A stretch of 64,000 nucleotides of DNA from a virus (IMGVR_UViG_3300047472_000449), one strand, 5' to 3'; positions 1 through 64,000 are shown, numbered from the stretch's first letter. Numbers and translations: made by a program. Notes: generated from the sequence alone by a model not told the origin.

Positions 1-15
1 CCCATGACAAGGTGC

Positions 16-237
16 TCAAGGTGGCTTTTGACCAAGTTTTCGACCATTTTTGAGTAATGCTCGATGTCCGAAGGGTGCGTGATCGCACGCTTGGTCACCA
101 CACCAATAACGCCATGGTGTTCCACCGGCTCGGGCGCAGAACTTTTTGCAGTCAAAAGCTTGATCATGTGTTCTTCCTATAGCCGCGACACGGCCTATTA
201 AGGTGAACAGTTTAGCGATCCCAACAGCAATTGTCAA
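16..237 (-). CDS. hypothetical protein
   Basis: 73-aa ORF following 262..699 on the same strand. Confidence 0.35.
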   Translation of the reverse strand: MTIAVGIAKLFTLIGRVAAIGRTHDQAFDCKKFCARAGGTPWRYWCGDQACDHAPFGHRALLKNGRKLGQKPP

Positions 238-261
238 TGGTATTGACCGCCATTCAATTCA

Positions 262-699
262 TCAAGGCTCGTTGAGATAGGTCTCACCCGTGTAATGCGC
301 CAAGCTCTCTGGAAAATGCTCGGCAATTGCCGTGGCCTTGCGCAACAAGACAGCCATGGCCAATTGAATGACCTTGGCGCCTTCAATGCTGTCTTCATGG
401 TCGCGCAGTGAGCCGCAATGCATGTTGGCAATGCCTTCTTTTGTGGCGTCCACTTGAAAGATGAATGAGCAAAAATTCCAGTTATCGACGCCGTTGTGCA
501 GAGCAATGGCGGTCAGTTCAATGGCATTCCGCGCACTTGCCGGTTTCACCCGGATGCGAAATGGAACGGGGGCGTCCAGGCACTCGCTCTGCAAGTCGAG
601 CAAGTCTTTTTTGCTCAGTGGCTTGACCAGATTAACGTGCTCCAGCGCCAGCTCGATACCGGGCAGGGCCACCAGAGAGGGTTTGGTGTGTTCGAGCAT
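262..699 (-). CDS. hypothetical protein
   Basis: 145-aa ORF, GGAA RBS, protein-like composition. Confidence 0.7.
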   Translation of the reverse strand: MLEHTKPSLVALPGIELALEHVNLVKPLSKKDLLDLQSECLDAPVPFRIRVKPASARNAIELTAIALHNGVDNWNFCSFIFQVDATKEGIANMHCGSLRDHEDSIEGAKVIQLAMAVLLRKATAIAEHFPESLAHYTGETYLNEP

Positions 700-809
700 G
701 ACGGCGTTTCCTTGTTCAATTAAGGTTGAATTCGCCGACGCGAAACAACACTCTTGTATTGCGAAAGTCCGCCCGATGGCGGGCCGATCTGATGGTGCAG
801 CGGACGTTT

Positions 810-1037
810 TTACGTCGCTGGTCTGTCAGTCAATATCAGTTGGGCGCTCGCAATCTTGACCAAGCCTTCTGGCCTCTGACAAAGACTGTCGAAGTCACTG
901 CGCTTGGACGACTTAGGGAGACTCTCAGGAGCCCAGCCGCGCCTGCCCCATCGCAGTTCAATCGGCTTTTTTTGCAGGCGCTTCAGGATTGCTTTTTCCC
1001 CCTCGGTAAGCGGAGCAGCGTCGCCATTGCTGGTCAT
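810..1037 (-). CDS. hypothetical protein
   Basis: 75-aa ORF with AGGA RBS downstream of the promoter at 1131-1170. Confidence 0.6.
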   Translation of the reverse strand: MTSNGDAAPLTEGEKAILKRLQKKPIELRWGRRGWAPESLPKSSKRSDFDSLCQRPEGLVKIASAQLILTDRPAT

Positions 1038-1130
1038 GATTTTTTTCCTATATCGGATTCTTCAGGGGTGAGCCTGATCGATACTGATGGTAGAGAGGGC
1101 CTTATTGCCCCATACTTATTTTTCAAATTA

Positions 1131-1170
1131 AGTATAGCGGCAGCACAGGCCATTGTCAATATCATTTACA
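1131..1170 (-). promoter_or_regulatory. sigma70 promoter with palindromic -35 operator
   Basis: TATACT/17 bp/TTGACA; plus strand TGTCAAT-ATC-ATTTACA. Confidence 0.75.
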
Positions 1171-1194
1171 TCTGCGACCGCTTCACTCAACAGA

Positions 1195-1590
1195 TCAACC
1201 GTGAGCGCGCCGGATGCCGACAATGGCCGGTAGAGGCTCTCCCCGTACCATCGCAATGGCTGTCCGGTGATAACCGTCCCACAGGGCTGAGCGGCCCTCG
1301 CAGCGCCCCACTATCACCGGGTCATTGAAGCCATCACGCAGCATGCCTTCATAATTTTCGGCTCGCCGATCACCATCGGCGCGAAACGAGGCAATTTCTT
1401 GCTGAAGCCAACCCCCAGCCTCTTCGACGCTGGAGAAAGTGCCCAGCGTGGTTGGGTTGAGTTCCTGGAAGTTCCAGTCTGCCTCGCGTGCATCGAAAAA
1501 GCAGTCTGAACCATCGTCATGATCATGACGGTACAGCGCCGCTTCTGCACGCAAGTAGCTGGAGGGCATGGATGACCAATCTATCGGCAT
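1195..1590 (-). CDS. ParB/Sulfiredoxin-like domain protein
   Basis: DPVIV...LWDGYHRTAIA...G..LPAIV matches the ParB/Srx DGxHR motif. Confidence 0.7.
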   Translation of the reverse strand: MPIDWSSMPSSYLRAEAALYRHDHDDGSDCFFDAREADWNFQELNPTTLGTFSSVEEAGGWLQQEIASFRADGDRRAENYEGMLRDGFNDPVIVGRCEGRSALWDGYHRTAIAMVRGEPLPAIVGIRRAHG

Positions 1591-1593
1591 GGC

Positions 1594-1857
1594 TTAGGCT
1601 TCTTCATCATCAATGAGGCCGTGGCGCACGAAGATTTCGCGAGCCTCGGGGATGTCGTGCAGGCAATTGCCCTGGGGGTCGCCGCGCTGGAAATACAGCT
1701 CGATCAACTCACAGAGGTGAAACGTGGCCTCTTTGGTGGTGGGCCGAGAGAGCATCTTGTCTGCGATGCTCTCCAGCATCTCACCCGAATCGTGGGGCTC
1801 ACCGACTGCCAAGGCGCGGAGCGCCCGGTAATCGGCCAGAGCCTGTGGATGATTCAT
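1594..1857 (-). CDS. hypothetical protein
   Basis: ATGA overlap with the stop of 1854..2573. Confidence 0.7.
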   Translation of the reverse strand: MNHPQALADYRALRALAVGEPHDSGEMLESIADKMLSRPTTKEATFHLCELIELYFQRGDPQGNCLHDIPEAREIFVRHGLIDDEEA

Positions 1858-2573
1858 TGCGTCGCCTGTGCGCGAGCCAGGGCATTGAGACAGTGAAGAC
1901 AAGTCACGTCCTTGGGGTTGATCGTGGTTTTGCGCATGAAGCCGCAGAGCGCTCCGCTTAGGCCGTCTTTGGCGTACGTGGCCTTTACGTGACCCGGCAT
2001 ATCTTTCTCGGTGCTGATCTCGAAAAGGTGAACCTTGGTTGCACGCTTGCGAGGCTTTTGGGCTTCAGGCTTTTTGACTTCTGGCTTTTTCGGCGGTGTG
2101 TAGATGAAATCGAAGCGGAAGATCTCGAAACCACTGGAGTGGTTGCAGCAATCGACGATCTTGACCAGCTCCAGATTTTCATCCCGGAAGTACGCTGCCA
2201 GAAACTTTTCGATCAGGTGCGGTCTGCCGTGACGCATGCCGCCCGATCCGATAGGCAGTTGCTCATTGAAGCAGGCGTCGAAGTGATCGCGATCCCAGCC
2301 GCCCATGCGATCTGAATAGGCTGTGTGGAATTGCTTGCCCTCCTCCAGCTTAATGGAGAATGGCTTGGTTTGGCCCCGGTACTTACCGTTGATCCAGCGC
2401 ACGTAGTCGCTGAAGCTGTAGGGGTAATCGCGCTTGGTGCGCTCAATCTTGTTGCCCTCAACATCGCGATGTTCAGAGCCAAACCGGCTGCTAAAACCAC
2501 CGTCATCACCGCCGAAGAAGATATCTCCGTCCACACCAATGTCATTGCCATAGTAAATTCGATGGTTGTTCAT
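1854..2573 (-). CDS. hypothetical phage/plasmid protein
   Basis: 239-aa ORF directly downstream of the promoter at 2606-2645. Confidence 0.8.
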   Translation of the reverse strand: MNNHRIYYGNDIGVDGDIFFGGDDGGFSSRFGSEHRDVEGNKIERTKRDYPYSFSDYVRWINGKYRGQTKPFSIKLEEGKQFHTAYSDRMGGWDRDHFDACFNEQLPIGSGGMRHGRPHLIEKFLAAYFRDENLELVKIVDCCNHSSGFEIFRFDFIYTPPKKPEVKKPEAQKPRKRATKVHLFEISTEKDMPGHVKATYAKDGLSGALCGFMRKTTINPKDVTCLHCLNALARAQATQ

Positions 2574-2605
2574 GCTTGGTGTCCGAACTTGAAGAATAGG
2601 ACTAA

Positions 2606-2645
2606 ATTATAGGCAGGAGTTACGCAAATGTCAACCATAATGACA
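2606..2645 (-). promoter_or_regulatory. sigma70 promoter with palindromic -35 operator
   Basis: TATAAT/17/TTGACA; TGTCAAC-CAT-AATGACA. Confidence 0.8.
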
Positions 2646-2677
2646 GCCTGTTTGTGCTGACTTTATTGTTTTTTACA

Positions 2678-2706
2678 TTGACATTTCTGTGATTCTTGGT
2701 TAAAAT
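2678..2706 (+). promoter_or_regulatory. sigma70 promoter (divergent partner)
   Basis: TTGACA-17-TAAAAT. Confidence 0.7.
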
Positions 2707-2749
2707 AATCCCATCAAAACGATTGATCCGAATCACTGGGGATGAACAG

Positions 2750-3187
2750 ATGACCACTCAAGCCGAACTGAACTTTGCTCTTCAATCCTCGGAGCATGGC
2801 TTCGATGATTACGATGTGGTCGGTCACACCACCCTGCGCCGTGTGTGCGTGCCGCAAGGCATTCGTAAGGGCGATATCTTCAACGTCTATTTCGGCATCA
2901 GCAGCAAGGGTGGCGCTAAGTGGCTGGGCAGCCTGGAAGCGTCGTTGAACGCCTGGATTGCTGAAAACATAGGCACCGTGGGTGGCCACTACGTCCTCAA
3001 CGAGCACACCCTCTGCTACTCCCAAGTTGGGACGAGCTTCTACGGTGTGTTGGCAGGCAAGCCTCAGCGTGGTGGCCACGACTGGAAAAACGGCCCTATC
3101 TCCGTGGTCAGCACTGACACGCTGCGCCCGGCTACCCTGGCTGACTTCGATTTCTACCGCGTGTGCCCTAAAGGCCACATTGCCTAA
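2750..3187 (+). CDS. hypothetical protein
   Basis: ORF after promoter with GGGGA RBS; start refined to ATG 2750. Confidence 0.75.
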   Translation: MTTQAELNFALQSSEHGFDDYDVVGHTTLRRVCVPQGIRKGDIFNVYFGISSKGGAKWLGSLEASLNAWIAENIGTVGGHYVLNEHTLCYSQVGTSFYGVLAGKPQRGGHDWKNGPISVVSTDTLRPATLADFDFYRVCPKGHIA

Positions 3188-3264
3188 GCGGCCATTGGCC
3201 CCGGTTCGACGGGGCCTTGGCCAAAAATACCTCAACCTTCCGCTAAACAGAAAAGGATCTCGCT

Positions 3265-3486
3265 GTGCCAAAAGTCAATGGAACCAGAAAACAGCGTGCG
3301 AAGGAACTACTTGCCACGGCAACCCGTGGTCCGTCGATTAGTCTTACGTTTGTTGCTGCTGGCCTGTCGGACGAGCAGAAAAAGGTACTGGAGGCCGAGA
3401 TAGCAGAAGGTTATCGCCTTTGGTCTCAAACTTGGCTGCTGCCTGAACTGAAGCGTCTGGTGCCCGAGTTGCGCGAAGACAAGTAG
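3265..3486 (+). CDS. hypothetical protein
   Basis: GTG start with AAGGA RBS, operon context. Confidence 0.65.
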   Translation: MPKVNGTRKQRAKELLATATRGPSISLTFVAAGLSDEQKKVLEAEIAEGYRLWSQTWLLPELKRLVPELREDK

Positions 3487-3499
3487 TCGAGGAGATCCG

Positions 3500-3766
3500 G
3501 TGAACAGATTTCGCAGTAAGCCGCTTCGCGATCAATATGCAGCGATGATCGCTGCCTACCGCAGCCGTCATAACGGCCTGTTCACCGATGCTGGCGAGCC
3601 TCACCGTGCGAGTGGACTTGCACTGGCGTTCTGGAACGGATTTAACGGCGTTTCGATGGGGACAGGCTTCAGCACCAGGGCTGAGCGTAGTTCGCCTGCC
3701 TATGCTTGCTGGAGAGCTGGGCAAGACTGCAAAAAATCAATCAGCGTGGCTCAGGCTACGAGTTAG
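3500..3766 (+). CDS. hypothetical protein
   Basis: GTG start with GAGGAG RBS. Confidence 0.7.
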   Translation: MNRFRSKPLRDQYAAMIAAYRSRHNGLFTDAGEPHRASGLALAFWNGFNGVSMGTGFSTRAERSSPAYACWRAGQDCKKSISVAQATS

Positions 3767-3791
3767 AAAAATTGCCCTGGAGGGCCTGACG

Positions 3792-4043
3792 ATGCATCAA
3801 CCCATGCAAGGCGCACACGCGCAACGACCATCTGAGAACGTCAAGCCTGATCGTGGTTGGCATCTGCGCATGGCTCGAAGTGTGAGCAAGGCCCATTACT
3901 TTGTTGATGGCCGTTCGTTGTGCGGTCGTCAGGTGATCGGCAGCAATGTAAGGCTCGATGATTCCATGCACCACAACACCCACAACTGCGAAGTGTGCAT
4001 GAAGCGTCGAGACAAACTGTTTGGCGCCAGCGAGTCGCTTTAA
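3792..4043 (+). CDS. small Cys-motif protein
   Basis: GGAGGG RBS; HYF...SLCG...CEVC. Confidence 0.65.
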   Translation: MHQPMQGAHAQRPSENVKPDRGWHLRMARSVSKAHYFVDGRSLCGRQVIGSNVRLDDSMHHNTHNCEVCMKRRDKLFGASESL

Positions 4044-4110
4044 ACAAGCGAGCCGATTTGGGATAATCGCTGCCGAATTCGGCACACGGTAAACGAAAGG
4101 TAAGAGAGCG

Positions 4111-4314
4111 ATGGCCGAGCAAAACGATTTTCCAGGGAAAAGCAAAGCATGGCTCAAAGGCCGTGGGGATGCGATTGTCCATGGTGACGACGTTTGGGAC
4201 ATGGCCAACCCACCCTACTTTGTGGGCTCGCAGGAGGCTTTCGATTGGCATTCTGGGGCTGAGGCTGGGCTTGACGAACTCGATGCTGAGCAACGCGCTG
4301 AGGGCGCCGAGTAA
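4111..4314 (+). CDS. small protein, possible RMF-like motif
   Basis: A..KG..A...G....NPPY......W..G pattern; followed by terminator. Confidence 0.65.
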   Translation: MAEQNDFPGKSKAWLKGRGDAIVHGDDVWDMANPPYFVGSQEAFDWHSGAEAGLDELDAEQRAEGAE

Positions 4315-4351
4315 CGTGACCGGTGCTCTGTCGTGCAGTGCGCATAAAAAC

Positions 4352-4379
4352 AAAAGCCCTGATCAGTCAGGGCTTTTTT
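4352..4379. terminator. bidirectional intrinsic terminator
   Basis: AAAAGCCCTGA-TCAG-TCAGGGCTTTTTT between convergent genes. Confidence 0.8.
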
Positions 4380-4401
4380 GTGGCGTTTGGAAAGATGGTG
4401 A

Positions 4402-4776
4402 TCAGCAGTAATAGCGCTCGTTGGTCGGCACCACTTCCTGCTCGAAATGCGCCACCATTTTCTGATAGTACTCCGCACGGTGACGTGCTTCTTTCAGAAT
4501 GTCGGCTCGCATTTTCTCGGTAGCGGCAGGAATGTCTTTCTCAAGGCAGGCCATTGCGCGGCTGAGGTTTTCGCCTGTCGAGTTGCGGGCCATGGAGACC
4601 ATCAAGGTATTGGCGTTGGTCTTGAAACCACCACGGTACGTGTACACGCCGTTTTCCAGCTTCGCCTCGATACGTTCGATGCTGAGTACTGGCCCTGGCT
4701 CACCGCGCTTTGCTTCGACCAGCAAAAGCTCAAAGTAAACGTCAGGGTACTGTGGGTTGATGGTAATAAGACTCAT
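4402..4776 (-). CDS. hypothetical protein, paralog of 35608..36054
   Basis: shared I.P.(Y/F)PD.Y..LLL...ACLE.DIP.ATE..R.DILKEA. Confidence 0.8.
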   Translation of the reverse strand: MSLITINPQYPDVYFELLLVEAKRGEPGPVLSIERIEAKLENGVYTYRGGFKTNANTLMVSMARNSTGENLSRAMACLEKDIPAATEKMRADILKEARHRAEYYQKMVAHFEQEVVPTNERYYC

Positions 4777-4850
4777 GAGGCAATCCTTGACTATTTCTTG
4801 AAATTATATACAAAAGCCCACCGCTGAGGGTGGGCCTTTGAGATCTTGGC

Positions 4851-5231
4851 TTAGCGGAACTCTTCGGCCTTGCGCTCTTGATCTTTGAAGTACCCGGTGA
4901 CATCGAGTTCTTGATAGGCGTCCGAGCCGTAGCGTGGGTGATCTTCGCGCCAGTGCGCAAAATCAATCACACCACCCGCCTCCAGGTGAGTACGTACTGT
5001 GGCAGCAAGCTTTTCGGCTTTTCCGCTTGCTTCCTCGCGGTTGTCCGGGAAGTAGGTAAGACCTTCTTCTTCGTCATATTTCACTTCAGAGCCGTCAAAG
5101 GAGGCCGCATGAATCCATCGGCGACCATCAGCAGCCTCAAGCTGAACAAAATAGCGTTCAGAAATGGCGTCCGCGCCATCTTCTGTGATGCCGACTTTGT
5201 AAAGATCAGAAACGGCAGCGACTTCGTACAT
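4851..5231 (-). CDS. hypothetical protein
   Basis: 126-aa ORF after promoter TATACT-17-TTGACA at 5264-5293. Confidence 0.8.
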   Translation of the reverse strand: MYEVAAVSDLYKVGITEDGADAISERYFVQLEAADGRRWIHAASFDGSEVKYDEEEGLTYFPDNREEASGKAEKLAATVRTHLEAGGVIDFAHWREDHPRYGSDAYQELDVTGYFKDQERKAEEFR

Positions 5232-5374
5232 GGCTTTGAATCTCTGTTCTGTCTGAGGTGTTCAGTATACCCAGGCTCGCAACAGATGTCAATCACACAA
5301 ACACAAAATGACGGCAGGGCCGTCTCTTTGTGCGTCAGTCATCCAGTGTGGTTAAGCCAGACAGTGCTGTCTGC

Positions 5375-5974
5375 TTACTGCCCCATTTCCAGCGGGCGGG
5401 TCAGGTCTTCAACCATTATCTCCCTGTCTGCGTCATTGCTGATCAGTGTGTAACGAGGGTACTTATGATTGGTTCCGACCGCGATGGCATCATGCATTAG
5501 ATAGCCCAGGACAACGTTCATTTGGGCGGTATCGGTGGCATCAAAACCAGTTTCCTCAATCAATTTACCTACCGCTGGGTTAATCTTGTCGCCTACGATC
5601 TGGAAAATCGGGTAGTACTTTCGACCCTTGTAGGTATAAGCTAGGATCTTGCCAGCAGCCGCCTTCTTGCTCAACGCCTGCTTGGTGATGCCGAGCAGAT
5701 TGCAAACGGTTTTGGCATCAAAAACAGTGTAGTTATCCCTGATGCGACCGAACTGCTGCTCTCTGCTTTTGGCGAAAGCTATTGCATTGCGCTCTTGAAT
5801 ACTCGGCATTTTGACGGGATTGAATAGCGTGATCAGTTGAGCAAATTTTTGCGGCTCAAAATCTTCCATGGCCTTACGCACGACGGCAAGGGGCAGTGTT
5901 TCAAGCACCTCTTCCATGCGTGCGGCAAGCTGGGTAGCCACTTCTTTTTTTGGGTTGTTGAGGATTATTGTCAT
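5375..5974 (-). CDS. winged-HTH (excisionase/HTH_17-like) DNA-binding protein
   Basis: FDAKTVCNLLGITKQALSKKAAAGKILAY...KYYPIFQI; start refined to ATG 5974. Confidence 0.65.
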   Translation of the reverse strand: MTIILNNPKKEVATQLAARMEEVLETLPLAVVRKAMEDFEPQKFAQLITLFNPVKMPSIQERNAIAFAKSREQQFGRIRDNYTVFDAKTVCNLLGITKQALSKKAAAGKILAYTYKGRKYYPIFQIVGDKINPAVGKLIEETGFDATDTAQMNVVLGYLMHDAIAVGTNHKYPRYTLISNDADREIMVEDLTRPLEMGQ

Positions 5975-6034
5975 GGTGGCCACTCTGGCGGTGTTTTGTA
6001 GCAATGGATCAATAGTACTCTACCGCCGAGATCG

Positions 6035-6066
6035 TGTCAACCTGTCAACCTGTCAACTTGTCAACC
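6035..6066 (-). repeat. 4 x 8-bp direct repeat TGTCAAC(C/T) over the -35 of the HTH gene promoter
   Basis: TGTCAACC TGTCAACC TGTCAACT TGTCAACC read directly; -10 TACTAT at 6012-6017. Confidence 0.9.
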
Positions 6067-6083
6067 AAATGTTGTTTCAGTGT

Positions 6084-6500
6084 TTAAGCGCTCGCCTCAT
6101 GTCCCGTTTGGCCCATTTTACAGATGCGCTTGCAGGCCAGATAGCAACCTACCGGAATCGAGATGGCCAGAAACAAAAGCGCGAAAGCTGACGTGCCGTG
6201 CTCAAATATCTTGCGCGTGCTGCCTAGTCGATGCTCTTGCTGAAGCATGTACCCTGGCCAAATGGACTCCCCTGCTGTGTCAATCGGCAGGTTTAGAAGC
6301 TCGATCTTTGCCATTCCCAGCGTCATAATGAGTGCATGAAGCAAAGAAAAAAGCACCCCCATGCCGAGTCCCAACGCAAGCCCCATAAGGACGCTTATAG
6401 CCATATGGCGAGCACCACCGTTGCGCAAATAGCTGGACAGTGACTCAGAAATGGTTTTCATGCCTTTTGTGAATGATGCTGTGCTGCAATGAGTATTCAT
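6084..6500 (-). CDS. putative membrane protein
   Basis: two hydrophobic segments. Confidence 0.5.
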   Translation of the reverse strand: MNTHCSTASFTKGMKTISESLSSYLRNGGARHMAISVLMGLALGLGMGVLFSLLHALIMTLGMAKIELLNLPIDTAGESIWPGYMLQQEHRLGSTRKIFEHGTSAFALLFLAISIPVGCYLACKRICKMGQTGHEASA

Positions 6501-6663
6501 TTGATCACCATGCGTATACGTGAAAGTGCTATTTGCCATCTTAACGATGGTTTATATAATAATCAATGAATAGGTAGCCACCAATCGTCCGGACTCATTG
6601 TGTCTTGTTTTCCAGATGCAAAAAAGGCGCTCTTGGCGCCTCATTTCTTGTTGGCTTGGAATA

Positions 6664-7134
6664 TCATACCTTGGCGTGCCGGGCCTCGATGGCTTTCTCA
6701 AATGCCTCAAACGCCTCTTTGCGGGAGGTGAGGCCTTTATCAATCATCTCGATGTCGGCATTGAAGATGACGAACCACTCGCCGTTGCAGTTGGCGTCAA
6801 TGATGCCGCCGAGGAACGGGTCTGGATTGGTGGCAAGATTGGTGCCTGGGCTTGTCCAGCCATACGGGATAACGAAACTGTCATCGGCCACCACGGCGCT
6901 CAGCGCGGCATCGAAAGGCAGCTTCAGTTCCTCGATCAGATGAACAGCTTCCATGAAGATATATTCCTCCTCGCAGCTGCACTCGAACTCGATGTAATCC
7001 TTGTATTCCATGTGCTCGACGCCTTCTGCCAAGTTGCGATTGACTTGGAACAGGGCGTCCGCGCTGACGCTGCGCGCAGCTTTTTTGATCGCTTTGATCT
7101 TCTGTGCCCAGGTCGGCTCTAGGGTGAATGCCAT
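6664..7134 (-). CDS. hypothetical acidic protein
   Basis: 156-aa ORF, RBS, promoter at 7179-7218. Confidence 0.8.
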   Translation of the reverse strand: MAFTLEPTWAQKIKAIKKAARSVSADALFQVNRNLAEGVEHMEYKDYIEFECSCEEEYIFMEAVHLIEELKLPFDAALSAVVADDSFVIPYGWTSPGTNLATNPDPFLGGIIDANCNGEWFVIFNADIEMIDKGLTSRKEAFEAFEKAIEARHAKV

Positions 7135-7178
7135 GGTCAGTGATTCCTGTCGAGAGAGCGTATTTGCGCGATGAAGTT

Positions 7179-7221
7179 ATTATAGCCAGCACGCCCACCA
7201 CTGTCAATACAATTGACAGTG
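7179..7221 (-). promoter_or_regulatory. sigma70 promoter with perfect palindromic operator
   Basis: TATAAT/17/TTGACA; CACTGTCAAT-ACA-ATTGACAGTG (7199-7221). Confidence 0.9.
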
Positions 7222-7257
7222 GTGTAGGACGAAACGGCATCTCGACCTTCGGTTACT

Positions 7258-7569
7258 TCACGAAGATGTCACGCCTGCCGCCTTGCAAGCTTTTTCCCAG
7301 CAACGCTGTGACATGGCACTTTTCCCAGGGTGAAGGCTTTCGGTTGTCCATTCGCCGCTTTGGGTGTCCATTGTGGCCTCAGTGCTCAGCCATGCTGGTA
7401 CGCCTGAGGAGCAGGATGGATGGATAAAACCGCCCTGCTTGATCAGATCGACTGTTTCACTGAGGGTGTGCGTCCTGTCCTGCCAGCGATAACCTCGCTC
7501 AGCGGCATCGCCCGAGGCGGCGCTTTCTTCAGTCACGATCTCATAAGTTTTGGACAGTAGTAGCGGCAC
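7258..7569 (-). CDS. hypothetical protein
   Basis: GTG start, AAGGAA RBS. Confidence 0.7.
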   Translation of the reverse strand: MPLLLSKTYEIVTEESAASGDAAERGYRWQDRTHTLSETVDLIKQGGFIHPSCSSGVPAWLSTEATMDTQSGEWTTESLHPGKSAMSQRCWEKACKAAGVTSS

Positions 7570-7623
7570 AGTCGAATTCCTTGGGTTTAGGGGCGGAGCG
7601 CCCTGTCCTGTCGTGTTGAGCTG

Positions 7624-7869
7624 TTACTTGAGAGCCATCAGCTTGGCCAACAGATCTTCGTGGTAGCTGGCCATGGTGATTTTTTCGGCTTCGCGACCGG
7701 GAATGGTGGCCTTAACGCCGTCTGTAAGCGTAAACGGTGCAGTGAAAAACTCAACGCGAGCCGCCACACACATTTCCCGTTCAGCGATTGCCGCAGCCAG
7801 ATCAGTGACTTCAAGAGTATTGCCAAACAGATCAGTGACGCTCAATTGCGGTTGGTTGCTGGTGGTCAT
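7624..7869 (-). CDS. hypothetical protein
   Basis: AAGGAA RBS, 81 aa. Confidence 0.7.
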   Translation of the reverse strand: MTTSNQPQLSVTDLFGNTLEVTDLAAAIAEREMCVAARVEFFTAPFTLTDGVKATIPGREAEKITMASYHEDLLAKLMALK

Positions 7870-7929
7870 CGCTTTTTCCTTTAACGGGTCATCCAGGACT
7901 GGAGAATATACACGGAAATCAAAAAATTC

Positions 7930-8073
7930 TTAGATCCGGTCAGCTGGCTTCTTGTGGCTTTGAGCCTTGCGGGCGCTGTTCTGGGAGAGCTGGGCAATGC
8001 ATGCAAAACATGGTTTCTGATACGGCGAATAGCCAGGATTACGGCAGATGTGCAGCTCAGCTTCGTTTTTCAT
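7930..8073 (-). CDS. small hypothetical protein (47 aa, not in ORF track)
   Basis: hand translation MKNEAELHICRNPGYSPYQKPCFACIAQ... Confidence 0.45.
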   Translation of the reverse strand: MKNEAELHICRNPGYSPYQKPCFACIAQLSQNSARKAQSHKKPADRI

Positions 8074-8103
8074 TACCTGTTTCCCTGTAGCGCAGGTGGT
8101 GTT

Positions 8104-8271
8104 TTAGTTGCCGTGCTCAGCAATCATCATCGCCTTGAAATCCTCGGCCTCTTTTTTGGAGGCAAAGTGATAAATCACGGCATCTTCGTTTGGATCAGAG
8201 GCGGTGTCCTCGACAATCCAGGGCTTTTTGCGGCTGTGGTTTTTGCGCAGATCGAAGCGTTCAGTTGCCAT
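8104..8271 (-). CDS. small hypothetical protein (55 aa, not in ORF track)
   Basis: hand translation MATERFDLRKNHSRKKPWIVED...; AAGGA RBS. Confidence 0.6.
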   Translation of the reverse strand: MATERFDLRKNHSRKKPWIVEDTASDPNEDAVIYHFASKKEAEDFKAMMIAEHGN

Positions 8272-8307
8272 GGCAAGATCCTTGTTTGGAGGGTGTGTGG
8301 AGCTGAA

Positions 8308-8709
8308 TTAGACGCTGATGCCACGGGCCTTGAGGCTGTCCAGTGTCGGATGGTAGTCGGCCTGAAAGATCTCGCCGCCGTCGCTTTCGATCACGTTCAC
8401 GTGGCCTGCCTCGACATTGATCATCAGGTCGTAGGAGAAGCGTTCGCCGGGGTTATTGATCTCACGCACCTTGCCGTTCCAGTCCACGAAATAGCCTTGG
8501 CCCTGATAGGCGCCAGCAGCACGGCATTTGTTCCAGTCGTCGGCGGTCAGTACGAAATTGCGCGTCGGTGTCCAGTTCGGACTGCGCAACAGAGTGATCA
8601 CTTGGGCGGCGGCTTCCGAGGTGCTGAACGGGCCGAAGTTTTCACTGTCACTGATGACGGAGGTGCCTTGAACGGACAAATTGCTGAAGCTGCGAAATGC
8701 ATGGTTCAT
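8308..8709 (-). CDS. hypothetical protein
   Basis: 133-aa ORF after promoter 8742-8781. Confidence 0.75.
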   Translation of the reverse strand: MNHAFRSFSNLSVQGTSVISDSENFGPFSTSEAAAQVITLLRSPNWTPTRNFVLTADDWNKCRAAGAYQGQGYFVDWNGKVREINNPGERFSYDLMINVEAGHVNVIESDGGEIFQADYHPTLDSLKARGISV

Positions 8710-8741
8710 GACGACAATTCCAATCAGTGACTTGAGGGTTC

Positions 8742-8781
8742 AGTATACCCATCAAGTCACCGACTGTCAATCACATTGTCA
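8742..8781 (-). promoter_or_regulatory. sigma70 promoter with palindromic -35 operator
   Basis: TATACT/17/TTGACA; TGTCAAT-CAC-ATTGTCA. Confidence 0.8.
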
Positions 8782-8784
8782 GAA

Positions 8785-9960
8785 TCAGAGCGTGAATTGC
8801 GTCTCGCTGTCAGGCTGAAAAACCATGCACACCCGATTATTGGCATGAAGCGTGCGGAACTCTAGTGTGCTCCGTTGCTTACCCAATTCATTAATGATCT
8901 CGGTTGTCAGATTGTTCAGACTGTCCGACGCCATGGTGAAGATGACCTTGTGCCCACGGTGCGCCAGCACCATGGCGGCAGCAAGCGCGTTCCGATCATA
9001 GTTATCGCCGATGACGATTACTTGACCATACCCCAAGGCCGGGTCACCAATCTCTGGATCGGTCAGGTGCTCCAGTGTCTTCACCCAGGCATTGTCCGGG
9101 TAGGGTTTCGACACATGACCAACATGGGTCACCGTGATCAGGTCGGTTTTGTCGCGCTCAAACAGATCCTTGAGAATCAGGTTCATGATGTGCGTCTTGC
9201 CGCCCTGTGGCGGGCTGCTCAGCACGATCACGGCGCCAGCAGGATCATCGAGTTTCAACAGCCCACGGATGCGCTCCAAAAGCTCTGGGTGGCGTTTCTC
9301 AAGCAGTTTGAGGGCTGTGTCTTCGTTACTGTATGGAAAATCCAGCGCGGTCATGAGGTGGCCGCTGTCTGGCGCCGGTCGTTCTGGCTGGCCGTGGGCG
9401 TGGTAATTCACGTCATCTTCCGCCGCGATCAGCTCAAAGCCTTGCTCTTCGCTCAAGTAGATCCCGGCTTTCTCTGCCAGCGCCAGTAGCAGTCGCTCAG
9501 CACGCTCTTGCATGCGTTCCGCTTTGGCGGTGAGGGTGCCGGTGTCCGGCAGTTTCAGTCGCGAGCTGTTTTCCAAATGATTGACGCTCGCCATCCCCAG
9601 AATCGCCATCAGTCGAGTATCCAGATGATGTACCAACAAGCCAACATTGTCGCCTTCGCACTCAGTGAACTGGTGGGTGTCTTTTATTTGCCGAGCGATG
9701 CTGTGCGCCAATTTCACGGTGTAGCGGTGCCACTCATCTTCAGTGAGGAATACAAACCCAGGAATCGGTGTTTGCATCGGGCGCGAATCCAGATGTTCCG
9801 CCACCAGATCCTTGGCAAAAGCCCAGTAATTGGAGACTTCTTTGCCAGTGTCCAGCGTGATGATGCGAAAACGCTTGATGAACATTTCGGCAACTTGCGC
9901 ACCGTAGGTTTGCGGCAAGTCCTGCCACTCAGCATCGGTGAAAACTAGACCTTTGTGCAT
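8785..9960 (-). CDS. N-terminal unknown domain fused to degenerate PilT/GspE-like P-loop ATPase
   Basis: LSSPPQGGKTH Walker A; IVIGDNYDRNALAAAMVLAHRGHKVIFTMASDS resembles the PilT/GspE Walker B/His box. Confidence 0.6.
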   Translation of the reverse strand: MHKGLVFTDAEWQDLPQTYGAQVAEMFIKRFRIITLDTGKEVSNYWAFAKDLVAEHLDSRPMQTPIPGFVFLTEDEWHRYTVKLAHSIARQIKDTHQFTECEGDNVGLLVHHLDTRLMAILGMASVNHLENSSRLKLPDTGTLTAKAERMQERAERLLLALAEKAGIYLSEEQGFELIAAEDDVNYHAHGQPERPAPDSGHLMTALDFPYSNEDTALKLLEKRHPELLERIRGLLKLDDPAGAVIVLSSPPQGGKTHIMNLILKDLFERDKTDLITVTHVGHVSKPYPDNAWVKTLEHLTDPEIGDPALGYGQVIVIGDNYDRNALAAAMVLAHRGHKVIFTMASDSLNNLTTEIINELGKQRSTLEFRTLHANNRVCMVFQPDSETQFTL

Positions 9961-10063
9961 ATTCCATATCCCTATAGGTAAAGTGCCCGCATTCGCGAAG
10001 GGGCCAGCGGGTGTTTGGCTCTCAGGACGTTGAATGATCCACGAAAGCCGTTACAGTTGGTAG

Positions 10064-10486
10064 CTATTCAATCGGGTGCGGCTGGCCCGAGCTGTCACAC
10101 AAGAAATGCTTGCTAGCCGTCATAAAGAGGTCGGAAAGCCGTTTGCGCAGATCATGAACAACCTCGCCTTTCTGCTCGCCCGTATGCTCAATGAACTGAT
10201 ACACAGTGCTGAGTTCGTTGGCGATCAGGTTGGCAAGGCCTCGCACATGCATGTTCCATAGAAATTCGGAGATAAAGACGAACCCGGAAACAGGGGGTTG
10301 ACTCGGTTTCTTCATCAAATATTTTTCAACAAGATCACTGCCAAAGTCCCGGTAGTCTTCGACTTCAAGCCCTGTATCCACGACCAAGATGCGAAAATTG
10401 CGAAGAAAAGTTTCTCCAATGCAGCTGCCGAACGTTTGTGGCAACTCCAACCATTCGGCGTCTGTAAACACTGGCCCGTAATGCAT
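10064..10486 (-). CDS. stand-alone paralog of the N-terminal domain of 8785..9960
   Basis: MHYGPVFTDAEWLELPQTFG vs MHKGLVFTDAEWQDLPQTYG. Confidence 0.8.
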   Translation of the reverse strand: MHYGPVFTDAEWLELPQTFGSCIGETFLRNFRILVVDTGLEVEDYRDFGSDLVEKYLMKKPSQPPVSGFVFISEFLWNMHVRGLANLIANELSTVYQFIEHTGEQKGEVVHDLRKRLSDLFMTASKHFLCDSSGQPHPIE

Positions 10487-10540
10487 GGTTCGGTTTCCTC
10501 AATTTGATGCTGTATTTGATAGGGACGGCTGACAGCCTGA

Positions 10541-10918
10541 TTATGCAGAGAAAACAGCCTGATCCTGGGGTGTCCAGACGGCACCGCTACGGTCGGCAGT
10601 AACGTCGCCCAAAGCGAACGTTTCCGTTTCACGAAAAATTTTGATTGCCTGCTCGGCACTCAGGTTGAGAGGTGGCTGGCCGTAGAGCACCCGTGTTCCT
10701 TTGCAGTACAGCGATGCAATGCCGGATTCACGGTGAAAACTCAGCTGGCAGCCTTTCAGGGTGTGACCGCCAGAGGCTCTGGACATGACTTCAAACACCG
10801 TTCTGGCGCAGGCCTCGGGGTTGTCGAAATTGAAGCTTTTCGGCAACGGCACGCCTTCGGTTGCCACGACCTCACAGGACGACGACCCAAAATAAAGGTG
10901 GGCGCTTTGAAGGTTCAT
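10541..10918 (-). CDS. hypothetical protein
   Basis: 125-aa ORF after promoter 10951-10980. Confidence 0.7.
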   Translation of the reverse strand: MNLQSAHLYFGSSSCEVVATEGVPLPKSFNFDNPEACARTVFEVMSRASGGHTLKGCQLSFHRESGIASLYCKGTRVLYGQPPLNLSAEQAIKIFRETETFALGDVTADRSGAVWTPQDQAVFSA

Positions 10919-10950
10919 GGCGTCGCTCTCAATGCATTGATTTGACCTCT

Positions 10951-11015
10951 ATTATGTCATTAATAAGCGAAAATGTCAATATCTTATTGACTGATCTCGT
11001 ATCAAAGCGATAATA
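10951..11015. promoter_or_regulatory. back-to-back divergent sigma70 promoters
   Basis: TGTCAAT-ATCTT-ATTGACT provides a -35 on each strand. Confidence 0.6.
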
Positions 11016-11049
11016 ATGCAAATACCTGTATCCGGTTGAGGTCTTTCCA

Positions 11050-11793
11050 ATGAGCGCTATCGTCAATCTAGAGTTCGGAGCCAAATTCCCATTCGACGGT
11101 TCTGATGTTTTCTGGGATGGCCGCGCAGCAGCCTTGCCAGCTGTTGATTGGAAGCATGCCGTTGCCAGGGGCATTTTGGCGTCAGTCAGTACCCACCCTG
11201 GTATTAAACAGGCTTTGGTGCGTGATAAATGGCCTGAGGCTGAACGACTGGCACTGGTCGCCATACTTTCGATGGTCATCGATGCAAATTACGTAGGCAG
11301 TGAATCAGCAATGATGGCTGCCAGGGACATCGTGCGCCACCTGTGCTTGTTTGAAGCGATTGAGATGCAATTTTTCAGCATGGATCGGCAGCGCCTGGAG
11401 GCGATACATGGGGAAATTGCGCAAATTGTGCAGCAAGGCTTTGAGCGTTTCCAAGTCATTGTAGATGAGCCAGTGAGTGTGGATCGTTTCTACAGAAAAC
11501 CAGATATGGCGTCAGAAGGCGCGGCTCTGGCTGCCTCTAGCTTCATTTTGAAGGCAAGGGCCGCTGGTGCTTGCAGGCCTAACTTGACATTGAGTAACGG
11601 CAGCGCTGTTTCTGTTGTCTGGAGAAGTGGCAGCAACTCTCTTAGCGTCAATATCTCGGGTACTGAACAATTTTCTGCTGTCGGTATTGCAGACGGCGAA
11701 CACAAACTGGCGATAGAGGCGAGCGCCACAACGCTCCCTGAGGCGCTTGTGGAGTATTTGCTGAAGCATTTCGGCGAGCCCTCAAAACATTAA
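11050..11793 (+). CDS. hypothetical protein, paralog family A
   Basis: N-term FPFDGSD.FW...P..DW.H..ARGI.A shared with 11832 and 13226. Confidence 0.85.
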   Translation: MSAIVNLEFGAKFPFDGSDVFWDGRAAALPAVDWKHAVARGILASVSTHPGIKQALVRDKWPEAERLALVAILSMVIDANYVGSESAMMAARDIVRHLCLFEAIEMQFFSMDRQRLEAIHGEIAQIVQQGFERFQVIVDEPVSVDRFYRKPDMASEGAALAASSFILKARAAGACRPNLTLSNGSAVSVVWRSGSNSLSVNISGTEQFSAVGIADGEHKLAIEASATTLPEALVEYLLKHFGEPSKH

Positions 11794-11831
11794 TGATTTT
11801 AAATTAACCAATATTAATCAAGGGTATTTAG

Positions 11832-12626
11832 ATGAGCGCGATTGAACGAGGGGAATGTTTTCCCTTTGATGGTTCTGATGAGTTTTGGAATTCGGATATA
11901 AACGTTCCTCCCGCTCCAGCACGGGACTGGATTCATGTTGCGGCCCGAGGGATCATTGCAGATGTAACGGATCGTCGCGGCATCAAGCAAGCCTTTCAGG
12001 TTTGTGATTGGCTGGAAGCTGATCGGGTCAAACTGGTGAACGACCTGTGCGAGATCATCATGGTTCATATGGCTGATCCAGATGGTGTTACCAAAGACAT
12101 CATGCGTCGTCTGCGTGCCTGTGCTCGTGCCGAGAAGGAGTTTTCAGGCATTGATGATGATGTGATGGAATCAATCCATGGGGACTTCTATGGGATCATC
12201 ATGGAGGCATCAATAGACCCCAATACGAATAAGCTGGCGATTGAGATGACGCCTGAGCACCTCCAGGCAGCCTTTGCTCTAGTGGTGCTTGGGCATATCA
12301 ACGATACCCTGCCGAAGGAGGCTTGGGAGGGCTTCCGCTTCCATCAGTGCATGGTTAACGAACAAATGGTTCCTGGTGTAGAGGCTGATCCTGATTTGAC
12401 TCCGGAGCAATTGATTAAAACCTCATTCTGCTCAATGGGGAACATGGTGGATAGGATTATCCGAACGTACCAGAAAAAGAACGTCGAGGTCATTGGCGAA
12501 GTCGCCGGACAGCCGGTCTACTTCATTGCCCGCGCCGGTTACTACATGTGGGCGCCTCAGCCAGAAGGCGGAGAGATGTTTGACATCAATCTGTGCTTTC
12601 CTGGCTATCCGTCCGGCTGGAGGTAA
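11832..12626 (+). CDS. hypothetical protein, paralog family A
   Basis: same N-terminal domain, different C-terminus. Confidence 0.85.
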   Translation: MSAIERGECFPFDGSDEFWNSDINVPPAPARDWIHVAARGIIADVTDRRGIKQAFQVCDWLEADRVKLVNDLCEIIMVHMADPDGVTKDIMRRLRACARAEKEFSGIDDDVMESIHGDFYGIIMEASIDPNTNKLAIEMTPEHLQAAFALVVLGHINDTLPKEAWEGFRFHQCMVNEQMVPGVEADPDLTPEQLIKTSFCSMGNMVDRIIRTYQKKNVEVIGEVAGQPVYFIARAGYYMWAPQPEGGEMFDINLCFPGYPSGWR

Positions 12627-12631
12627 GCGCG

Positions 12632-12907
12632 ATGACTGACAAAATGACTGTACTCGCACTGGGTTTGCTCGCAGCCCTTGGCGCAGGGGCTGCAAGCGCT
12701 GAAGAGGTTGATCCAATGCAGCAGTTTCGCGAAGTCCCTGAGGGTTCAACTAACGGTATTCGCAAAGTTTGCGTTGACGATCAGTGGTATCTGGTCACCT
12801 ATCACTACAGTCTTCCCACAGGAATTACCCCAAAGCTCAAGGACGGTAAGCCAGAGCTGTGCGTAGAGTCTAAATCAACGCCAGCCACGCCAACATTGAA
12901 AAACTGA
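12632..12907 (+). CDS. putative exported protein
   Basis: signal-peptide-like LALGLLAALGAGAASA; GGAGG RBS. Confidence 0.7.
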   Translation: MTDKMTVLALGLLAALGAGAASAEEVDPMQQFREVPEGSTNGIRKVCVDDQWYLVTYHYSLPTGITPKLKDGKPELCVESKSTPATPTLKN

Positions 12908-12998
12908 CCGACTACACCCGCTGATGCATCGCGTCAGCGGGCGCCCGGCATTTTTAGTGCTAATAAATTTATACTTTAATCAGGCGTTTTGAATATAC

Positions 12999-13229
12999 AT
13001 GATGAGTGCAGAACAGTTTGTAAAAAACCGCTTTCCAGATGCCCATGTGACTTTGATCGCAGGCGGAAACTTCAGGCTTCAAGGCGTTCCTGGGCTTTTT
13101 GGTATTGCTGTTTCCGAAGCGCATGTTTGGCAAGGCGCAGCCCGTGAGTTGGGCGATCCTGTGCTTGAGGTGTACCGGGAAAGAGCCGCCGCGACAACGA
13201 ATTTGACTCACAGGGATAACGACGAATGA
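12999..13229 (+). CDS. hypothetical protein
   Basis: ATGA overlap with 13226. Confidence 0.65.
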   Translation: MMSAEQFVKNRFPDAHVTLIAGGNFRLQGVPGLFGIAVSEAHVWQGAARELGDPVLEVYRERAAATTNLTHRDNDE

Positions 13230-13630
13230 CCTACTATGAAGAGCTGGCAACAGCACGCCCATTTGATGATTCTGATGATGTTTTGAATGGGGCTGATGCC
13301 CCTACTCCACCGCGCAGTTGGCAGCATCTCGCCGCCCGTTCGGCCTTGGCTTATGTGGTGAACAGACATGATTTTCGTGACACGTTTGCACTCCATCTGT
13401 GGCCTGAGTCCCGACGTGTGCAATTGATCAATGACATTTGCAGCATCATTGAGGTCGGTTTTAAGCCGGAAGACCCATTCATCTCTGATCAGATTTTTAA
13501 ACATATCCGAGCCGATGAGTATCTGGATAACGAGTTCAGTTTCTGGCTCGATTGCGATGAATTTGATCAGATGGCTGAGGATGTGGACGCTGTTATTGCT
13601 GACATTTACGCCAATCGCAGTGCAGCCTAA
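13226..13630 (+). CDS. hypothetical protein, paralog family A (domain only)
   Basis: PFDDSDD...P.PPRSWQHLAARSALA. Confidence 0.8.
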   Translation: MTYYEELATARPFDDSDDVLNGADAPTPPRSWQHLAARSALAYVVNRHDFRDTFALHLWPESRRVQLINDICSIIEVGFKPEDPFISDQIFKHIRADEYLDNEFSFWLDCDEFDQMAEDVDAVIADIYANRSAA

Positions 13631-13677
13631 CGCCATGAAAAACGCCACCTCAACGGGTGGCGTGATTCACTGCGGGA

Positions 13678-14100
13678 TCAGTGCGCTGGGTAGGCTTCGT
13701 ATTTGATTGTGACCCGGACCTTGTAATGCGTTGGCTGGCGCATGTTTGGGTCATTTTTCGCATGGGCGAGATCTGACGGCTCCAAGCTGTTCCAGGTCAG
13801 CAGATTCATGATCAAGCTGTCCGGCATGAACTTGGGACGGCTGTCATAAATCGCATCCTGCTCATTGACCGAGTGGGTCGTCCACTCACCCTCACCCTTG
13901 CTGTATTCGATGACCAGCTGCACCTTGAAGCGCGTCGGACGGCCCAGGCTCATGTCGTTGTTGGCAAAGGTGAAGTCATACGCCGACGCACCCAGACTGT
14001 GATGGTTCAAAGTGCTGATGATCATGCCATCCGGCATGAAGTTCGGCTCTCCGTCAAAGATGACATTGCGGTCAATGACCGAGTGAACGCGCATGGTCAT
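13678..14100 (-). CDS. hypothetical protein with internally duplicated domain
   Basis: HSV..RNVIFDGEPNFMPD..I / HSV..QDAIYDSRPKFMPD..I. Confidence 0.8.
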   Translation of the reverse strand: MTMRVHSVIDRNVIFDGEPNFMPDGMIISTLNHHSLGASAYDFTFANNDMSLGRPTRFKVQLVIEYSKGEGEWTTHSVNEQDAIYDSRPKFMPDSLIMNLLTWNSLEPSDLAHAKNDPNMRQPTHYKVRVTIKYEAYPAH

Positions 14101-14555
14101 ACCGAGGCCTCCGAGGCAACTTCCAGCTTGAAACGATTGGTTGGGTACTGTGCGACCGCTTGATTCAGCACTTTCACCGCTTCGGCAAACGAATAGTGCG
14201 CGATTTCAACCGGATCAGTGGTGATCGGCAAATCGTCATCTTCGTCCTCATCGCTTTTCTCGGTCAGCCAGAGCTGCGTATGGCCTTCCACCCGAATGGT
14301 GTACTGCTTTTGCTTGGCCGATGCCTTGGCCGCTTTCCACTGCGTCATGAAATACTCGACGCTGGAGCGGTCAATCATGAAAAAGAATGCGGTGTCGCCT
14401 TCGCGCTCGCCCTCTTCTTCGTACTCGCAGGAGGCAAACTGCGTGCGCAATTCGGCATCAGCGACACGAATCGCCGCGTCAACGCCTTCAATCGCCATCA
14501 TGACGCGGCCATGGCCCAGCTTCGCTTCGCCTTTTTTGACTTCAAACGCTTTCAT
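14097..14555 (-). CDS. hypothetical protein
   Basis: 152-aa ORF after promoter 14591-14630. Confidence 0.8.
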   Translation of the reverse strand: MKAFEVKKGEAKLGHGRVMMAIEGVDAAIRVADAELRTQFASCEYEEEGEREGDTAFFFMIDRSSVEYFMTQWKAAKASAKQKQYTIRVEGHTQLWLTEKSDEDEDDDLPITTDPVEIAHYSFAEAVKVLNQAVAQYPTNRFKLEVASEASV

Positions 14556-14590
14556 GTTCAGGGCCTGTCGCAGTCATTTGGAGAGTGTTC

Positions 14591-14630
14591 ATTATGACGA
14601 ACTTAAACACGAATGTCAATGCCATTTACT
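14591..14630 (-). promoter_or_regulatory. sigma70 promoter with palindromic -35 operator
   Basis: CATAAT/17/TTGACA; TGTCAAT-GCC-ATTTACT. Confidence 0.7.
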
Positions 14631-14737
14631 CTAAAGGGAAGAAGAAACAAGTTGACCCCAACCATTGCTGGTCGGGGTCATCAGGGTACAGCTGGGGAGC
14701 GCGATTGTCGCAGGGACAAGGCTCTAGCGCAACACGC

Positions 14738-15637
14738 TTAGGCCGCTTTGATCAAGTTGAATTGCGGCGCGTGATGAGCGAACGCGTCAATCGGAATGAT
14801 CACCGACTTTCCGCGTACCATCTTCGCGGCTGCCTTGCTGTCAGCGTTGGCAACGTAGTTGGTGGCGATCTCGATTTCGTCACCGTTCACGCCCACCACT
14901 TCAACCAGATGGAAGCAGGTGGTTTGGCTCAGATCGTGCCACAGCTGGCCCTCATTGATCGCCGGGAACGCCGTCTGCATGACATTTTCCAGGGTCTCGC
15001 CGGTCGGCACAAAGCGGCGTTGCAGTAGGCCTTGCTCCATCAGTTCGGTCAGGTTGTTGCTGACGAACTCGTAACCGCCCTTCACGCCGTTGAAGCGGCC
15101 TTCTTGAGCAAAGGTCGGCTTGGCTTGCGGCGTCGCCTGTGGACGGGCGCCAGCCACGTCGGTGAAGTAACGGGTGACGATGCGCACCTTGCCTTCGGCC
15201 TTGTCGCCGATCACCTGCACATAACGCATGTGCGAGCCTTTCAGTTCACGCCAGATCTCACCGGTCAGCGGGCCTGCGTCAGGCACAGGGGTGATGGTCA
15301 GCGTACCCAGGTCGATCACCGGAGCCGTCGCGGCCATGGTCACTGGTGCGTACTTGGACAGGGTGCGGGCGAAGTGAATCAGGCCCAGCTTCTTGTCGTT
15401 GAAGGTCTTCAGGTTCGCTGCAACAAAGCTGTAGTTGCCCGCTTTGCCGTCGAAGCGACTGACGCTGGCGTAATCCAGTCGGCCATTGTCCAGATTCTTT
15501 GGCAGGGAGAGCCGGTCATTCGAGCGGCACACCGAGATAATTTCAACACAACCAAAGGCGTCGGCTTCCTTGCTGACCATGAAGAAGCGAGCTTGCGGGG
15601 CGTTGTTTTTCCAGATCTGGTACTTATGTGGCTTCAC
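14738..15637 (-). CDS. multi-domain hypothetical protein
   Basis: GTG start with AAGGAA RBS; two G(E/Q)(I/L)W..L...V.V.G modules. Confidence 0.8.
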   Translation of the reverse strand: MKPHKYQIWKNNAPQARFFMVSKEADAFGCVEIISVCRSNDRLSLPKNLDNGRLDYASVSRFDGKAGNYSFVAANLKTFNDKKLGLIHFARTLSKYAPVTMAATAPVIDLGTLTITPVPDAGPLTGEIWRELKGSHMRYVQVIGDKAEGKVRIVTRYFTDVAGARPQATPQAKPTFAQEGRFNGVKGGYEFVSNNLTELMEQGLLQRRFVPTGETLENVMQTAFPAINEGQLWHDLSQTTCFHLVEVVGVNGDEIEIATNYVANADSKAAAKMVRGKSVIIPIDAFAHHAPQFNLIKAA

Positions 15638-15703
15638 GACAACAATTCCTTCGTAAGAACAGGATAAAACGTGAGGGTTGGGGTGTTTCGTTTTGATGGC
15701 GCC

Positions 15704-15743
15704 AGTATAGCGCAGATGACACAATATGTCAATCACACTGACA
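15704..15743 (-). promoter_or_regulatory. sigma70 promoter with palindromic -35 operator
   Basis: TATACT/17/TTGACA; TGTCAAT-CAC-ACTGACA. Confidence 0.8.
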
Positions 15744-15828
15744 ATTATATTTTGTAATTTTGAACGTGACTTCCAGACAGCACAATGTCGGTTGTTACCG
15801 GCATTGATCTGATAGGCTATGGTCGAAC

Positions 15829-16248
15829 TTATACACGCCGAACGATGCTGTATCCACATTCCGCTGGCGAGGGACTCGCGTTGGAGGCGACCGCCACTTC
15901 ATACAGAAAGTCTTCGAGGGAAGGCTGATCATAGGCATCAGTGATCTTGCCTCCGCCCCAGCAGTCCTCATAGGCCTCACGCGCTGCCTTTTTGAGCTTG
16001 CTCTGGCTGCGCACGATTGCGTTGAGGGTCAACAGGTATTCATCACCCTGGATCTGCGTCACCGTGGAGCCAGCGATCACTTCATAACCGCAGTCCGAGG
16101 CAAATTCGGAAGGATTGTTGGCGAGTTCATAGAGGCAGTCTTCAAGTGTCTCCACGTCGGCCATGTCTTTGCCATTACTGATCACTTCCTCGGCATCGAG
16201 GACAAGCAGCAAAACCTGAATCTTGACGGGGGTTGGAGTGGGATTCAT
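15829..16248 (-). CDS. hypothetical protein, paralog family B
   Basis: two LE.(C/F)LYE.A.N.....CGY modules. Confidence 0.8.
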   Translation of the reverse strand: MNPTPTPVKIQVLLLVLDAEEVISNGKDMADVETLEDCLYELANNPSEFASDCGYEVIAGSTVTQIQGDEYLLTLNAIVRSQSKLKKAAREAYEDCWGGGKITDAYDQPSLEDFLYEVAVASNASPSPAECGYSIVRRV

Positions 16249-16265
16249 GAATACCGCCTTTTGAT

Positions 16266-16775
16266 TTAATGGAAGGACTTGCGGCCTGAGCACCAGAGTG
16301 GGCTGACGATCTCAAAACCACAGTAATCTCGGTCAAGCGAGTTGTTTGAATTGACGGCCACCTCGTACAGATAATCTTCGAGGGTGGGTTTGTGGTAGTT
16401 TTCTTTAAACGTATTACCGCCCCAGCACTGCAAGAAGGCTGCGTGCGCGGCCTTTTTAAGCGCGCCTGCGTGGTGGAGCTTGGTTGCGATGAACAGCAGG
16501 TACTGATCATCCATGATGAACTTGACACTTGAGTAAGCCGCTAGAAGCTCATAACCACATTTTTCTGGTTTTTTGATCGGGTTGTTGGTCATGGCATACA
16601 GGCACGCTTCCAGCGTTTGGGTGTCAATGCTCTCGCTGTTGACTTCTGGGAGCTTGATGCCATCGAGCAACAGGCGCCCGGCATCTGCATTTTCCCGGAT
16701 GCCACTGATGACTTGCGCAGGATTGGTTACCTTGAGCAACACCTTGGCAATAACGATGGCTGGCATGTCCTGCAT
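16266..16775 (-). CDS. hypothetical protein, paralog family B
   Basis: two LE..LY....N.....CG(Y/F)E modules. Confidence 0.8.
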   Translation of the reverse strand: MQDMPAIVIAKVLLKVTNPAQVISGIRENADAGRLLLDGIKLPEVNSESIDTQTLEACLYAMTNNPIKKPEKCGYELLAAYSSVKFIMDDQYLLFIATKLHHAGALKKAAHAAFLQCWGGNTFKENYHKPTLEDYLYEVAVNSNNSLDRDYCGFEIVSPLWCSGRKSFH

Positions 16776-16804
16776 GGTGACTATCCTTTCCTGGCTGAGC
16801 GTCC

Positions 16805-16844
16805 ATTTTAACGAGGTCGTAGCTTTTTGTCAATGCCATTGACT
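16805..16844 (-). promoter_or_regulatory. sigma70 promoter with palindromic -35 operator
   Basis: TAAAAT/17/TTGACA; TGTCAAT-GCC-ATTGACT. Confidence 0.8.
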
Positions 16845-16857
16845 GCGATTGCCTGCA

Positions 16858-17334
16858 TTACGCCCAGGAAATGACAGTCCCGTATTTCAACTCGATGGCG
16901 TCAGGGCCGTACTGGCTCTGCATGGTGCGCATGATTGCACTGACGGTTGGGTGCTGTCGGACAAATGGCTCAGCAGCGACCACTTCATGCGGTTTGACTT
17001 CGACCGCCTTGCCGTCTGAGCGACCATCAAGGTCGTGGCCGAAGTTATTGCCCTGCTCATCCTGGACATGAAAATTGAACAGCCAGATCTGTTGCAGGTA
17101 GTTGACCGCCTGAATGTCGTCCCCAAACGCGTCACCCAGCAATTCGTCAGGGCGTACGCTCTCACGGAATTTTTTCTGGCGATCTTCACGGACTTCGCCG
17201 CCGCAGGTTGGGCAAAATCGGCTATTCGACTTGTTTCCGCACTGGCAACAAACGGTCGTGCTGACGGTGTACTCGACCCGTTGAGGTTTGACCTCAAAAT
17301 AAAAGCCGATGTGAATGGATAGTTCAGAACTCAT
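16858..17334 (-). CDS. zinc-ribbon protein, paralog family C
   Basis: CCQCG...FCPTCG; C-term YGPDAIELKYGT. Confidence 0.8.
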   Translation of the reverse strand: MSSELSIHIGFYFEVKPQRVEYTVSTTVCCQCGNKSNSRFCPTCGGEVREDRQKKFRESVRPDELLGDAFGDDIQAVNYLQQIWLFNFHVQDEQGNNFGHDLDGRSDGKAVEVKPHEVVAAEPFVRQHPTVSAIMRTMQSQYGPDAIELKYGTVISWA

Positions 17335-17504
17335 GAGATTCCCTTGATGGGCATGCGGACGCCCGCGATTTATATTTATCGCTTATTATCCCTGCCAGGG
17401 CATTCGCGTCAATGATTTTTGAAGAACTAGGCTAGCAGCAGAACCAGAGCGACCGTGGCCGTTGTCCACGAAGGTGCCCAGCGGGTGGCTTGGGTGTGCC
17501 TCGG

Positions 17505-17987
17505 TTATTTCCAGTAGCCGAAGGTGCCAAACACCAGCCCGATGGCGTCGGGGCCGTAGGTGCCGGTCATGTACTCCATAATGCGCTTTACCCTGGCATC
17601 GCGGAGAATTGGCTCTCTGACATTGATCATGGCCTGTAGATCAAACTCGATGTCTCCAGCTTGTCCCTGGAGATGGCCGTCAATGCTGTGGTGACCGTCA
17701 GCGGTAGAAATTTCAAAGTCCAACCGCCAGATGTTCGTGTCATTGATCAGCCACACCAGATGGCTCAGCTCGGACGGCAGCAGGTGGTCGTGATGGCTCG
17801 ACATGAAGTTTTGCTGCTTGGGCTTCACAGCCAAGGGGCTGCCGCAGTGTTTGCAGAACTTTGATAGCTCTGTGAAGGTTCTGTTGCACGAATCTGCGTT
17901 CGTGCAGGCGATGACTTCTACAGCGCGGGTGACTTGCTGAGGTTTGACCTTTAGGGCGTAACCGGCGTGAACAAAGTAGCTACCCAT
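17505..17987 (-). CDS. zinc-ribbon protein, paralog family C
   Basis: C...C...FCKHCG; C-term YGPDAIGLVFGT. Confidence 0.8.
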   Translation of the reverse strand: MGSYFVHAGYALKVKPQQVTRAVEVIACTNADSCNRTFTELSKFCKHCGSPLAVKPKQQNFMSSHHDHLLPSELSHLVWLINDTNIWRLDFEISTADGHHSIDGHLQGQAGDIEFDLQAMINVREPILRDARVKRIMEYMTGTYGPDAIGLVFGTFGYWK

Positions 17988-18063
17988 GCTGCTGACCTTA
18001 ATCATGTTAGACGGTTATTATATCACCCCGACCAATAATGTCAATGATATTTTCTGCGGAGAC

Positions 18064-18091
18064 AAAAAAGCCCTACCGAAGCAGGGCTTTT
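18064..18091 (-). terminator. intrinsic terminator after ssb
   Basis: AAAAAAGCCCT-ACCGAAGC-AGGGCTTTT. Confidence 0.75.
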
Positions 18092-18146
18092 CTTTGTGTT
18101 CCTTTCTTGCTATCGTTCATTTCTCAGATGAGAACGAGAACGATTC

Positions 18147-18653
18147 TCAAAAAGGAATGTCGTCGTCGAAGCTGTCAAAATCCGGTGCCGGTTGCGGTGC
18201 GGCTTGCTGCGGTGCCGACTGCTGTGGGCGAGACTGCTGTGGGCGCGGTGCCGACTGGCGCGGAGCTTGTTGCTGGTTGCCGCCTTGGCCCTGCTGGTCA
18301 CCCTGTGGACGACCGCCCAGCAGTTGCATGGTGCCGTTCACGTCCACCACGATTTCGGTGGTGTAGCGCTTGATGCCGTCCTTTTCCCACTCGCGGGTTT
18401 GCAGCTTGCCCTCGATGTAGACCTGAGAGCCTTTGCGCAGGTACTCGCCAGCGATCTCGGCAACCTTGCCGAACATCGAAACGCGGTGCCATTCAGTCTT
18501 TTCGACTTTCTGGCCGGTCTGCTTGTCGGTCCAGCTTTCGCTGGTCGCCAGACTCAGGTTGGTCACGGCATTGCCGTTGGGGAGGTAACGAACTTCCGGG
18601 TCTTGGCCGCAAGTACCTACCAGAATCACTTTGTTCACGCCACGTTGGCCCAT
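18147..18653 (-). CDS. ssb: single-stranded DNA-binding protein
   Basis: [10 protein letters not shown]...DPEVRY...TEWHRV...[19 protein letters not shown]; [11 protein letters not shown] tail. Confidence 0.98.
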
Positions 18654-18708
18654 GATGTATGTCCTCTCAGTTCTGTGTGTTGGGTTGGTGTTCGCTTTTG
18701 ATGTGCCC

Positions 18709-18748
18709 AGTATATCGATCTTGTCCTACTATGTCAACATCATTTTCA
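18709..18748 (-). promoter_or_regulatory. ssb promoter with palindromic -35 operator
   Basis: TATACT/17/TTGACA; TGTCAAC-ATC-ATTTTCA. Confidence 0.7.
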
Positions 18749-19786
18749 ATGTTTTTCAAAAAACTTTCCCTCTTCCATCATCAAGAAGCGTGGCGGTGAT
18801 GGCGCTATCGGGCGCAATACCGTCATGCCGTTGTCGCCATTGTTGCTGTGGATGGCGTGATAACAGCCCCGAAAAACCATTTCTTTACCTTGGCTGTTCA
18901 CCTTGTGGCTGAAGGTGCTCTCTTTCGGGGTGTTGAGCAGTCCTTCGTTAGGAATCTCGTACTCATGACTGCAATAGCGCAAGGTCGCCCTGTCGCTCGG
19001 GTGATAAACATAAATATCATCCGGCCTGAGCGAGACAATGCTGTGCGGGGTGAAGTGAGCCATGCTTGGGTGCAGGGGTGCGCACACGAGGCCGATGGCG
19101 CCTACCAGGGTGCGCGGATCGACCGGCCTGTCGTCAGGATAGCCTTTGTGCCGCAGTTTCTGCCAAGCGGCCAGTCTGTTGCTGATTCGGCTGAATTGCT
19201 CAGGCGCCATAAGCGCATAACGGCTCCAGTAATCGCGCTGGCTTTGATTGAATTGCTTGATTTGCTCTTTGGTAACAAAGGCAGACTCCCAGCCTTTGGC
19301 GCAAACGTAGAGAGCAAAATCAATGCTACATAATGCCTTGTGTTCCTTTTCTATCAGTCGATCCCAGCCCACGCACGCCAGCACGCACCAGCCGACGATG
19401 ATTTTTGCCAGCTCCGGCTCACCATCGAACGCCTGCACGACATTGATATATTGATCTTTAGCGCTGACAAAGCCGTTCACCAATTCCAGATTGCCCGATG
19501 CGGTGACCTGAAGTACTTTGGTTTTGACGCCAAAACAAAAAGCCAGCACCGCTGCTGTTTCACTTAGGTGTTGCAGCGCCAGGATTTTAAAGTCTTCGGC
19601 ATGGCGGCAGTCTATCGACTTGTCGCCAAACTTCAGGCTGCCATTGACCAACGTGGATCGCTCAATCATTTCGCGATGGGTTGCCGGTTTGAGGGCCTTG
19701 GGTGGTTTGACCTTCTTTATTTTCTTGTTGGCTTTGTCACTTTTTTTGTCTTGCTTTTCTTTCTTCAATTGCTTGAATGTTTTCAT
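18746..19786 (-). CDS. hypothetical protein, paralog family D
   Basis: shares DFK..AL......A.L...GN.ELVNG..SA..QY...V.AF.G.P.LAKII.GWCV with 19834. Confidence 0.85.
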   Translation of the reverse strand: MKTFKQLKKEKQDKKSDKANKKIKKVKPPKALKPATHREMIERSTLVNGSLKFGDKSIDCRHAEDFKILALQHLSETAAVLAFCFGVKTKVLQVTASGNLELVNGFVSAKDQYINVVQAFDGEPELAKIIVGWCVLACVGWDRLIEKEHKALCSIDFALYVCAKGWESAFVTKEQIKQFNQSQRDYWSRYALMAPEQFSRISNRLAAWQKLRHKGYPDDRPVDPRTLVGAIGLVCAPLHPSMAHFTPHSIVSLRPDDIYVYHPSDRATLRYCSHEYEIPNEGLLNTPKESTFSHKVNSQGKEMVFRGCYHAIHSNNGDNGMTVLRPIAPSPPRFLMMEEGKFFEKH

Positions 19787-19833
19787 GGAGTGCTCTTATT
19801 ATTGACTGCCAATGCTGCTAGTTGAAACTTTTA

Positions 19834-20709
19834 TCAAGCGTACTCAAAATAATCACGGCTTCCGTAAAACCGAAGGTGTGTAATTGAAGTGTCGCCACGG
19901 ACGGACTTGACGGAGGCATGAGTGGCTTTTTGCAGTCGAATGGTTTGCCCTTGGCTTAACACTTCGACATCTGGAATGTCTTTGTTCTGAAGTGTTTCCA
20001 GCGAAACGCCATCCAGCTCCCCAGCACTGACTTGGCAGTAATGGGATAAGTGCTTAATGACGGTGTATTTGCTTGGGTGGAACATGAAGAAGTTCATATC
20101 TGCGAAGCAATAGTTGAAGTAATTGTTGTGGTCGCTGATGGTCAGTTTGCTGAACTTTGGGTGAAGTGGCATGTGCAGTCTGCCCACCGGCTCAGCGATC
20201 TTTGGGCCTGTAAAGGCAGTCGGCACATTATCAATGGCGTCAGTAACCTTCTGCATGATTGGCAGTCGTTCAAACGCTTCGTGATGGGCAGCCTCCTCCG
20301 GCGTGACACCTGCTGCTTTGTAGGCATGCTCACAGATGTAGCCAGCGATATCGCTCTCGCTCCTTGTGGCTCTTGGCTGGTAGCTCCAGGCCAGCGAGGC
20401 ATACACGCACCAGCCGGTGATGATCTTGGCAAGCTTTGGGTCGCCATTGAAGGCATTCACCGCAAATCGATATTGCTCGCTGGCGCTGAACAAGCCGTTG
20501 ACTAGCTCAAAATTTCCATTTTCCAGGTTTTGTAACTGAAGTTTTTCGTCACCAAGGTGCTGATCAAGCAAGGCTGTAATATGCGCCATGCTGTTTAAAG
20601 CAAAGCTTTTAAAGTCCTGCCAGTGCAGGCATTTGACCCAGCCGCCATTTTGCCAAAGCTTTTCATTGCTTTTTGGGTTGAGGGGAGTCGTCAATAATGG
20701 GGTGGTCAT
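19834..20709 (-). CDS. hypothetical protein, paralog family D
   Basis: see 18746..19786. Confidence 0.85.
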   Translation of the reverse strand: MTTPLLTTPLNPKSNEKLWQNGGWVKCLHWQDFKSFALNSMAHITALLDQHLGDEKLQLQNLENGNFELVNGLFSASEQYRFAVNAFNGDPKLAKIITGWCVYASLAWSYQPRATRSESDIAGYICEHAYKAAGVTPEEAAHHEAFERLPIMQKVTDAIDNVPTAFTGPKIAEPVGRLHMPLHPKFSKLTISDHNNYFNYCFADMNFFMFHPSKYTVIKHLSHYCQVSAGELDGVSLETLQNKDIPDVEVLSQGQTIRLQKATHASVKSVRGDTSITHLRFYGSRDYFEYA

Positions 20710-20921
20710 AAAGATTGATCCTGATTAGGGTGTGCTTCAAGCTAAGATAAACCCCGGCATCATGAACAATAATATGATACAAATCAATATTAATTTCATA
20801 TGAAATAACCTCATTTTCTGCTTTCGCGCTTCACAAGAAAACACTTTGACAATTTATCCGTATTCGGCGATCCAATAATTTAGTATTATTTGACAATAAC
20901 AATAACCAAAAGGATCTTGCA

Positions 20922-21482
20922 ATGAGCACTTCGCAGAACGACATCGCCTATACCGACACTAAAAATCACGTTTACTGGGGGCTGATCCTGGGTGGCATCG
21001 TGACCGCGCTCGGGAGCTTCAGCTTTACCAAGGATGTGCATGTCGGGGTGGGTGCGGCGCTGGTTGCAGCAGGCTTCTGGATGTTCTTCACAGCCTACTT
21101 CCACAGCCAGAACGGCAAAAAAGCGATCATGACCCTCAAGCGTGACGGCATCTTGCTGCCCGACAAGATTTTCGTCCCTTACGCTGACATCGAGAACATC
21201 TGGGCCGGTGATCCCTTCCCGATGAACCCGATGGGTCGTCTGAACATCGTTTTTCACCTGAACAAAGATGCAAAGATCAAACAAACCCGGCGCTCGCTCA
21301 AACTGTCGATGGACAGCTTTTTCTCGCGCTCCTATGCCGGGTGCAATATCAGCATGATCGGCAAGAAAAAAACAGCCATGCTCATGGTTCCAGGCCTGCG
21401 CCCGTTGGACGGTTCAAAGCAAACCGAAGAGCAAATCATTGATGAGATCTATGCGCGCATAGAGGCTGCTCAGGAGGCGTAA
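20922..21482 (+). CDS. membrane protein (two N-terminal TM helices)
   Basis: hydrophobic hairpin then soluble domain; AAGGA RBS; host-like codon usage. Confidence 0.85.
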   Translation: MSTSQNDIAYTDTKNHVYWGLILGGIVTALGSFSFTKDVHVGVGAALVAAGFWMFFTAYFHSQNGKKAIMTLKRDGILLPDKIFVPYADIENIWAGDPFPMNPMGRLNIVFHLNKDAKIKQTRRSLKLSMDSFFSRSYAGCNISMIGKKKTAMLMVPGLRPLDGSKQTEEQIIDEIYARIEAAQEA

Positions 21483-21504
21483 CGCCTCGAATCATGCGCT
21501 TTCC

Positions 21505-21528
21505 AAGAGGCCCGCAAGGGCCTTTTTT
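21505..21528 (+). terminator. intrinsic terminator
   Basis: AAGAGGCCC-GCAA-GGGCCTTTTTT. Confidence 0.85.
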
Positions 21529-21565
21529 GATTGTGCTACCTACTTCGGCTGATCGGTGCGCCAGA

Positions 21566-21605
21566 TGTCATCTGTATTGACATTTTCTTATTTGATTGCT
21601 ATTAT
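21566..21605 (+). promoter_or_regulatory. sigma70 promoter with palindromic -35 operator
   Basis: TGTCATC-TGT-ATTGACA-17-TATTAT. Confidence 0.75.
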
Positions 21606-21631
21606 GTAGCTATCGAAAACGGAGTCTCACC

Positions 21632-21985
21632 ATGAACCGGCCTGACAAAAAAATCTCGGATTTTGCAAAATCTCCTGAATTTCGCGATCAGAATTTCGCC
21701 GCAAAGGCTGCTGTAGATGCCATGGCTCCAGTCCCCGAGGCACTGTATGCGGAGGCTCGGATGAAAATCGCCTCCGCTGTGACTTGGCTGGTTGAGCATG
21801 AAACTCATCGTGACGCCGCCAGCTTTCGCAACATGAAGCACGCCATCATCGGCATGACCACCGCCTGGGGTATGATTCGCGCCTATTCGAAGGCAAGCGG
21901 CGAGCCAGTGCCCAAGGCCCTCGAAGACCAGTACGCATTTCTGTTCAATTACTTCAGTTATTTCGAGTTTCATGACCACTCCTGA
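21632..21985 (+). CDS. hypothetical protein
   Basis: GGAG RBS, promoter upstream. Confidence 0.8.
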   Translation: MNRPDKKISDFAKSPEFRDQNFAAKAAVDAMAPVPEALYAEARMKIASAVTWLVEHETHRDAASFRNMKHAIIGMTTAWGMIRAYSKASGEPVPKALEDQYAFLFNYFSYFEFHDHS

Positions 21986-22010
21986 TCAATGGGGTTGGCT
22001 TGCTTGAGGT

Positions 22011-22050
22011 GGTCAACCGAGTTGACAATTTACTGATTGATGACTATAAT
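22011..22050 (+). promoter_or_regulatory. sigma70 promoter with palindromic -35 operator
   Basis: GGTCAAC-CGA-GTTGACA-17-TATAAT. Confidence 0.8.
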
Positions 22051-22109
22051 GATCACCTCAGTCCAAGCAGGCCTGTCCTGTCCTATTGTCGATTATCAGG
22101 AAGCCTCTC

Positions 22110-22448
22110 ATGAAAAAGACCATTTCCAGCGCCGAACTCAATCATTTGCGCCGACTCCTTGGCTGGGTGTCGTGCGAAATCGGCCAGTCGCCTGAAGAGA
22201 TGGTGGCGACCGTCAAATCGGTGGCCCCAGCCTTTGATGGCGAAGAACTCAGCGACGAGGCTAAACAGCGTCTGGTTGCCTCTCATGAAAAAGCCGCCGC
22301 TGTGCCCAAGTATGTCCGGCAGGCCGTCAAGGCGCTCCAGAAGACGCTGGAGGACACCAACGGCGACACGGTTGACGGTGAGCTGGTCGAAGGGCCGGAC
22401 GGTCTTCCAGCCCCTTCCGGCCAACCTGCATTGACCCATAAGGCATGA
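22110..22448 (+). CDS. hypothetical protein
   Basis: AGGAA RBS. Confidence 0.75.
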   Translation: MKKTISSAELNHLRRLLGWVSCEIGQSPEEMVATVKSVAPAFDGEELSDEAKQRLVASHEKAAAVPKYVRQAVKALQKTLEDTNGDTVDGELVEGPDGLPAPSGQPALTHKA

Positions 22449-22452
22449 ATCG

Positions 22453-22758
22453 ATGAACACACAAGCGGCCATTCACATTCCTGAGTTGGATGGGCACAGC
22501 ACCAGCTGGGCTGTCGTGCGAAAGGACACAGGCGCACTGATCAGTGAGTCAACGAGCCGTTTCTGGATCGAGGCTGAAAAGCTGAATCCCGAAAAAATCG
22601 AGGTGCTCACATGGCACCAATACCTGCGAAAATCCGGTGATCATCGGATCGCGGAAATTGGCGCGAAAGACCTGCTCCAGCAAATCGAAATGCGTGAGCT
22701 AGTAAACAGCCCTCGTTACATCAATCTTGTGGATGCCTTGCAGGCCTTCCTCAAATAA
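22453..22758 (+). CDS. hypothetical protein
   Basis: 101-aa ORF in operon. Confidence 0.7.
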   Translation: MNTQAAIHIPELDGHSTSWAVVRKDTGALISESTSRFWIEAEKLNPEKIEVLTWHQYLRKSGDHRIAEIGAKDLLQQIEMRELVNSPRYINLVDALQAFLK

Positions 22759-22825
22759 TCAGCCCTAGAAGCTGATGTGTTTGCGGCTCCAGGTCGCTAG
22801 GTGATATTGAGTCAAGGGATTATCT

Positions 22826-23113
22826 ATGCCCGTCATGTACCACGTCACCAGCGGCCAGAATCGAACAAGCATCTTGAAGAAAGGCTTGCTCGCGGATCTC
22901 GATAACACCGGATATGGGGCTATTTTTCTGGCTGATTCGCCGCCATTGATTATTCCCGGATTGGATGTTTGGGCGGTTGAGGTGTCAGGGCTGAGTCTTG
23001 ATGAAGACTTCACAGGCGAGCCGGACGATGGCCGCTGGTGGATGCACTACGGCGATATCCGGCCTGACCGTCTTTCGATGCGCTCTGGCATTCCGACGCC
23101 CGCACTCGCTTAG
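22826..23113 (+). CDS. putative ADP-ribosyltransferase-fold (KptA/DUF952-like) protein
   Basis: MYHVT...SILKKGL...AIFLAD...VWAVEVSGL...GDI.PDRL. Confidence 0.55.
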   Translation: MPVMYHVTSGQNRTSILKKGLLADLDNTGYGAIFLADSPPLIIPGLDVWAVEVSGLSLDEDFTGEPDDGRWWMHYGDIRPDRLSMRSGIPTPALA

Positions 23114-23718
23114 TCTACTTCCTGCGTGAAAATGGCAAACACCATCGCATTGTCCCGCGCATAGCGTTCCAGCTCGGCGAGATAGTGCTTATCGTACCGA
23201 TATTCAAGCTCAAAGCGCTCGGTGGTCTCCAGTGGATAGGCGCCATGCTGGCGCTGGTCATCGAATATCACCACATCCCCCGGCGCCATTTCGTGCGCCC
23301 GCGTGGTATTGCTGACAAACAAACAGCCTTTGGGCGCTTGCAACAACACCGCCAGCACGTCGCCCACTTCATGCGTCGAGTCTTGAGGATCGGTGTGCAG
23401 TGAGCAGAAATCAAAAGCCATGGTTTGCAGTTGCATGGTTGGGTTATCGAGCAGCGGCACCAGGGCGTGCAGAGACGGCACGTCGATCATTGGTTTGAGC
23501 GCCAGCGCCAGCATGTTATTACCAATGCCCTGCTCGGCGTTCGGATAAAACGGCCTGTCCCGCTCCAACAGCTGATTGCCTTCGCTGCTCATGTGTCGCC
23601 AGGGTTCCCCCACGTGCGCCAGCAGGCTCAAGCGATCCGCGTCGTTAATGCGGCCCAGGTAGCGGCTGGCCGTGTGGGGGTCAAGCGAAACCCCCAGCCT
23701 ACTCGCAAGCGAAATCAT
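23110..23718 (-). CDS. putative 2OG-Fe(II) dioxygenase / cupin-fold protein
   Basis: LHTD (HxD) and GDVVIFDD.RQHG distal His motif. Confidence 0.5.
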   Translation of the reverse strand: MISLASRLGVSLDPHTASRYLGRINDADRLSLLAHVGEPWRHMSSEGNQLLERDRPFYPNAEQGIGNNMLALALKPMIDVPSLHALVPLLDNPTMQLQTMAFDFCSLHTDPQDSTHEVGDVLAVLLQAPKGCLFVSNTTRAHEMAPGDVVIFDDQRQHGAYPLETTERFELEYRYDKHYLAELERYARDNAMVFAIFTQEVD

Positions 23719-24047
23719 CCCAGCGCGTGCAGGTGGTTAATCTTGAAATCCTCGAACGCCTCGCCCATCGCCGCAGTGCCGTCCGGAATCGGAAAGCCAT
23801 GCTTTTCCAGGTACGGCACCACGGTCTCAAAAAAGAACACCTGCTTGAACGTCTCATCGCCGTGATGAAACGCCGCGCAACGCTCAGAGGTATGTCGTCC
23901 CGAGCTGCACAGGCCAATCACTTCTTTCATGAGCTGGGTGTAGGCATAGGCCGGAGGGCTGTGATAGCGCCCCTCGGTGTGATGCTTGGAATAGGCTGTG
24001 CAGAAGGCCTGGAAGTGAGTCTTGGCGAGCGCGCTGGGTAGGTTCAT
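23715..24047 (-). CDS. hypothetical protein
   Basis: ATGA overlap with 23110..23718. Confidence 0.75.
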   Translation of the reverse strand: MNLPSALAKTHFQAFCTAYSKHHTEGRYHSPPAYAYTQLMKEVIGLCSSGRHTSERCAAFHHGDETFKQVFFFETVVPYLEKHGFPIPDGTAAMGEAFEDFKINHLHALG

Positions 24048-24057
24048 GAAAGCCCCC

Positions 24058-24339
24058 TCAGTGCTGAATGTTGGCGACAGAGAGGGCGGCTTTCATGGTT
24101 GCTTCATCAAAAGGCGCCAGTGACTTACGCAATTCGACAGGAACAGCATTCACCCACTCCAGGGCCATATCCAGTGCCTGCTCAGGCGTCACCGCAGGCG
24201 CACCTTCAATCGGTTCCCCGGCAATCATGGCATCCACCCATTCCCGGTCAAACCCCGGCATGCCCGGTAGTGGCAACGATTGCGGAACGCTGTCGATCCA
24301 GGTCAGGGTTTGTTTGAGTGCTTGGAGCGTGGTCAGCAT
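24058..24339 (-). CDS. hypothetical protein with duplicated helix motif
   Basis: QAL..TLTWIDSVP / QAL.MALEWVNAVP. Confidence 0.7.
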   Translation of the reverse strand: MLTTLQALKQTLTWIDSVPQSLPLPGMPGFDREWVDAMIAGEPIEGAPAVTPEQALDMALEWVNAVPVELRKSLAPFDEATMKAALSVANIQH

Positions 24340-24373
24340 GGCAAGGCTCGCAAAGTTCTTTGAATAGGATATC

Positions 24374-24468
24374 AGTATAACGAATCTCACCTGTGCAGTC
24401 AATACAAATGACATTTCAATAATAGGGATGTCATTGTGATTGACAGTCGCTGCTCGTATCGTTATACT
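24374..24468. promoter_or_regulatory. divergent promoter pair, each with palindromic -35 operator
   Basis: minus: AGTCAAT-ACA-AATGACA (24397-24413); plus: TGTCATT-GTG-ATTGACA-17-TATACT (24429-24468). Confidence 0.85.
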
Positions 24469-24488
24469 GACTCCATTGAAACAGCGGA

Positions 24489-24821
24489 ATGCCTGACATG
24501 CCGATTCTGACCAAGCGTACGCTGTGCGCCGACTGCGGTGAATTCATGTCAACGGGTGACGCGTTTCGCTGGGTCAAGGTGCGAGTGGCCACCGGGCCGA
24601 GCGTCAAGAACGTAGGCCGGATCACTCACAAAGCGGCACACGCCGACCCGCATTGCCTGCTCAAAAGCGTTCGCCGTACTGAATTGCTTCGCGCTGCTCA
24701 AGGTAACGAAGACACACTGGCGCTTCTGGAGGCTCAAGGTGAGCCGGTGCCAGACATGCTCCGAGAGATGCTGACAAAAAACGCCGCCGATGCTCGGGCG
24801 CAAGCTGCTGAACTCAAGTAA
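24489..24821 (+). CDS. zinc-binding hypothetical protein
   Basis: CADCG...H.DPHC. Confidence 0.75.
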   Translation: MPDMPILTKRTLCADCGEFMSTGDAFRWVKVRVATGPSVKNVGRITHKAAHADPHCLLKSVRRTELLRAAQGNEDTLALLEAQGEPVPDMLREMLTKNAADARAQAAELK

Positions 24822-24830
24822 GGAACTCCA

Positions 24831-25196
24831 ATGTCCCAGATTACTGCCAACATCGCCGCCCCACTCGTTTCGCTGATCGTCGCTATTGATGGTGATGACG
24901 CGACCCACAACGGCGATTGGATTGAAGCGGTCTGCGCAGCACGTGACTTGCTGGCACCCAATACCTTGGAGGTCTTGAATCAGTGCCCTCAGGAGATCGG
25001 CCAGCACTTTGCAGCCAGCCAGATCGAAGTCACCTTCAAAGCGTTGAAAGAACGCGCTGACAAGCTGGCTGAGGCGCTGGAGTGGATGGACAGCCAATGT
25101 GATGCTGAACCTTTGCAATCCGAGCGCCGCATGATCAACGCCACGCTGGCAGCCATTCGCGCTGAATACGCACCCGGCTACTTTGACGCCTGCTGA
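24831..25196 (+). CDS. hypothetical protein
   Basis: AAGGAA RBS. Confidence 0.8.
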   Translation: MSQITANIAAPLVSLIVAIDGDDATHNGDWIEAVCAARDLLAPNTLEVLNQCPQEIGQHFAASQIEVTFKALKERADKLAEALEWMDSQCDAEPLQSERRMINATLAAIRAEYAPGYFDAC

Positions 25197-25209
25197 CAGG
25201 AGCTGATTC

Positions 25210-25533
25210 ATGGAGATTCAATCCATTCTGTCCCTGTATGCCGGTAACATCGCTACGCTGGCTCAACAGGCCTGTGGGGCTTATGGAAAAGCCGTGGCCG
25301 GTATCGAGCGCGACGTTGATTTGCTGGTCGAGGCCCATGAGGCTGCACTTGAGTGTGGCCGATTGAGCTTTGTGTCGGGGCATGAACTGCCGGAGTCTTT
25401 TGGGTCAATACCCGCCCTTGTTACGGGCTGGGGCATGGGCTGGGAAGATGCGCAGGAAAATGAATCCATTGCACGGTGCGCTGGCTGTCAGTCTGCTGAA
25501 GACCGTCACCTAGATTGCCCTTATCACGGTTGA
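25210..25533 (+). CDS. hypothetical protein related to 57682 and 58235
   Basis: A.EA..ECGR..F....P...LV.GW..G; C-term CAGC...CPYHG. Confidence 0.75.
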   Translation: MEIQSILSLYAGNIATLAQQACGAYGKAVAGIERDVDLLVEAHEAALECGRLSFVSGHELPESFGSIPALVTGWGMGWEDAQENESIARCAGCQSAEDRHLDCPYHG

Positions 25534-25542
25534 GGAAAGACC

Positions 25543-26010
25543 ATGGCTTACGCCTTCACCAATCGTTTCAACTTCGGCGGGCATGACTTTTACATGTACT
25601 CCGCTCAAGATAGCCACGGCTCGGCCTGTTGCACGCTGATGGTTGACGGCAAATGCGTCACCGAACCGCAATGGCGCGAGCATGTGATCAGCAGCCTGGG
25701 AGCCGGTATTGCGGTTATCCGCAACCGCCTTTCCGGTGCTGACTTCTTCGGCGTCTGCGACGAGGTGCAATTGCAGGACGTTGATTTCAGCCTGAACGGT
25801 GTGCAATTTCACTGTTTCATATACCCTTACGTTCCGGGTAAGGCCATTGGCCCCCACGTGTACAAGGTTGATGGTGTCGATGTGAAGCCTGAAGTGTTCA
25901 GGGAGCGCGTTGTCGAGGCGCTGGGAGAAGGCAAGCGCCATTTTTCATTGATGTTCCGCTTCGAAAAACCGGATTTCATTCATGCGTTGCTGGGCCGTAC
26001 TGCGGCTTAA
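25543..26010 (+). CDS. hypothetical protein with duplicated domain
   Basis: F.FGGHDFYMY...VDG..V...WRE.V / F.LNGVQFHCF...VDG..V...FRERV. Confidence 0.8.
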   Translation: MAYAFTNRFNFGGHDFYMYSAQDSHGSACCTLMVDGKCVTEPQWREHVISSLGAGIAVIRNRLSGADFFGVCDEVQLQDVDFSLNGVQFHCFIYPYVPGKAIGPHVYKVDGVDVKPEVFRERVVEALGEGKRHFSLMFRFEKPDFIHALLGRTAA

Positions 26011-26027
26011 AATAAGGATTACAACTG

Positions 26028-26267
26028 ATGGAACTGAAAGCGTTGCAAGTTAAATACGAATGGCGTGTGCTCAGCCACAATGGGATTTTGGAGCAACCGC
26101 GCCCCTCTGGCCCGTCATACGACGAGAGCCAGCTTAATGAGTATGGTGGCTTTGCCAGTCGTGTAGAAGCCATTGCCCGCCTGGAAGAGTGGGTGACCAA
26201 TGAACGCAACAAATTCGGCAGTGATGATTTTGTTTTGATCGAGGTCTTTGGTCGCAAACGAGATTAA
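26028..26267 (+). CDS. hypothetical protein
   Basis: AAGGA RBS. Confidence 0.75.
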   Translation: MELKALQVKYEWRVLSHNGILEQPRPSGPSYDESQLNEYGGFASRVEAIARLEEWVTNERNKFGSDDFVLIEVFGRKRD

Positions 26268-26410
26268 TCGGTAGCGCCTGATCATGCCTAAGGCAAGGTC
26301 AGGCGTAATGCTGTTGATTCCACATGCCCTCCGGCCTACAATTACCGCATATTATATCTGCGGGTGGCCGGAATCCTGTGTTCCGAGGCGCACGCCTTAG
26401 GAGCAATTAT

Positions 26411-26734
26411 ATGCAAGCCACAGCATTACCTGATAATCACACCAAAGCCCTTGAATTACTTTACCAAGGTTTGATTCGTATCCGCGTCGCTTCCAATCGC
26501 GACCCTGTAACGGTTTACGCCCTCTCTGATGCCATGCATAACCTGCCTCGCGCCCTGCTCTCCGGTAACGAGCAACGGATCTCAGAAGAAATGGCGCTGA
26601 CCGAATCAGCTATTCGACTCTTTCAGCGCGAAAGTTGTCTGCATGAGGCCGAGTCCGAGGCTGGCGCTGACATTAATAAGCCCTGTGCGATTAACGCCGC
26701 TGTCCGCAGGCATAATAAAACAAGCGATCAATAA
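26411..26734 (+). CDS. hypothetical protein
   Basis: AGGAG RBS. Confidence 0.65.
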   Translation: MQATALPDNHTKALELLYQGLIRIRVASNRDPVTVYALSDAMHNLPRALLSGNEQRISEEMALTESAIRLFQRESCLHEAESEAGADINKPCAINAAVRRHNKTSDQ

Positions 26735-26743
26735 TGGCTTTGC

Positions 26744-26783
26744 GGTCATTGTTATTGACATTTTGAGTATGCTTGAGTAAACT
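26744..26783 (+). promoter_or_regulatory. sigma70 promoter with palindromic -35 operator
   Basis: GGTCATT-GTT-ATTGACA-17-TAAACT. Confidence 0.75.
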
Positions 26784-26813
26784 AGCGGCTTAATCACCTA
26801 ATCGGATGCTGAT

Positions 26814-27599
26814 ATGGGTAACGTCATTCTCATGGTTGTTCGACACCGCGATCTGGATGCGGTCGAAAAACTCGACCTTCACGATATCCAGGGTGGTTTC
26901 ATCCACAGCACCGATACACTGCCAAAGCGTTTCGATGGCGGCGAGCCTTGGAAAGATCGCTATTTCGACCACTATGGGCGCCCGGCGAACGTGATGCTGT
27001 CGCATTATTATCACTACTCTGGCTCCCCTCTGTTCTACCTTGATGACCAGATGATGGTGGACGCTGGCCACCTGAGCCGTGCGGACTACGCAGTGGAACC
27101 GACGCTTGATTTTGAGCGCTTCGTTCCTGGCGTTCGCAAAGCCTTGCGCCAATCCAAACACAGCGTTCTGGATCGCAAGGGTAAACTGTCGCGCCCTACC
27201 CGCTCCGGCGACAAGGTGAGCTTGTTCATGCTGTGGACGGACTGCATCGACCGGGCAGAAAAGAACGAGCACACCATGACTGACGTGGCGCACTACTGCC
27301 GCACGGGTGAAGTGCGTTCCCGTACGTTCGGCAGCCTGAACCATGGCATCAGTGCCATTGCCACGCTGAACGAGGGTGAGGCGGCGCTTGTTCGCCTGTA
27401 CGACACTCAGGTTAATGTTCAGCGCCTGCCGCGCTTTGAGCTGGCTGTGACGCCAGAGGAGTGCGCTCAGATCGCAGCCCTCTACACGGCTGAAGACTAC
27501 GGCAAGGCATTTCGTTTGTACGATCTGGCCTTTGCTCGTGAAATCGCGGCTGCCCACGGCTATTTGGTTCGCGAAGTGGCGTCCAAACAGATCGCCTGA
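26814..27599 (+). CDS. hypothetical protein
   Basis: 261-aa ORF with biased codon usage; terminator follows. Confidence 0.85.
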   Translation: MGNVILMVVRHRDLDAVEKLDLHDIQGGFIHSTDTLPKRFDGGEPWKDRYFDHYGRPANVMLSHYYHYSGSPLFYLDDQMMVDAGHLSRADYAVEPTLDFERFVPGVRKALRQSKHSVLDRKGKLSRPTRSGDKVSLFMLWTDCIDRAEKNEHTMTDVAHYCRTGEVRSRTFGSLNHGISAIATLNEGEAALVRLYDTQVNVQRLPRFELAVTPEECAQIAALYTAEDYGKAFRLYDLAFAREIAAAHGYLVREVASKQIA

Positions 27600-27688
27600 C
27601 GCTCCGCATCAGAAAGATGCCACCCCGGCTTTAGTTGTGGGTGGCTTTTTTGTGTCCTTTAAAAGAGGATCGTGAGGACAGATAATAC

Positions 27689-27717
27689 TCGACAAATACG
27701 CGCATTGCGCGTATACT
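27689..27717 (+). promoter_or_regulatory. promoter with its own spacer palindrome
   Basis: TCGACA-17-TATACT containing ATACGCGCA-T-TGCGCGTAT (27696-27714). Confidence 0.75.
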
Positions 27718-27751
27718 GATCCTATCAAGTCAGCCAACGAGTGAATCCGTC

Positions 27752-28003
27752 ATGTGTAAAGAAGCCATCTGCATTTGCATCCCGGTATCCCAGGCACCGC
27801 ATGGCTGGTTGCGCGTGAGCAAAGCGGCATTCTTCACGTGGGTGGGCGCTCAGGACATCGTGACTTCAATCGGTCGCAGCTACACCGAATACAACTTCCG
27901 TAACCAGCGGCCAGCCGGTCGCCGCTACGAGGATACTGGGGATTACTACCTGCTGGCCGTGTACGCCCGCACTGTCGATCACATCCGCGACGTGGCGGCG
28001 TGA
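27752..28003 (+). CDS. hypothetical protein
   Basis: GTGA overlap with the HTH gene. Confidence 0.7.
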   Translation: MCKEAICICIPVSQAPHGWLRVSKAAFFTWVGAQDIVTSIGRSYTEYNFRNQRPAGRRYEDTGDYYLLAVYARTVDHIRDVAA

Positions 28004-28182
28004 GTCAGTCGCCAAACCCCTCGCCTGCTGCCATCCGTGAGGCTCGCGAGCAGGCCGACCTCACGCAGACGGAGGCGGCTGCCCTGGTGCATACCACCTG
28101 CCGCACATGGCAGCAATGGGAGGCCGGTGATCGCAAGATGCACCCGGCCTTTTGGGAGTTGTTTCAGATAAAGGCCCGCTGA
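28000..28182 (+). CDS. small XRE/KorC-like helix-turn-helix protein
   Basis: PSPAAIREAREQADLTQTEAAALVHTTCRTWQQWEAG. Confidence 0.85.
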   Translation: MSQSPNPSPAAIREAREQADLTQTEAAALVHTTCRTWQQWEAGDRKMHPAFWELFQIKAR

Positions 28183-28252
28183 TTGTTTGGCGGCAACAAA
28201 AAACCGGCACAGCGCTGAAGACGCTCTGCCGGTTTTTTTGTCTGTGATCGCT

Positions 28253-28453
28253 TTATGGGGCGTCTGGATCGTCACCCCATACGGTAGCCTTATCCAGATT
28301 TTTGTCTGCAATGACCTTTTCGATGTTGGCCCTGAGCTGCTTGGCTTCAAGTACTGATCCGCTGGCGCGAGCCGTCCTGTAAGCGCTTACCCAGGCTGCC
28401 AAGCCTGCATTCAGTTCAGCCTGTGTGTTCAGAAGTTGATTTGACTGGGACGT
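28253..28453 (-). pseudogene. 66-codon ORF with ACG in place of ATG after GAGGT RBS
   Basis: GAGGTCATC-ACG-TCC...; reads (M)SQSNQLLNTQAELNAGLAAWVSAYR...WGDDPDAP*. Confidence 0.45.
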
Positions 28454-28497
28454 GATGACCTCGATGTGGCGGTGGGCGAATAGGGTATTGGCCCCGG

Positions 28498-29037
28498 TTA
28501 GTCCAGCGCCAAATCACCCAAAAACGGGACTTCGTAAAAGTTGTCCTTTTTATAGACGCTGATCGCTTGAAAATCCTCGTTGGAACGATACACAGCTTTG
28601 CCGGATTGCTTCACCAGCAGCCAGCCACCGGGTTGCGGAGAGTAGACACTGGCCCAGGCATCATTGACATAAAGCGTGTGGCCGCACTCGCATTGCAGGG
28701 TGCATTCAGCCGAAGGCGCTGCATCAAAATCCCACTGCATCCAGTCCACGAAGCCAGTGATCTTGAAGGCGCGTACCAGTACTGTCTTGCTGTCCTTCGG
28801 CACAGGAGTAAAGCGGTGGACTTGATACGTACGGGGCGGCTTTCCGAGTACCTCTTGAACACTGGTGGAGACGGATACGACACCATCTTCGCAGCTAAAC
28901 GCTACAAGGCTGCCCACCTGATCCTCGGCGTAGACGACATTGCCCATCGACATGGCGATGTGAAACCGTGCCGTGTCAGCAAACAATCGGTAACCGAGTG
29001 CCGAGAGTTGCTCCTGGATCGAGGGTTTGCTGTTCAT
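28498..29037 (-). CDS. hypothetical protein
   Basis: 179-aa ORF, AGGAAAG RBS. Confidence 0.75.
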   Translation of the reverse strand: MNSKPSIQEQLSALGYRLFADTARFHIAMSMGNVVYAEDQVGSLVAFSCEDGVVSVSTSVQEVLGKPPRTYQVHRFTPVPKDSKTVLVRAFKITGFVDWMQWDFDAAPSAECTLQCECGHTLYVNDAWASVYSPQPGGWLLVKQSGKAVYRSNEDFQAISVYKKDNFYEVPFLGDLALD

Positions 29038-29091
29038 GGTCTTTCCTGTGTGCTCGGCAGCATTGGCCCGGTTTGACGGGCCTAGCGTGGA

Positions 29092-29367
29092 TTAGGCGGT
29101 CTTTTTGATTGGCCAAGGGGCATATTGCCCTTCCGGCAGCTCACTGGTCACATTCCGTTCAGCCCACGCGAGGAAGGCCTCTCGGCTGACGGTTGGGTAT
29201 TTGGCGCCAATCCCAACAGCCGGGCCGTCGTACTGGATCTGACTGCCGCCCATGCTCATCCAAATAATCGTGCGATCATTGACGCAAGAGGACTGGCCAG
29301 CGCGGCATGGTTTCTTGGCGCGGTAGGTATTGCCGACTGTCAGAATCAGTTCTTGGCTCATTTGCAT
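29092..29367 (-). CDS. hypothetical protein
   Basis: ORF after promoter 29396-29425. Confidence 0.75.
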   Translation of the reverse strand: MQMSQELILTVGNTYRAKKPCRAGQSSCVNDRTIIWMSMGGSQIQYDGPAVGIGAKYPTVSREAFLAWAERNVTSELPEGQYAPWPIKKTA

Positions 29368-29514
29368 TACCCTGGATTGCTTGTTCGATTGGCTAATAAT
29401 ACAGCTTATTTGCGTAAATGTCAATGCCATTTATCAAGACTGATTGCCGGTTGGCGAGCAGAAACAAAAAGATCGGAGACGCTTGTGGCGACTCCGATCT
29501 TTTATCAGTACAGA

Positions 29515-29976
29515 TTATTCGAGGCCGTAAACCCGCAGATAACCTTTGTCCGATTTGTAGTGCAGCACATCAGTGTCGTGATGACGCACTTGCGGATTAA
29601 CCATCCCGCTCAGCAGGCTCTCGGCGACTTTCACGGCTTCAACTTCGCTGCCGTAGTCGTTTTGAAAGGCCGGAATACCCGCCGACACCAGTTGCACACG
29701 GTAGGAGCCGATCATTCGGAAACCGTTGTCACGGCCCCAGGCAGCAGCTTCGTCTCGCGTGCCGAAATGCAGATTGCATTTCTCGCCGTTGATGGTAAAG
29801 CGCTCGGTGTTTTCAGTAACATCGTAGCCTTTGTAAGGCACGACCCGCGCTTGGGGTTTTTTCGACTCGATGGCCGCATCCCAGGCCCGGCGAGCAATGC
29901 TCTCCGGGGTGTCATTGCGCAACAGCTGCTCGTTGGCGCTGGCCCAATGCTCTTCAAACGTCACCGGTACAGACAT
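29515..29976 (-). CDS. hypothetical protein
   Basis: GGAG RBS. Confidence 0.75.
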   Translation of the reverse strand: MSVPVTFEEHWASANEQLLRNDTPESIARRAWDAAIESKKPQARVVPYKGYDVTENTERFTINGEKCNLHFGTRDEAAAWGRDNGFRMIGSYRVQLVSAGIPAFQNDYGSEVEAVKVAESLLSGMVNPQVRHHDTDVLHYKSDKGYLRVYGLE

Positions 29977-30023
29977 GGTGCTCTCCAGCCGGACAATCGG
30001 AATTGCTTGGAAAACAGCTCAGG

Positions 30024-30317
30024 TCAAGCGGCCTGAGCGGCGGTGTCTTCGTAGGTCATCTTGCCGTTGCCCAGCTTCACGCCCATGCCATCGGCCAGAC
30101 GTTGAATCGCGGTTTCGGCGACGGCGATGCTGTCAGTCCAGAACTCGACGATCATCAGGCTTGGGTGGTCGCCACGGATGAAAGGCTGAGCGACTTTGAC
30201 AGCTTCATCGCTTTTCATCAGATCGGTGATAGCCTGACGCTGTTCGGCGCTGACGTGCATGGCCTGGAAAGCGAAGCTACCAGCGCTTTTGATTTTGGTG
30301 ATGATGATGTTTTTCAT
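30024..30317 (-). CDS. hypothetical protein, paralog of 32056..32346
   Basis: EQR..I...M.SDE...A.PF..GD....L.VEFWT. Confidence 0.85.
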   Translation of the reverse strand: MKNIIITKIKSAGSFAFQAMHVSAEQRQAITDLMKSDEAVKVAQPFIRGDHPSLMIVEFWTDSIAVAETAIQRLADGMGVKLGNGKMTYEDTAAQAA

Positions 30318-30350
30318 TTCAACAATCCTTGGTGCGTTTCAGATGTGCCC

Positions 30351-30390
30351 AGTATATCCAGGCCGAGGTTATTTGTCAATCACATTTACT
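30351..30390 (-). promoter_or_regulatory. sigma70 promoter with palindromic -35 operator
   Basis: TATACT/17/TTGACA; TGTCAAT-CAC-ATTTACT. Confidence 0.75.
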
Positions 30391-30506
30391 TTAATTTGCT
30401 TCAAACACTCTAGCGATCTACACCTTTTTGCGACGGCTTAACCTGTATTCAACCACGGCGAGATTGTATCGATCTCGCCGTGTCTCGCTTACGCCGTGAG
30501 ACTTAA

Positions 30507-30719
30507 TTAGCCTTGAGCGGCCAGCATATCGCCCTGGGTTGCATTTGTGGCCTGGGCGCCCCGCAGTTCGCGATTCATGGCGCGAATCACATCTTCACGA
30601 GTGCGGCCAGACACATTCAGCCCGCAGAATTTTTTCAGATGTTCTTTTGCAGCCTTGGGGGTGATGTGATTGAGATCCAGTTTGGTGGTGAGGGTCTGGA
30701 CGGTCATTTTATCGATCAT
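30507..30719 (-). CDS. hypothetical protein
   Basis: 70-aa ORF after promoter 30754-30793. Confidence 0.7.
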   Translation of the reverse strand: MIDKMTVQTLTTKLDLNHITPKAAKEHLKKFCGLNVSGRTREDVIRAMNRELRGAQATNATQGDMLAAQG

Positions 30720-30753
30720 TTTTCATCACCGCTTTGCCTGTCTTGATGGGTTT

Positions 30754-30793
30754 AGTATATCCAGGCGCAAGCATCATGTCAAACACATTGTCA
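30754..30793 (-). promoter_or_regulatory. sigma70 promoter with palindromic -35 operator
   Basis: TATACT/17/TTGACA; TGTCAAA-CAC-ATTGTCA. Confidence 0.75.
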
Positions 30794-30811
30794 TTAATTA
30801 ATTGAAAACTT

Positions 30812-30982
30812 TTACCGTGCCATTTGCACAGGATCATGAGACAGGTGCTTCGCCTTTTCCACTGCCTCGCCCCGGTGGCTGGCATGAATGTGGAACACCT
30901 CACTTTGATCGTAAGCGGGATCGTTCGGCCTGGGTTTGCCCCAAGTGCCGTTGGGATATCGCGCCACCGTCCAGATCGCCAT
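30812..30982 (-). CDS. 56-aa protein (not in ORF track), paralog of 54993..55208
   Basis: hand translation MAIWTVARYPNGTWGKPRPNDPAYDQSEVFHIHA vs LWTVARFPAGMWSAGGKPSDSDYSLCEVYQVPA. Confidence 0.75.
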   Translation of the reverse strand: MAIWTVARYPNGTWGKPRPNDPAYDQSEVFHIHASHRGEAVEKAKHLSHDPVQMAR

Positions 30983-30985
30983 TAA

Positions 30986-31405
30986 TTACTGACCAAGCTT
31001 CTGCTTAAGTCGCGCAAATTCAGCTTCGTCAGCCGACTTCTGTTCCTGTTTCAGCTTCTCAGCCAGGGCGATGACTTCATCCGTGGTGGGATTGGAAGGC
31101 AGGGCAATATTGGTTTGATTGAAGGTTGTTTTGCCGCTTCTCACTGAGTAATTGGTGGATACGTTGGCGCTATCAATGAAGTAGACATAGTGGGCGTAAT
31201 ATTCACCCTGAACCCATGTTCTGATGCGGTTCACTGCGCGACCATCTGGCAGAACGCCCACTTGCTCTGGATTGGCGATGCTTGCTTCGTTTCTCGCCTG
31301 AGTCAGCTTTTCTTTCTCAACAATCTCTTCAGGGGTTGAGGGGCAGCCCGCCAGCAATACGAATGACGCCATTAAAGAGGTCATCAGAATCTTTTTTAAC
31401 ATCAC
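30986..31405 (-). CDS. putative lipoprotein
   Basis: lipobox LLAGC after hydrophobic stretch. Confidence 0.75.
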   Translation of the reverse strand: MMLKKILMTSLMASFVLLAGCPSTPEEIVEKEKLTQARNEASIANPEQVGVLPDGRAVNRIRTWVQGEYYAHYVYFIDSANVSTNYSVRSGKTTFNQTNIALPSNPTTDEVIALAEKLKQEQKSADEAEFARLKQKLGQ

Positions 31406-31476
31406 TTGTCACCTTCCTGGCTGGTTTATATTTGTTCAATATTATATAAACCAGCCAGATTGTTCAACCGGTGCTG

Positions 31477-31830
31477 TTACTGGCGTCCAGAATTCGCTGG
31501 CGGTTGCGCCATGGGGCGATACATCTTGTCCAGTTCATCCATGGCCCTGATGCGCTCCTCCAGATGCTTGTGCTGAGCGACCAGCTCTTTATTGCGGGTG
31601 TACCAGCTCAGGGCATCGACCCAGGAAAAGTGGTAATCGGCTTTAAACTTCAGCAGATTGCTCCGCGTCGAACCTTCGGTGTGCAGCAGGGCAAAGATCG
31701 TGAAAGCGGTTTTGTCGGCAAAAAACTCGACCGGCTCCAGGCAGCGAGGCGTCACCCGCTCCCACACCATGGTGGTGTTATGGCTCTCATCGCGCTCTTC
31801 GTAGTGCGCGCAATCGTCTTCATGGCGCAT
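31477..31830 (-). CDS. hypothetical protein
   Basis: 117-aa ORF in operon. Confidence 0.7.
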   Translation of the reverse strand: MRHEDDCAHYEERDESHNTTMVWERVTPRCLEPVEFFADKTAFTIFALLHTEGSTRSNLLKFKADYHFSWVDALSWYTRNKELVAQHKHLEERIRAMDELDKMYRPMAQPPANSGRQ

Positions 31831-31834
31831 GCGG

Positions 31835-32026
31835 CTACCCCTTCAGGCTGGCTTCTTGGATCAGGTAGTCCGCGATTTCGGAAATCTTCATGCCGTTGTC
31901 GCGGAATTCGTCGGCGGTCTGCTTTTGTGCGTCGGTGAGCGCTGCCGGATCGAAGGGCACGCGCATGCCCAGCTTCTTCATTTCCGTCAGTTCCAGCGCG
32001 ACTTGCTCGGCGGTGGTCATTCGCAT
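31835..32026 (-). CDS. small hypothetical protein
   Basis: AAGGA RBS. Confidence 0.7.
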   Translation of the reverse strand: MRMTTAEQVALELTEMKKLGMRVPFDPAALTDAQKQTADEFRDNGMKISEIADYLIQEASLKG

Positions 32027-32055
32027 GATGTAATCCTTGGGTGGTGGGCGGTTGG

Positions 32056-32346
32056 TCAGGCCAGACCGAGTTCTTCTCGGGTAAAGCTACCATAGCCCAG
32101 TTCGGCGCCGATACTGTCCGCCAAGCGTTTCATGCTGGCTTTGATCAGATCCAGGTTCGCCGTCCAGAACTCGACCATCAGCCATTCGCGCTGGTCGCCT
32201 TGAAGAAACGGATGGGCCTCTTTCACTTCGTCCGAGCGCATGGTGATCAGGATCTTCTCACGCTGCTCAGGGGTCGGAAAGTACACCTGAAACGAGTGAT
32301 TCTTGCCGCACATGGGCGGCACGTGTTTGGCGATGGCGGTTTTCAT
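32056..32346 (-). CDS. hypothetical protein, paralog of 30024..30317
   Basis: see 30024; GAGG RBS. Confidence 0.85.
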   Translation of the reverse strand: MKTAIAKHVPPMCGKNHSFQVYFPTPEQREKILITMRSDEVKEAHPFLQGDQREWLMVEFWTANLDLIKASMKRLADSIGAELGYGSFTREELGLA

Positions 32347-32388
32347 GGTGACCTCATGTCACATCAAGGGAAAAGAAAGCCTCAGGCT

Positions 32389-32922
32389 TTACGGCACCAG
32401 AGGCAATTTGATCGATTTTCGTAGGTGCTTTCGTTCCGGGTAGAAAATTAGCGGAACGTCTGCATGACCGGCCCGCAGGTAGCTATGCAGACGGTGGTGG
32501 CCGTCATAGAACACTTCGTCATCGCCATCGCCCAGGATCACCGGCCAGCGGCCTTCTTCACCGTACTCGGGCGTATCGCCGTGACTCAAGTACCATTTTT
32601 GATAGTCCTCGAACGATTGGAAATCCTTCGAGATATCGGTATTGCTCATGAGGCCATCTTTGGCCTGCTGGGCAGTGATCGTGGTGATACCAAACCGCTC
32701 GTGACCATAGGCTTCAACAAACCGAGGCAAGCTTGCCTCGAATGCGGCCATCGGGTTGGTGTCACCTGCTCGCGAGTCTTCGATCTCAACTTCCCAGGCA
32801 TCCCCCTCCATGCCCATGTACCACGCCATGGCCAGCTGATACGGCACGGGCAACTGTGAAAAGGGCAAGATTTGATAGTCACTGCCGATCAGGGCATCAC
32901 GGCGAGTCATCGTGGCGCTCAT
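32389..32922 (-). CDS. ParB/Srx-fold protein, tandem family E copy 4
   Basis: RWPVIL...FYDGHHRLHSYLRAGH.DVPLIFYP. Confidence 0.85.
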   Translation of the reverse strand: MSATMTRRDALIGSDYQILPFSQLPVPYQLAMAWYMGMEGDAWEVEIEDSRAGDTNPMAAFEASLPRFVEAYGHERFGITTITAQQAKDGLMSNTDISKDFQSFEDYQKWYLSHGDTPEYGEEGRWPVILGDGDDEVFYDGHHRLHSYLRAGHADVPLIFYPERKHLRKSIKLPLVP

Positions 32923-33509
32923 GTACGTTCCTCGTTGGGTTGGCCAGCCGTCGCAAGCAGGCGATCCAGATTTTCTTGCAGGGTCTGGCGCTGTTCTTCG
33001 GTCAGATGGCAAGCATCCGGAAAGAAGATCACCGGGATATCGGTGTGGCCACTGCGCAAGTAGCTGTGCAAGCGGACATAACCGTCTTCAAAGGTATCCA
33101 TGTACGTGTCTTGCGCCAGGAACACCGGCCAGCGGTTGTCGGCGTCATAGACCGGAACGAGGTTCTGTTCGAGAAACTGCTGGTGGTACTGCTCAAACGT
33201 GCCGTATTCCTCAACCAGCGTTTTGCCGTCAACGGTTTCGTAGTCGGTCATCACCGCATCTTTGGCCTGCTGTGCAGTGATGGTGGTCACGCCGAACAGA
33301 ACATCACCGTTTTCCTCAACGTAAAACGGCAGACTTGCGCGCAGTTGATCCATCACGTCGATCATCGCAGGGTGCAGATCAGGCCAGTCCCAGGCGCAGC
33401 CATCCACAGCCATGTACCACGCAATGGCCAGCTGATGTGCTTGCGGCAACTGCGCGAATGGCAGGACTTGGTATTCGGTGCCGATCAGGCTGTGGCGTCG
33501 TCCAAGCAT
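32919..33509 (-). CDS. ParB/Srx-fold protein, tandem family E copy 3
   Basis: RWPVFL...FEDGYVRLHSYLRSGH.DIPVIFFP. Confidence 0.85.
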   Translation of the reverse strand: MLGRRHSLIGTEYQVLPFAQLPQAHQLAIAWYMAVDGCAWDWPDLHPAMIDVMDQLRASLPFYVEENGDVLFGVTTITAQQAKDAVMTDYETVDGKTLVEEYGTFEQYHQQFLEQNLVPVYDADNRWPVFLAQDTYMDTFEDGYVRLHSYLRSGHTDIPVIFFPDACHLTEEQRQTLQENLDRLLATAGQPNEERT

Positions 33510-33584
33510 GGAGGGTCTCTTGATAATTAAGGGGCTGCGAATTATGGGCTCGCGCTGCCTAAACAGCGCGGGCACTCAGGGTGA

Positions 33585-34124
33585 TTAAGCCATCGACTCC
33601 TGCACCAGCAGTTGCAGGTGCTTGCGATCCGGGAAGAAGACCATTGGAATGGTCTCATGACCGTCGCGCAGGTAGCTGTGCAGGCGCTCATAGCCGTCCT
33701 GAAAGGTTGCACTGGCGCCGTTGCCGAGGATCACTGGCCAGCGCTTGTCGTGGCTGTAGGTCGGGAAATCGCCGTTGCGCAGGTATTCGGCGTGAATCTC
33801 TGCAAAGGACAGACGAACGCCCAGTGTTTCGGCATCATGTTGCAGCGATTGCTTGGCCTGCTGAGCAGTGATGGTATTCAGACCGAACGGCACGGTGCCG
33901 TGGTTTTTGACGAACTGCGGCAGGTGCGCAGCAAACTCCGCCATCGACGCCGGGTCGCGACGGTCGAAGTCAGGCTTGTTTTTGAGGGTGTCAGACCATG
34001 AATCATTATCCACGGCCATGTACCATGCCACAGCGAGCTGATGCTCGACTGGCAGGTGGGCAAAGGTGGTGATTTGGAAATTATTGCCGATCAGGGCAAC
34101 GCGTCGAGTCGTATCGTGGCTCAT
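33585..34124 (-). CDS. ParB/Srx-fold protein, tandem family E copy 2
   Basis: RWPVIL...FQDGYERLHSYLRDGH..IPMVFFP. Confidence 0.85.
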   Translation of the reverse strand: MSHDTTRRVALIGNNFQITTFAHLPVEHQLAVAWYMAVDNDSWSDTLKNKPDFDRRDPASMAEFAAHLPQFVKNHGTVPFGLNTITAQQAKQSLQHDAETLGVRLSFAEIHAEYLRNGDFPTYSHDKRWPVILGNGASATFQDGYERLHSYLRDGHETIPMVFFPDRKHLQLLVQESMA

Positions 34125-34177
34125 GGCGCTTTTCTCTTTTTCTGTATTGTTAAGGCGGGATGTGTTCAGCTGTGCCC

Positions 34178-34207
34178 ATTCTAACGATAAGAGCCATTTC
34201 TGTCAAT
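34178..34207 (-). promoter_or_regulatory. sigma70 promoter for the family E operon
   Basis: TAGAAT/17/TTGACA. Confidence 0.7.
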
Positions 34208-34298
34208 GATAAAAACAATTATGGGTGGCAAATAAATAATTAGTTAAAATCTATAGATCATCCATCGCGCCATCTGACGGCGCGATGTGTCGATGTCT

Positions 34299-35615
34299 TT
34301 ACAGCTGATGCTGATCAGCGAAGAAGATCACCGGGACATCCCGATGACCGCTACGCAGATAGCTGTGCAGGCGTGCATAGCCGTCAATAAAGGCGCTCGG
34401 GTAGGTGTCCTTGGCCAGAATCAGTGGCCAGCGATCCTCCGGTGCATAGCCAGGAATGGGCGCATAGCTGAGGAATTTCTGATGATATGCCTCAAAAGAG
34501 CCATGCTCCCTGAGTATCTCAAAATCCGTCATCACAACCTCTTTGGCTTGCTGGTCGCTGATCGATGTAATTCCAAAACGGACATCGCCAAAACGCTCGA
34601 TGTAGCGGTGAAGATTGGACTGAAGTTCGTGCGTCAGATCGGCCCCGGCGTAACTCGGCGGAGTGAACGCGCTCCACCATTCGTTGTGATCGACAGCCAT
34701 GTGCCACGCAACCGCCAGTTGATGCGACACAGGCAGCTCTGCGTAGCTCATGATTTCAAACTCAGACCCAATCAATTGGCGACTTCTTCCCTCTTCTGCC
34801 AGTGACTCGGTGAGTGTCGGCGTGAATGTGATTTCGGGCTCGATGGCGCCTTCAAAGTCAATGGCTTCAAAATCAAGCTTGGGGGTCAAATACGTTCTTT
34901 TGGCGGGTGGTTTTGGTCTATAGCCCATGCCGCGACAGCCCCAGCATGTTTTTCGTTGTGGGCAAACTGATTCCAGTTGTCCTTTAGGAGTCGTTGTCCA
35001 GCTGGTAATTATGACGTTGTAGCCACGCCCCTGACAGGAGTCGCAGCTGACAAGATCGGGCGGTAGAGTGCGAAGGTCATTGGACAGTGGAAACAACTCA
35101 CCTCCAATGTTCTTTTCCCAATCGAAAAACGGCTCTTTTCCCCTCGCGTCTCGTTCGATTTCCCAGCGCATTTTCCGCTGTAGTTTTTTGATTTTAGGGT
35201 GTTGGTCGAGTGCCAGAATAAAAATAACGGGGTCGGCGTTGTCACTCCCTTCGACATAGGCATGCAGTGTTTGAATGCCATCTTTCTTGCCGAATGGATT
35301 GAGCATCACTGGGTGCTTGAGATTGAAATCAGTGTAGTTGCTTAGGAGTTTTTCATCCCTCAGGTGTTGTAGATAGTCTTCAAATTGCTCAAAGCGACCG
35401 GCAACGTCAGGGTGGAGCATCAGGGCTTCTTTGGCCTGCCCTACCGTCAACAGTGCGATTTTAAACAATGCCTCTTGCGCAATGGTAAAGGGCATTTTGT
35501 ATTGGTATTCCCAGCCCACAGAAAGGCCACCTTCCGGGAGGTTTCCATAGGCAATGTCACGAAAATCGTAGGTGCTGACCAGTGCGTGGAGCCAGTCAAG
35601 GCGTGCCTTAATCAT
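34299..35615 (-). CDS. family E copy 1: degenerate ParB-like domain + CxxCxGxG zinc finger + intact ParB-like domain
   Basis: N-term TVGQAKEALM...HPVML...DGIQTLHAY; CDSCQGRG/CWGCRGMG; C-term RWPLIL...FIDGYARLHSYLRSGH. Confidence 0.85.
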   Translation of the reverse strand: MIKARLDWLHALVSTYDFRDIAYGNLPEGGLSVGWEYQYKMPFTIAQEALFKIALLTVGQAKEALMLHPDVAGRFEQFEDYLQHLRDEKLLSNYTDFNLKHPVMLNPFGKKDGIQTLHAYVEGSDNADPVIFILALDQHPKIKKLQRKMRWEIERDARGKEPFFDWEKNIGGELFPLSNDLRTLPPDLVSCDSCQGRGYNVIITSWTTTPKGQLESVCPQRKTCWGCRGMGYRPKPPAKRTYLTPKLDFEAIDFEGAIEPEITFTPTLTESLAEEGRSRQLIGSEFEIMSYAELPVSHQLAVAWHMAVDHNEWWSAFTPPSYAGADLTHELQSNLHRYIERFGDVRFGITSISDQQAKEVVMTDFEILREHGSFEAYHQKFLSYAPIPGYAPEDRWPLILAKDTYPSAFIDGYARLHSYLRSGHRDVPVIFFADQHQL

Positions 35616-36054
35616 TGACGCTGTTCTCCCTGATGTGACTCAAAAGCTCACGCGTTTCATCGGCGAAAGCGGTTGACCAGATGCGTTTTTCGTCCGTCGT
35701 GAAGGGCTGCATCTGAAAAAGCGCCAGTTTTTCCTGGTACTTCTCAAACATGTGTTGAGCCTCTTTGAGGATATCCACGCGCAAGCGCTCGGTGGCCTGT
35801 GGGATGTCCTGTTCCAGGCACGCGATACCGCGACACATATTGCTTCCGGGATCATTGCGGGTCATGCGCATCAATTCGCTGGCAGGAAATTTATGGCTGT
35901 TCCGATGGCAATAAACCCCATCCACCAGCTTGGCGTTCACCGGCAAGATTTGGAGGATTGGTGCATTGATGTCGTCCACTGAGGTCAGGAGCAATTTGTA
36001 GTAAGTGTCTGGAAATTCCGGATCGATCACAATTTCTGTCATGGGGCTACTCAT
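35608..36054 (-). CDS. hypothetical protein, paralog of 4402..4776
   Basis: see 4402. Confidence 0.8.
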   Translation of the reverse strand: MSSPMTEIVIDPEFPDTYYKLLLTSVDDINAPILQILPVNAKLVDGVYCHRNSHKFPASELMRMTRNDPGSNMCRGIACLEQDIPQATERLRVDILKEAQHMFEKYQEKLALFQMQPFTTDEKRIWSTAFADETRELLSHIRENSVND

Positions 36055-36098
36055 GTATTAAGGTTTTGGGCACAAAAACAGGGATTCTGATCTGGCGT

Positions 36099-36791
36099 TC
36101 ACGATGAGAGCGCCGCTTCAATCCCTTCATTTGTCACGCAATAGATCGCGCCATCAAAGTTCATGCGTTCGTAATCCCACTTGGTGCGGTGGCCCTCTTC
36201 ATCCAGCGTCTTCCCAAAGCTTTTCTTGAGGCTGCCCCACGCCCGTTTGGCGGGTTTCAGCGCCAGCATGGTGGCCGAGGTCACAGGGCAGTAAAGCATG
36301 CCTGAATCGTCCTCTGCGCCGCCCAGGGCGGAACGTAGTGTCTCGGCGTCGAGGATGGGGGCGTGATCCATCAGGTAACGACCCATTGGGCCAGAGAAGC
36401 TGTCAGTCACGCTGCTCAATCGGTATTTGTCGTCCTTGGTGCCGGTCGGCTTCCAGTATGTTCCAAACACCTGATCGCCAGAGATCGTAATTTTCTGAAT
36501 GATCGCGAGCATGGTCACTCGTTCAATGAATAGGCTCGGCACAAAGGCCACCAAACGTGGTGCCTCCCCACGCTGGCGCTGAGCAAACGCCCACAATGGG
36601 TGGGGCTTGGCATCCACTTCGACAGTTTTCCTGCCTTGGCATGTCCAGCACGTCCCGTTTTGCCATACTCCCGGCTCATGCCCCTTGATCAAGACTATGT
36701 GCTCGCTGCCCTCATGCACAAAACGCACAAAGCCTTCGCCTTCGCACTTGGGGCACTCGATGGTGACTTTGCGAGTTTCGGTGCTGCTCAT
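36099..36791 (-). CDS. protein with DnaJ-type zinc finger
   Basis: CPKCEGEG...CWTCQG. Confidence 0.75.
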   Translation of the reverse strand: MSSTETRKVTIECPKCEGEGFVRFVHEGSEHIVLIKGHEPGVWQNGTCWTCQGRKTVEVDAKPHPLWAFAQRQRGEAPRLVAFVPSLFIERVTMLAIIQKITISGDQVFGTYWKPTGTKDDKYRLSSVTDSFSGPMGRYLMDHAPILDAETLRSALGGAEDDSGMLYCPVTSATMLALKPAKRAWGSLKKSFGKTLDEEGHRTKWDYERMNFDGAIYCVTNEGIEAALSS

Positions 36792-36830
36792 GTGAATTGT
36801 CCTGACAGCGACTAGCACTGCAAATGGGCC

Positions 36831-37091
36831 TTATTCGTCGGCAGAGGCGAACTTAGGCTGTGAATGGTCAGCTTGGTTTGCGTCGCCTTCTTTTTTGGGT
36901 ATTCCACCCATCAGCCCAAACAGGTTGATGGTCGCCGCAAAAACGAACGCAGTAAAAAAGAGTCCGTGGACGATCAGCTCATCGGTCGAAAATTTCGACA
37001 GAGAAACGTTGTTCTTTGTAAAAATTACGGCAGCCATCGTGCTCAGAACGGTGAGAGAAATGACTGCCGACGCTATTAGTTTGCCAATCAT
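36831..37091 (-). CDS. small membrane protein
   Basis: two hydrophobic helices. Confidence 0.65.
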   Translation of the reverse strand: MIGKLIASAVISLTVLSTMAAVIFTKNNVSLSKFSTDELIVHGLFFTAFVFAATINLFGLMGGIPKKEGDANQADHSQPKFASADE

Positions 37092-37193
37092 GCTTTGATT
37101 CCTTATGAATGAATGGTGATAAAGTGCCCTGAGTGTATCATTGACAGAAATACAGGCAATATAATTTAGCGCAAACTATAGTGGTTTTGTCTT

Positions 37194-37793
37194 TTACCTG
37201 CGATTCTTTTCGCGCCCGCTTTCGCTGATTCCATCAGGTTTGTTGGCAAAATGCAGCGTCTTAAAAAGTGCCACCCCTTGCGGGCTCAGCATCACCATCG
37301 GAGCGCTTTGAGACGGATCATCCCGAAAGGCTCTGGCTTCCCGTTCTGCGTTGGTCAGAAAGGCTTCAATGCGCCGGGTGAGCGGAGGAATGCTCTGCCC
37401 GGCGATCAGGGCCAGTTCTTCGTGCGCGGCTTTGGCCACACGGTCTGACTCGTTGAGCAGCTGACAGATTTCGAGTTCGTATTCACGCAGCATTTTGACT
37501 TCGGCTGTCAGGGACTGAACCTTCTCGGTCAGATCCTCAATGGTCTTGGCCTGCCGATCTTCAGTGGTTGGCAGTGAGTGCAGCCCATCGGCTTTGCGCT
37601 TGCGGCTGTACCACTGCGTGACAAACGCGTGGGCCATGGTCTCATCGTCTGCCGAGAAGATCGGTTCGTGCCTATGCACGGTCAGCATCATCGACATCAC
37701 ATGACCGGCCTTGTCGAGGTAGGCCAGGGCGTCAGTGAGCTGTTGCTGGGTCTGCTCAAGCAGCAATTCGGTGGGTGTGCGTTCGGTCATCAT
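37194..37793 (-). CDS. coiled-coil hypothetical protein
   Basis: heptad-rich KTIEDLTEKVQSLTAEVKMLREYE. Confidence 0.75.
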   Translation of the reverse strand: MMTERTPTELLLEQTQQQLTDALAYLDKAGHVMSMMLTVHRHEPIFSADDETMAHAFVTQWYSRKRKADGLHSLPTTEDRQAKTIEDLTEKVQSLTAEVKMLREYELEICQLLNESDRVAKAAHEELALIAGQSIPPLTRRIEAFLTNAEREARAFRDDPSQSAPMVMLSPQGVALFKTLHFANKPDGISESGREKNRR

Positions 37794-37898
37794 GACAACT
37801 CACATAAAGGGCGTGCGCAATAATTAACGACTTACTATACTGTGACTTGTGATTTTGTCAATTTCAATAATTATTTTGCACTTAATTGAGCCTGCGGT

Positions 37899-37930
37899 AA
37901 CTTTACAAAAACACCCCGTTTTGTAAAGTT
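37899..37930. repeat. 12-8-12 inverted repeat
   Basis: AACTTTACAAAA-ACACCCCG-TTTTGTAAAGTT. Confidence 0.85.
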
Positions 37931-38113
37931 TTTCTGCTTTTTCACATAATCGACAGGCCAGTAAATGCTGGTGATGGTGCCCGTTTTTTACTAGTTAGAT
38001 ACCTAGACCAAAATGTAAAGTTTCGAGGAAACCGCCAATGTTTACTGGGATTTCAGGGCTTGCCAAGTCGATTTTTCATGCCTAGAGTTTGAAAAAATCA
38101 CGGAGTCCAGCCC

Positions 38114-38719
38114 ATGGCCGCAGCAGTGCTAACGATGTCAGTCCACCCGATCATTTCCCCGGAAGCGGTTGATGATCATGTCTACGCCCCTTCCAAGCTG
38201 GATCTGTCCGGTTTGGCTCAAACCATTGAGGATGTGTGCCGGGGTGGTAACCCGCTGGCATCGGTCAGAATCGCGGACAGCTATCTGGATCTTGATGCAG
38301 TGGATGAACTTAAACACCGCATCGGCAACGTCCAGGCCGTTGAGGCCCTTGGTGGAATGTTGTTGGAGCGCGCCAGCGTGCGAGGAAAAAGCCGCAATGG
38401 CGTGATCACCGTCGCGGACGAGTGGAACCAGCATCTGAAGAAGGACGTGGAAGGCCCTCAGCTGGTGCCCTCGGTGTTTTTCATCCTGGTCAGGGCCAGC
38501 ACCAGTCTGATGGTCGGCGATTGGCTGCATCAAGCTTTGGCGCGGTTTGATTCCTTTTCCTACCCGCCCGGCATGCTCGAAGCCTTTACCGGTGGCAAGG
38601 CCAAAAGCCAACCGTCTGCCGGTCGTTTGCCGAGGGAGGTGGGAGACAAGCTGGAGGCGATGTTTGGCCTGCCATTTCAACATCACGCCAAGCTGAACGT
38701 GATCTGCCGCAAAAGCTGA
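38114..38719 (+). CDS. hypothetical protein
   Basis: 201-aa ORF, GGAG RBS, terminator follows. Confidence 0.8.
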   Translation: MAAAVLTMSVHPIISPEAVDDHVYAPSKLDLSGLAQTIEDVCRGGNPLASVRIADSYLDLDAVDELKHRIGNVQAVEALGGMLLERASVRGKSRNGVITVADEWNQHLKKDVEGPQLVPSVFFILVRASTSLMVGDWLHQALARFDSFSYPPGMLEAFTGGKAKSQPSAGRLPREVGDKLEAMFGLPFQHHAKLNVICRKS

Positions 38720-38732
38720 ACCCTGGCCCAAA

Positions 38733-38764
38733 CAAAAAGCCCCGACTGGTTGGCCGGGGCTTTT
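38733..38764. terminator. bidirectional intrinsic terminator
   Basis: AAAAAGCCCCG...CCGGGGCTTTT. Confidence 0.8.
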
Positions 38765-38857
38765 GTGTTCGAACCTAGTCTCTTCACCGCTTCGTGAAGC
38801 GCGGGAGTGGAGGTTCCTAGGGCTGCCAGAGTATAGTAGCAATATGATGGCATTTAG

Positions 38858-39445
38858 TCAAGCAAAACGCCCTTCCATCTCCGCTTGAAGGCGACCGCGC
38901 ATGTCGGTCTTGGCTTCTTCGCTCATTCGATTGAAGGCGTTGGCAGGCACCAGATAGGTGAGCCATACGCCCCGGTGCTTGCCCAGGTAACCCTTGCGCT
39001 TGGCGGGATCGCCCATGGTCAGTTCTTGAATGGTCAGCGGGTGATTGCTGGCGCTGGTCAGGGTGAAGATAATCAGCTCTTCGGCTGGCGCTTCCGCCAC
39101 CGGCTCTTCGACCTTCTTGGCCTTGGTCGCTTTGACCACAGGCGCTGGCGCATCCACAGGCTCTGCTGGCGCTAGAGCATTGGCCACTTCAACCACAGGG
39201 GCAACCTCTGCCGCCACCGCAACTTCCGGGGTCACTTCCGGGGTCACTTCCGGGGTCACTTCCGGGGTGACTTCCGGGGTGACTTCCGGGGTGACTTCCG
39301 GGGTTAGCTCAACCACAGGCTCGCTGACCGGCTCCGGTACAATGGCTGCAACCAATGCCACAGGCGCTGGCGCTGGCTCCTTGACCGGTTCGGGCTCCGG
39401 CTGGGAAAACAGGTCAAACAAATCAAACTGGCCGCTCTTGTTCAT
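38858..39445 (-). CDS. Pro/Glu-rich linker protein with TPEV repeats
   Basis: N-term GQFDLF; 7 x TPEV. Confidence 0.8.
   Translation of the reverse strand: MNKSGQFDLFDLFSQPEPEPVKEPAPAPVALVAAIVPEPVSEPVVELTPEVTPEVTPEVTPEVTPEVTPEVTPEVAVAAEVAPVVEVANALAPAEPVDAPAPVVKATKAKKVEEPVAEAPAEELIIFTLTSASNHPLTIQELTMGDPAKRKGYLGKHRGVWLTYLVPANAFNRMSEEAKTDMRGRLQAEMEGRFA
39222..39304. repeat. 12-bp coding VNTR, 7 copies
   Basis: ACTTCCGGGGT(C/G) x7. Confidence 0.95.
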
Positions 39446-39612
39446 TGAATCGAAGCCTTCAGTGTCGCCAACGTGGCCTCAGCCTCACGAATGTTATCGG
39501 CGTAATCTTGTATGTACTGCGGCTTGCAACGCATCATGTGCGCATGCAACGCGGAGATATTACGCTGAAGGCGATCTATTTCCTTCGCGATGTCTTCGGG
39601 AGTGTTTGACAT
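39442..39612 (-). CDS. 56-aa protein (not in ORF track)
   Basis: MSNTPEDIAKEIDRLQRNISALHAH...; ATGA overlap with 38858..39445. Confidence 0.7.
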   Translation of the reverse strand: MSNTPEDIAKEIDRLQRNISALHAHMMRCKPQYIQDYADNIREAEATLATLKASIQ

Positions 39613-39614
39613 GG

Positions 39615-39992
39615 TTATGTGTGGCTCCCTACTGGGCTGATAGTGATCTTCAGGATCTTGCTCAAGGGGCTCGGTTCTTTGACGGTTACAACAGGCTTGA
39701 CCCAGGCCAGTGCCGAAGAGGCTTCATAGGTCAGGTCGTACGCCTGTTCTTCCTCGAACCCGGCCTTGATCACCCGGTGCGCCACATCAATGCCCGCTTC
39801 GTACGAGCCATGGTACTCGGTGCCCGCCACGTAGATGTCCTGCATGATCGCCAGTGTTTCTTGTTCACTGACGCCACGGTCGAGCAGCGTGCGCGCTGTG
39901 TCGGTAAACACCTTGGTGGAGTTGGTTCGGGTGAAGCCAGGACGAGCCATGATCAGGTTCAACTGCTGACTGAAATCGTTGCTGAAAGACAT
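39615..39992 (-). CDS. helical protein, paralog of 46642..46944
   Basis: F..Q...I...PGF...F...A.TLL....SE...L..MQ..Y. Confidence 0.8.
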   Translation of the reverse strand: MSFSNDFSQQLNLIMARPGFTRTNSTKVFTDTARTLLDRGVSEQETLAIMQDIYVAGTEYHGSYEAGIDVAHRVIKAGFEEEQAYDLTYEASSALAWVKPVVTVKEPSPLSKILKITISPVGSHT

Positions 39993-40149
39993 GCGGCGCA
40001 CCTGATCTATGTTATGGCATTATTATACCAATTCCACGCGCAACAGTCAATGTAAAAAACACACGCATCGACCCTCGACACGGGCAATCCTCGCCCCGTG
40101 CCGGGCCTTGACCCCATCGGTCAAGCGCCCAGCTGCGCACAGATTTCTG

Positions 40150-40431
40150 TCAGTCGTTTGAGAACAAATCAGGCTCTACCGGTTCGCCAGCCTCAGTGGG
40201 CTGAGCCGGGACATCGGCAATCACTTTCTGGCGGAAGAATTGGCATTCATCCACATTCTTGATGTTCACACCGATCAGGAAATAAGACTGCCACTTGGGC
40301 TTTGGTGGCGTGGTGAAGCGCAGGCATAGCTCTCGCTTTTTGCATCCATCACCAGGGCATTTGATGATGTCGTCAGTTTTTATAGGTGCCCGAGCTGGGA
40401 TGGGCGCGGGTGGAGCGGCATTTTTCTTCAT
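40150..40431 (-). CDS. small Cys-rich phage-type protein
   Basis: DI.KC.G.GC...ELC.RF......QSYF...C.FF. Confidence 0.7.
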   Translation of the reverse strand: MKKNAAPPAPIPARAPIKTDDIIKCPGDGCKKRELCLRFTTPPKPKWQSYFLIGVNIKNVDECQFFRQKVIADVPAQPTEAGEPVEPDLFSND

Positions 40432-40596
40432 TATAAAATCGACCTAGGCTTAAGTTACATTATAGAACATAAACGCCCGCTCAGTCAGGGTAACTGAACA
40501 GGCCGTCAAAACAGCCTCACAAGAAGGCAGGCACAGGAGCACCCGACCCCCGCTGGTCACCTTCATGCGAAGCATGGAAAAAAGCGTAATCCGACC

Positions 40597-40887
40597 TCAG
40601 TACGTCCCTTTAGCCGGAAGCGCCGGAACAGGCATCCACAGCTTTGGCTGGGGTTCGATGAAGCTCACCTCCATACCGTCTTCACGACAATACGGAATGT
40701 AATCGTCAATCGTGCAGAGATACCAACCACTCTTGCGCACACCGCTCCAGTGATTCGCTTCCCGGTAGCGCGCTGAACCGCGCTCAGACCAAACGACGCC
40801 CTCTTTCGGCGCGGTTTCAATCGGCTGCCAAGGGGCAAGGTCAGCCGTTGAATTAATGGCTTCCTGATTATCCGGGATCTGACTCAT
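40597..40887 (-). CDS. DUF551-like phage protein
   Basis: WQPIETAPKEG ... PKLWMPVP. Confidence 0.65.
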   Translation of the reverse strand: MSQIPDNQEAINSTADLAPWQPIETAPKEGVVWSERGSARYREANHWSGVRKSGWYLCTIDDYIPYCREDGMEVSFIEPQPKLWMPVPALPAKGTY

Positions 40888-40974
40888 GAGCAGTGTCCTT
40901 GTAATGGGATTAATGGCTCTGCAATTAATTAACAGCGACCCCGCCATAAATGGCGGGAATCGGCCAGCAGCCTC

Positions 40975-41202
40975 TTAGTCGGTGGCTTGCTTGAGGCGGC
41001 GGGTGTAGAACTCACGCAGCTCACGCACGTTCATGTACGACACGTCTGGGAATTCGAAGTCCGGCACACGATTAAGCGCGCTGGCCAGGGCGTCGTCGGT
41101 GTCGTACAGCTCTTCGATGCGAGCCGTGTTGGAGTGGCCCTCCAGTTCGTCCAGCACTTCCGCCAGCGAGGCTGAGAGGGATTTGGTGTCATTTGTAGTC
41201 AT
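40975..41202 (-). CDS. small acidic protein
   Basis: GGAG RBS. Confidence 0.75.
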   Translation of the reverse strand: MTTNDTKSLSASLAEVLDELEGHSNTARIEELYDTDDALASALNRVPDFEFPDVSYMNVRELREFYTRRLKQATD

Positions 41203-41274
41203 GGTGATCTCCAGTAAGCTGCATCGAGTATCAGGAGGCAGCTTTAACAAGTCAATTAACCAGCCGGTGGGCGA

Positions 41275-41433
41275 TTAAACGCCGTACTGCTTGGCCAAAC
41301 GTTCCAGTGAGCGGTAATGCAGGGCGCGCTGTACGTCGTGCAGACGCAGGGAGCACTTCATCTGCTTGGATACCCGTGCCGAACGCCGGTAAGCGTTCTT
41401 GCGTTGTTTAAACCATGCTGCCTCTGTCGCCAT
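41275..41433 (-). CDS. small basic protein
   Basis: GGAGG RBS, 52 aa. Confidence 0.5.
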   Translation of the reverse strand: MATEAAWFKQRKNAYRRSARVSKQMKCSLRLHDVQRALHYRSLERLAKQYGV

Positions 41434-41461
41434 CGTTAATGCCTCCAGTGCACCAGGATAA

Positions 41462-41785
41462 TTAATCCCAGCGGGTTTGCTGTGGATCATCAAGAAAGTC
41501 CGGCTCTGCGCTGTCGTAACCTTCCGGCAACTCGGCATTACTGGCTTTCATGTCCGGGTTCAGCTTGATCAGTCGATCATCACTGTACACCGCGTATTTC
41601 ACCGTTTGCGGTTCGTTGTTTTCATCCACCGCTTCCGGGTGGCCGGTGGCGTCGATTTGCAGGCGGTAGTGAGTGACCTGAAAGCGATCAATCACCTCAA
41701 TGACCTTGGCCGGGCAGCCAGGGTAATTATCCTGATTAACCGAGTCGCCCACTTCAAAGTACATGCGATCACAGAAGATATTCAT
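41462..41785 (-). CDS. hypothetical protein
   Basis: GGAG RBS; FEVGD.V....SH3-like opening. Confidence 0.7.
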   Translation of the reverse strand: MNIFCDRMYFEVGDSVNQDNYPGCPAKVIEVIDRFQVTHYRLQIDATGHPEAVDENNEPQTVKYAVYSDDRLIKLNPDMKASNAELPEGYDSAEPDFLDDPQQTRWD

Positions 41786-41799
41786 GTCGCTCGCTCCGA

Positions 41800-42042
41800 T
41801 CACAGCAGGCCAAAGGCACACATCTTTTCGTAGATCTCTTTACGATGGATCTGCAACTCAAGCACCCACATGCCAGGGTTCATGTCGCTGAGCTGGTAAT
41901 GCGTGTTCTTGGTTTTGACTTCGTTTTTACGAAACTGAACGATGGGCGTTGTTTGGGTCATTACGCCATTCACTTCACCCAGCAGCGACACGGTGTTGTC
42001 GGTAGTACGGATGATTTTCCAATTGGTCATCTGCTTGATCAT
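41800..42042 (-). CDS. small phage-type protein
   Basis: ORF after promoter 42073-42112. Confidence 0.7.
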   Translation of the reverse strand: MIKQMTNWKIIRTTDNTVSLLGEVNGVMTQTTPIVQFRKNEVKTKNTHYQLSDMNPGMWVLELQIHRKEIYEKMCAFGLL

Positions 42043-42072
42043 GTTAATCACTTTTGTCTTCTGATGTGATTA

Positions 42073-42112
42073 ATTATACAGGCACACGCCATCCTTGTCA
42101 ATATGAATGACA
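42073..42112 (-). promoter_or_regulatory. sigma70 promoter with palindromic -35 operator
   Basis: TATAAT/17/TTGACA; TGTCAAT-ATG-AATGACA. Confidence 0.85.
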
Positions 42113-42179
42113 ATTAAATTTATCGTTTTGCACTAATTATATTTACTTGACTTGCTAAGGCTCCAGCGTGCCAGGGGCC

Positions 42180-42219
42180 TGAACCTGTAAACCTTGGCTT
42201 AATTGGTTTTACAGGTTCA
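42180..42219. repeat. 12-bp inverted repeat (terminator or binding site)
   Basis: TGAACCTGTAAA-16-TTTACAGGTTCA. Confidence 0.75.
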
Positions 42220-42232
42220 TGATCGCCCGGTA

Positions 42233-42613
42233 TTAGCCCACCAGGGTTTTGAAGAACTCTTTCTGTGCCTCAGCCTCGGCCTCGGAAGCTTTTAGCAGCT
42301 CGGCAGCCAGTTCGCCTGGATTGACCATGGTGCTCACAAGGTGTTGGCCCACCATGTAGCACAGCACGATTTCGTTGCGCTGACCGCTGAGGTTAAAGAG
42401 GGTGTTTGCTTCAAGTGGTCGCAGCCCGTTCGAGACGTAGCTCATAATGTGGGCGCGAGTAGCGGTGTTACCGAAGTCTTTCACGTCGGCTTTAAAGGCG
42501 TCGGTGATGCGTTTTTCTTGCAGGATGCTCGATTTAACCGAGCGCATCAGCAAATGCCATGCTGTGTCGATGATCTTGGTTTGTTCTGGCGTGTACTTCT
42601 TGAGCTTGGCCAT
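42233..42613 (-). CDS. hypothetical protein
   Basis: AAGGGG RBS. Confidence 0.8.
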   Translation of the reverse strand: MAKLKKYTPEQTKIIDTAWHLLMRSVKSSILQEKRITDAFKADVKDFGNTATRAHIMSYVSNGLRPLEANTLFNLSGQRNEIVLCYMVGQHLVSTMVNPGELAAELLKASEAEAEAQKEFFKTLVG

Positions 42614-42696
42614 GCCAATTCCCCTTGGGTGATGCAATGAAGACTTTGATGCAGAACAGCCCTACTACCGGGCTGGATCACTGCTTGTATGGGCCT

Positions 42697-42735
42697 ATTC
42701 TACCGGGAATGGCAAAATTGTCAATACCAATGACA
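42697..42735 (-). promoter_or_regulatory. sigma70 promoter with palindromic -35 operator
   Basis: TAGAAT/16/TTGACA; TGTCAAT-ACC-AATGACA. Confidence 0.8.
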
Positions 42736-42758
42736 TAAAATAAACGGCGTTCCCTCGA

Positions 42759-42929
42759 TTAGTTGCTGTCGAGTTCTTGCAGATCTTCGATGTGGTCGGC
42801 GCCATCGGCAACCAGTCGGCTTTCCAGGCGATCACGTGACACGCCTTGCAGCTCTTGTGGCGAATAGACGACGACGGCATAACCGGCATCACGCAGCTCG
42901 TTAATCGCTTTTTCTTGCTCTGGAGTCAT
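42759..42929 (-). CDS. small hypothetical protein
   Basis: AAGGA RBS, 56 aa. Confidence 0.7.
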   Translation of the reverse strand: MTPEQEKAINELRDAGYAVVVYSPQELQGVSRDRLESRLVADGADHIEDLQELDSN

Positions 42930-42960
42930 AATCTTGTCCTTGGTCAGTAAAAAATGAGTG

Positions 42961-43422
42961 TCAGCCAATCAGCTTGGACGGCTCAGCCATCACAGCTGCC
43001 CATTCCTGGCGCATGTCATCCAGCGCTATCAGCGCCGTTGAGTTATCAATGACGTAGCTTGTGAAGTAGCGCATCAGCGCTGCGGTGTCCTTTGGCTTGT
43101 ATCGCCCGAGGAAGATATCATCTACCTGCGGCGACTGCGGCCATTTCCCTTTCGAGTTGGCCGGTTTGCCCAGCCATGAATTACGCTGGAAGGTCTCCAT
43201 GGAGCACCTGCCGAGCGAATCGGTCTTGGCGTAGAGCCAGCGACCATCCTCTCTGTGGCACTTGATCTGCACCACTGGCGATTGCTGGGTGAGGTCAACG
43301 TCCAGGTAATCGATTTCCCATCCAGCCTTTGCCATCAACACTTGAAGCGACTGAATCGGCAGCGCCTTGGAGGGGGACGACGGCGAGGGGTTTGGCAGGG
43401 TTTGCACGGTCGGTGAGTCCAC
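42961..43422 (-). CDS. hypothetical protein
   Basis: 153-aa ORF after promoter 43440-43479. Confidence 0.75.
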   Translation of the reverse strand: MDSPTVQTLPNPSPSSPSKALPIQSLQVLMAKAGWEIDYLDVDLTQQSPVVQIKCHREDGRWLYAKTDSLGRCSMETFQRNSWLGKPANSKGKWPQSPQVDDIFLGRYKPKDTAALMRYFTSYVIDNSTALIALDDMRQEWAAVMAEPSKLIG

Positions 43423-43439
43423 TGGTTAATCTGAACAGG

Positions 43440-43479
43440 AGTATACCGAGTTACGCCACCATTGTCAATCACAATGACA
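43440..43479 (-). promoter_or_regulatory. sigma70 promoter with palindromic -35 operator
   Basis: TATACT/17/TTGACA; TGTCAAT-CAC-AATGACA. Confidence 0.85.
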
Positions 43480-43499
43480 CCGTGATCAAATGTGGAACC

Positions 43500-43775
43500 T
43501 CACGTGGTGGTGCGGAGGATACCCCTGCTATTCCTGTAGTCAAACCAGACATCGAAGGTACAGCCGCGAGCCATGTAGCCGCCCATCGTGCCTCCATTCA
43601 TGATGTACTTCACACATTCTTCGGCCACTTCCCGACTGTCGAACTTATAGATCATGGAATCGTCAGACACCACTTGGCAATAGCCTGCCGACCAGCGCAA
43701 TCCAATTGGGCAGTTGCGTTCGCAGCGTGGGCCATTGTTCAGAACTTCCCAAAAATACACTTCGCCGTGTCGCAT
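43500..43775 (-). CDS. hypothetical protein
   Basis: AGGAGGA RBS. Confidence 0.7.
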   Translation of the reverse strand: MRHGEVYFWEVLNNGPRCERNCPIGLRWSAGYCQVVSDDSMIYKFDSREVAEECVKYIMNGGTMGGYMARGCTFDVWFDYRNSRGILRTTT

Positions 43776-43862
43776 GTTATTCCTCCTTCAACAAGTACGC
43801 TGCCTTGATGTCGGCGACAGTCATGGTCAGGCTCATAATGCCGTGTTCGCTGTCGCCCATGA

Positions 43863-44108
43863 TCAAGCAATCTTTCGAAATGGGTGGTCTGCACCAATTC
43901 GCTGGCCTGCTGCGCCGACGTGAAAGTCTGGGTGCTGGCCCTCAAACCAATGCCAGATCGACTCGCATGGCGTAAAGATTGGGAAATGGAGGAACGGCTC
44001 TTCAATGCCGTCATCATCGACAGGAACGTCGCTGAGGCGGTTCCACAGGTCGATCAGCTCGGCCATGGTGTATGTTTTATTGCTCTGGTCAGTGGTTGGC
44101 ATTTTCAT
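43863..44108 (-). CDS. family F C-terminal domain, stand-alone
   Basis: Y....L..LW.RL..VP...EPFLHF......I..WFE.QHP.F.V. Confidence 0.85.
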   Translation of the reverse strand: MKMPTTDQSNKTYTMAELIDLWNRLSDVPVDDDGIEEPFLHFPIFTPCESIWHWFEGQHPDFHVGAAGQRIGADHPFRKIA

Positions 44109-44524
44109 TTCCAGAAGGGGTGATCAATGCCGATGAAGCCCACTTTGGGTTCTTTCGCAACAGAGAGTGTGGTGTCTGGCTTGGCAGCCACTGGTGGCTC
44201 TGTCACCAGCTCGCCCAGGCTCTTGAAGTACTGATCGGCCAGGGCGTTGCATTGGGCTTCATCATGGAAAAACGAAAAAGATTCGACAACGATTTCGCGA
44301 GGTGATGGCAGTTGCAGTGGAAGGGTTTCGCTCGCTCGCACGGTGGCGCAGGGATCAATGCTGCTCTGCGAATCAAACGCCGCGACATAGGCCGCGTGCA
44401 GCAGGTGTGCGTGGGATTCGCTGTCGTAATAACGGCGGAAATAATCACGCACGATCAGATTAAGGTTTGACGTTGGGACTTCGCCATTTTGCACAATGGG
44501 TTGTTCAGAGAAGAAGGGGTGCAT
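44105..44524 (-). CDS. family F N-terminal domain
   Basis: MHPFF...L.LIVR.YF...PSPREIV.E.F...A..LA..YF.SL. Confidence 0.85.
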   Translation of the reverse strand: MHPFFSEQPIVQNGEVPTSNLNLIVRDYFRRYYDSESHAHLLHAAYVAAFDSQSSIDPCATVRASETLPLQLPSPREIVVESFSFFHDEAQCNALADQYFKSLGELVTEPPVAAKPDTTLSVAKEPKVGFIGIDHPFWK

Positions 44525-44559
44525 GGCGGTCTCCGCTGATGAATATTGGTGTGGAAATC

Positions 44560-44599
44560 ATAATAACAAGACCCAAGCACCGTGTCAATACGGTTGACA
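44560..44599 (-). promoter_or_regulatory. sigma70 promoter with palindromic -35 operator
   Basis: TATTAT/17/TTGACA; TGTCAAT-ACG-GTTGACA. Confidence 0.8.
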
Positions 44600-44631
44600 T
44601 AATGCTCGGGATTGGTCGGCTTTGAGGATCT

Positions 44632-45045
44632 TTAGCTATCCTTGTCAGCTGGCTGCTTTGTGTAGAGAGGTATCAATCCAAAATCCTTATTTGCCCACAT
44701 CCACTCATGATCTGTCTTTCCCGCCTTGAAGTTGGTAAATGCCATGGGGTCTGCATAGGCCACCAGCTCGCCCTGGCTTTGCTTGGCTCCGACTGCTGCG
44801 CCTTTCTTGAAAGCATCCCAGGCGTAGGCCGGAGGCTTTTCTGTCATCCATATCTGGGCAGACCATTCGGAAAATTCTTCGTGGAGATTGGGTGTTTGAT
44901 GTGACGCTACTGGCTGCCCGAACGCTTTGCAAATGGCTTCCCAGATGTCGTAGGCCCCGCCCCCACAAACCCGAGCCTTCTCAGCAATCAGCTCTGCAAG
45001 TTCGTCGCTCAGTTCGCGTGGGAAGCTTATCATTTCGTTATTCAT
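44632..45045 (-). CDS. phage Eaa/Ead-like accessory protein
   Basis: GELVAY...IPLYTKQPA C-terminal module typical of phage accessory genes. Confidence 0.6.
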   Translation of the reverse strand: MNNEMISFPRELSDELAELIAEKARVCGGGAYDIWEAICKAFGQPVASHQTPNLHEEFSEWSAQIWMTEKPPAYAWDAFKKGAAVGAKQSQGELVAYADPMAFTNFKAGKTDHEWMWANKDFGLIPLYTKQPADKDS

Positions 45046-45496
45046 GGCTTTTGGCTCGGGCAGTGGAGCGAGGGCCGGGGTGCATAACAATGATCATGGC
45101 GGGTTGATCTGCACTGGCGTTGTCAGAGGGCAACAGCGGTGGACGTTCCGCTTCTGGAAAGTCGGCCCAATACCTTTGCTTGTAGTCCGCGTAATCGTTC
45201 GAGTAATGGGCGGTGATCTTGTCGAACAAGTCCAGTCCTCCGGACTCTGTACACCACATGCCGGTCTTGGGCGGGTACGCCGCGACAAACGCCTCTTCGT
45301 CTTTCTCTTCCTCGAAAAAGATGCGCACCTTGGTGGTGCCTTCCGGTGTCTTGAAGGTGTTCTCTGGCACCACAGAGCCAGCTGGAAAATACAGGCGCTG
45401 CGCCACGAACCGCGAGGTGGCTACACGAAACAATGTCGCGTTGAATTGAGCCAAGTCGCGGTCAACTTCTTCCTTGATGTTTTCATTGATCGCCAT
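45038..45496 (-). CDS. hypothetical protein
   Basis: AGGGG RBS. Confidence 0.75.
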   Translation of the reverse strand: MAINENIKEEVDRDLAQFNATLFRVATSRFVAQRLYFPAGSVVPENTFKTPEGTTKVRIFFEEEKDEEAFVAAYPPKTGMWCTESGGLDLFDKITAHYSNDYADYKQRYWADFPEAERPPLLPSDNASADQPAMIIVMHPGPRSTARAKSHE

Positions 45497-45513
45497 GCTC
45501 AAGCCCCTGGTGT

Positions 45514-45684
45514 TTACACGCAGCCGCCGTGACCAGTTGGCACCGTGGTGTCCACAGGTTTGACCACAGTCCAGCCTTTCGGGCAGCCAGTGCGCGGGCC
45601 GGTGTAGACGATTTCGCAGCCGAACGGGTGGGTTTTGCAATTGCGGTTGGCGCGAATCACGTATTGAGGCTGGGAGCGGCCCAT
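45514..45684 (-). CDS. 56-aa protein (not in ORF track)
   Basis: MGRSQPQYVIRANRNCKTHPFGC...; AAGGA RBS; after promoter 45723-45762. Confidence 0.6.
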   Translation of the reverse strand: MGRSQPQYVIRANRNCKTHPFGCEIVYTGPRTGCPKGWTVVKPVDTTVPTGHGGCV

Positions 45685-45722
45685 TGTGGAGTCCTTGAAT
45701 TCAGTTCAAATCAGAAGGTTTA

Positions 45723-45772
45723 ATGATAGCGATACCTGCCACAAATGTCAATGCAAATGACACTTGTGGCAG
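45723..45772 (-). promoter_or_regulatory. sigma70 promoter with extended palindromic operator
   Basis: CTGCCACAAATGTCAAT-GCA-AATGACACTTGTGGCAG; -10 TATCAT. Confidence 0.85.
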
Positions 45773-45782
45773 ATGATTGGCG

Positions 45783-46487
45783 CTACCAGATTCGCCGGTA
45801 AGGGTGGCCCTCAGGGATGTGCTTTTCCACTTCGCTGACCTTGAATTCAGGGTGCTGGCGCTCAAACCATTGCTCGATATCGGCCTTGAGGGTGCCGGTC
45901 GTGAAGTGCAGGAACGGCTCCACGCTGCGACCTTTGCTGTCGAACACCACCAGATCCAGGCGATTCCACAGATCGCACAGGGCGTTCATCCGATAATTGC
46001 GGGTGAGTTTAACGTATTGCCCTTCGCCTTCCTGAGCGCTCTTTCGCTTGATCAGCGCCAGCGCAGCGTCAAGCCCAGTCACCAGCTCGGCTTTTTGCAG
46101 CACACCGTTCTTTTGAAAGGTCACGGCGTATCGCGACAATTGCTCTTCCAGCGACTCGAAAAACAGGCTGCTGAGTTCGTGGGCCTTGTCGGCGTCATGG
46201 CTTTTGGAGAAGTGATGGATCACTATTTCCCGAGGCGACGGGTAGGTCTCAGGGTTTTCATCATAACGATCCCCGAAGGTCACCCGATCTTCATGCATGA
46301 AAACCGCATCGTTTGGAAAACAATCAACGTAGGCCCACGCAGCATGAGTGATCTCGCCTTTCTCATTGCAAAAATGATGGTTGAAAAAAGCCTCCATCAT
46401 TTCGATCAGCAGCGGGACGGGGTATGGATAGCCGGGAATGGTCGCCGGAGTGGTAAAAAAGGCGTGGTGTCGGTTCAGATTCCGCAT
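45783..46487 (-). CDS. family F, N+C domain fusion
   Basis: PSPREIV...SLEEQLSRYAVT + LCDLWNRL...EPFLHF...WFERQHPEFKV. Confidence 0.9.
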   Translation of the reverse strand: MRNLNRHHAFFTTPATIPGYPYPVPLLIEMMEAFFNHHFCNEKGEITHAAWAYVDCFPNDAVFMHEDRVTFGDRYDENPETYPSPREIVIHHFSKSHDADKAHELSSLFFESLEEQLSRYAVTFQKNGVLQKAELVTGLDAALALIKRKSAQEGEGQYVKLTRNYRMNALCDLWNRLDLVVFDSKGRSVEPFLHFTTGTLKADIEQWFERQHPEFKVSEVEKHIPEGHPYRRIW

Positions 46488-46516
46488 GAGGCACCCGAGT
46501 GCTGAAATGATGTCTC

Positions 46517-46555
46517 ATGATAACAAAACATGCAGAAATGTCAATACATATGACA
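46517..46555 (-). promoter_or_regulatory. sigma70 promoter with palindromic -35 operator
   Basis: TGTCAAT-ACA-TATGACA. Confidence 0.7.
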
Positions 46556-46641
46556 ATAGTCCAAAATGTTTTTCTTATTGACTATTCTGCGGTATTCGCT
46601 ATAATATCCTTATTCTTTTTCATCAAAGGCTCATTACATTC

Positions 46642-46944
46642 ATGAACACGCCAAGCCAGGAATTTATTGCTCAAATGCAGCAGATCACCAGCGGGCCTGG
46701 ATTTAAAAGCCCAGCCGCCAAGGAAGAATTCCTTGAAGCGGCCTGCACGCTCTTGCTGAGCAGGTTTAGCGAGGCTGACGTATTGAGTTTCATGCAGCAG
46801 GTGTATGAGGGCTTTATCGAGCGTAAAAAGTCTTTCCCGGCGTTGATTTGCGCCGCTGATTACCTGCGTGACGCTGGCTATGACAACGAAGAGGCGGTGG
46901 ACTTCGTTCAGCAACTTCGTGACATGATCTCTTGGTTGGATTGA
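46642..46944 (+). CDS. helical protein, paralog of 39615..39992
   Basis: see 39615. Confidence 0.8.
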   Translation: MNTPSQEFIAQMQQITSGPGFKSPAAKEEFLEAACTLLLSRFSEADVLSFMQQVYEGFIERKKSFPALICAADYLRDAGYDNEEAVDFVQQLRDMISWLD

Positions 46945-47001
46945 TGTGCAGTAAGCCGTTCTGGCGATCCTGATGTTTGGATTCGCCAGCCGGTTAAGGT
47001 T

Positions 47002-47763
47002 TTATCCCTTCTTTGTTTCTCGCCTCAACTCGTACATTTCTACGAGTTTGCCATTTTTCTCTACTCGAAAATCACCGCGCTCACGCTCGAACCATGCCAA
47101 GACACCTTCAAGGGCTGTGCTAGCTGGGAAGTGCAGAAAATGTGTCTCCAGCCTGCCATCCTCATAGACAGGAACAGCACTCAAGCGCTCCCATAGCTCG
47201 CCCAGCTGATCCAGGCTGTACTCGATGTCTCCCACTCGCTCACAGGTGTGCTGCGCCACAATGAATTGTCTGCTGTTCTCGCGGTGGTCGAAATCCGCTT
47301 TTTTTTCCTCGATCAGCGCCAGCGCGGTATCAACGCCGGTCACTACAAAGACCTGATACAACATGTTGAACCGTGTCACAGTAACCGCATAATCACACGC
47401 ATGATCGACCAGGATCTTAAAGAACAGATTGCTGAGCTTATGTGCTCGCTCAGCCGTCTCTCTTTGCAGGAAGTGCTCAATCACGATCTCCCGAGCGGAC
47501 GGATGCTGCACTGGTTTGTCGGTATAAAAATCATCAATCTCGACACGCAGTTCGTACTTGAAGTCGTCGTACACGGCGAAATTGTTGATGTACGCGCCAA
47601 AGTTGTAGCGATTAACCTGCCCATCCATCACATGCAGACGATTAAAGTGCGCCTCGATCATCTCCACCAGCAAGGGGACTTTTTTGTCATAGTCCTCAAG
47701 GAGAACTTTTGCATACAAAAACTTATGAAGGGTGCTGTAGAAGTCGTGGTGTTTTGTGTTCAT
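47002..47763 (-). CDS. family F, N+C domain fusion
   Basis: PSAREIVIEHF...YAVT + LGELWERL...HFLHF...WFERE. Confidence 0.9.
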   Translation of the reverse strand: MNTKHHDFYSTLHKFLYAKVLLEDYDKKVPLLVEMIEAHFNRLHVMDGQVNRYNFGAYINNFAVYDDFKYELRVEIDDFYTDKPVQHPSAREIVIEHFLQRETAERAHKLSNLFFKILVDHACDYAVTVTRFNMLYQVFVVTGVDTALALIEEKKADFDHRENSRQFIVAQHTCERVGDIEYSLDQLGELWERLSAVPVYEDGRLETHFLHFPASTALEGVLAWFERERGDFRVEKNGKLVEMYELRRETKKG

Positions 47764-47877
47764 GCATGAGCGGCCTGATAAAGTGCATTATCTGACAATA
47801 ATAACAACAAAACCGCGTCACCGACACGGAAATGTCGATGATGCGGTTTGATGGTTTGCAGTCGTTGAGGTGGCGCT

Positions 47878-48252
47878 TTACTTGCGCACAGCCTCGTAGG
47901 CGTCGAGCACGCGATTAACCGTCTCCTTGCCCTCATCTTCACTTATGAACAGGTTCTTCACCTCGTAGAAGGCTTCGCAGGCGCCGCCTGAGCGACTGTC
48001 CCAATCTGGCTCAGTGAAGCTGTGATTGAGGATTTTTTCGACCAAGGCGTCACGGGCAAACTTGGCCTTGAACTCACCCACCATGTTCATCGACAGAATT
48101 TCGAGGGTGAAGTCGTTATCTTCTCGATGAGGAAAGCTGCGACCCAGGGCAACCAGCGCCTGCGTTTCATTGTTGGCAGGCAACTGGTGCTGCGTTTCAC
48201 GGACAGTGCCGTTTTCGAATGTCAGCTTCAGTGAAAACTCGAACAGGGGCAT
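47878..48252 (-). CDS. hypothetical protein
   Basis: AAGGAG RBS. Confidence 0.75.
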   Translation of the reverse strand: MPLFEFSLKLTFENGTVRETQHQLPANNETQALVALGRSFPHREDNDFTLEILSMNMVGEFKAKFARDALVEKILNHSFTEPDWDSRSGGACEAFYEVKNLFISEDEGKETVNRVLDAYEAVRK

Positions 48253-48296
48253 TTCAAACTCCTTGAGCGGACGGGGGCGTTGGCCCCCCTGTCCGG

Positions 48297-48815
48297 TTAT
48301 TTGGCGTAAGCGACCTTGTGGACGATGCCGTTGTAGGTGCATGGCTGATGAGGGCCGCGCACGAAGGCATTGACCTTTTCATCACGCAGAGCTTCAGCGG
48401 CTTTCAGGCCGGTTACGATGATGACTTCATCCGCAGCCTTATCCTTGAACATCATCACGGCGTATTCGCTCAGCTGCTCACGCAACGACACAAAGAATGC
48501 CTGAGCCAGAGCCTCTGCATCATCTGGAGCCGCATACTTGATGCGCTGAAAGTATTCGCTGACGATATCTTCCGGCGAAATTTCCCAGGTTTTGTGATCA
48601 CCGTGGTAGGAGACCAGCTCCACTTCGGTGGCCTGATCGAACTCCAGAGCGCCGTCGAAGTTTTTGGCGTATTGCTCTGTGAAGTACTCTGCATACGCGA
48701 TGGCATGCATGCTTGAGAGGTTCTTGTCCTGAAAATGCCAGCGAACCACGCCCAGCAGGGTAGGCAGTATGGTGTAACCTTCAATCACAGGCTGGGTTTT
48801 GAAGAACGCGTGCAT
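48297..48815 (-). CDS. family F N-domain protein
   Basis: MHAFF...SPEDIV.EYF...SLREQL.EYAV...KVAYAK. Confidence 0.9.
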   Translation of the reverse strand: MHAFFKTQPVIEGYTILPTLLGVVRWHFQDKNLSSMHAIAYAEYFTEQYAKNFDGALEFDQATEVELVSYHGDHKTWEISPEDIVSEYFQRIKYAAPDDAEALAQAFFVSLREQLSEYAVMMFKDKAADEVIIVTGLKAAEALRDEKVNAFVRGPHQPCTYNGIVHKVAYAK

Positions 48816-48846
48816 TGGGCAACCTCTGTTGCAGAGCAGTTAGAAG

Positions 48847-48893
48847 ATCATACCGAAAACCGTACGCCGCTGTCAATGTGAATGACAGCGGCG
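48847..48893 (-). promoter_or_regulatory. sigma70 promoter with extended palindromic operator
   Basis: CGCCGCTGTCAAT-GTG-AATGACAGCGGCG. Confidence 0.85.
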
Positions 48894-48903
48894 ATATGGT
48901 CGA

Positions 48904-49416
48904 TTATTTAGCGTAGGTGACTTTGTTGCAATGGACTTCGTATTTGGCGCCGAAATTTTCAGGCAGCTGCCACTCGACGCTGCTGAATTTCTCAATGCGC
49001 AACTGATTGGCTGCGCTCAGTCCGGTGAGAATGACGATCTCTTTAATGACGTTGTTCCTGATCGTGGTCACCGCGTACTCGCCCAACTGCTCGTAAAGTG
49101 AGGCAAAGAACTTCTGCGCCAGTGCTTTGGCTTCCTCGGGTGCAACGCCCTGCCCCTCGAAATAGTCCGCCACCATGTTTTCTGGCGAAGGCATCCAGCA
49201 CTCGGTGTCCGAGTAGAGCGCTTCAAGCATGACCTTATCGGTCAGGTTGAAGTCTTTCACGTCGTCGAAATGCTCGGTGTAGTCCTGGAAAAAGTGCTCG
49301 GCATGTTGGCGGTCGCAATACGTCTTGTCGAAATACATGCGCGCCACATCGATCAGCATGGGCAGGTTGTCGCAGCCATCGATCTGCGCCTGAGCCTTGG
49401 TGAAGAACTTGTGCAT
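48904..49416 (-). CDS. family F N-domain protein
   Basis: MHKFFTKAQAQIDG...SLYEQL.EYAVT...KVTYAK. Confidence 0.9.
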   Translation of the reverse strand: MHKFFTKAQAQIDGCDNLPMLIDVARMYFDKTYCDRQHAEHFFQDYTEHFDDVKDFNLTDKVMLEALYSDTECWMPSPENMVADYFEGQGVAPEEAKALAQKFFASLYEQLGEYAVTTIRNNVIKEIVILTGLSAANQLRIEKFSSVEWQLPENFGAKYEVHCNKVTYAK

Positions 49417-49446
49417 GCCGAATTACTCTGCCTGAATTGAGTGAAC

Positions 49447-49486
49447 AGTATACCGACCCTTTTCATAATTGTCAATTGTATTGACT
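49447..49486 (-). promoter_or_regulatory. sigma70 promoter with palindromic -35 operator
   Basis: TATACT/17/TTGACA; TGTCAAT-TGT-ATTGACT. Confidence 0.85.
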
Positions 49487-49499
49487 TTAAGGGTTGCGG

Positions 49500-50066
49500 C
49501 TATTTGGCGTAGGTAACCTTTCGGCACTGCCCGTCATAATTCACATGAGAGCGGGCTGTGCCGTGCTTTTCAAACATCATCACCTTTTCATCGCGCAGCT
49601 GCATGGCTGCCTTCAGCCCCCGGACGATGATTACCTCATCGACCATGTTGTTCTTGATCATCGTCACGGCATAATCGCACAACTGTTCTTGCAGCGAGGC
49701 GAAATAATGCGCAGTCAGGGCTGACGCAGCTTCTGCGTCACCGTTTTGACCTTCGCTGTTAGTGTGGTGATGAAGGAAGTGATCATTGACCATTTCCCAA
49801 GGTGAGCCATCGAAGAATCTCGCCTTACCGTGCCAGTAATGGCAATCAAGGATGCGGACTGCTTTTTTGGGATCAAAATCATCGACCGTCGAATCACGCC
49901 CGACCATTTCGGTGAATTCAACAAAAAGGTATTCCGAATAAGGATTCTTGCCGTGTTTTCGCTCGAAATATCCGCGTACGATGCTGATCAGCAGCGGCAA
50001 GTCTGGCTGTCCGTCGATCTGCGCTTTGGCTTCGGTCAAAAACTTGTGCATTTGAGGGTTTTCCAT
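49500..50066 (-). CDS. family F N-domain protein
   Basis: MHKFLTEAKAQIDG...SLQEQL.DYAVT...KVTYAK. Confidence 0.9.
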   Translation of the reverse strand: MENPQMHKFLTEAKAQIDGQPDLPLLISIVRGYFERKHGKNPYSEYLFVEFTEMVGRDSTVDDFDPKKAVRILDCHYWHGKARFFDGSPWEMVNDHFLHHHTNSEGQNGDAEAASALTAHYFASLQEQLCDYAVTMIKNNMVDEVIIVRGLKAAMQLRDEKVMMFEKHGTARSHVNYDGQCRKVTYAK

Positions 50067-50104
50067 AAATTAAGCAAGCAGTCTATCGCGACATGTCACA
50101 TGCA

Positions 50105-50344
50105 TCAATGTGGTTGGCGGATGGGATCTCTGTGAGGCGTCGTTTCCTGGACTGGCTTGCCATTGCCATTGCCTTTGGTGAAGGCTTGAGCATCTTCGGA
50201 GTGGAGATCAAGTGCATCCAGAGGTTTGTGCGCCTCTTCTACCTTCAGTTGGCGCATCAGGTAGATGAAAAATATCATCGCAGCAGAAAAGAACACCAAA
50301 AAAGAGTGGGCGTCCCAATGAATTTCGTCGAGGATCAAAGGCAT
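50105..50344 (-). CDS. small single-TM protein
   Basis: AAGGA RBS; FLVFFSAAMIFFIYLM. Confidence 0.55.
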   Translation of the reverse strand: MPLILDEIHWDAHSFLVFFSAAMIFFIYLMRQLKVEEAHKPLDALDLHSEDAQAFTKGNGNGKPVQETTPHRDPIRQPH

Positions 50345-50415
50345 GAATTCGTCCTTGTGTCTGGCGGGCGAACGGACGCATTGTTTGAAATGCGTCATGT
50401 CTGAATACAGCGACA

Positions 50416-50455
50416 ATTATAGGGCTTCTCGACACATTTGTCAATGCTGTTGTCA
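50416..50455 (-). promoter_or_regulatory. sigma70 promoter with palindromic -35 operator
   Basis: TATAAT/17/TTGACA; TGTCAAT-GCT-GTTGTCA. Confidence 0.75.
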
Positions 50456-50456
50456 C

Positions 50457-50750
50457 TTAATCGGCAGGTTCGTCCTGCTCTTTTGGTGTCAACTGACTGC
50501 CTAGTCTGGCATAAAACGCCTTCAGCGCCGCAGGGTCTGCTTTCAGTTCGTTCATGTAGGTTGTGCGAATGTGATCCTCATCGGCCCGCGTCAACTCTCG
50601 CTGGAAGCCTGTGGCGATGCTTCGCAGATCTGCAATCAAGTCGGTGAGGCTGTAATCCTCGGCCACCATGAGCAGATCTGTCTCGGCTTTATTGGCCTTC
50701 CTGAGCCGGAAAAGCACTTGGCTCAGGTGATAGGGGCGTTCCTGGCTCAC
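50457..50750 (-). CDS. hypothetical protein
   Basis: GTGA overlap with 50747. Confidence 0.7.
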   Translation of the reverse strand: MSQERPYHLSQVLFRLRKANKAETDLLMVAEDYSLTDLIADLRSIATGFQRELTRADEDHIRTTYMNELKADPAALKAFYARLGSQLTPKEQDEPAD

Positions 50751-51043
50751 GGTTCGACCAGGAGGGTGGAGGCTGCCTTGACGTAGCTTTCGGCGCTGTC
50801 GTTGCCAATCGAGAGCTGAAAGCGCACTTGCCCTTCTGCATAGAACTCCGAAGGGTTGTCGGCAGGCGGGGTTTTGGGCGCCACCTCAATCAACCTGTCG
50901 CAGGCCACAAAGCCCGGCACCGACTGGGCGGCAGCGGTCAACAGACGGCTGGCGGCATCGTCGGAGGTATGAAGGGTTTTTACCCAACCCTGGCGGGTGA
51001 CATGACCATCACGGTAGGTCAGCCCCATGGCAAAGCGCTTCAT
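50747..51043 (-). CDS. hypothetical protein
   Basis: GGAGGAGG RBS. Confidence 0.75.
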   Translation of the reverse strand: MKRFAMGLTYRDGHVTRQGWVKTLHTSDDAASRLLTAAAQSVPGFVACDRLIEVAPKTPPADNPSEFYAEGQVRFQLSIGNDSAESYVKAASTLLVEP

Positions 51044-51044
51044 G

Positions 51045-51239
51045 TCAGACCTCCTCCAGAGATTCAACAGGCAGGCCCACGGCTTCGACCAGCTCATTGT
51101 TGGCGCACAGTGCATCGACACGCGTGAGAATCGCTGCACGCAGCTCATCTTGCGTCAGGCTTCCACCTTCAGCGTCTGTCGAGCCGTTGATTTGAAACAT
51201 CAAGCCGAAAACATGGTTGTAGGTCTTGGAGCGGGCCAT
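51045..51239 (-). CDS. small hypothetical protein
   Basis: ORF after promoter 51267-51306. Confidence 0.75.
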   Translation of the reverse strand: MARSKTYNHVFGLMFQINGSTDAEGGSLTQDELRAAILTRVDALCANNELVEAVGLPVESLEEV

Positions 51240-51266
51240 GATGATCTCTCGCAGAAGTGTCCATGA

Positions 51267-51306
51267 ATTATACCCATTCCGCTTCTTAAAGTCAATGATG
51301 CTGACA
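51267..51306 (-). promoter_or_regulatory. sigma70 promoter with palindromic -35 operator
   Basis: TATAAT/17/TTGACT; AGTCAAT-GAT-GCTGACA. Confidence 0.75.
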
Positions 51307-51316
51307 GGTAGGGCGC

Positions 51317-51604
51317 TTATTCCTTGGTCTTGATTCGTTCTTTGAGGGCTGAGAGTGCCCGCTCGAAACGATCTTTTTCTTCCATTTGCGCCAGTCTGAT
51401 GGGGGCATCATGCACACGATTAAGCATTTCGGGTGTTACTCGCCGAGATTCATTCAGCTCCTCAAGCCACTGGTTTGTTTTCTGTAGCGCCTCCAGGATG
51501 CCGAGGTTCGCTTTATTCTTTTCATCCTGTGACAGCTCGCGGTGTTTGAGAGGTTCCTTGTTTTGAACGGGTGTCACATAGGCTAATTTTGGATGTTGGC
51601 TCAT
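51317..51604 (-). CDS. hypothetical protein
   Basis: AAGG RBS, 95 aa. Confidence 0.65.
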   Translation of the reverse strand: MSQHPKLAYVTPVQNKEPLKHRELSQDEKNKANLGILEALQKTNQWLEELNESRRVTPEMLNRVHDAPIRLAQMEEKDRFERALSALKERIKTKE

Positions 51605-51697
51605 ATTTTTACCTTATATTTTTGAGTAATTGTAGCGCCTTGAGCCAAGCTTTTCTTCTAAAACCAAGCTTTTGATTCTGTTGTATTGAATTACAGG

Positions 51698-51726
51698 TTG
51701 ACAAATTACCCTATATGGGTAATATA
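51698..51726 (+). promoter_or_regulatory. promoter with spacer palindrome (putative MqsA-type operator)
   Basis: TTGACA followed by ATTACCC-TATAT-GGGTAAT (51705-51723). Confidence 0.65.
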
Positions 51727-51751
51727 TAGTGACTCACTGAGGATACCTTGT

Positions 51752-51904
51752 ATGCCATTGCCGAAAGCGACACTTGATCTGGTACGCAACAGCAATGCTT
51801 TGCTGCTGGCCGGACGACAGGCTGTGAAGAAGCGATCTGCCGGGCTGTCCCAAGGCAAAATCGGTGAAATGCTGCAACAGGCATTCCTGCGACTTTCAAA
51901 ATAA
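51752..51904 (+). CDS. 50-aa ORF, possible truncated MqsR-like toxin remnant
   Basis: GAGG RBS; sits in the toxin position; weak likeness to the MqsR N-terminus (AG....RSA...G..EM...L.LS). Confidence 0.4.
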   Translation: MPLPKATLDLVRNSNALLLAGRQAVKKRSAGLSQGKIGEMLQQAFLRLSK

Positions 51905-51936
51905 GCCGATGCCTGCCGTCAATCAGTGAGGAATTT

Positions 51937-52341
51937 ATGAGTCAGCACCCTTGTGTATCCTGCGGCCACCCTGTCACAGAGCGATTTGCCAATCGAACCA
52001 TCAGTGTCAGCCATGCGCACGTCAGTCTTGCCGTCGATCATCTGGATGGCCTGGAATGCCCTGTGTGCAGCGAAATCCTTTTTGACCACGATAGCAGCCA
52101 CCTCTACAGCCATGCCTTGAACGCCGTTATTCGTCAGTTCCGTGGCGAGGAACTGCGTCGTATCCGCAAAAAATTGAAGCTGACCCAGCGTGAAGCGGTG
52201 CGTATCTTTACGGGTGGGGGTAATAATTCCATCTCGCGTTACGAACTCGGTCTCACGGCCATGCCGACCTCTTTGTGGGTGTTGATTCAACTGCTGGATC
52301 GTAGGCCAGAACTGTTGCATGACTTGCCGAAAGGGATCTGA
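51937..52341 (+). CDS. MqsA/HigA-type antitoxin (Zn ribbon + XRE HTH)
   Basis: CVSCG...LECPVCSEILFD + ELRRIRKKLKLTQREA..IF.GG.NSISRYELG. Confidence 0.85.
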   Translation: MSQHPCVSCGHPVTERFANRTISVSHAHVSLAVDHLDGLECPVCSEILFDHDSSHLYSHALNAVIRQFRGEELRRIRKKLKLTQREAVRIFTGGGNNSISRYELGLTAMPTSLWVLIQLLDRRPELLHDLPKGI

Positions 52342-52404
52342 TTGGATTTGGGTTGCCCTTTCCTGTTTTGTTGGCAAATAAGGCGAAATTGCGCAGGTCA
52401 CGCA

Positions 52405-52444
52405 CGACAATATCATTGACATTTTCTGATTGTGTCGGTATACT
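52405..52444 (+). promoter_or_regulatory. sigma70 promoter with palindromic -35 operator
   Basis: CGACAAT-ATC-ATTGACA-17-TATACT. Confidence 0.7.
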
Positions 52445-52472
52445 GAACACTCAAAGTCAAGGGATGCACACT

Positions 52473-52718
52473 GTGAGCAATCAACCAGCCTCATCTCCGT
52501 TTACCTTGTATGCTCGCTATGAGCCAACGAATGACTCGGCGACCCTCGCGAGCGGCGTTAAAGGCAAGCGCGACGTGTGTCTCTACAGCGACCAAGCGGC
52601 TACCAAATTCGAAGGGCGTTACCCTTGGTACTACACCGGTAACCCCACCAAACGCAGCAAAACCTGCATGCTCAATTGCTCGCGCTGGGATCTGATCTGG
52701 CTCGATGATTTGAAGTAA
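52473..52718 (+). CDS. hypothetical protein, paralog of 56818..57069
   Basis: TLYARYEPT.D...KRDVCLY.D.AA....GR..W. Confidence 0.85.
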   Translation: MSNQPASSPFTLYARYEPTNDSATLASGVKGKRDVCLYSDQAATKFEGRYPWYYTGNPTKRSKTCMLNCSRWDLIWLDDLK

Positions 52719-52776
52719 GAGGTTCCTCCTCCTCGGCGCTTGTCGAGAATTGAAAATTCAGATTTGGAGTTGAAGA

Positions 52777-53031
52777 ATGGCTGCAAGCACAGAGAAGAAC
52801 TTCCACACTGTTGGTGAGGTGGAATTCGAACTGGTTCGTCGTGCAACACCGTTGCTGCACTGGGTCGTGCGCACGGTCGAAAACGACTACACCTTCGAGG
52901 CCGGTTGCTTCCCGCGCAATAAGTCTCGGCCAGCACTGCTGGCTGAACTGGAGTACGGCTTCGAGCGTGCTCGCACCGTTCAGGAATGGCGCCGTCGCCT
53001 CGCGCTGCCGGAACAAAAGGCTGCTGTCTGA
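52777..53031 (+). CDS. hypothetical protein
   Basis: GGAG RBS. Confidence 0.7.
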   Translation: MAASTEKNFHTVGEVEFELVRRATPLLHWVVRTVENDYTFEAGCFPRNKSRPALLAELEYGFERARTVQEWRRRLALPEQKAAV

Positions 53032-53152
53032 TCTGATCGCCTGGGGTGTTGTAACCTCCAGGCTTTCAAGCCAAGCTTTGGCTTTTTAAAACAAGGCTTC
53101 ACCCTCTCTGTGAGGCAGGCTCTCTTCAATAGCACCGGCAAGGAAGGTCGTC

Positions 53153-53551
53153 ATGTCCACCAAAATTCACTCTGTTCACTACACACAAGCCGATGGCAGC
53201 GCCATGATTGTCTCGGGTTACCTCAATTACGTCACGGGTGTCATCACTCTGCCGTCGAATATCCAGGGTAATCCTGAGCTGGCTCCATTGCTCCAGGGCG
53301 CTCGGGTGGATAACGGTAGCGAAGAGGGCTTGCTGATCAGTGTCACTGAGGTGGGCTTTGTGGCGGACAGTCCAGCTCTGTACGCAGCCAAGCAACTGGT
53401 GCGGGATAACGGCTTCGAAGTGGTCAAAGATACTGAGTCTGATTATTTCATCTGGCGTGCTCGCAACTGGGTCGAGGAATCTGGCTGTTTCGATACTGAT
53501 GATGAGGCATACCTTGACTGCGTGAATGTCAATGGTCTGGCTGACGACTGA
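53153..53551 (+). CDS. hypothetical protein, paralog of 53771..54199
   Basis: PELA..LQGA.VD...GL...E.GFV..S.AL..AKQLV.D.GFEV..D.ES.Y..WRARNWV. Confidence 0.85.
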   Translation: MSTKIHSVHYTQADGSAMIVSGYLNYVTGVITLPSNIQGNPELAPLLQGARVDNGSEEGLLISVTEVGFVADSPALYAAKQLVRDNGFEVVKDTESDYFIWRARNWVEESGCFDTDDEAYLDCVNVNGLADD

Positions 53552-53695
53552 CTTTCCTGCTTTGCTTGGGACAATCAGGAGTCTCAAGTAGAGCAAGCCA
53601 AGCTTTGGTCTTTAAAAGCAAAGCTACACCCTTCGGGTAAGGGGCCAGCGGGTTGTTGGCCTCTCTGCCTCGTTTCTTCCTGGATGCCTCTTTTC

Positions 53696-53735
53696 CGTCA
53701 ACTGTATTGACAATTCCCAATATTCTGGTTAAACT
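53696..53735 (+). promoter_or_regulatory. sigma70 promoter with palindromic -35 operator
   Basis: CGTCAAC-TGT-ATTGACA-17-TAAACT. Confidence 0.75.
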
Positions 53736-53770
53736 ATCCCCTCTTGAACAGCATCTCTAGGCGGGCCGTC

Positions 53771-54199
53771 ATGACCATCGATTTTTTCCTTGTCCACGTC
53801 ACGCTGGCTGATGGTGGTGCGAAAAGCGTCGCGGGCTGCCTGGACTCTGCCACTCGTGTAATTACCTTCAGCCCGAAGGTTGAGGCTGACCCCGAGCTGG
53901 CCTCCTCTCTCCAGGGGGCCTGGGTGGATACCCGCGATGGCGTTGGTCTGCGCGTTCAGATTGCTGAGCGTGGCTTTGTGACTGAAAGCCAAGCTTTGTT
54001 TGATGCCAAACAATTGGTGCAAGACCATGGCTTTGAAGTCCTCTTTGATGAAGAGTCTGGTTATCACTTCTGGCGTGCGCGCAATTGGGTGGCAGATCCT
54101 GACGTGCCGGAAGAGTACTGGGGTTGCCTGAGCGCTGAAGAGGCGTACTTTGTTTGCGTCAAGCAAAATGAGCTGCGCAAAATCAGTGTGGCCGCGTAA
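53771..54199 (+). CDS. hypothetical protein, paralog of 53153..53551
   Basis: see 53153. Confidence 0.85.
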   Translation: MTIDFFLVHVTLADGGAKSVAGCLDSATRVITFSPKVEADPELASSLQGAWVDTRDGVGLRVQIAERGFVTESQALFDAKQLVQDHGFEVLFDEESGYHFWRARNWVADPDVPEEYWGCLSAEEAYFVCVKQNELRKISVAA

Positions 54200-54260
54200 T
54201 TCACATTGACAAATCAGCTGCATTCGGTATAATTGACCGATATTCCAAGGAGTTACCAGC

Positions 54261-54641
54261 ATGCCAAGCCCAGCCGAAATTCAAGCCAAGTACGACCAGC
54301 GTGATGCCGACATTTTCGCGCTGAAGAACAAGGGCGAGGTCACTGCTGCTGATCTGAAGGCGCTCGACCGTTTGGGTCGCTTTCGTGTGGCTGACGAGAT
54401 GTGGCATCTCTGCACCGAAGGCGCGAAAATCTCGCTGCTCAACGATGAGCATCCGCACGTGAAGAGCTGCGCCGTCCTGGCTCAATCGGCGAAGAGCTTC
54501 GCTCAGTGGTATCTTGAGAATAACGAGGTGCCCGATGATGTCGAGATCTTTGAGACTTTCGAGGCAGACGGTGAGGCGCGTTATGTCTGGCCGCAGGTTC
54601 AGCAGGGTTATGTGGAATGGCTGAGCTTGCAGGGGAAGTAA
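54261..54641 (+). CDS. hypothetical protein
   Basis: AAGGAG RBS; promoter TTGACA-16-TATAAT at 54206-54233. Confidence 0.8.
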   Translation: MPSPAEIQAKYDQRDADIFALKNKGEVTAADLKALDRLGRFRVADEMWHLCTEGAKISLLNDEHPHVKSCAVLAQSAKSFAQWYLENNEVPDDVEIFETFEADGEARYVWPQVQQGYVEWLSLQGK

Positions 54642-54720
54642 GTGCCCGCCAGGGTCAGATTGGGCGACTGATCTGACCCGTCACCCCGGCGAATAAAGTG
54701 GCAAAATATCGAAAATTGTA

Positions 54721-54749
54721 TTGACATATACACCGATATTATGTAGAAT
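54721..54749 (+). promoter_or_regulatory. sigma70 promoter
   Basis: TTGACA-17-TAGAAT. Confidence 0.75.
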
Positions 54750-54783
54750 AATCACCATACCCAGCACAGATGAGGATGTGGAA

Positions 54784-54906
54784 ATGAAGGTCAAAAACTT
54801 CGTCGCCAAGCACGCCCGTACCTTCTGCCGCGCTTCGGTGCAGGTGGATCGCCGTAAGGCTGAGCGTGGTGGCTACATCAAGCACAAGAAGCCTCTGGCG
54901 GAGTAG
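54784..54906 (+). CDS. 40-aa basic peptide of a phage-type family
   Basis: KNFVAKHARTFCRASVQVDRRKAERGGYIKHK; GAGGA RBS. Confidence 0.75.
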   Translation: MKVKNFVAKHARTFCRASVQVDRRKAERGGYIKHKKPLAE

Positions 54907-54992
54907 GTTTTCGACGGCTCCAGATTGTCGAGATGACTGCGACGGTCTGGGGCTCTACTGCAAATAGCTGCAACTCACCGAGGAGCTGGAAG

Positions 54993-55208
54993 ATGGCATC
55001 AAGACTTTGGACGGTTGCGCGCTTTCCGGCAGGCATGTGGAGCGCTGGTGGCAAGCCATCGGACTCAGATTACTCGCTTTGTGAGGTGTATCAAGTTCCG
55101 GCAGAAAGTGCTGAAAAGGCCACAAAAAAAGCTCAATCGGTTCGCTCCCGGCTGGTGAAGAAAGGTTCTCCGCTGCCGACGCAAGCCGCGCCCTACAAAT
55201 CTGATTAG
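54993..55208 (+). CDS. hypothetical protein, paralog of 30812..30982
   Basis: AGGAG RBS; LWTVARFP.G.W. Confidence 0.75.
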   Translation: MASRLWTVARFPAGMWSAGGKPSDSDYSLCEVYQVPAESAEKATKKAQSVRSRLVKKGSPLPTQAAPYKSD

Positions 55209-55326
55209 CCTCTGGCGTGATCGGGTGGCCTGGGTGTCGCCCTGGGCGGGGCTGTACGGCTTCCGTCCTGTGTCCTGAATGACGAGGCGCCCAAGTGGGT
55301 GCCTTTGTCCATCGCTTGAAAACCAC

Positions 55327-55365
55327 TGTGGAGGTACGTCCTGCGTATCCTCCTGCGTCCCGTGC
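55327..55365. repeat. 39-bp intergenic hairpin repeat, copy 1
   Basis: TGTGGAGGTACGTCCTGCGTATCCTCCTGCGTCCCGTGC. Confidence 0.85.
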
Positions 55366-55465
55366 GACTACCTCAGTCGCCCACGTTTATGTAAAATGAC
55401 ATTGACAATCGTGTGCCCCATGGTTACACTGTCATCCTTCGCTACAGATAAAGAGATCGCCAATC

Positions 55466-56071
55466 ATGGCCAGCAAAACCAGAGAGCAGGAAGCCCAGGA
55501 TCGCCGTGATTACCTGGATAAGACCAATGCCCTGTCGGCAATCATCAAGCCACTGAACACCGCTGAGTATGAGGCTGATTTCTCGTTCAAAGACATCGCC
55601 ACATGGTTGGCAAAAATTGCTGGGGAATGGGGTGGGCTGAACCTGAACCCCGATTACCAGCGTGGCCATGTCTGGAATCCTGAGCAGCAACGCCGCTTTA
55701 TCGAGAGCGTTCTGCGCGGCACCGTCTCCAGCTCCGGTTTTGTCTTGCAGTTCAACTGCCCCAACTGGGAAAACGACGATTACGCGGGTGACATGCCTGC
55801 GGGCTTCGAGTGCATTGACGGCCTGCAACGCTATACCGCCGTGCAGGCGTTTGTTGCAGGTGATATCAAGCCCTTTGGCTTGAGCGTAGAAGAGCTGCAA
55901 GGCAGCACCTATGCGATCCACCGGTATTCGTTCAAGATCGCCGTGCATTGCTTCCAGAACCGCGTTGACCTGCTGAATCATTATCTCGCTCACAACGATG
56001 GCGGTACGCCGCACAGCCGCGAGGAATTGGATCGGGTGACCAAACTCCGGGATGATGCAATGGCGGCTTAG
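55466..56071 (+). CDS. DUF262 (GmrS/ParB-fold) domain protein, stand-alone
   Basis: LNPDYQRGHVW...QQRRFIESVLRG...CIDGLQRYTAV..F; promoter TTGACA-17-TACACT at 55402-55430. Confidence 0.85.
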   Translation: MASKTREQEAQDRRDYLDKTNALSAIIKPLNTAEYEADFSFKDIATWLAKIAGEWGGLNLNPDYQRGHVWNPEQQRRFIESVLRGTVSSSGFVLQFNCPNWENDDYAGDMPAGFECIDGLQRYTAVQAFVAGDIKPFGLSVEELQGSTYAIHRYSFKIAVHCFQNRVDLLNHYLAHNDGGTPHSREELDRVTKLRDDAMAA

Positions 56072-56149
56072 CCGTCAGCTACTTGGTCGCCCTGCCCTTT
56101 GGGTGTGGCGACCAGGATCGTCCAGGTAACCACTCATTGATAATTAATT

Positions 56150-56189
56150 TGTCAGTGGTATTGACATTCGCCTCGAATCTGGGTAGAAT
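56150..56189 (+). promoter_or_regulatory. sigma70 promoter with palindromic -35 operator
   Basis: TGTCAGT-GGT-ATTGACA-17-TAGAAT. Confidence 0.8.
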
Positions 56190-56274
56190 AACCCCATCGA
56201 AACAAGAAATGCCCTACCAACCAGGGCGGTACTTGAAGGCCACCACCGGCCACCATTTCAGCGGGGAATTCACC

Positions 56275-56643
56275 ATGTCGAACACCGAACTCAAAACCGT
56301 CAAAGTGGCTGAATTCCGCAACGCCTACGACAACCTGTACCGTCAATCCAACGTTCACTACCACTCCTGTGTTGGTGCCAACGAGGTGCGTAACTGGAAG
56401 GTCGTCGCCGAACGCGTCCTGGCACAGACCAAATTGCTCCAGTGCAGCCGTGCCAATGAGTACGACAAGGAGCAGATGGCCAATGCGATCCGTTCCGTGA
56501 CTGAACGTCTGGCGGCTGCTGATGCGCGCATTGAGGAGCTGGATGAGCGCACTCGCCAGCTGCGTGAGAAGGCGCAGCGGGCCGAGCAGGCGCCTCAGGC
56601 CAAGCCTCAGCTGCAACTGATCCAGGGTGGCCGTTTGCACTAA
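56275..56643 (+). CDS. coiled-coil hypothetical protein
   Basis: GGGGAA RBS; biased codon usage. Confidence 0.8.
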   Translation: MSNTELKTVKVAEFRNAYDNLYRQSNVHYHSCVGANEVRNWKVVAERVLAQTKLLQCSRANEYDKEQMANAIRSVTERLAAADARIEELDERTRQLREKAQRAEQAPQAKPQLQLIQGGRLH

Positions 56644-56817
56644 GGCCCCACAAGCCAAGCTTTTGCCCTGTTGCGAGACTCGCAATGGGGCATTGCTGCA
56701 TTTAGAGTGGGGTATTCTGTCGATATAACAACAATATACCGTGACAAAATACGAAAATAACATTGACTTTTCCGTGAGGTTTAGCTATAATTAAGTCACA
56801 AGTCAGGGAGATCCGAT

Positions 56818-57069
56818 GTGAGCAACAACCCATTGGGCCTGCCAACACTGTACGCCCGATACGAGCCAACCAGTGATCGGATGGCTCTGGCATACGCCAG
56901 GGGCGGTAAGCCCAAACGCGACGTGTGTCTCTATGCAGACGACGCCGCCGCAGATTATCGAGGGCGATTCACATGGAGCAACAGGCGTAAGCCAAACAAG
57001 GCCAGTCGAACCTGCCTGCATGGCAACCTTCAGTGGCAACTGGTCTGGCTTGAAGATCTCGCGCAGTAG
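56818..57069 (+). CDS. hypothetical protein, paralog of 52473..52718
   Basis: see 52473; promoter TTGACT-17-TATAAT at 56763-56791. Confidence 0.85.
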   Translation: MSNNPLGLPTLYARYEPTSDRMALAYARGGKPKRDVCLYADDAAADYRGRFTWSNRRKPNKASRTCLHGNLQWQLVWLEDLAQ

Positions 57070-57192
57070 TGCAGTCGATCACCAGGGCCGCTCCGCCAGC
57101 GCAGCCCGAAGCAAGGCAATCTAAGCGTTAATAGATAGCCCCCACCCGCACAGCGCCAACAGGGATGCTGTCGTCTTTACCCTGGCAATCCT

Positions 57193-57231
57193 TGTGGAGG
57201 TACGTCTTGCGTATCCTCCCGCGTCCCGTGC
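57193..57231. repeat. 39-bp intergenic hairpin repeat, copy 2
   Basis: 37/39 identical to 55327-55365. Confidence 0.85.
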
Positions 57232-57341
57232 TCCCGAAAAGCCTTTGATCTTAAAATGGCCATACAGCCCGCACAGGGCTTTTTGTCGTCCTATAGATTA
57301 ATGCGTTACAATCACACTTAAATTAATAAGGATAATGACCA

Positions 57342-57698
57342 ATGATCGATTATGAGCCCGGTATCTCTTTTGAGGACTGGTTTAAGCTGGCGTTTAAAGG
57401 CCTTCCCGTGCCAAGCGAGTTCCTGGAATACCTGAAGGAGCATCCCGAAGGGCTCTCGGGTGAGCTGGGATCAGTGTGGGAGGCTCAGGAGATAATCGGA
57501 TGGACAGAAGAGCGTGATCTGCACGAACGAGGTGTCTGCTTAATTGGATGGGGCGCTGGCGCTATGACCCACTTTCTACTGGGAGCGAAGAACGGAAAGA
57601 TCTACATCGTGGATAAACATGACACCTCAATCGTGGATGCCACATTCTCCGGGATGCAGACCTTCATTAACCTAATGCAGTTTAATCTGCCTGATTAA
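57342..57698 (+). CDS. SMI1/KNR4 (SUKH)-like protein
   Basis: LP.PSEFLEYL...IG...G...L...NGKIY..D....V...FS....FI. Confidence 0.55.
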   Translation: MIDYEPGISFEDWFKLAFKGLPVPSEFLEYLKEHPEGLSGELGSVWEAQEIIGWTEERDLHERGVCLIGWGAGAMTHFLLGAKNGKIYIVDKHDTSIVDATFSGMQTFINLMQFNLPD

Positions 57699-58182
57699 TC
57701 GTGATGGGGTGCTCTGCACCCATAGAGAGGCGCACGTCGAGCGATTGGCAGTACTGTGCGTAATCCTCGGCAGCCTTCTTCCGGCCATCATTCCATCCGT
57801 CTGCCAATGCTGCATTACCGACCAGCATGAATGGAGTGCCTTCGACATTAAGACCGAATCCAATCCGCCCACATTCAAAGCTTGCCGTATAGGCAGTCTC
57901 CAGCAGCGCTGGATCGGCATTAGGCATCATGCTGCTCTCAAAGATTGATCGTGCTTCCCACAGGCGAGAATCAAGCCAGCCTTCCCTCCAGTTTTTGGCA
58001 AGCACCTCATGACGCGCCAGCAGCACCGGAACCTCATTGATGCCCAGGACACTGGAGCTGTGCATTCCACACATGCGAGCGTCAAATTTTGCGCTCTGCA
58101 CACGCTCTTGCTCAGGGATCAGCAAAAAGATCTCGTAATCGGCCCGAGCATTAATCGCGTAATAAAAATAGTCTTGATCCAT
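57682..58182 (-). CDS. hypothetical protein, family G (two modules)
   Basis: ARA.YEI...R...A..DA...G..S....GI..VP.LLA....LAK.W..GW..SR. Confidence 0.85.
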   Translation of the reverse strand: MDQDYFYYAINARADYEIFLLIPEQERVQSAKFDARMCGMHSSSVLGINEVPVLLARHEVLAKNWREGWLDSRLWEARSIFESSMMPNADPALLETAYTASFECGRIGFGLNVEGTPFMLVGNAALADGWNDGRKKAAEDYAQYCQSLDVRLSMGAEHPITINQAD

Positions 58183-58234
58183 TGTCTATCTCTGTAGGGC
58201 AGCAAGTCCCTTAATTTGACGGTTGTTGGTGGGC

Positions 58235-58528
58235 TCAATCGCTTGACATGAAGTCATGATCTTCATCTGACATGTTTTTATTCATCTCATCGATCCCCTC
58301 ATCATGGGATCGGGATTCCATCCAGCCTTGTTTCCAGACTTTAGCCAGAGGTTCGCGGGCAGCCAGCAGCTCTGGAACCTGATCAATCCCCATCAGACCA
58401 TAGCTCAGCTGTCCTGAGATGTGTGCATCCCAATATGCGTCCTCAAGACGATCAGCATCAGGAAGGATCTGGCAGATCTCGTAATTGGCCCGAGCATCCA
58501 GTGCGTGCGTGAAGAAATCGATGTGCAT
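58235..58528 (-). CDS. hypothetical protein, family G (one module)
   Basis: see 57682. Confidence 0.85.
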   Translation of the reverse strand: MHIDFFTHALDARANYEICQILPDADRLEDAYWDAHISGQLSYGLMGIDQVPELLAAREPLAKVWKQGWMESRSHDEGIDEMNKNMSDEDHDFMSSD

Positions 58529-58585
58529 TTGCAGTCTCCAGATGCCAGTGAGTCCCTTAATTGGACGGTATTGAGTAGCCTTTGA

Positions 58586-58780
58586 TCAGATCAGATTGCC
58601 ATCTTCATCAATACCGAGGTGCCCACGGGTAATCCAGCCCCGATTAAATGCCTCGACAATGTACTCTGCCAGCTCCTGAGGGCTGTGATACAGCGCCAGC
58701 TTGGCCACTGCCTGCTCGCCATCCTGGTGACCACGATAAATCGCAGCCATTTCCTGTGCCACGCTTCGATTAATTTCCAC
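58586..58780 (-). CDS. small hypothetical protein
   Basis: GTG start, GGAG RBS. Confidence 0.65.
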   Translation of the reverse strand: MEINRSVAQEMAAIYRGHQDGEQAVAKLALYHSPQELAEYIVEAFNRGWITRGHLGIDEDGNLI

Positions 58781-58841
58781 TGGAATCTCCGATAGGGAAG
58801 CAAGTCCCTTATTTAATGAGTTAAGACGTTTTTGTTAGCAA

Positions 58842-58997
58842 TCAATTGTCGTCATCGTCGCCATTATCAATGACCTGATAATCGTACGGGGAGATTGCCG
58901 TGCCGCAACAGCTACAGCAATCAGATGAAGCGCTGTAGTCATACTGCGACCAGTTGTAATTGCACGGAGAGCAGTAGTAATAATTGAGGTAATTCAT
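58842..58997 (-). CDS. 51-aa Cys/Tyr-rich zinc-ribbon peptide
   Basis: YYYCSPC.Y.W......DCCSCCG. Confidence 0.6.
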   Translation of the reverse strand: MNYLNYYYCSPCNYNWSQYDYSASSDCCSCCGTAISPYDYQVIDNGDDDDN

Positions 58998-59028
58998 GCC
59001 GATCACCCTGTGCGTTGAGAGTGAGGTA

Positions 59029-59068
59029 AGTATACCCGTACCCCATGATATTGTCAATGTTATTGACG
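59029..59068 (-). promoter_or_regulatory. sigma70 promoter with palindromic -35 operator
   Basis: TATACT/17/TTGACA; TGTCAAT-GTT-ATTGACG. Confidence 0.85.
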
Positions 59069-59210
59069 ATATATGCCATGATCGAAATCCGAACGACTCA
59101 CCCTTGTAGCATTCAGAAACTGAGTTTCTATGCAAAGGCATCTGGCATGCAAAAATAAACTGTTCTTCCGCATACTTATAGCGTTATTATATTGAAAAAC
59201 AGGAGGCGAC

Positions 59211-59447
59211 ATGGCTAACGTATATCTGAAATCAAAGAAACAAAAAGACAATGGCAGCGTGGATAAAACGTTCGCAGTCGATTGGGTGGATTTAGAAGCC
59301 GAATTTGTCGTCAACGAAACAGGTGACGGCTGGGAGATCGATTACATTCATGTGATCAAGGGTGACAAAGATGAAGTAGAAGAGATCGTAGATCATTACA
59401 TGATGAATGAATACGAATTCGACGAAACTGAATACGCAGCAAACTGA
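59211..59447 (+). CDS. small acidic protein
   Basis: AGGAGG RBS. Confidence 0.8.
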   Translation: MANVYLKSKKQKDNGSVDKTFAVDWVDLEAEFVVNETGDGWEIDYIHVIKGDKDEVEEIVDHYMMNEYEFDETEYAAN

Positions 59448-59476
59448 TTCTTACACAGCAGCTAAGTCAACACGCT

Positions 59477-60511
59477 TTTGCTCACAAAAAAACCAAGCTC
59501 TCGGTTAAACCCAAGCTTGGTTTTTTATTAACTGTTCCGTGTTCGGTTTTTTGTGAACAAAGCTTTTCAATGAGGATGACAGGATGGACGATAAGGCAAA
59601 AACAGATCTGCATGAATGGCTTGGCGAAAAAGGCTTTAGCGGCTCATTTGAAGGCCTAGAGACAAAGCTTCATGGCCTTGAAAGGGAAAGCCGAGACCGA
59701 ATTTGTTGGATGCTTTGGGAAGGGCAATTTCACTCAAACAAACGCATCATCGAATATCTCAAGAGAATCTATGCGCTTGGGAACAAGCATTTCAAGCATC
59801 ATTCCATGACTGGTGATTATCTTATTCTCGGTTCAATGGAGTTCTCAACGCCTAGAGCTGAATACGTTCACCGAGATATCAAGGCAATCACTGTCAGGCT
59901 AGACTGGACAGGCCAGCAATATCATAAGGAACTCGAAGTACGCATAATTTTCAAGTATGGCAACGATGATGGCATCAGAAATCGTTACGCTATATTCAAG
60001 CTGTAAGGGGCAGCTCCGGCAGCACGACCCGAATCCTCGCCAACACCGTATTCCACCCAGGCATCGGTACTGAGGATTCGGAAGGGCTTTTTTGTGAACA
60101 AAAACACTACGTGAGTCATAACGTAGTTTTTTGTGGACAAACAAAAGCCAGAACCGGCATCCATCAAATCATCCAGCAAGACTAAAATTGCGCTCTTGTT
60201 TGTGAGCAAAAAAAGAAGCTCTTCACCTTCAAATTAAGGGACTCGCTGGCCATGGGTCGGACGAGATCGCCTCCTGTCCACTCCCTCGCTTTTGATGGCC
60301 TCTGCCCTCCTCCTGATATCCGTCATTCATTAAATCGCTCTACCGCTATGCTGGTGGCCTGTCTGGTGCTGCGCGCCCACTTTGGCAGGTGCTGATTTGA
60401 GGACAAAAAACCCGACAGACCAAAGCCTGACGGGTTCTATTTGAATCGAGGGATCTGTTTGAGGACAAAGAACTACGTTATGGATAAGGGACTGCTTTGT
60501 TTGTTCACAAA
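59477..60511. repeat. eight copies of 12-bp TTTG(T/A)G(A/G)(A/G)CAAA box
   Basis: 59477(rc), 59550, 60091, 60130, 60199, 60396, 60458, 60500(rc). Confidence 0.85.
59584..60006 (+). CDS. hypothetical protein
   Basis: GAGGA RBS, 140 aa. Confidence 0.7.
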   Translation: MDDKAKTDLHEWLGEKGFSGSFEGLETKLHGLERESRDRICWMLWEGQFHSNKRIIEYLKRIYALGNKHFKHHSMTGDYLILGSMEFSTPRAEYVHRDIKAITVRLDWTGQQYHKELEVRIIFKYGNDDGIRNRYAIFKL

Positions 60512-60528
60512 AAAGCGCTTCTAACCCT

Positions 60529-61332
60529 CTAGATAAGGGACTCGCTGGCCGAGACGGGTCTTGGGGGGAGCTGTTCATCCAGCAATTGTCTTAGCCCTAT
60601 TGATGCTGTCTGTTCAATGTTGATGACATCATAAATCGAGCGAATGTAATACTGCTGGTCAAGTTCCTTTATATGATCGAAGGAAACAGGGTTGATAAAT
60701 ATGATCAGGGCGTTGTTTCTTCGCGCTGCCATTAGAAAATCAATAAGATAGCTAAAGTGTAGCTCTGTTCCTATCACAAGAAGAACATCTGCCTTTGATG
60801 ATGCTGAAATCGCCGATTTGTAATTCTTCGATTTAATGCTCTCGCCAAACATTACAATTCTCGGCCTTAAGATCGACTTTGGCGTATCAATGCATGTTGA
60901 GCATTTTGGAACGCCTGACTGCTCATTATTAAGCTGGCAGAGCTGGCCGCACCTGATGCATGAATAAGTGTTTGCAGTGCCGTGTAGCTCGATTACATGT
61001 TTCTCATCGATACCAGCCAATACCGAATATCCATCAATGTTTTGAGTTATTTCAACAAATGACTTGGATTGGTTACTAATCTTTTTGAGAAGTCGATGAG
61101 CTTCGTTTGGCTCGCAACTTTTGATTTTTGAGTAAATACTCCACCAATATCGCCAAAATAGTTCTGGCCGGTGTTTTGCTGTATGAGCACTGATTATTTT
61201 TTCAATAGGTTCGCCAAGTTCTTTCTCTATCGTTGTATAAATGCCATTGGCACCACGATATGTTGGTATTCCACTTTCTTCACTCAGGCCTGCTCCAGTG
61301 ATGGCAACTACATTGTATCGAGAGAAATTCAT
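60529..61332 (-). CDS. Sir2/CobB-like NAD+-dependent deacylase (sirtuin)
   Basis: ITGAGLSEESGIPTYRG; ITQNIDG; ELHG; CIRC..CSTC; RPRIVMFGE; VIGT; start refined to ATG 61332. Confidence 0.92.
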   Translation of the reverse strand: MNFSRYNVVAITGAGLSEESGIPTYRGANGIYTTIEKELGEPIEKIISAHTAKHRPELFWRYWWSIYSKIKSCEPNEAHRLLKKISNQSKSFVEITQNIDGYSVLAGIDEKHVIELHGTANTYSCIRCGQLCQLNNEQSGVPKCSTCIDTPKSILRPRIVMFGESIKSKNYKSAISASSKADVLLVIGTELHFSYLIDFLMAARRNNALIIFINPVSFDHIKELDQQYYIRSIYDVINIEQTASIGLRQLLDEQLPPRPVSASESLI

Positions 61333-61426
61333 GATATGGCTCAATAGAAATAAGAAACATGGTGGAGTATAGTACCTAATATTAGATTTTTCATAGCGCG
61401 CTATGCGCGAAGGTTCCCAGGTTGTT

Positions 61427-62083
61427 ATGTCGAGTCCTTTTATTGCTTCACCTCTAGACTTCAAATCACTTAGGTCTAATGGATATATCTGCACAAGCGT
61501 TACGAGTCATATGGCAAACTTGTTGCTAAAATGTGTTAAGTCAGAGCGTTTTGTCGATGATTTCGAATCAAAGACAGGGGATGGCTACACCCAATCCGAA
61601 ACTGAATACTCAAACATGTATGTGGCCAAAGATCGTATGGGTGAACGCCCAGGCGGATTCTATGAAGTTTGGTTAAGTAACCTCATGGCGTGGGCTAAGC
61701 CTTATGTCGGCATGTACATGAATGCTCCGACCGGCCTTGATGCGCATCTGGCAATTACGGAATGCCGCAACGGTTATCACATGGATTGGCATCATGATGT
61801 CGGTGAGCGCGGTGTGGCGCTGGCCTTGCTCTATCTGAGTGAGCATGACATTGAGAAGCGCCACGGTGGTGAGCTTCTGGTTTCAAAAGTGCATCGAGAC
61901 GCACGTGGCAATTCAGATAGCAGAGAGGTTACCGGAGTATTCACTCCGTCACATGGCAGGCTTGTGTTGCTTGATGCCTCTTCTACACGATTCGAGCACA
62001 AGGTTGAGGAATATAAAAACAATGAATTTAACAGGTACTGCTTAGCTGCGGTTCTTGGAATGCCGAGGTCTGATAATGTTTAA
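61427..62083 (+). CDS. 2OG-Fe(II) oxygenase (prolyl-4-hydroxylase-like)
   Basis: WHHD (HxD), LLYLS, GGEL, P.HGRLVL, FEHKV, R. Confidence 0.85.
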   Translation: MSSPFIASPLDFKSLRSNGYICTSVTSHMANLLLKCVKSERFVDDFESKTGDGYTQSETEYSNMYVAKDRMGERPGGFYEVWLSNLMAWAKPYVGMYMNAPTGLDAHLAITECRNGYHMDWHHDVGERGVALALLYLSEHDIEKRHGGELLVSKVHRDARGNSDSREVTGVFTPSHGRLVLLDASSTRFEHKVEEYKNNEFNRYCLAAVLGMPRSDNV

Positions 62084-62714
62084 TCATCCATTTGATGTAA
62101 ATAAATTGAGTGAACATGGATTCTATAAATCCTCCATCAATAGACCTTTTGCAGACATGCTGCTCATGGAAATCAAAAGAGAACAATTTCAGGAGGATGT
62201 CCCTGATGAGCCAGACTATGTTGGTTATGAGGAGAAATATTACAGGGATCGATACATCTCAGCTGTTGATAGAATTGATCAAAAAAAACGGAGCCCTCTC
62301 AAAGCTGTTATTGCAAATGCAGTCATTGAGTACCAAAAGGCGTTGATTCGATATTATACGGGTAGTGAGGATATCAGAGCGTCAAACGTGACATCCTATG
62401 AGGGTAGAAAAGGCTACATGATGGGGTGGCACCAGGACATCGGTGATCGATCCATTTCTGAAACAATAATTTATCTGAATGATTGCGAGTGGATGCCTGA
62501 ACATGGTGGTGAAATCGAGGTGTCTGAAGTTGAGCGAGACTGCAATGGCAAGGTCGTTGCGAGAAAGACGCTTGAGATCATCCCGCCCAGGCATGGTGAC
62601 GTAGTTATCCTTGAGAATCTGTCACCGCATTTTGAGCACCGCGTCCTTCCTTGGAATGCTGAGCACTCAAGGTTTTCCGTCATAGTGATTGCCGGGATGC
62701 TACATTCATATTGA
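62076..62714 (+). CDS. 2OG-Fe(II) oxygenase (prolyl-4-hydroxylase-like)
   Basis: WHQD, IIYLN, W...GGEI, P.HGDVVI, FEHRV, RFS. Confidence 0.88.
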   Translation: MFNHPFDVNKLSEHGFYKSSINRPFADMLLMEIKREQFQEDVPDEPDYVGYEEKYYRDRYISAVDRIDQKKRSPLKAVIANAVIEYQKALIRYYTGSEDIRASNVTSYEGRKGYMMGWHQDIGDRSISETIIYLNDCEWMPEHGGEIEVSEVERDCNGKVVARKTLEIIPPRHGDVVILENLSPHFEHRVLPWNAEHSRFSVIVIAGMLHSY

Positions 62715-62739
62715 CATTTTTACATATTATGTGTAGAAT
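62711..62739 (+). promoter_or_regulatory. sigma70 promoter
   Basis: TTGACA-17-TAGAAT. Confidence 0.7.
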
Positions 62740-62863
62740 GGCCGAACTGTCAGCATGATGGATCGGCCATTATGCTTTGGGGCTAGGGAGCAAGCCGTAG
62801 GCAGAGTTCATGTTCAGGGTGATCGGTAGTCATCACAATGAGCATCAAATATCCGGAGGCATC

Positions 62864-63490
62864 ATGCCAAATATGAAAGTCAGTTCACTAAAAGCTGCTC
62901 AGATGTTCATTTTTTACGGCGCAGTCTTCACTGCGACGTTTATTCCGGCACATGCCACCCTTGAGGCGCTCAGAGAGCCCGCATCAGATGCGTTCACCAT
63001 CGCTCTCCGCCTCGAAAAGCTTCCGACGCTCACATGGTCTGAGGAGGTCGATCAATACGCGGATCGCCTCATAGACGCCTACGATATTGCTCCCAACAAG
63101 GCCAAGCAGTTTGCGGGCTGGATTCTAGAAGCGTCAGACAGCAAGCAAAGCGCGGATCTGATTGCTGGTGTAATCATGACTGAATCGAGCTTTCGAACGA
63201 ATGTCACGTCAAAAGCGGGCGCAGTTGGCCCTACGCAGGTCAAACCGAAATACTGGTCAGATAGCTGTGGTGATCTTAATAATCCACTGGACAACATAAA
63301 ATGCGGCGCCATGGTGATTAAGAAATATACCGATATGGCAAATGGCAATCTTAAAACAGCCCTCATGATGTATAATGTAGGCCCTACAAACTACAAGCAA
63401 AACAAACTGGTGGACGCATCAAATCGTTACGTAACGAAGGTGGCCAGACACCTTGCAATGCTTGAAAATCCTTCGGTAGTAATTAGATGA
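62864..63490 (+). CDS. lytic transglycosylase (SLT domain) with N-terminal signal/TM
   Basis: LIAGVIMTESSF...S.AGAVG.TQV...NI.CG...ALMMYN.G. Confidence 0.88.
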   Translation: MPNMKVSSLKAAQMFIFYGAVFTATFIPAHATLEALREPASDAFTIALRLEKLPTLTWSEEVDQYADRLIDAYDIAPNKAKQFAGWILEASDSKQSADLIAGVIMTESSFRTNVTSKAGAVGPTQVKPKYWSDSCGDLNNPLDNIKCGAMVIKKYTDMANGNLKTALMMYNVGPTNYKQNKLVDASNRYVTKVARHLAMLENPSVVIR

Positions 63491-63711
63491 TTGACTTAAA
63501 ACATGCAGATGGCACGATTCTAACCAGGATAGAGGATATGGGTATAAAAGTGCATTCTGAGTGCAGGCGCGGAGTGTGTGGGGCGTGCGTCAGTGATTTG
63601 GTGTCCGGAGAAGTTGAATACGTGCGAAAACCACTTGCGTTTTATCGAGAGGGGCAAGTGGTTTTGTGCTGCGCGAGAACGAAGACGGACATTAAGGTGT
63701 TGCTGATCTAG
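63487..63711 (+). CDS. 2Fe-2S ferredoxin (YfaE-like)
   Basis: SECRRGVCGAC...LCC. Confidence 0.88.
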   Translation: MIDLKHADGTILTRIEDMGIKVHSECRRGVCGACVSDLVSGEVEYVRKPLAFYREGQVVLCCARTKTDIKVLLI

Positions 63712-63745
63712 CTCAGCTGCGCTGAGAAATAGCCAGCAGAGTTGG

Positions 63746-64000
63746 TTACCCCATCACGTGCGCTTGGAAATCATCGAGTTCCGCAGGGGAGATAAAATAC
63801 GACCCCTGGCTATCGAATTGAATATGGAAAATCTCTTCGTCGTACACCACGTACTCTTTTTCGAGCGAGGTGTTTTCCGGTGGGCGTTCATTGGTCGGTT
63901 CGATATCGATAAATGCGCCGGTGTCCACATCAATTGAAATAGGCGTGTTGTATTTCATACCAGAAAAAACACAGACTAAAGTTGCTTTTACAGCATTCAT
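63746..64000 (-). CDS. hypothetical acidic protein (start may lie at or beyond the window edge)
   Basis: ORF runs to the last base of the window. Confidence 0.6.
   Translation of the reverse strand: MNAVKATLVCVFSGMKYNTPISIDVDTGAFIDIEPTNERPPENTSLEKEYVVYDEEIFHIQFDSQGSYFISPAELDDFQAHVMG

Follow-up and report, generated by a model that had tools for sequence, protein, structure and literature searches.

What reads the 17-bp palindrome that recurs at one promoter after another in this part of a giant uncultured Pseudomonas-associated element? The window, meaning the whole analyzed stretch of about 64 kb out of a contig of 1,136,521 bp, holds 31 distinct sites of the form TGTCAWT-N3-ATTGACA. With up to two mismatches, TGTCAWTNNNATTGACA gives 58 strand matches at these 31 sites; shuffled sequences average 1.08 and never exceed 4. 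With up to one mismatch there are 37 strand matches, or 578 per Mb, and the reversed-pattern control gives 0. An earlier note on this DNA had listed 29 sites, all of which are present with a left arm matching at 5/7 or more; those starting at 232 and 54195 are additional. The regulon had also been called replicon-wide, which claims too much: the sites end at about 59.6 kb, and of the 1.14-Mb contig some 64 kb was covered.

All sites coincide with the -35 region of sigma70 promoters that come close to consensus. The window contains 62 exact TTGACA hexamers, 41 of them with a -10 box 16-18 bp downstream; all 41 are intergenic. The left arm, allowing two mismatches, is found at 31 of these 41 (chance P = 0.019 per site) and at two of the 21 hexamers without a -10 box, both of which are mirror arms of perfect palindromes. 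The coupling to promoters is exclusive, and the register is strict: a left arm with at most one mismatch occurs at spacer 3 in 22 of 47 promoters (chance P = 0.002 per site), and at spacers 0-2 or 4-8 in none of the 47. The left-arm logo of these promoters is T26 G42 T32 C28 A37 W T36, and A occupies -36 in 38 of them; neither is a sigma70 requirement. The two arms deviate independently, and position 6 is T in half of the sites, creating a T-T mismatch that suits recognition by a protein rather than base pairing. The 3-bp spacer varies in sequence, as had been noted, yet it is not random, since 20 of 34 spacers are RYR or YRY, chiefly GTG and TGT. The flanks carry about 0 bits, so the sites are no recent duplicates, and paralogous genes with only 25-45% identity still keep the palindrome.

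The candidate operator-promoters begin on the minus strand with GGTCAAT-ACC-ATTGACA (232-248, -10 box TAAACT), TGTAAAT-GAT-ATTGACA (1154-1170, -10 box TATACT) and TGTCATT-ATG-GTTGACA (2629-2645, -10 box TATAAT), the last heading a 3-gene operon. The perfect palindrome TGTCAAT-TGT-ATTGACA (7202-7218, minus, -10 box TATAAT) lies inside a 29-nt perfect hairpin (7196-7224). Further minus-strand sites are TGACAAT-GTG-ATTGACA (8765-8781), which heads a 5-gene operon, AGTAAAT-GGC-ATTGACA (14614-14630, -10 box CATAAT), TGTCAGT-GTG-ATTGACA (15727-15743) and AGTCAAT-GGC-ATTGACA (16828-16844). On the plus strand are TGTCATC-TGT-ATTGACA (21566-21582), GGTCAAC-CGA-GTTGACA (22011-22027) and GGTCATT-GTT-ATTGACA (26744-26760). 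Two sites with centers 32 bp apart are divergent, TGTCATT-TGT-ATTGACT (24397-24413, minus) and TGTCATT-GTG-ATTGACA (24429-24445, plus), the latter heading a 6-gene operon. The minus strand then carries AGTAAAT-GTG-ATTGACA (30374-30390), TGACAAT-GTG-TTTGACA (30777-30793), TGTCATT-CAT-ATTGACA (42096-42112, -10 box TATAAT, heading a 6-gene operon), TGTCATT-GGT-ATTGACA (42719-42735), TGTCATT-GTG-ATTGACA (43463-43479) and TGTCAAC-CGT-ATTGACA (44583-44599, at a member of a paralogue family). TGTCATT-TGC-ATTGACA (45746-45762) and TGTCATT-CAC-ATTGACA (48871-48887), both minus, lie inside long hairpins (45736-45772 and 48865-48893); these two longer stems and that at 7199-7221, pointed out earlier, are real. 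Other minus-strand sites are TGTCATA-TGT-ATTGACA (46539-46555), AGTCAAT-ACA-ATTGACA (49470-49486), TGACAAC-AGC-ATTGACA (50439-50455) and TGTCAGC-ATC-ATTGACT (51290-51306). CGACAAT-ATC-ATTGACA (52405-52421), CGTCAAC-TGT-ATTGACA (53696-53712), CGTAATT-CAC-ATTGACA (54195-54211) and TGTCAGT-GGT-ATTGACA (56150-56166) are on the plus strand, and CGTCAAT-AAC-ATTGACA (59052-59068, minus) is the last good site before the GC content drops.

The palindrome is probably the operator of one dimeric DNA-binding repressor, most plausibly a helix-turn-helix (HTH) protein encoded by the element. The core idea of the earlier note, that a single dimeric factor works on dozens of strong promoters through their -35 box, agrees with all sequence tests; that its effect would be repression is suggested by geometry. 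The half-site is the sigma70 -35 hexamer itself, for which the repressor would compete with sigma70 region 4. The palindrome spans about -46 to -30, with its center at -38, so that a bound dimer and sigma70 region 4 would exclude each other from the promoter. The promoter consensus, TTGACA-17-TATAMT, is close enough to the canonical one that no activator is needed, and the default state without the protein would therefore be strong transcription. The promoters would be silent when the protein is present and strongly transcribed when it is absent. One repressor may in this way silence, and then jointly release, operons with about two thirds of the approximately 130 mostly unknown genes, the release perhaps coming upon entry into a naive cell. 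About 10-15 promoters of equal strength have no left arm, and the site is therefore dispensable for promoter activity; repression would not be universal.

Among known systems, ArdK of plasmid R388 comes closest. The parallel with ArdK and CUP drawn earlier is apt: R388 has TTGACA repeats in 7-3-7 register with one arm forming the -35 box, and Pssb is included (PMC9723621). ArdK represses five R388 promoters through such repeats; its HTH resembles sigma70 region 4, and synthetic TTGACA inverted repeats are also repressed (PMC9723621). The regulon of this KorA-family HTH repressor, known from IncW R388 and as ArdK/CUP from IncN pKM101, comprises small establishment genes with strong promoters, ssb among them, to which the genes of the window may correspond (PMC9723621; PMC3937220). 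Three promoters in the R388 sequence read RTTGACA-NCT-ATTGACA, with a -10 box 17 bp further on. The architecture in the window is identical in having TTGACA arms, the promoter-proximal one serving as the -35 hexamer, in a 7-3-7 register, and the proposed factor would likewise serve many dispersed promoters. The upstream arm, however, is inverted in the window and direct in R388; the window has 0 TTGACA-N4-TTGACA direct repeats and no direct-repeat arm at the N3 register. The TGxCA cores stand 12 bp apart, those of ArdK sites 10 bp, and the targets number about 30 in 64 kb as opposed to five per R388 plasmid. The elements themselves differ, one being a 1.14-Mb uncultured replicon and the other a 34-kb conjugative plasmid; unlike in R388, searches of the window detected no KorA/ArdK homologue, and no ardC, oriT or T4SS was seen there.

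Among the 128 window proteins, Pfam searches gave no match to the KorA/TrfB, sigma region 4 or GerE families, and none to KORA at E <= 0.01. A phmmer search with R388 ArdK and KorA against the six-frame translation of these 64 kb of the 1,136,521-bp contig gave a best E of 0.41. Only three HTH proteins are present, each with a different operator of its own; the two of XRE type were rejected as the binder. The winged HTH protein P0005 (5375-5974, minus; module 5375-6066) has four tandem GTTGACAR repeats in its promoter (6035-6066); examined as a candidate binder, it proved to form a separate autoregulated module, and it occurs in a phage without the palindrome. The promoter of the operon encoding a 60-aa XRE HTH protein (28000-28182, plus; operon region 27694-28182) bears its own palindrome, ATACGCGCA-T-TGCGCGTAT, as does that of an XRE-type MqsA-like antitoxin (51937-52341, plus; region 51687-52341), ATTACCC-N5-GGGTAAT. 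A bolder version of the repressor model, which we put forward tentatively and would not bet on, is that a dimeric protein recognizing the -35 hexamer in the manner of sigma70 region 4, with no more than a remote relationship to ArdK/KorA, keeps well over 100 consensus promoters silent along about 150 kb of the 1.14-Mb element, all of which would fire together on entry into a new cell. If true, no mobile element is known to have a larger regulon with a single operator, and under its control would stand a very large number of small genes without known function, together with paralogue families and orphan genes resembling antitoxins.

The lack of an element-encoded binder in the window also fits a Pseudomonas host transcription factor, through which some 30 or more element promoters would be plugged into a host signal. 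In 151 Pseudomonadales genomes the pattern mildly exceeds its reversed control, which also speaks for such a factor. We nevertheless consider this unlikely, because these genomes contain only 0-23 matches each, no more than about 5 sites per Mb where the window has 578, a density more than 100-fold lower. The twelve sites sampled from the highest counts lack a suitably spaced -10 box and seem to lie within genes, and the two Pseudomonas megaplasmids of about 1 Mb, pMPPla107 and pBASL58, have the palindrome at chance level.

Class II activators also sit on dyads centered near -40, and giant phages re-program the host RNA polymerase, so the binder might instead activate, or replace sigma region 4 by sigma appropriation. 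This has a somewhat smaller chance still. With -35 and -10 boxes already near consensus at 17-bp spacing an activator would be superfluous; the right arm is the -35 hexamer and not an adjoining site, which makes the binder a competitor of sigma for the same bases, and the equivalent layout represses in ArdK (PMC9723621).

Slightly less probable again is that no dedicated regulator exists, the left arm being an intrinsic promoter element (a contact for RNA polymerase or alpha-CTD, or an inverted -35 box acting as a decoy) or a by-product of palindrome-templated mutation. The promoters do share further non-canonical positions, T-16 and G-14 (each in 34 of 44) and C-A-T at +1, and those without the arm have UP element-like A- or T-tracts in its place. 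The arm, however, is no A/T tract and mirrors the -35 box exactly, with G at -45 in 42 of 47; the mirrored hexamer has no -10 box, there is no conservation at -30 to -12, and promoters of equal strength manage without it. In the host-order genomes the arm is absent from promoter-like sites.

The least probable alternative, for which we see very little chance, is that the palindrome acts as a nucleic-acid hairpin or cruciform, for instance as a promoter that works in single-stranded form when the DNA enters a cell, as a terminator or stabilizer for the gene upstream, or as an insulator. Three sites do lie in long perfect hairpins (-13 to -15 kcal/mol, z -6.5 to -8), each 11-37 nt past the upstream gene's stop codon, whose stem extensions differ in sequence yet stay paired. 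Typical sites, however, reach no more than -2.4 to -3.8 kcal/mol (z -1 to -2.2, one folding out of register), any extension is missing from 18 of 27 good sites, the T-T mismatch recurs in half of the sites, left-arm changes are never compensated and no T-run follows the stems. Leading-region promoters of the Frpo/ssi type have all their units on one strand, and folding of that transferred strand into a long hairpin restores the -35 as well as the -10 box; here the hairpin would span the -35 only, and with about 30 promoters on the minus and 14 on the plus strand a single transferred strand is ruled out.

Other regulators of mobile elements resemble the proposed repressor in part. The IncP-1 palindromes OA (GTTTAGCTAAAC) and OB (TTTAGCSGCTAAA) have only chance-level matches with two mismatches in the window, none of them in a promoter of this type. 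KorA itself works at the -10 box, and KorB frequently from a distance. The P1 operator, an asymmetric 17-mer present at about 17-20 sites, is absent from the window. The likeness to P1 is that a large plasmid-like element has many operons, scattered along it, silenced by one repressor, C1 (context in PMC8546580). KorA, KorB, KorC and TrbA of IncP-1 (RK2) are likewise plasmid-encoded repressors of strong promoters with dispersed palindromic operators (PMC4889941; PMC11790492), although the operator sequences differ from those of the window and number 3-12 per plasmid. In RP4, zygotic induction follows when repressors are released after transfer (PMC7314908). The identical 17-bp TGTCAAT-N3-ATTGACA overlaps TTGACA promoters in CI/Cro-type XRE switches of temperate phages (an example being that of L010, L006 and L123), and HTH dimers that use this exact palindrome therefore exist. 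There, divergent XRE genes, accompanied by an ImmA protease, enclose a cluster of three operators spaced about 41 bp from one another, whereas the window has single operators dispersed over about 59 kb, and its two XRE-type proteins have different palindromes of their own; a CI/Cro immunity switch was rejected on these grounds.

The approximately 30 palindrome promoters head short operons of 1-8 genes in mixed orientation that include up to about two thirds of some 130 predicted genes. The proposed arrangement in promoter-gene-terminator cassettes does not hold: intrinsic terminators between 41 and 60 kb number 20 against 20.1 expected, and of 131 genes only 17 are followed by a terminator-like hairpin, the control rate being 7.8%. 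Almost no annotation stands behind the anti-defense or host-takeover program suggested before, only 18 Pfam families being matched among 128 proteins; the window gave no match to the ArdA/ArdC, relaxase or T4SS families. Contigs from RNA libraries overlap parts of the region and are uninformative on transcription starts or levels. The ssb gene (18147-18653, minus) encodes a 168-aa protein 87% identical to the SSB of a P. savastanoi plasmid. The site at its promoter, TGAAAAT-GAT-GTTGACA (18732-18748, minus), is only a degenerate copy with a left arm of 5/7. Two variant classes accompany the main one: TGTTTTT-N3-ATTGACW at 2667-2683 (plus), 34201-34217 (minus), 40045-40061 (minus) and 46567-46583 (plus), with the 7-mer common to all four, and nGAAAAT-N3-ATTGACW at 18039-18055 (minus), 54710-54726, 55391-55407 and 56752-56768 (all plus).

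The 17-bp palindrome TGTCAWT-N3-ATTGACA, whose right arm contains the -35 hexamer, is highly non-random in the window. When up to two mismatches are allowed there are 58 strand matches at 31 sites, compared with a mean of 1.08 and a maximum of 4 in dinucleotide shuffles; with at most one mismatch 37 strand matches (578 per Mb) are found, and the reversed pattern gives 0. The earlier note listed 29 promoters whose -35 box is one half of this palindrome, and all 29 are confirmed, with at least five of the seven left-arm positions matching; two sites, at 232 and 54195, are additional to its list. The general promoter form TTGAC[AT]-16..18-TAnnnT occurs at 47 sites in the window, 44 of which form intergenic units lying 20-90 nt ahead of a gene. 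There are 62 exact TTGACA hexamers, and the 41 that are followed by a proper -10 box are all intergenic. The left arm (≤2 mismatches) is present at 31 of these 41, chance being 0.019 per site, vs only 2 of the 21 hexamers that have no -10 box, both of which are mirror halves of perfect palindromes. With ≤1 mismatch the left arm is found at 22 of the 47 promoters, exclusively at a spacer of 3 bp (0 at spacers of 0-2 or 4-8 bp).

The left-arm logo, read outward from the -35 box, is T26 G42 T32 C28 A37 W T36 (counts of 47), and an A occupies -36 in 38 of the 47 promoters; neither feature is a requirement of sigma70. Information drops to about 0 bits further upstream of the arm and within the promoter spacer, so recent duplication does not account for the promoters; the palindrome is retained even by tandem paralogues whose proteins share only 25-45% identity. 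With a 17-bp promoter spacer, the palindrome covers about -46 to -30 and is centered at -38. The three central bases are not random either, being RYR or YRY in 20 of 34 operators (GTG six times, TGT five times) vs an expectation of 25%; the central operator DNA may thus have to be deformable.

We consider it fairly probable that the palindrome is an ArdK-type operator served by a single repressor, with its repeats inverted and on the scale of a regulon. Being near-consensus, the promoters require no activator. A symmetric protein on the dyad would shut out region 4 of sigma70, because one of its half-sites, the right arm, is the very -35 hexamer; the proximal alpha-CTD site would probably be blocked too, and the layout most naturally suggests steric repression. 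Repression as such is inferred, and so are the binder's identity and origin, when release occurs and what the cargo does.

The operator of ArdK in plasmid R388 is a direct repeat of TTGACA in which one arm is the -35 box, as at Pssb (GTATTGACACCTATTGACA); the recognition helix of ArdK matches that of sigma70 region 4, and ArdK also acts as a repressor on synthetic operators in which inverted TTGACA repeats are 3-4 bp apart (PMC9723621). Three promoters in the R388 sequence have RTTGACA-NCT-ATTGACA with a -10 box 17 bp further on. The parallel with IncN plasmids and ArdK drawn in the earlier note is thus well chosen, because the R388 and window sites share the same 7-3-7 register. The two systems differ, however, in that the upstream arm is inverted in the window and direct in R388, the TGxCA cores are 12 bp rather than 10 bp apart, and the targets number about 30 per 64 kb as opposed to 5 per plasmid. 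Unlike R388, the window has no detectable KorA/ArdK homologue. The window has no KorA OA, KorB OB, P1 C1 or ArdK-type direct-repeat sites. The ArdK principle, a mimic of sigma region 4 that uses the -35 box as a half-site, would be carried over from a 34-kb plasmid with five such promoters to a whole regulon, and a natural inverted-repeat topology would extend what has so far been shown only with synthetic operators. Should one factor gate some 30 promoters in every 64 kb, one experiment might be enough to activate a very large block of uncharacterised genes of a giant rhizosphere mobile element. The operator is also of practical use as a marker with which to map co-regulated genes in the lineage.

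Possible hosts and comparable replicons are poor in the site. At ≤2 mismatches, the two described Pseudomonas megaplasmids of about 1 Mb, pMPPla107 and pBASL58 (PMC6482414), are at the chance level, with 16 strand matches in 0.97 Mb and 15 in 0.90 Mb, respectively; at ≤1 mismatch, each of 151 Pseudomonadales genomes yields 0-23 matches. In the two genomes with the highest counts, G016 and G004, the sites read have no -10 box and look intragenic, and the 299-aa protein has no homologue in either. No palindrome site occurs on the P. savastanoi plasmid that encodes the closest SSB. The refuting condition named in the earlier note, an upstream half-site no commoner than at TTGACA promoters of the host, is therefore not borne out by these controls, and the observation survives it. 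Scans for promoter plus operator in viral, genome and metagenome collections return isolated sites, at most three per locus and mostly in Clostridia and unrelated contexts; no other scanned locus approaches the density of the window, about 5 sites per 10 kb.

Three loci from these scans (L006, L010, and L123) have three copies of the same palindrome between divergent XRE genes, adjoining an ImmA protease, which is the arrangement of a classic temperate-phage switch. HTH dimers using this exact site therefore exist. At L010:9928-10027 and L006:1710-1809, the three operators of the TGTCAAT-N3-ATTGACA type are about 41 bp apart and separate a gene for a 66-aa Cro-like protein from that for a 122-aa XRE repressor, with an ImmA-like HEXXH protease gene following the repressor.

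The dyad could alternatively act as a hairpin. Three sites are indeed long perfect hairpins of -13 to -15 kcal/mol (7196-7224, 45736-45772, and 48865-48893), each beginning 11-37 nt past the stop codon of an upstream co-directional gene and not followed by a T-run; their outer stems differ in sequence. These three may also contribute to the formation of RNA 3' ends or to tighter binding. A hairpin function is improbable for the class overall, because typical sites fold with only -2.4 to -3.8 kcal/mol, arm position 6 is a T-T mismatch in half of the sites, changes compensating for left-arm deviations are never seen, and the promoters occur on both strands.

No binder of the palindrome was found among the window proteins, of which Pfam identifies only two as clear HTH proteins. 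P0005, a 199-aa protein (5375-5974, minus strand) that resembles HTH_17/Rv2175c-type wHTH proteins, has four tandem GTTGACAR repeats in its promoter. The modules of this type (window 5375-6066 and, in three viral contigs, L223:9700-10438, L224:347-1083, and L225:6888-7624) encode homologues about 40% identical, upstream of which a 35-bp repeat block is almost invariant; it consists of four 8-bp tandem repeats, GTTGACGA GTGGACAG GTTGACAG GTTGACA, the last being the -35 box. The palindrome is missing from all three viral records, which include a complete 34-kb virus. Since the repeats travel with the gene in viruses lacking the palindrome, P0005 and its direct repeats are a self-contained module, and P0005 is a quite improbable palindrome binder, kept as a weak candidate only because it evidently reads a TTGACA-containing repeat. 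The family appears to be an autoregulated module, not described so far, that recognises direct repeats of the TTGACA type; the AF2 model of P0005 (pLDDT 50) is too poor for use. The MqsA-like antitoxin (51937-52341) and a 60-aa XRE protein (28000-28182) are rejected as binders, their operons having palindromes of their own. ATTACCC-TATAT-GGGTAAT (51706-51724), of the form ATTACCC-N5-GGGTAAT, precedes a 50-aa ORF plus the antitoxin, and ATACGCGCA-T-TGCGCGTAT (27694-27712) precedes the 83-aa/60-aa XRE pair. In both, the perfect palindrome sits between the -35 and -10 boxes, and the operons have the look of TA-type modules under autoregulation. No lead came from the protein behind the perfect site at 7202, and the proteins downstream of ssb offer only weak zinc-ribbon hints.

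The 34 promoters with a left arm at ≤2 mismatches head up to 89 of the 131 predicted genes. The earlier picture of single-gene cassettes, each with a promoter and a terminator, does not hold: the units are short operons of 1-8 genes, and terminators are not enriched (20 intrinsic terminators at 41-60 kb vs 20.1 expected; terminator-like hairpins after 17 of 131 genes vs a control rate of 7.8%). At ssb, which the earlier note counted in the regulon, the promoter carries no more than a degenerate site, TGAAAAT-GAT-GTTGACA. Tandem paralogue families of six (43863-50066), four (32389-35615), two (8785-10486), and three (11050-13630) members, 25-50% identical, have their own operator-promoter at most copies.

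The window has a G+C content of about 53% and some 130 densely arranged small genes. Only 18 Pfam families are matched among its 128 proteins, and the PHROG matches are to a handful of families whose function is not known. The SSB is 87% identical to SSBs on Pseudomonas savastanoi and P. syringae plasmids, and for this reason points to Pseudomonas as the probable host. The stretch occurs in public runs that come mainly from rhizosphere and soil metagenomes; relatives 95-99% identical are present across several studies, and further relatives, 65-82% identical, are on contigs of 34-38 kb; RNA-library contigs, which cannot show transcription starts, cover parts of the region. Plasmid and phage collections have no nucleotide match to pieces of the window (megablast, blastn), and tblastn with a paralogue-family protein gives 0 matches in phages and one weak match, from Halomonas, in plasmids. 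Relatives of the locus of the 299-aa protein are absent from viral contigs (protein or alignment query) and from metagenome contigs.

Within the 64 kb read of the 1,136,521-bp contig, palindrome sites end at about 59.6 kb, the G+C content falling from about 53% to 46-50% over 56000-64000. Past the end of the regulon lie genes for a Sir2 protein (60529-61494, minus strand), a 2OG-Fe(II) oxygenase (62076-62714), an SLT (lytic) transglycosylase (62864-63490), and a 2Fe-2S ferredoxin (63487-63711).

The promoter class (about 44 members, for example 43433-43480) has features outside the sigma70 consensus, namely T at -16 and G at -14, each in 34 of 44. It favors TATACT as the -10 box, and an A-rich leader comes after a C-A-T motif located at the predicted start. 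At four strong promoters (2667-2683, 34201-34217, 40045-40061, and 46567-46583) the identical heptamer TGTTTTT replaces the left arm. These may be a second discrete promoter class, the heptamer possibly being an UP-like element or the site of another factor; the genes driven by two of these promoters (39615-39992 and 46642-46944) are paralogous.
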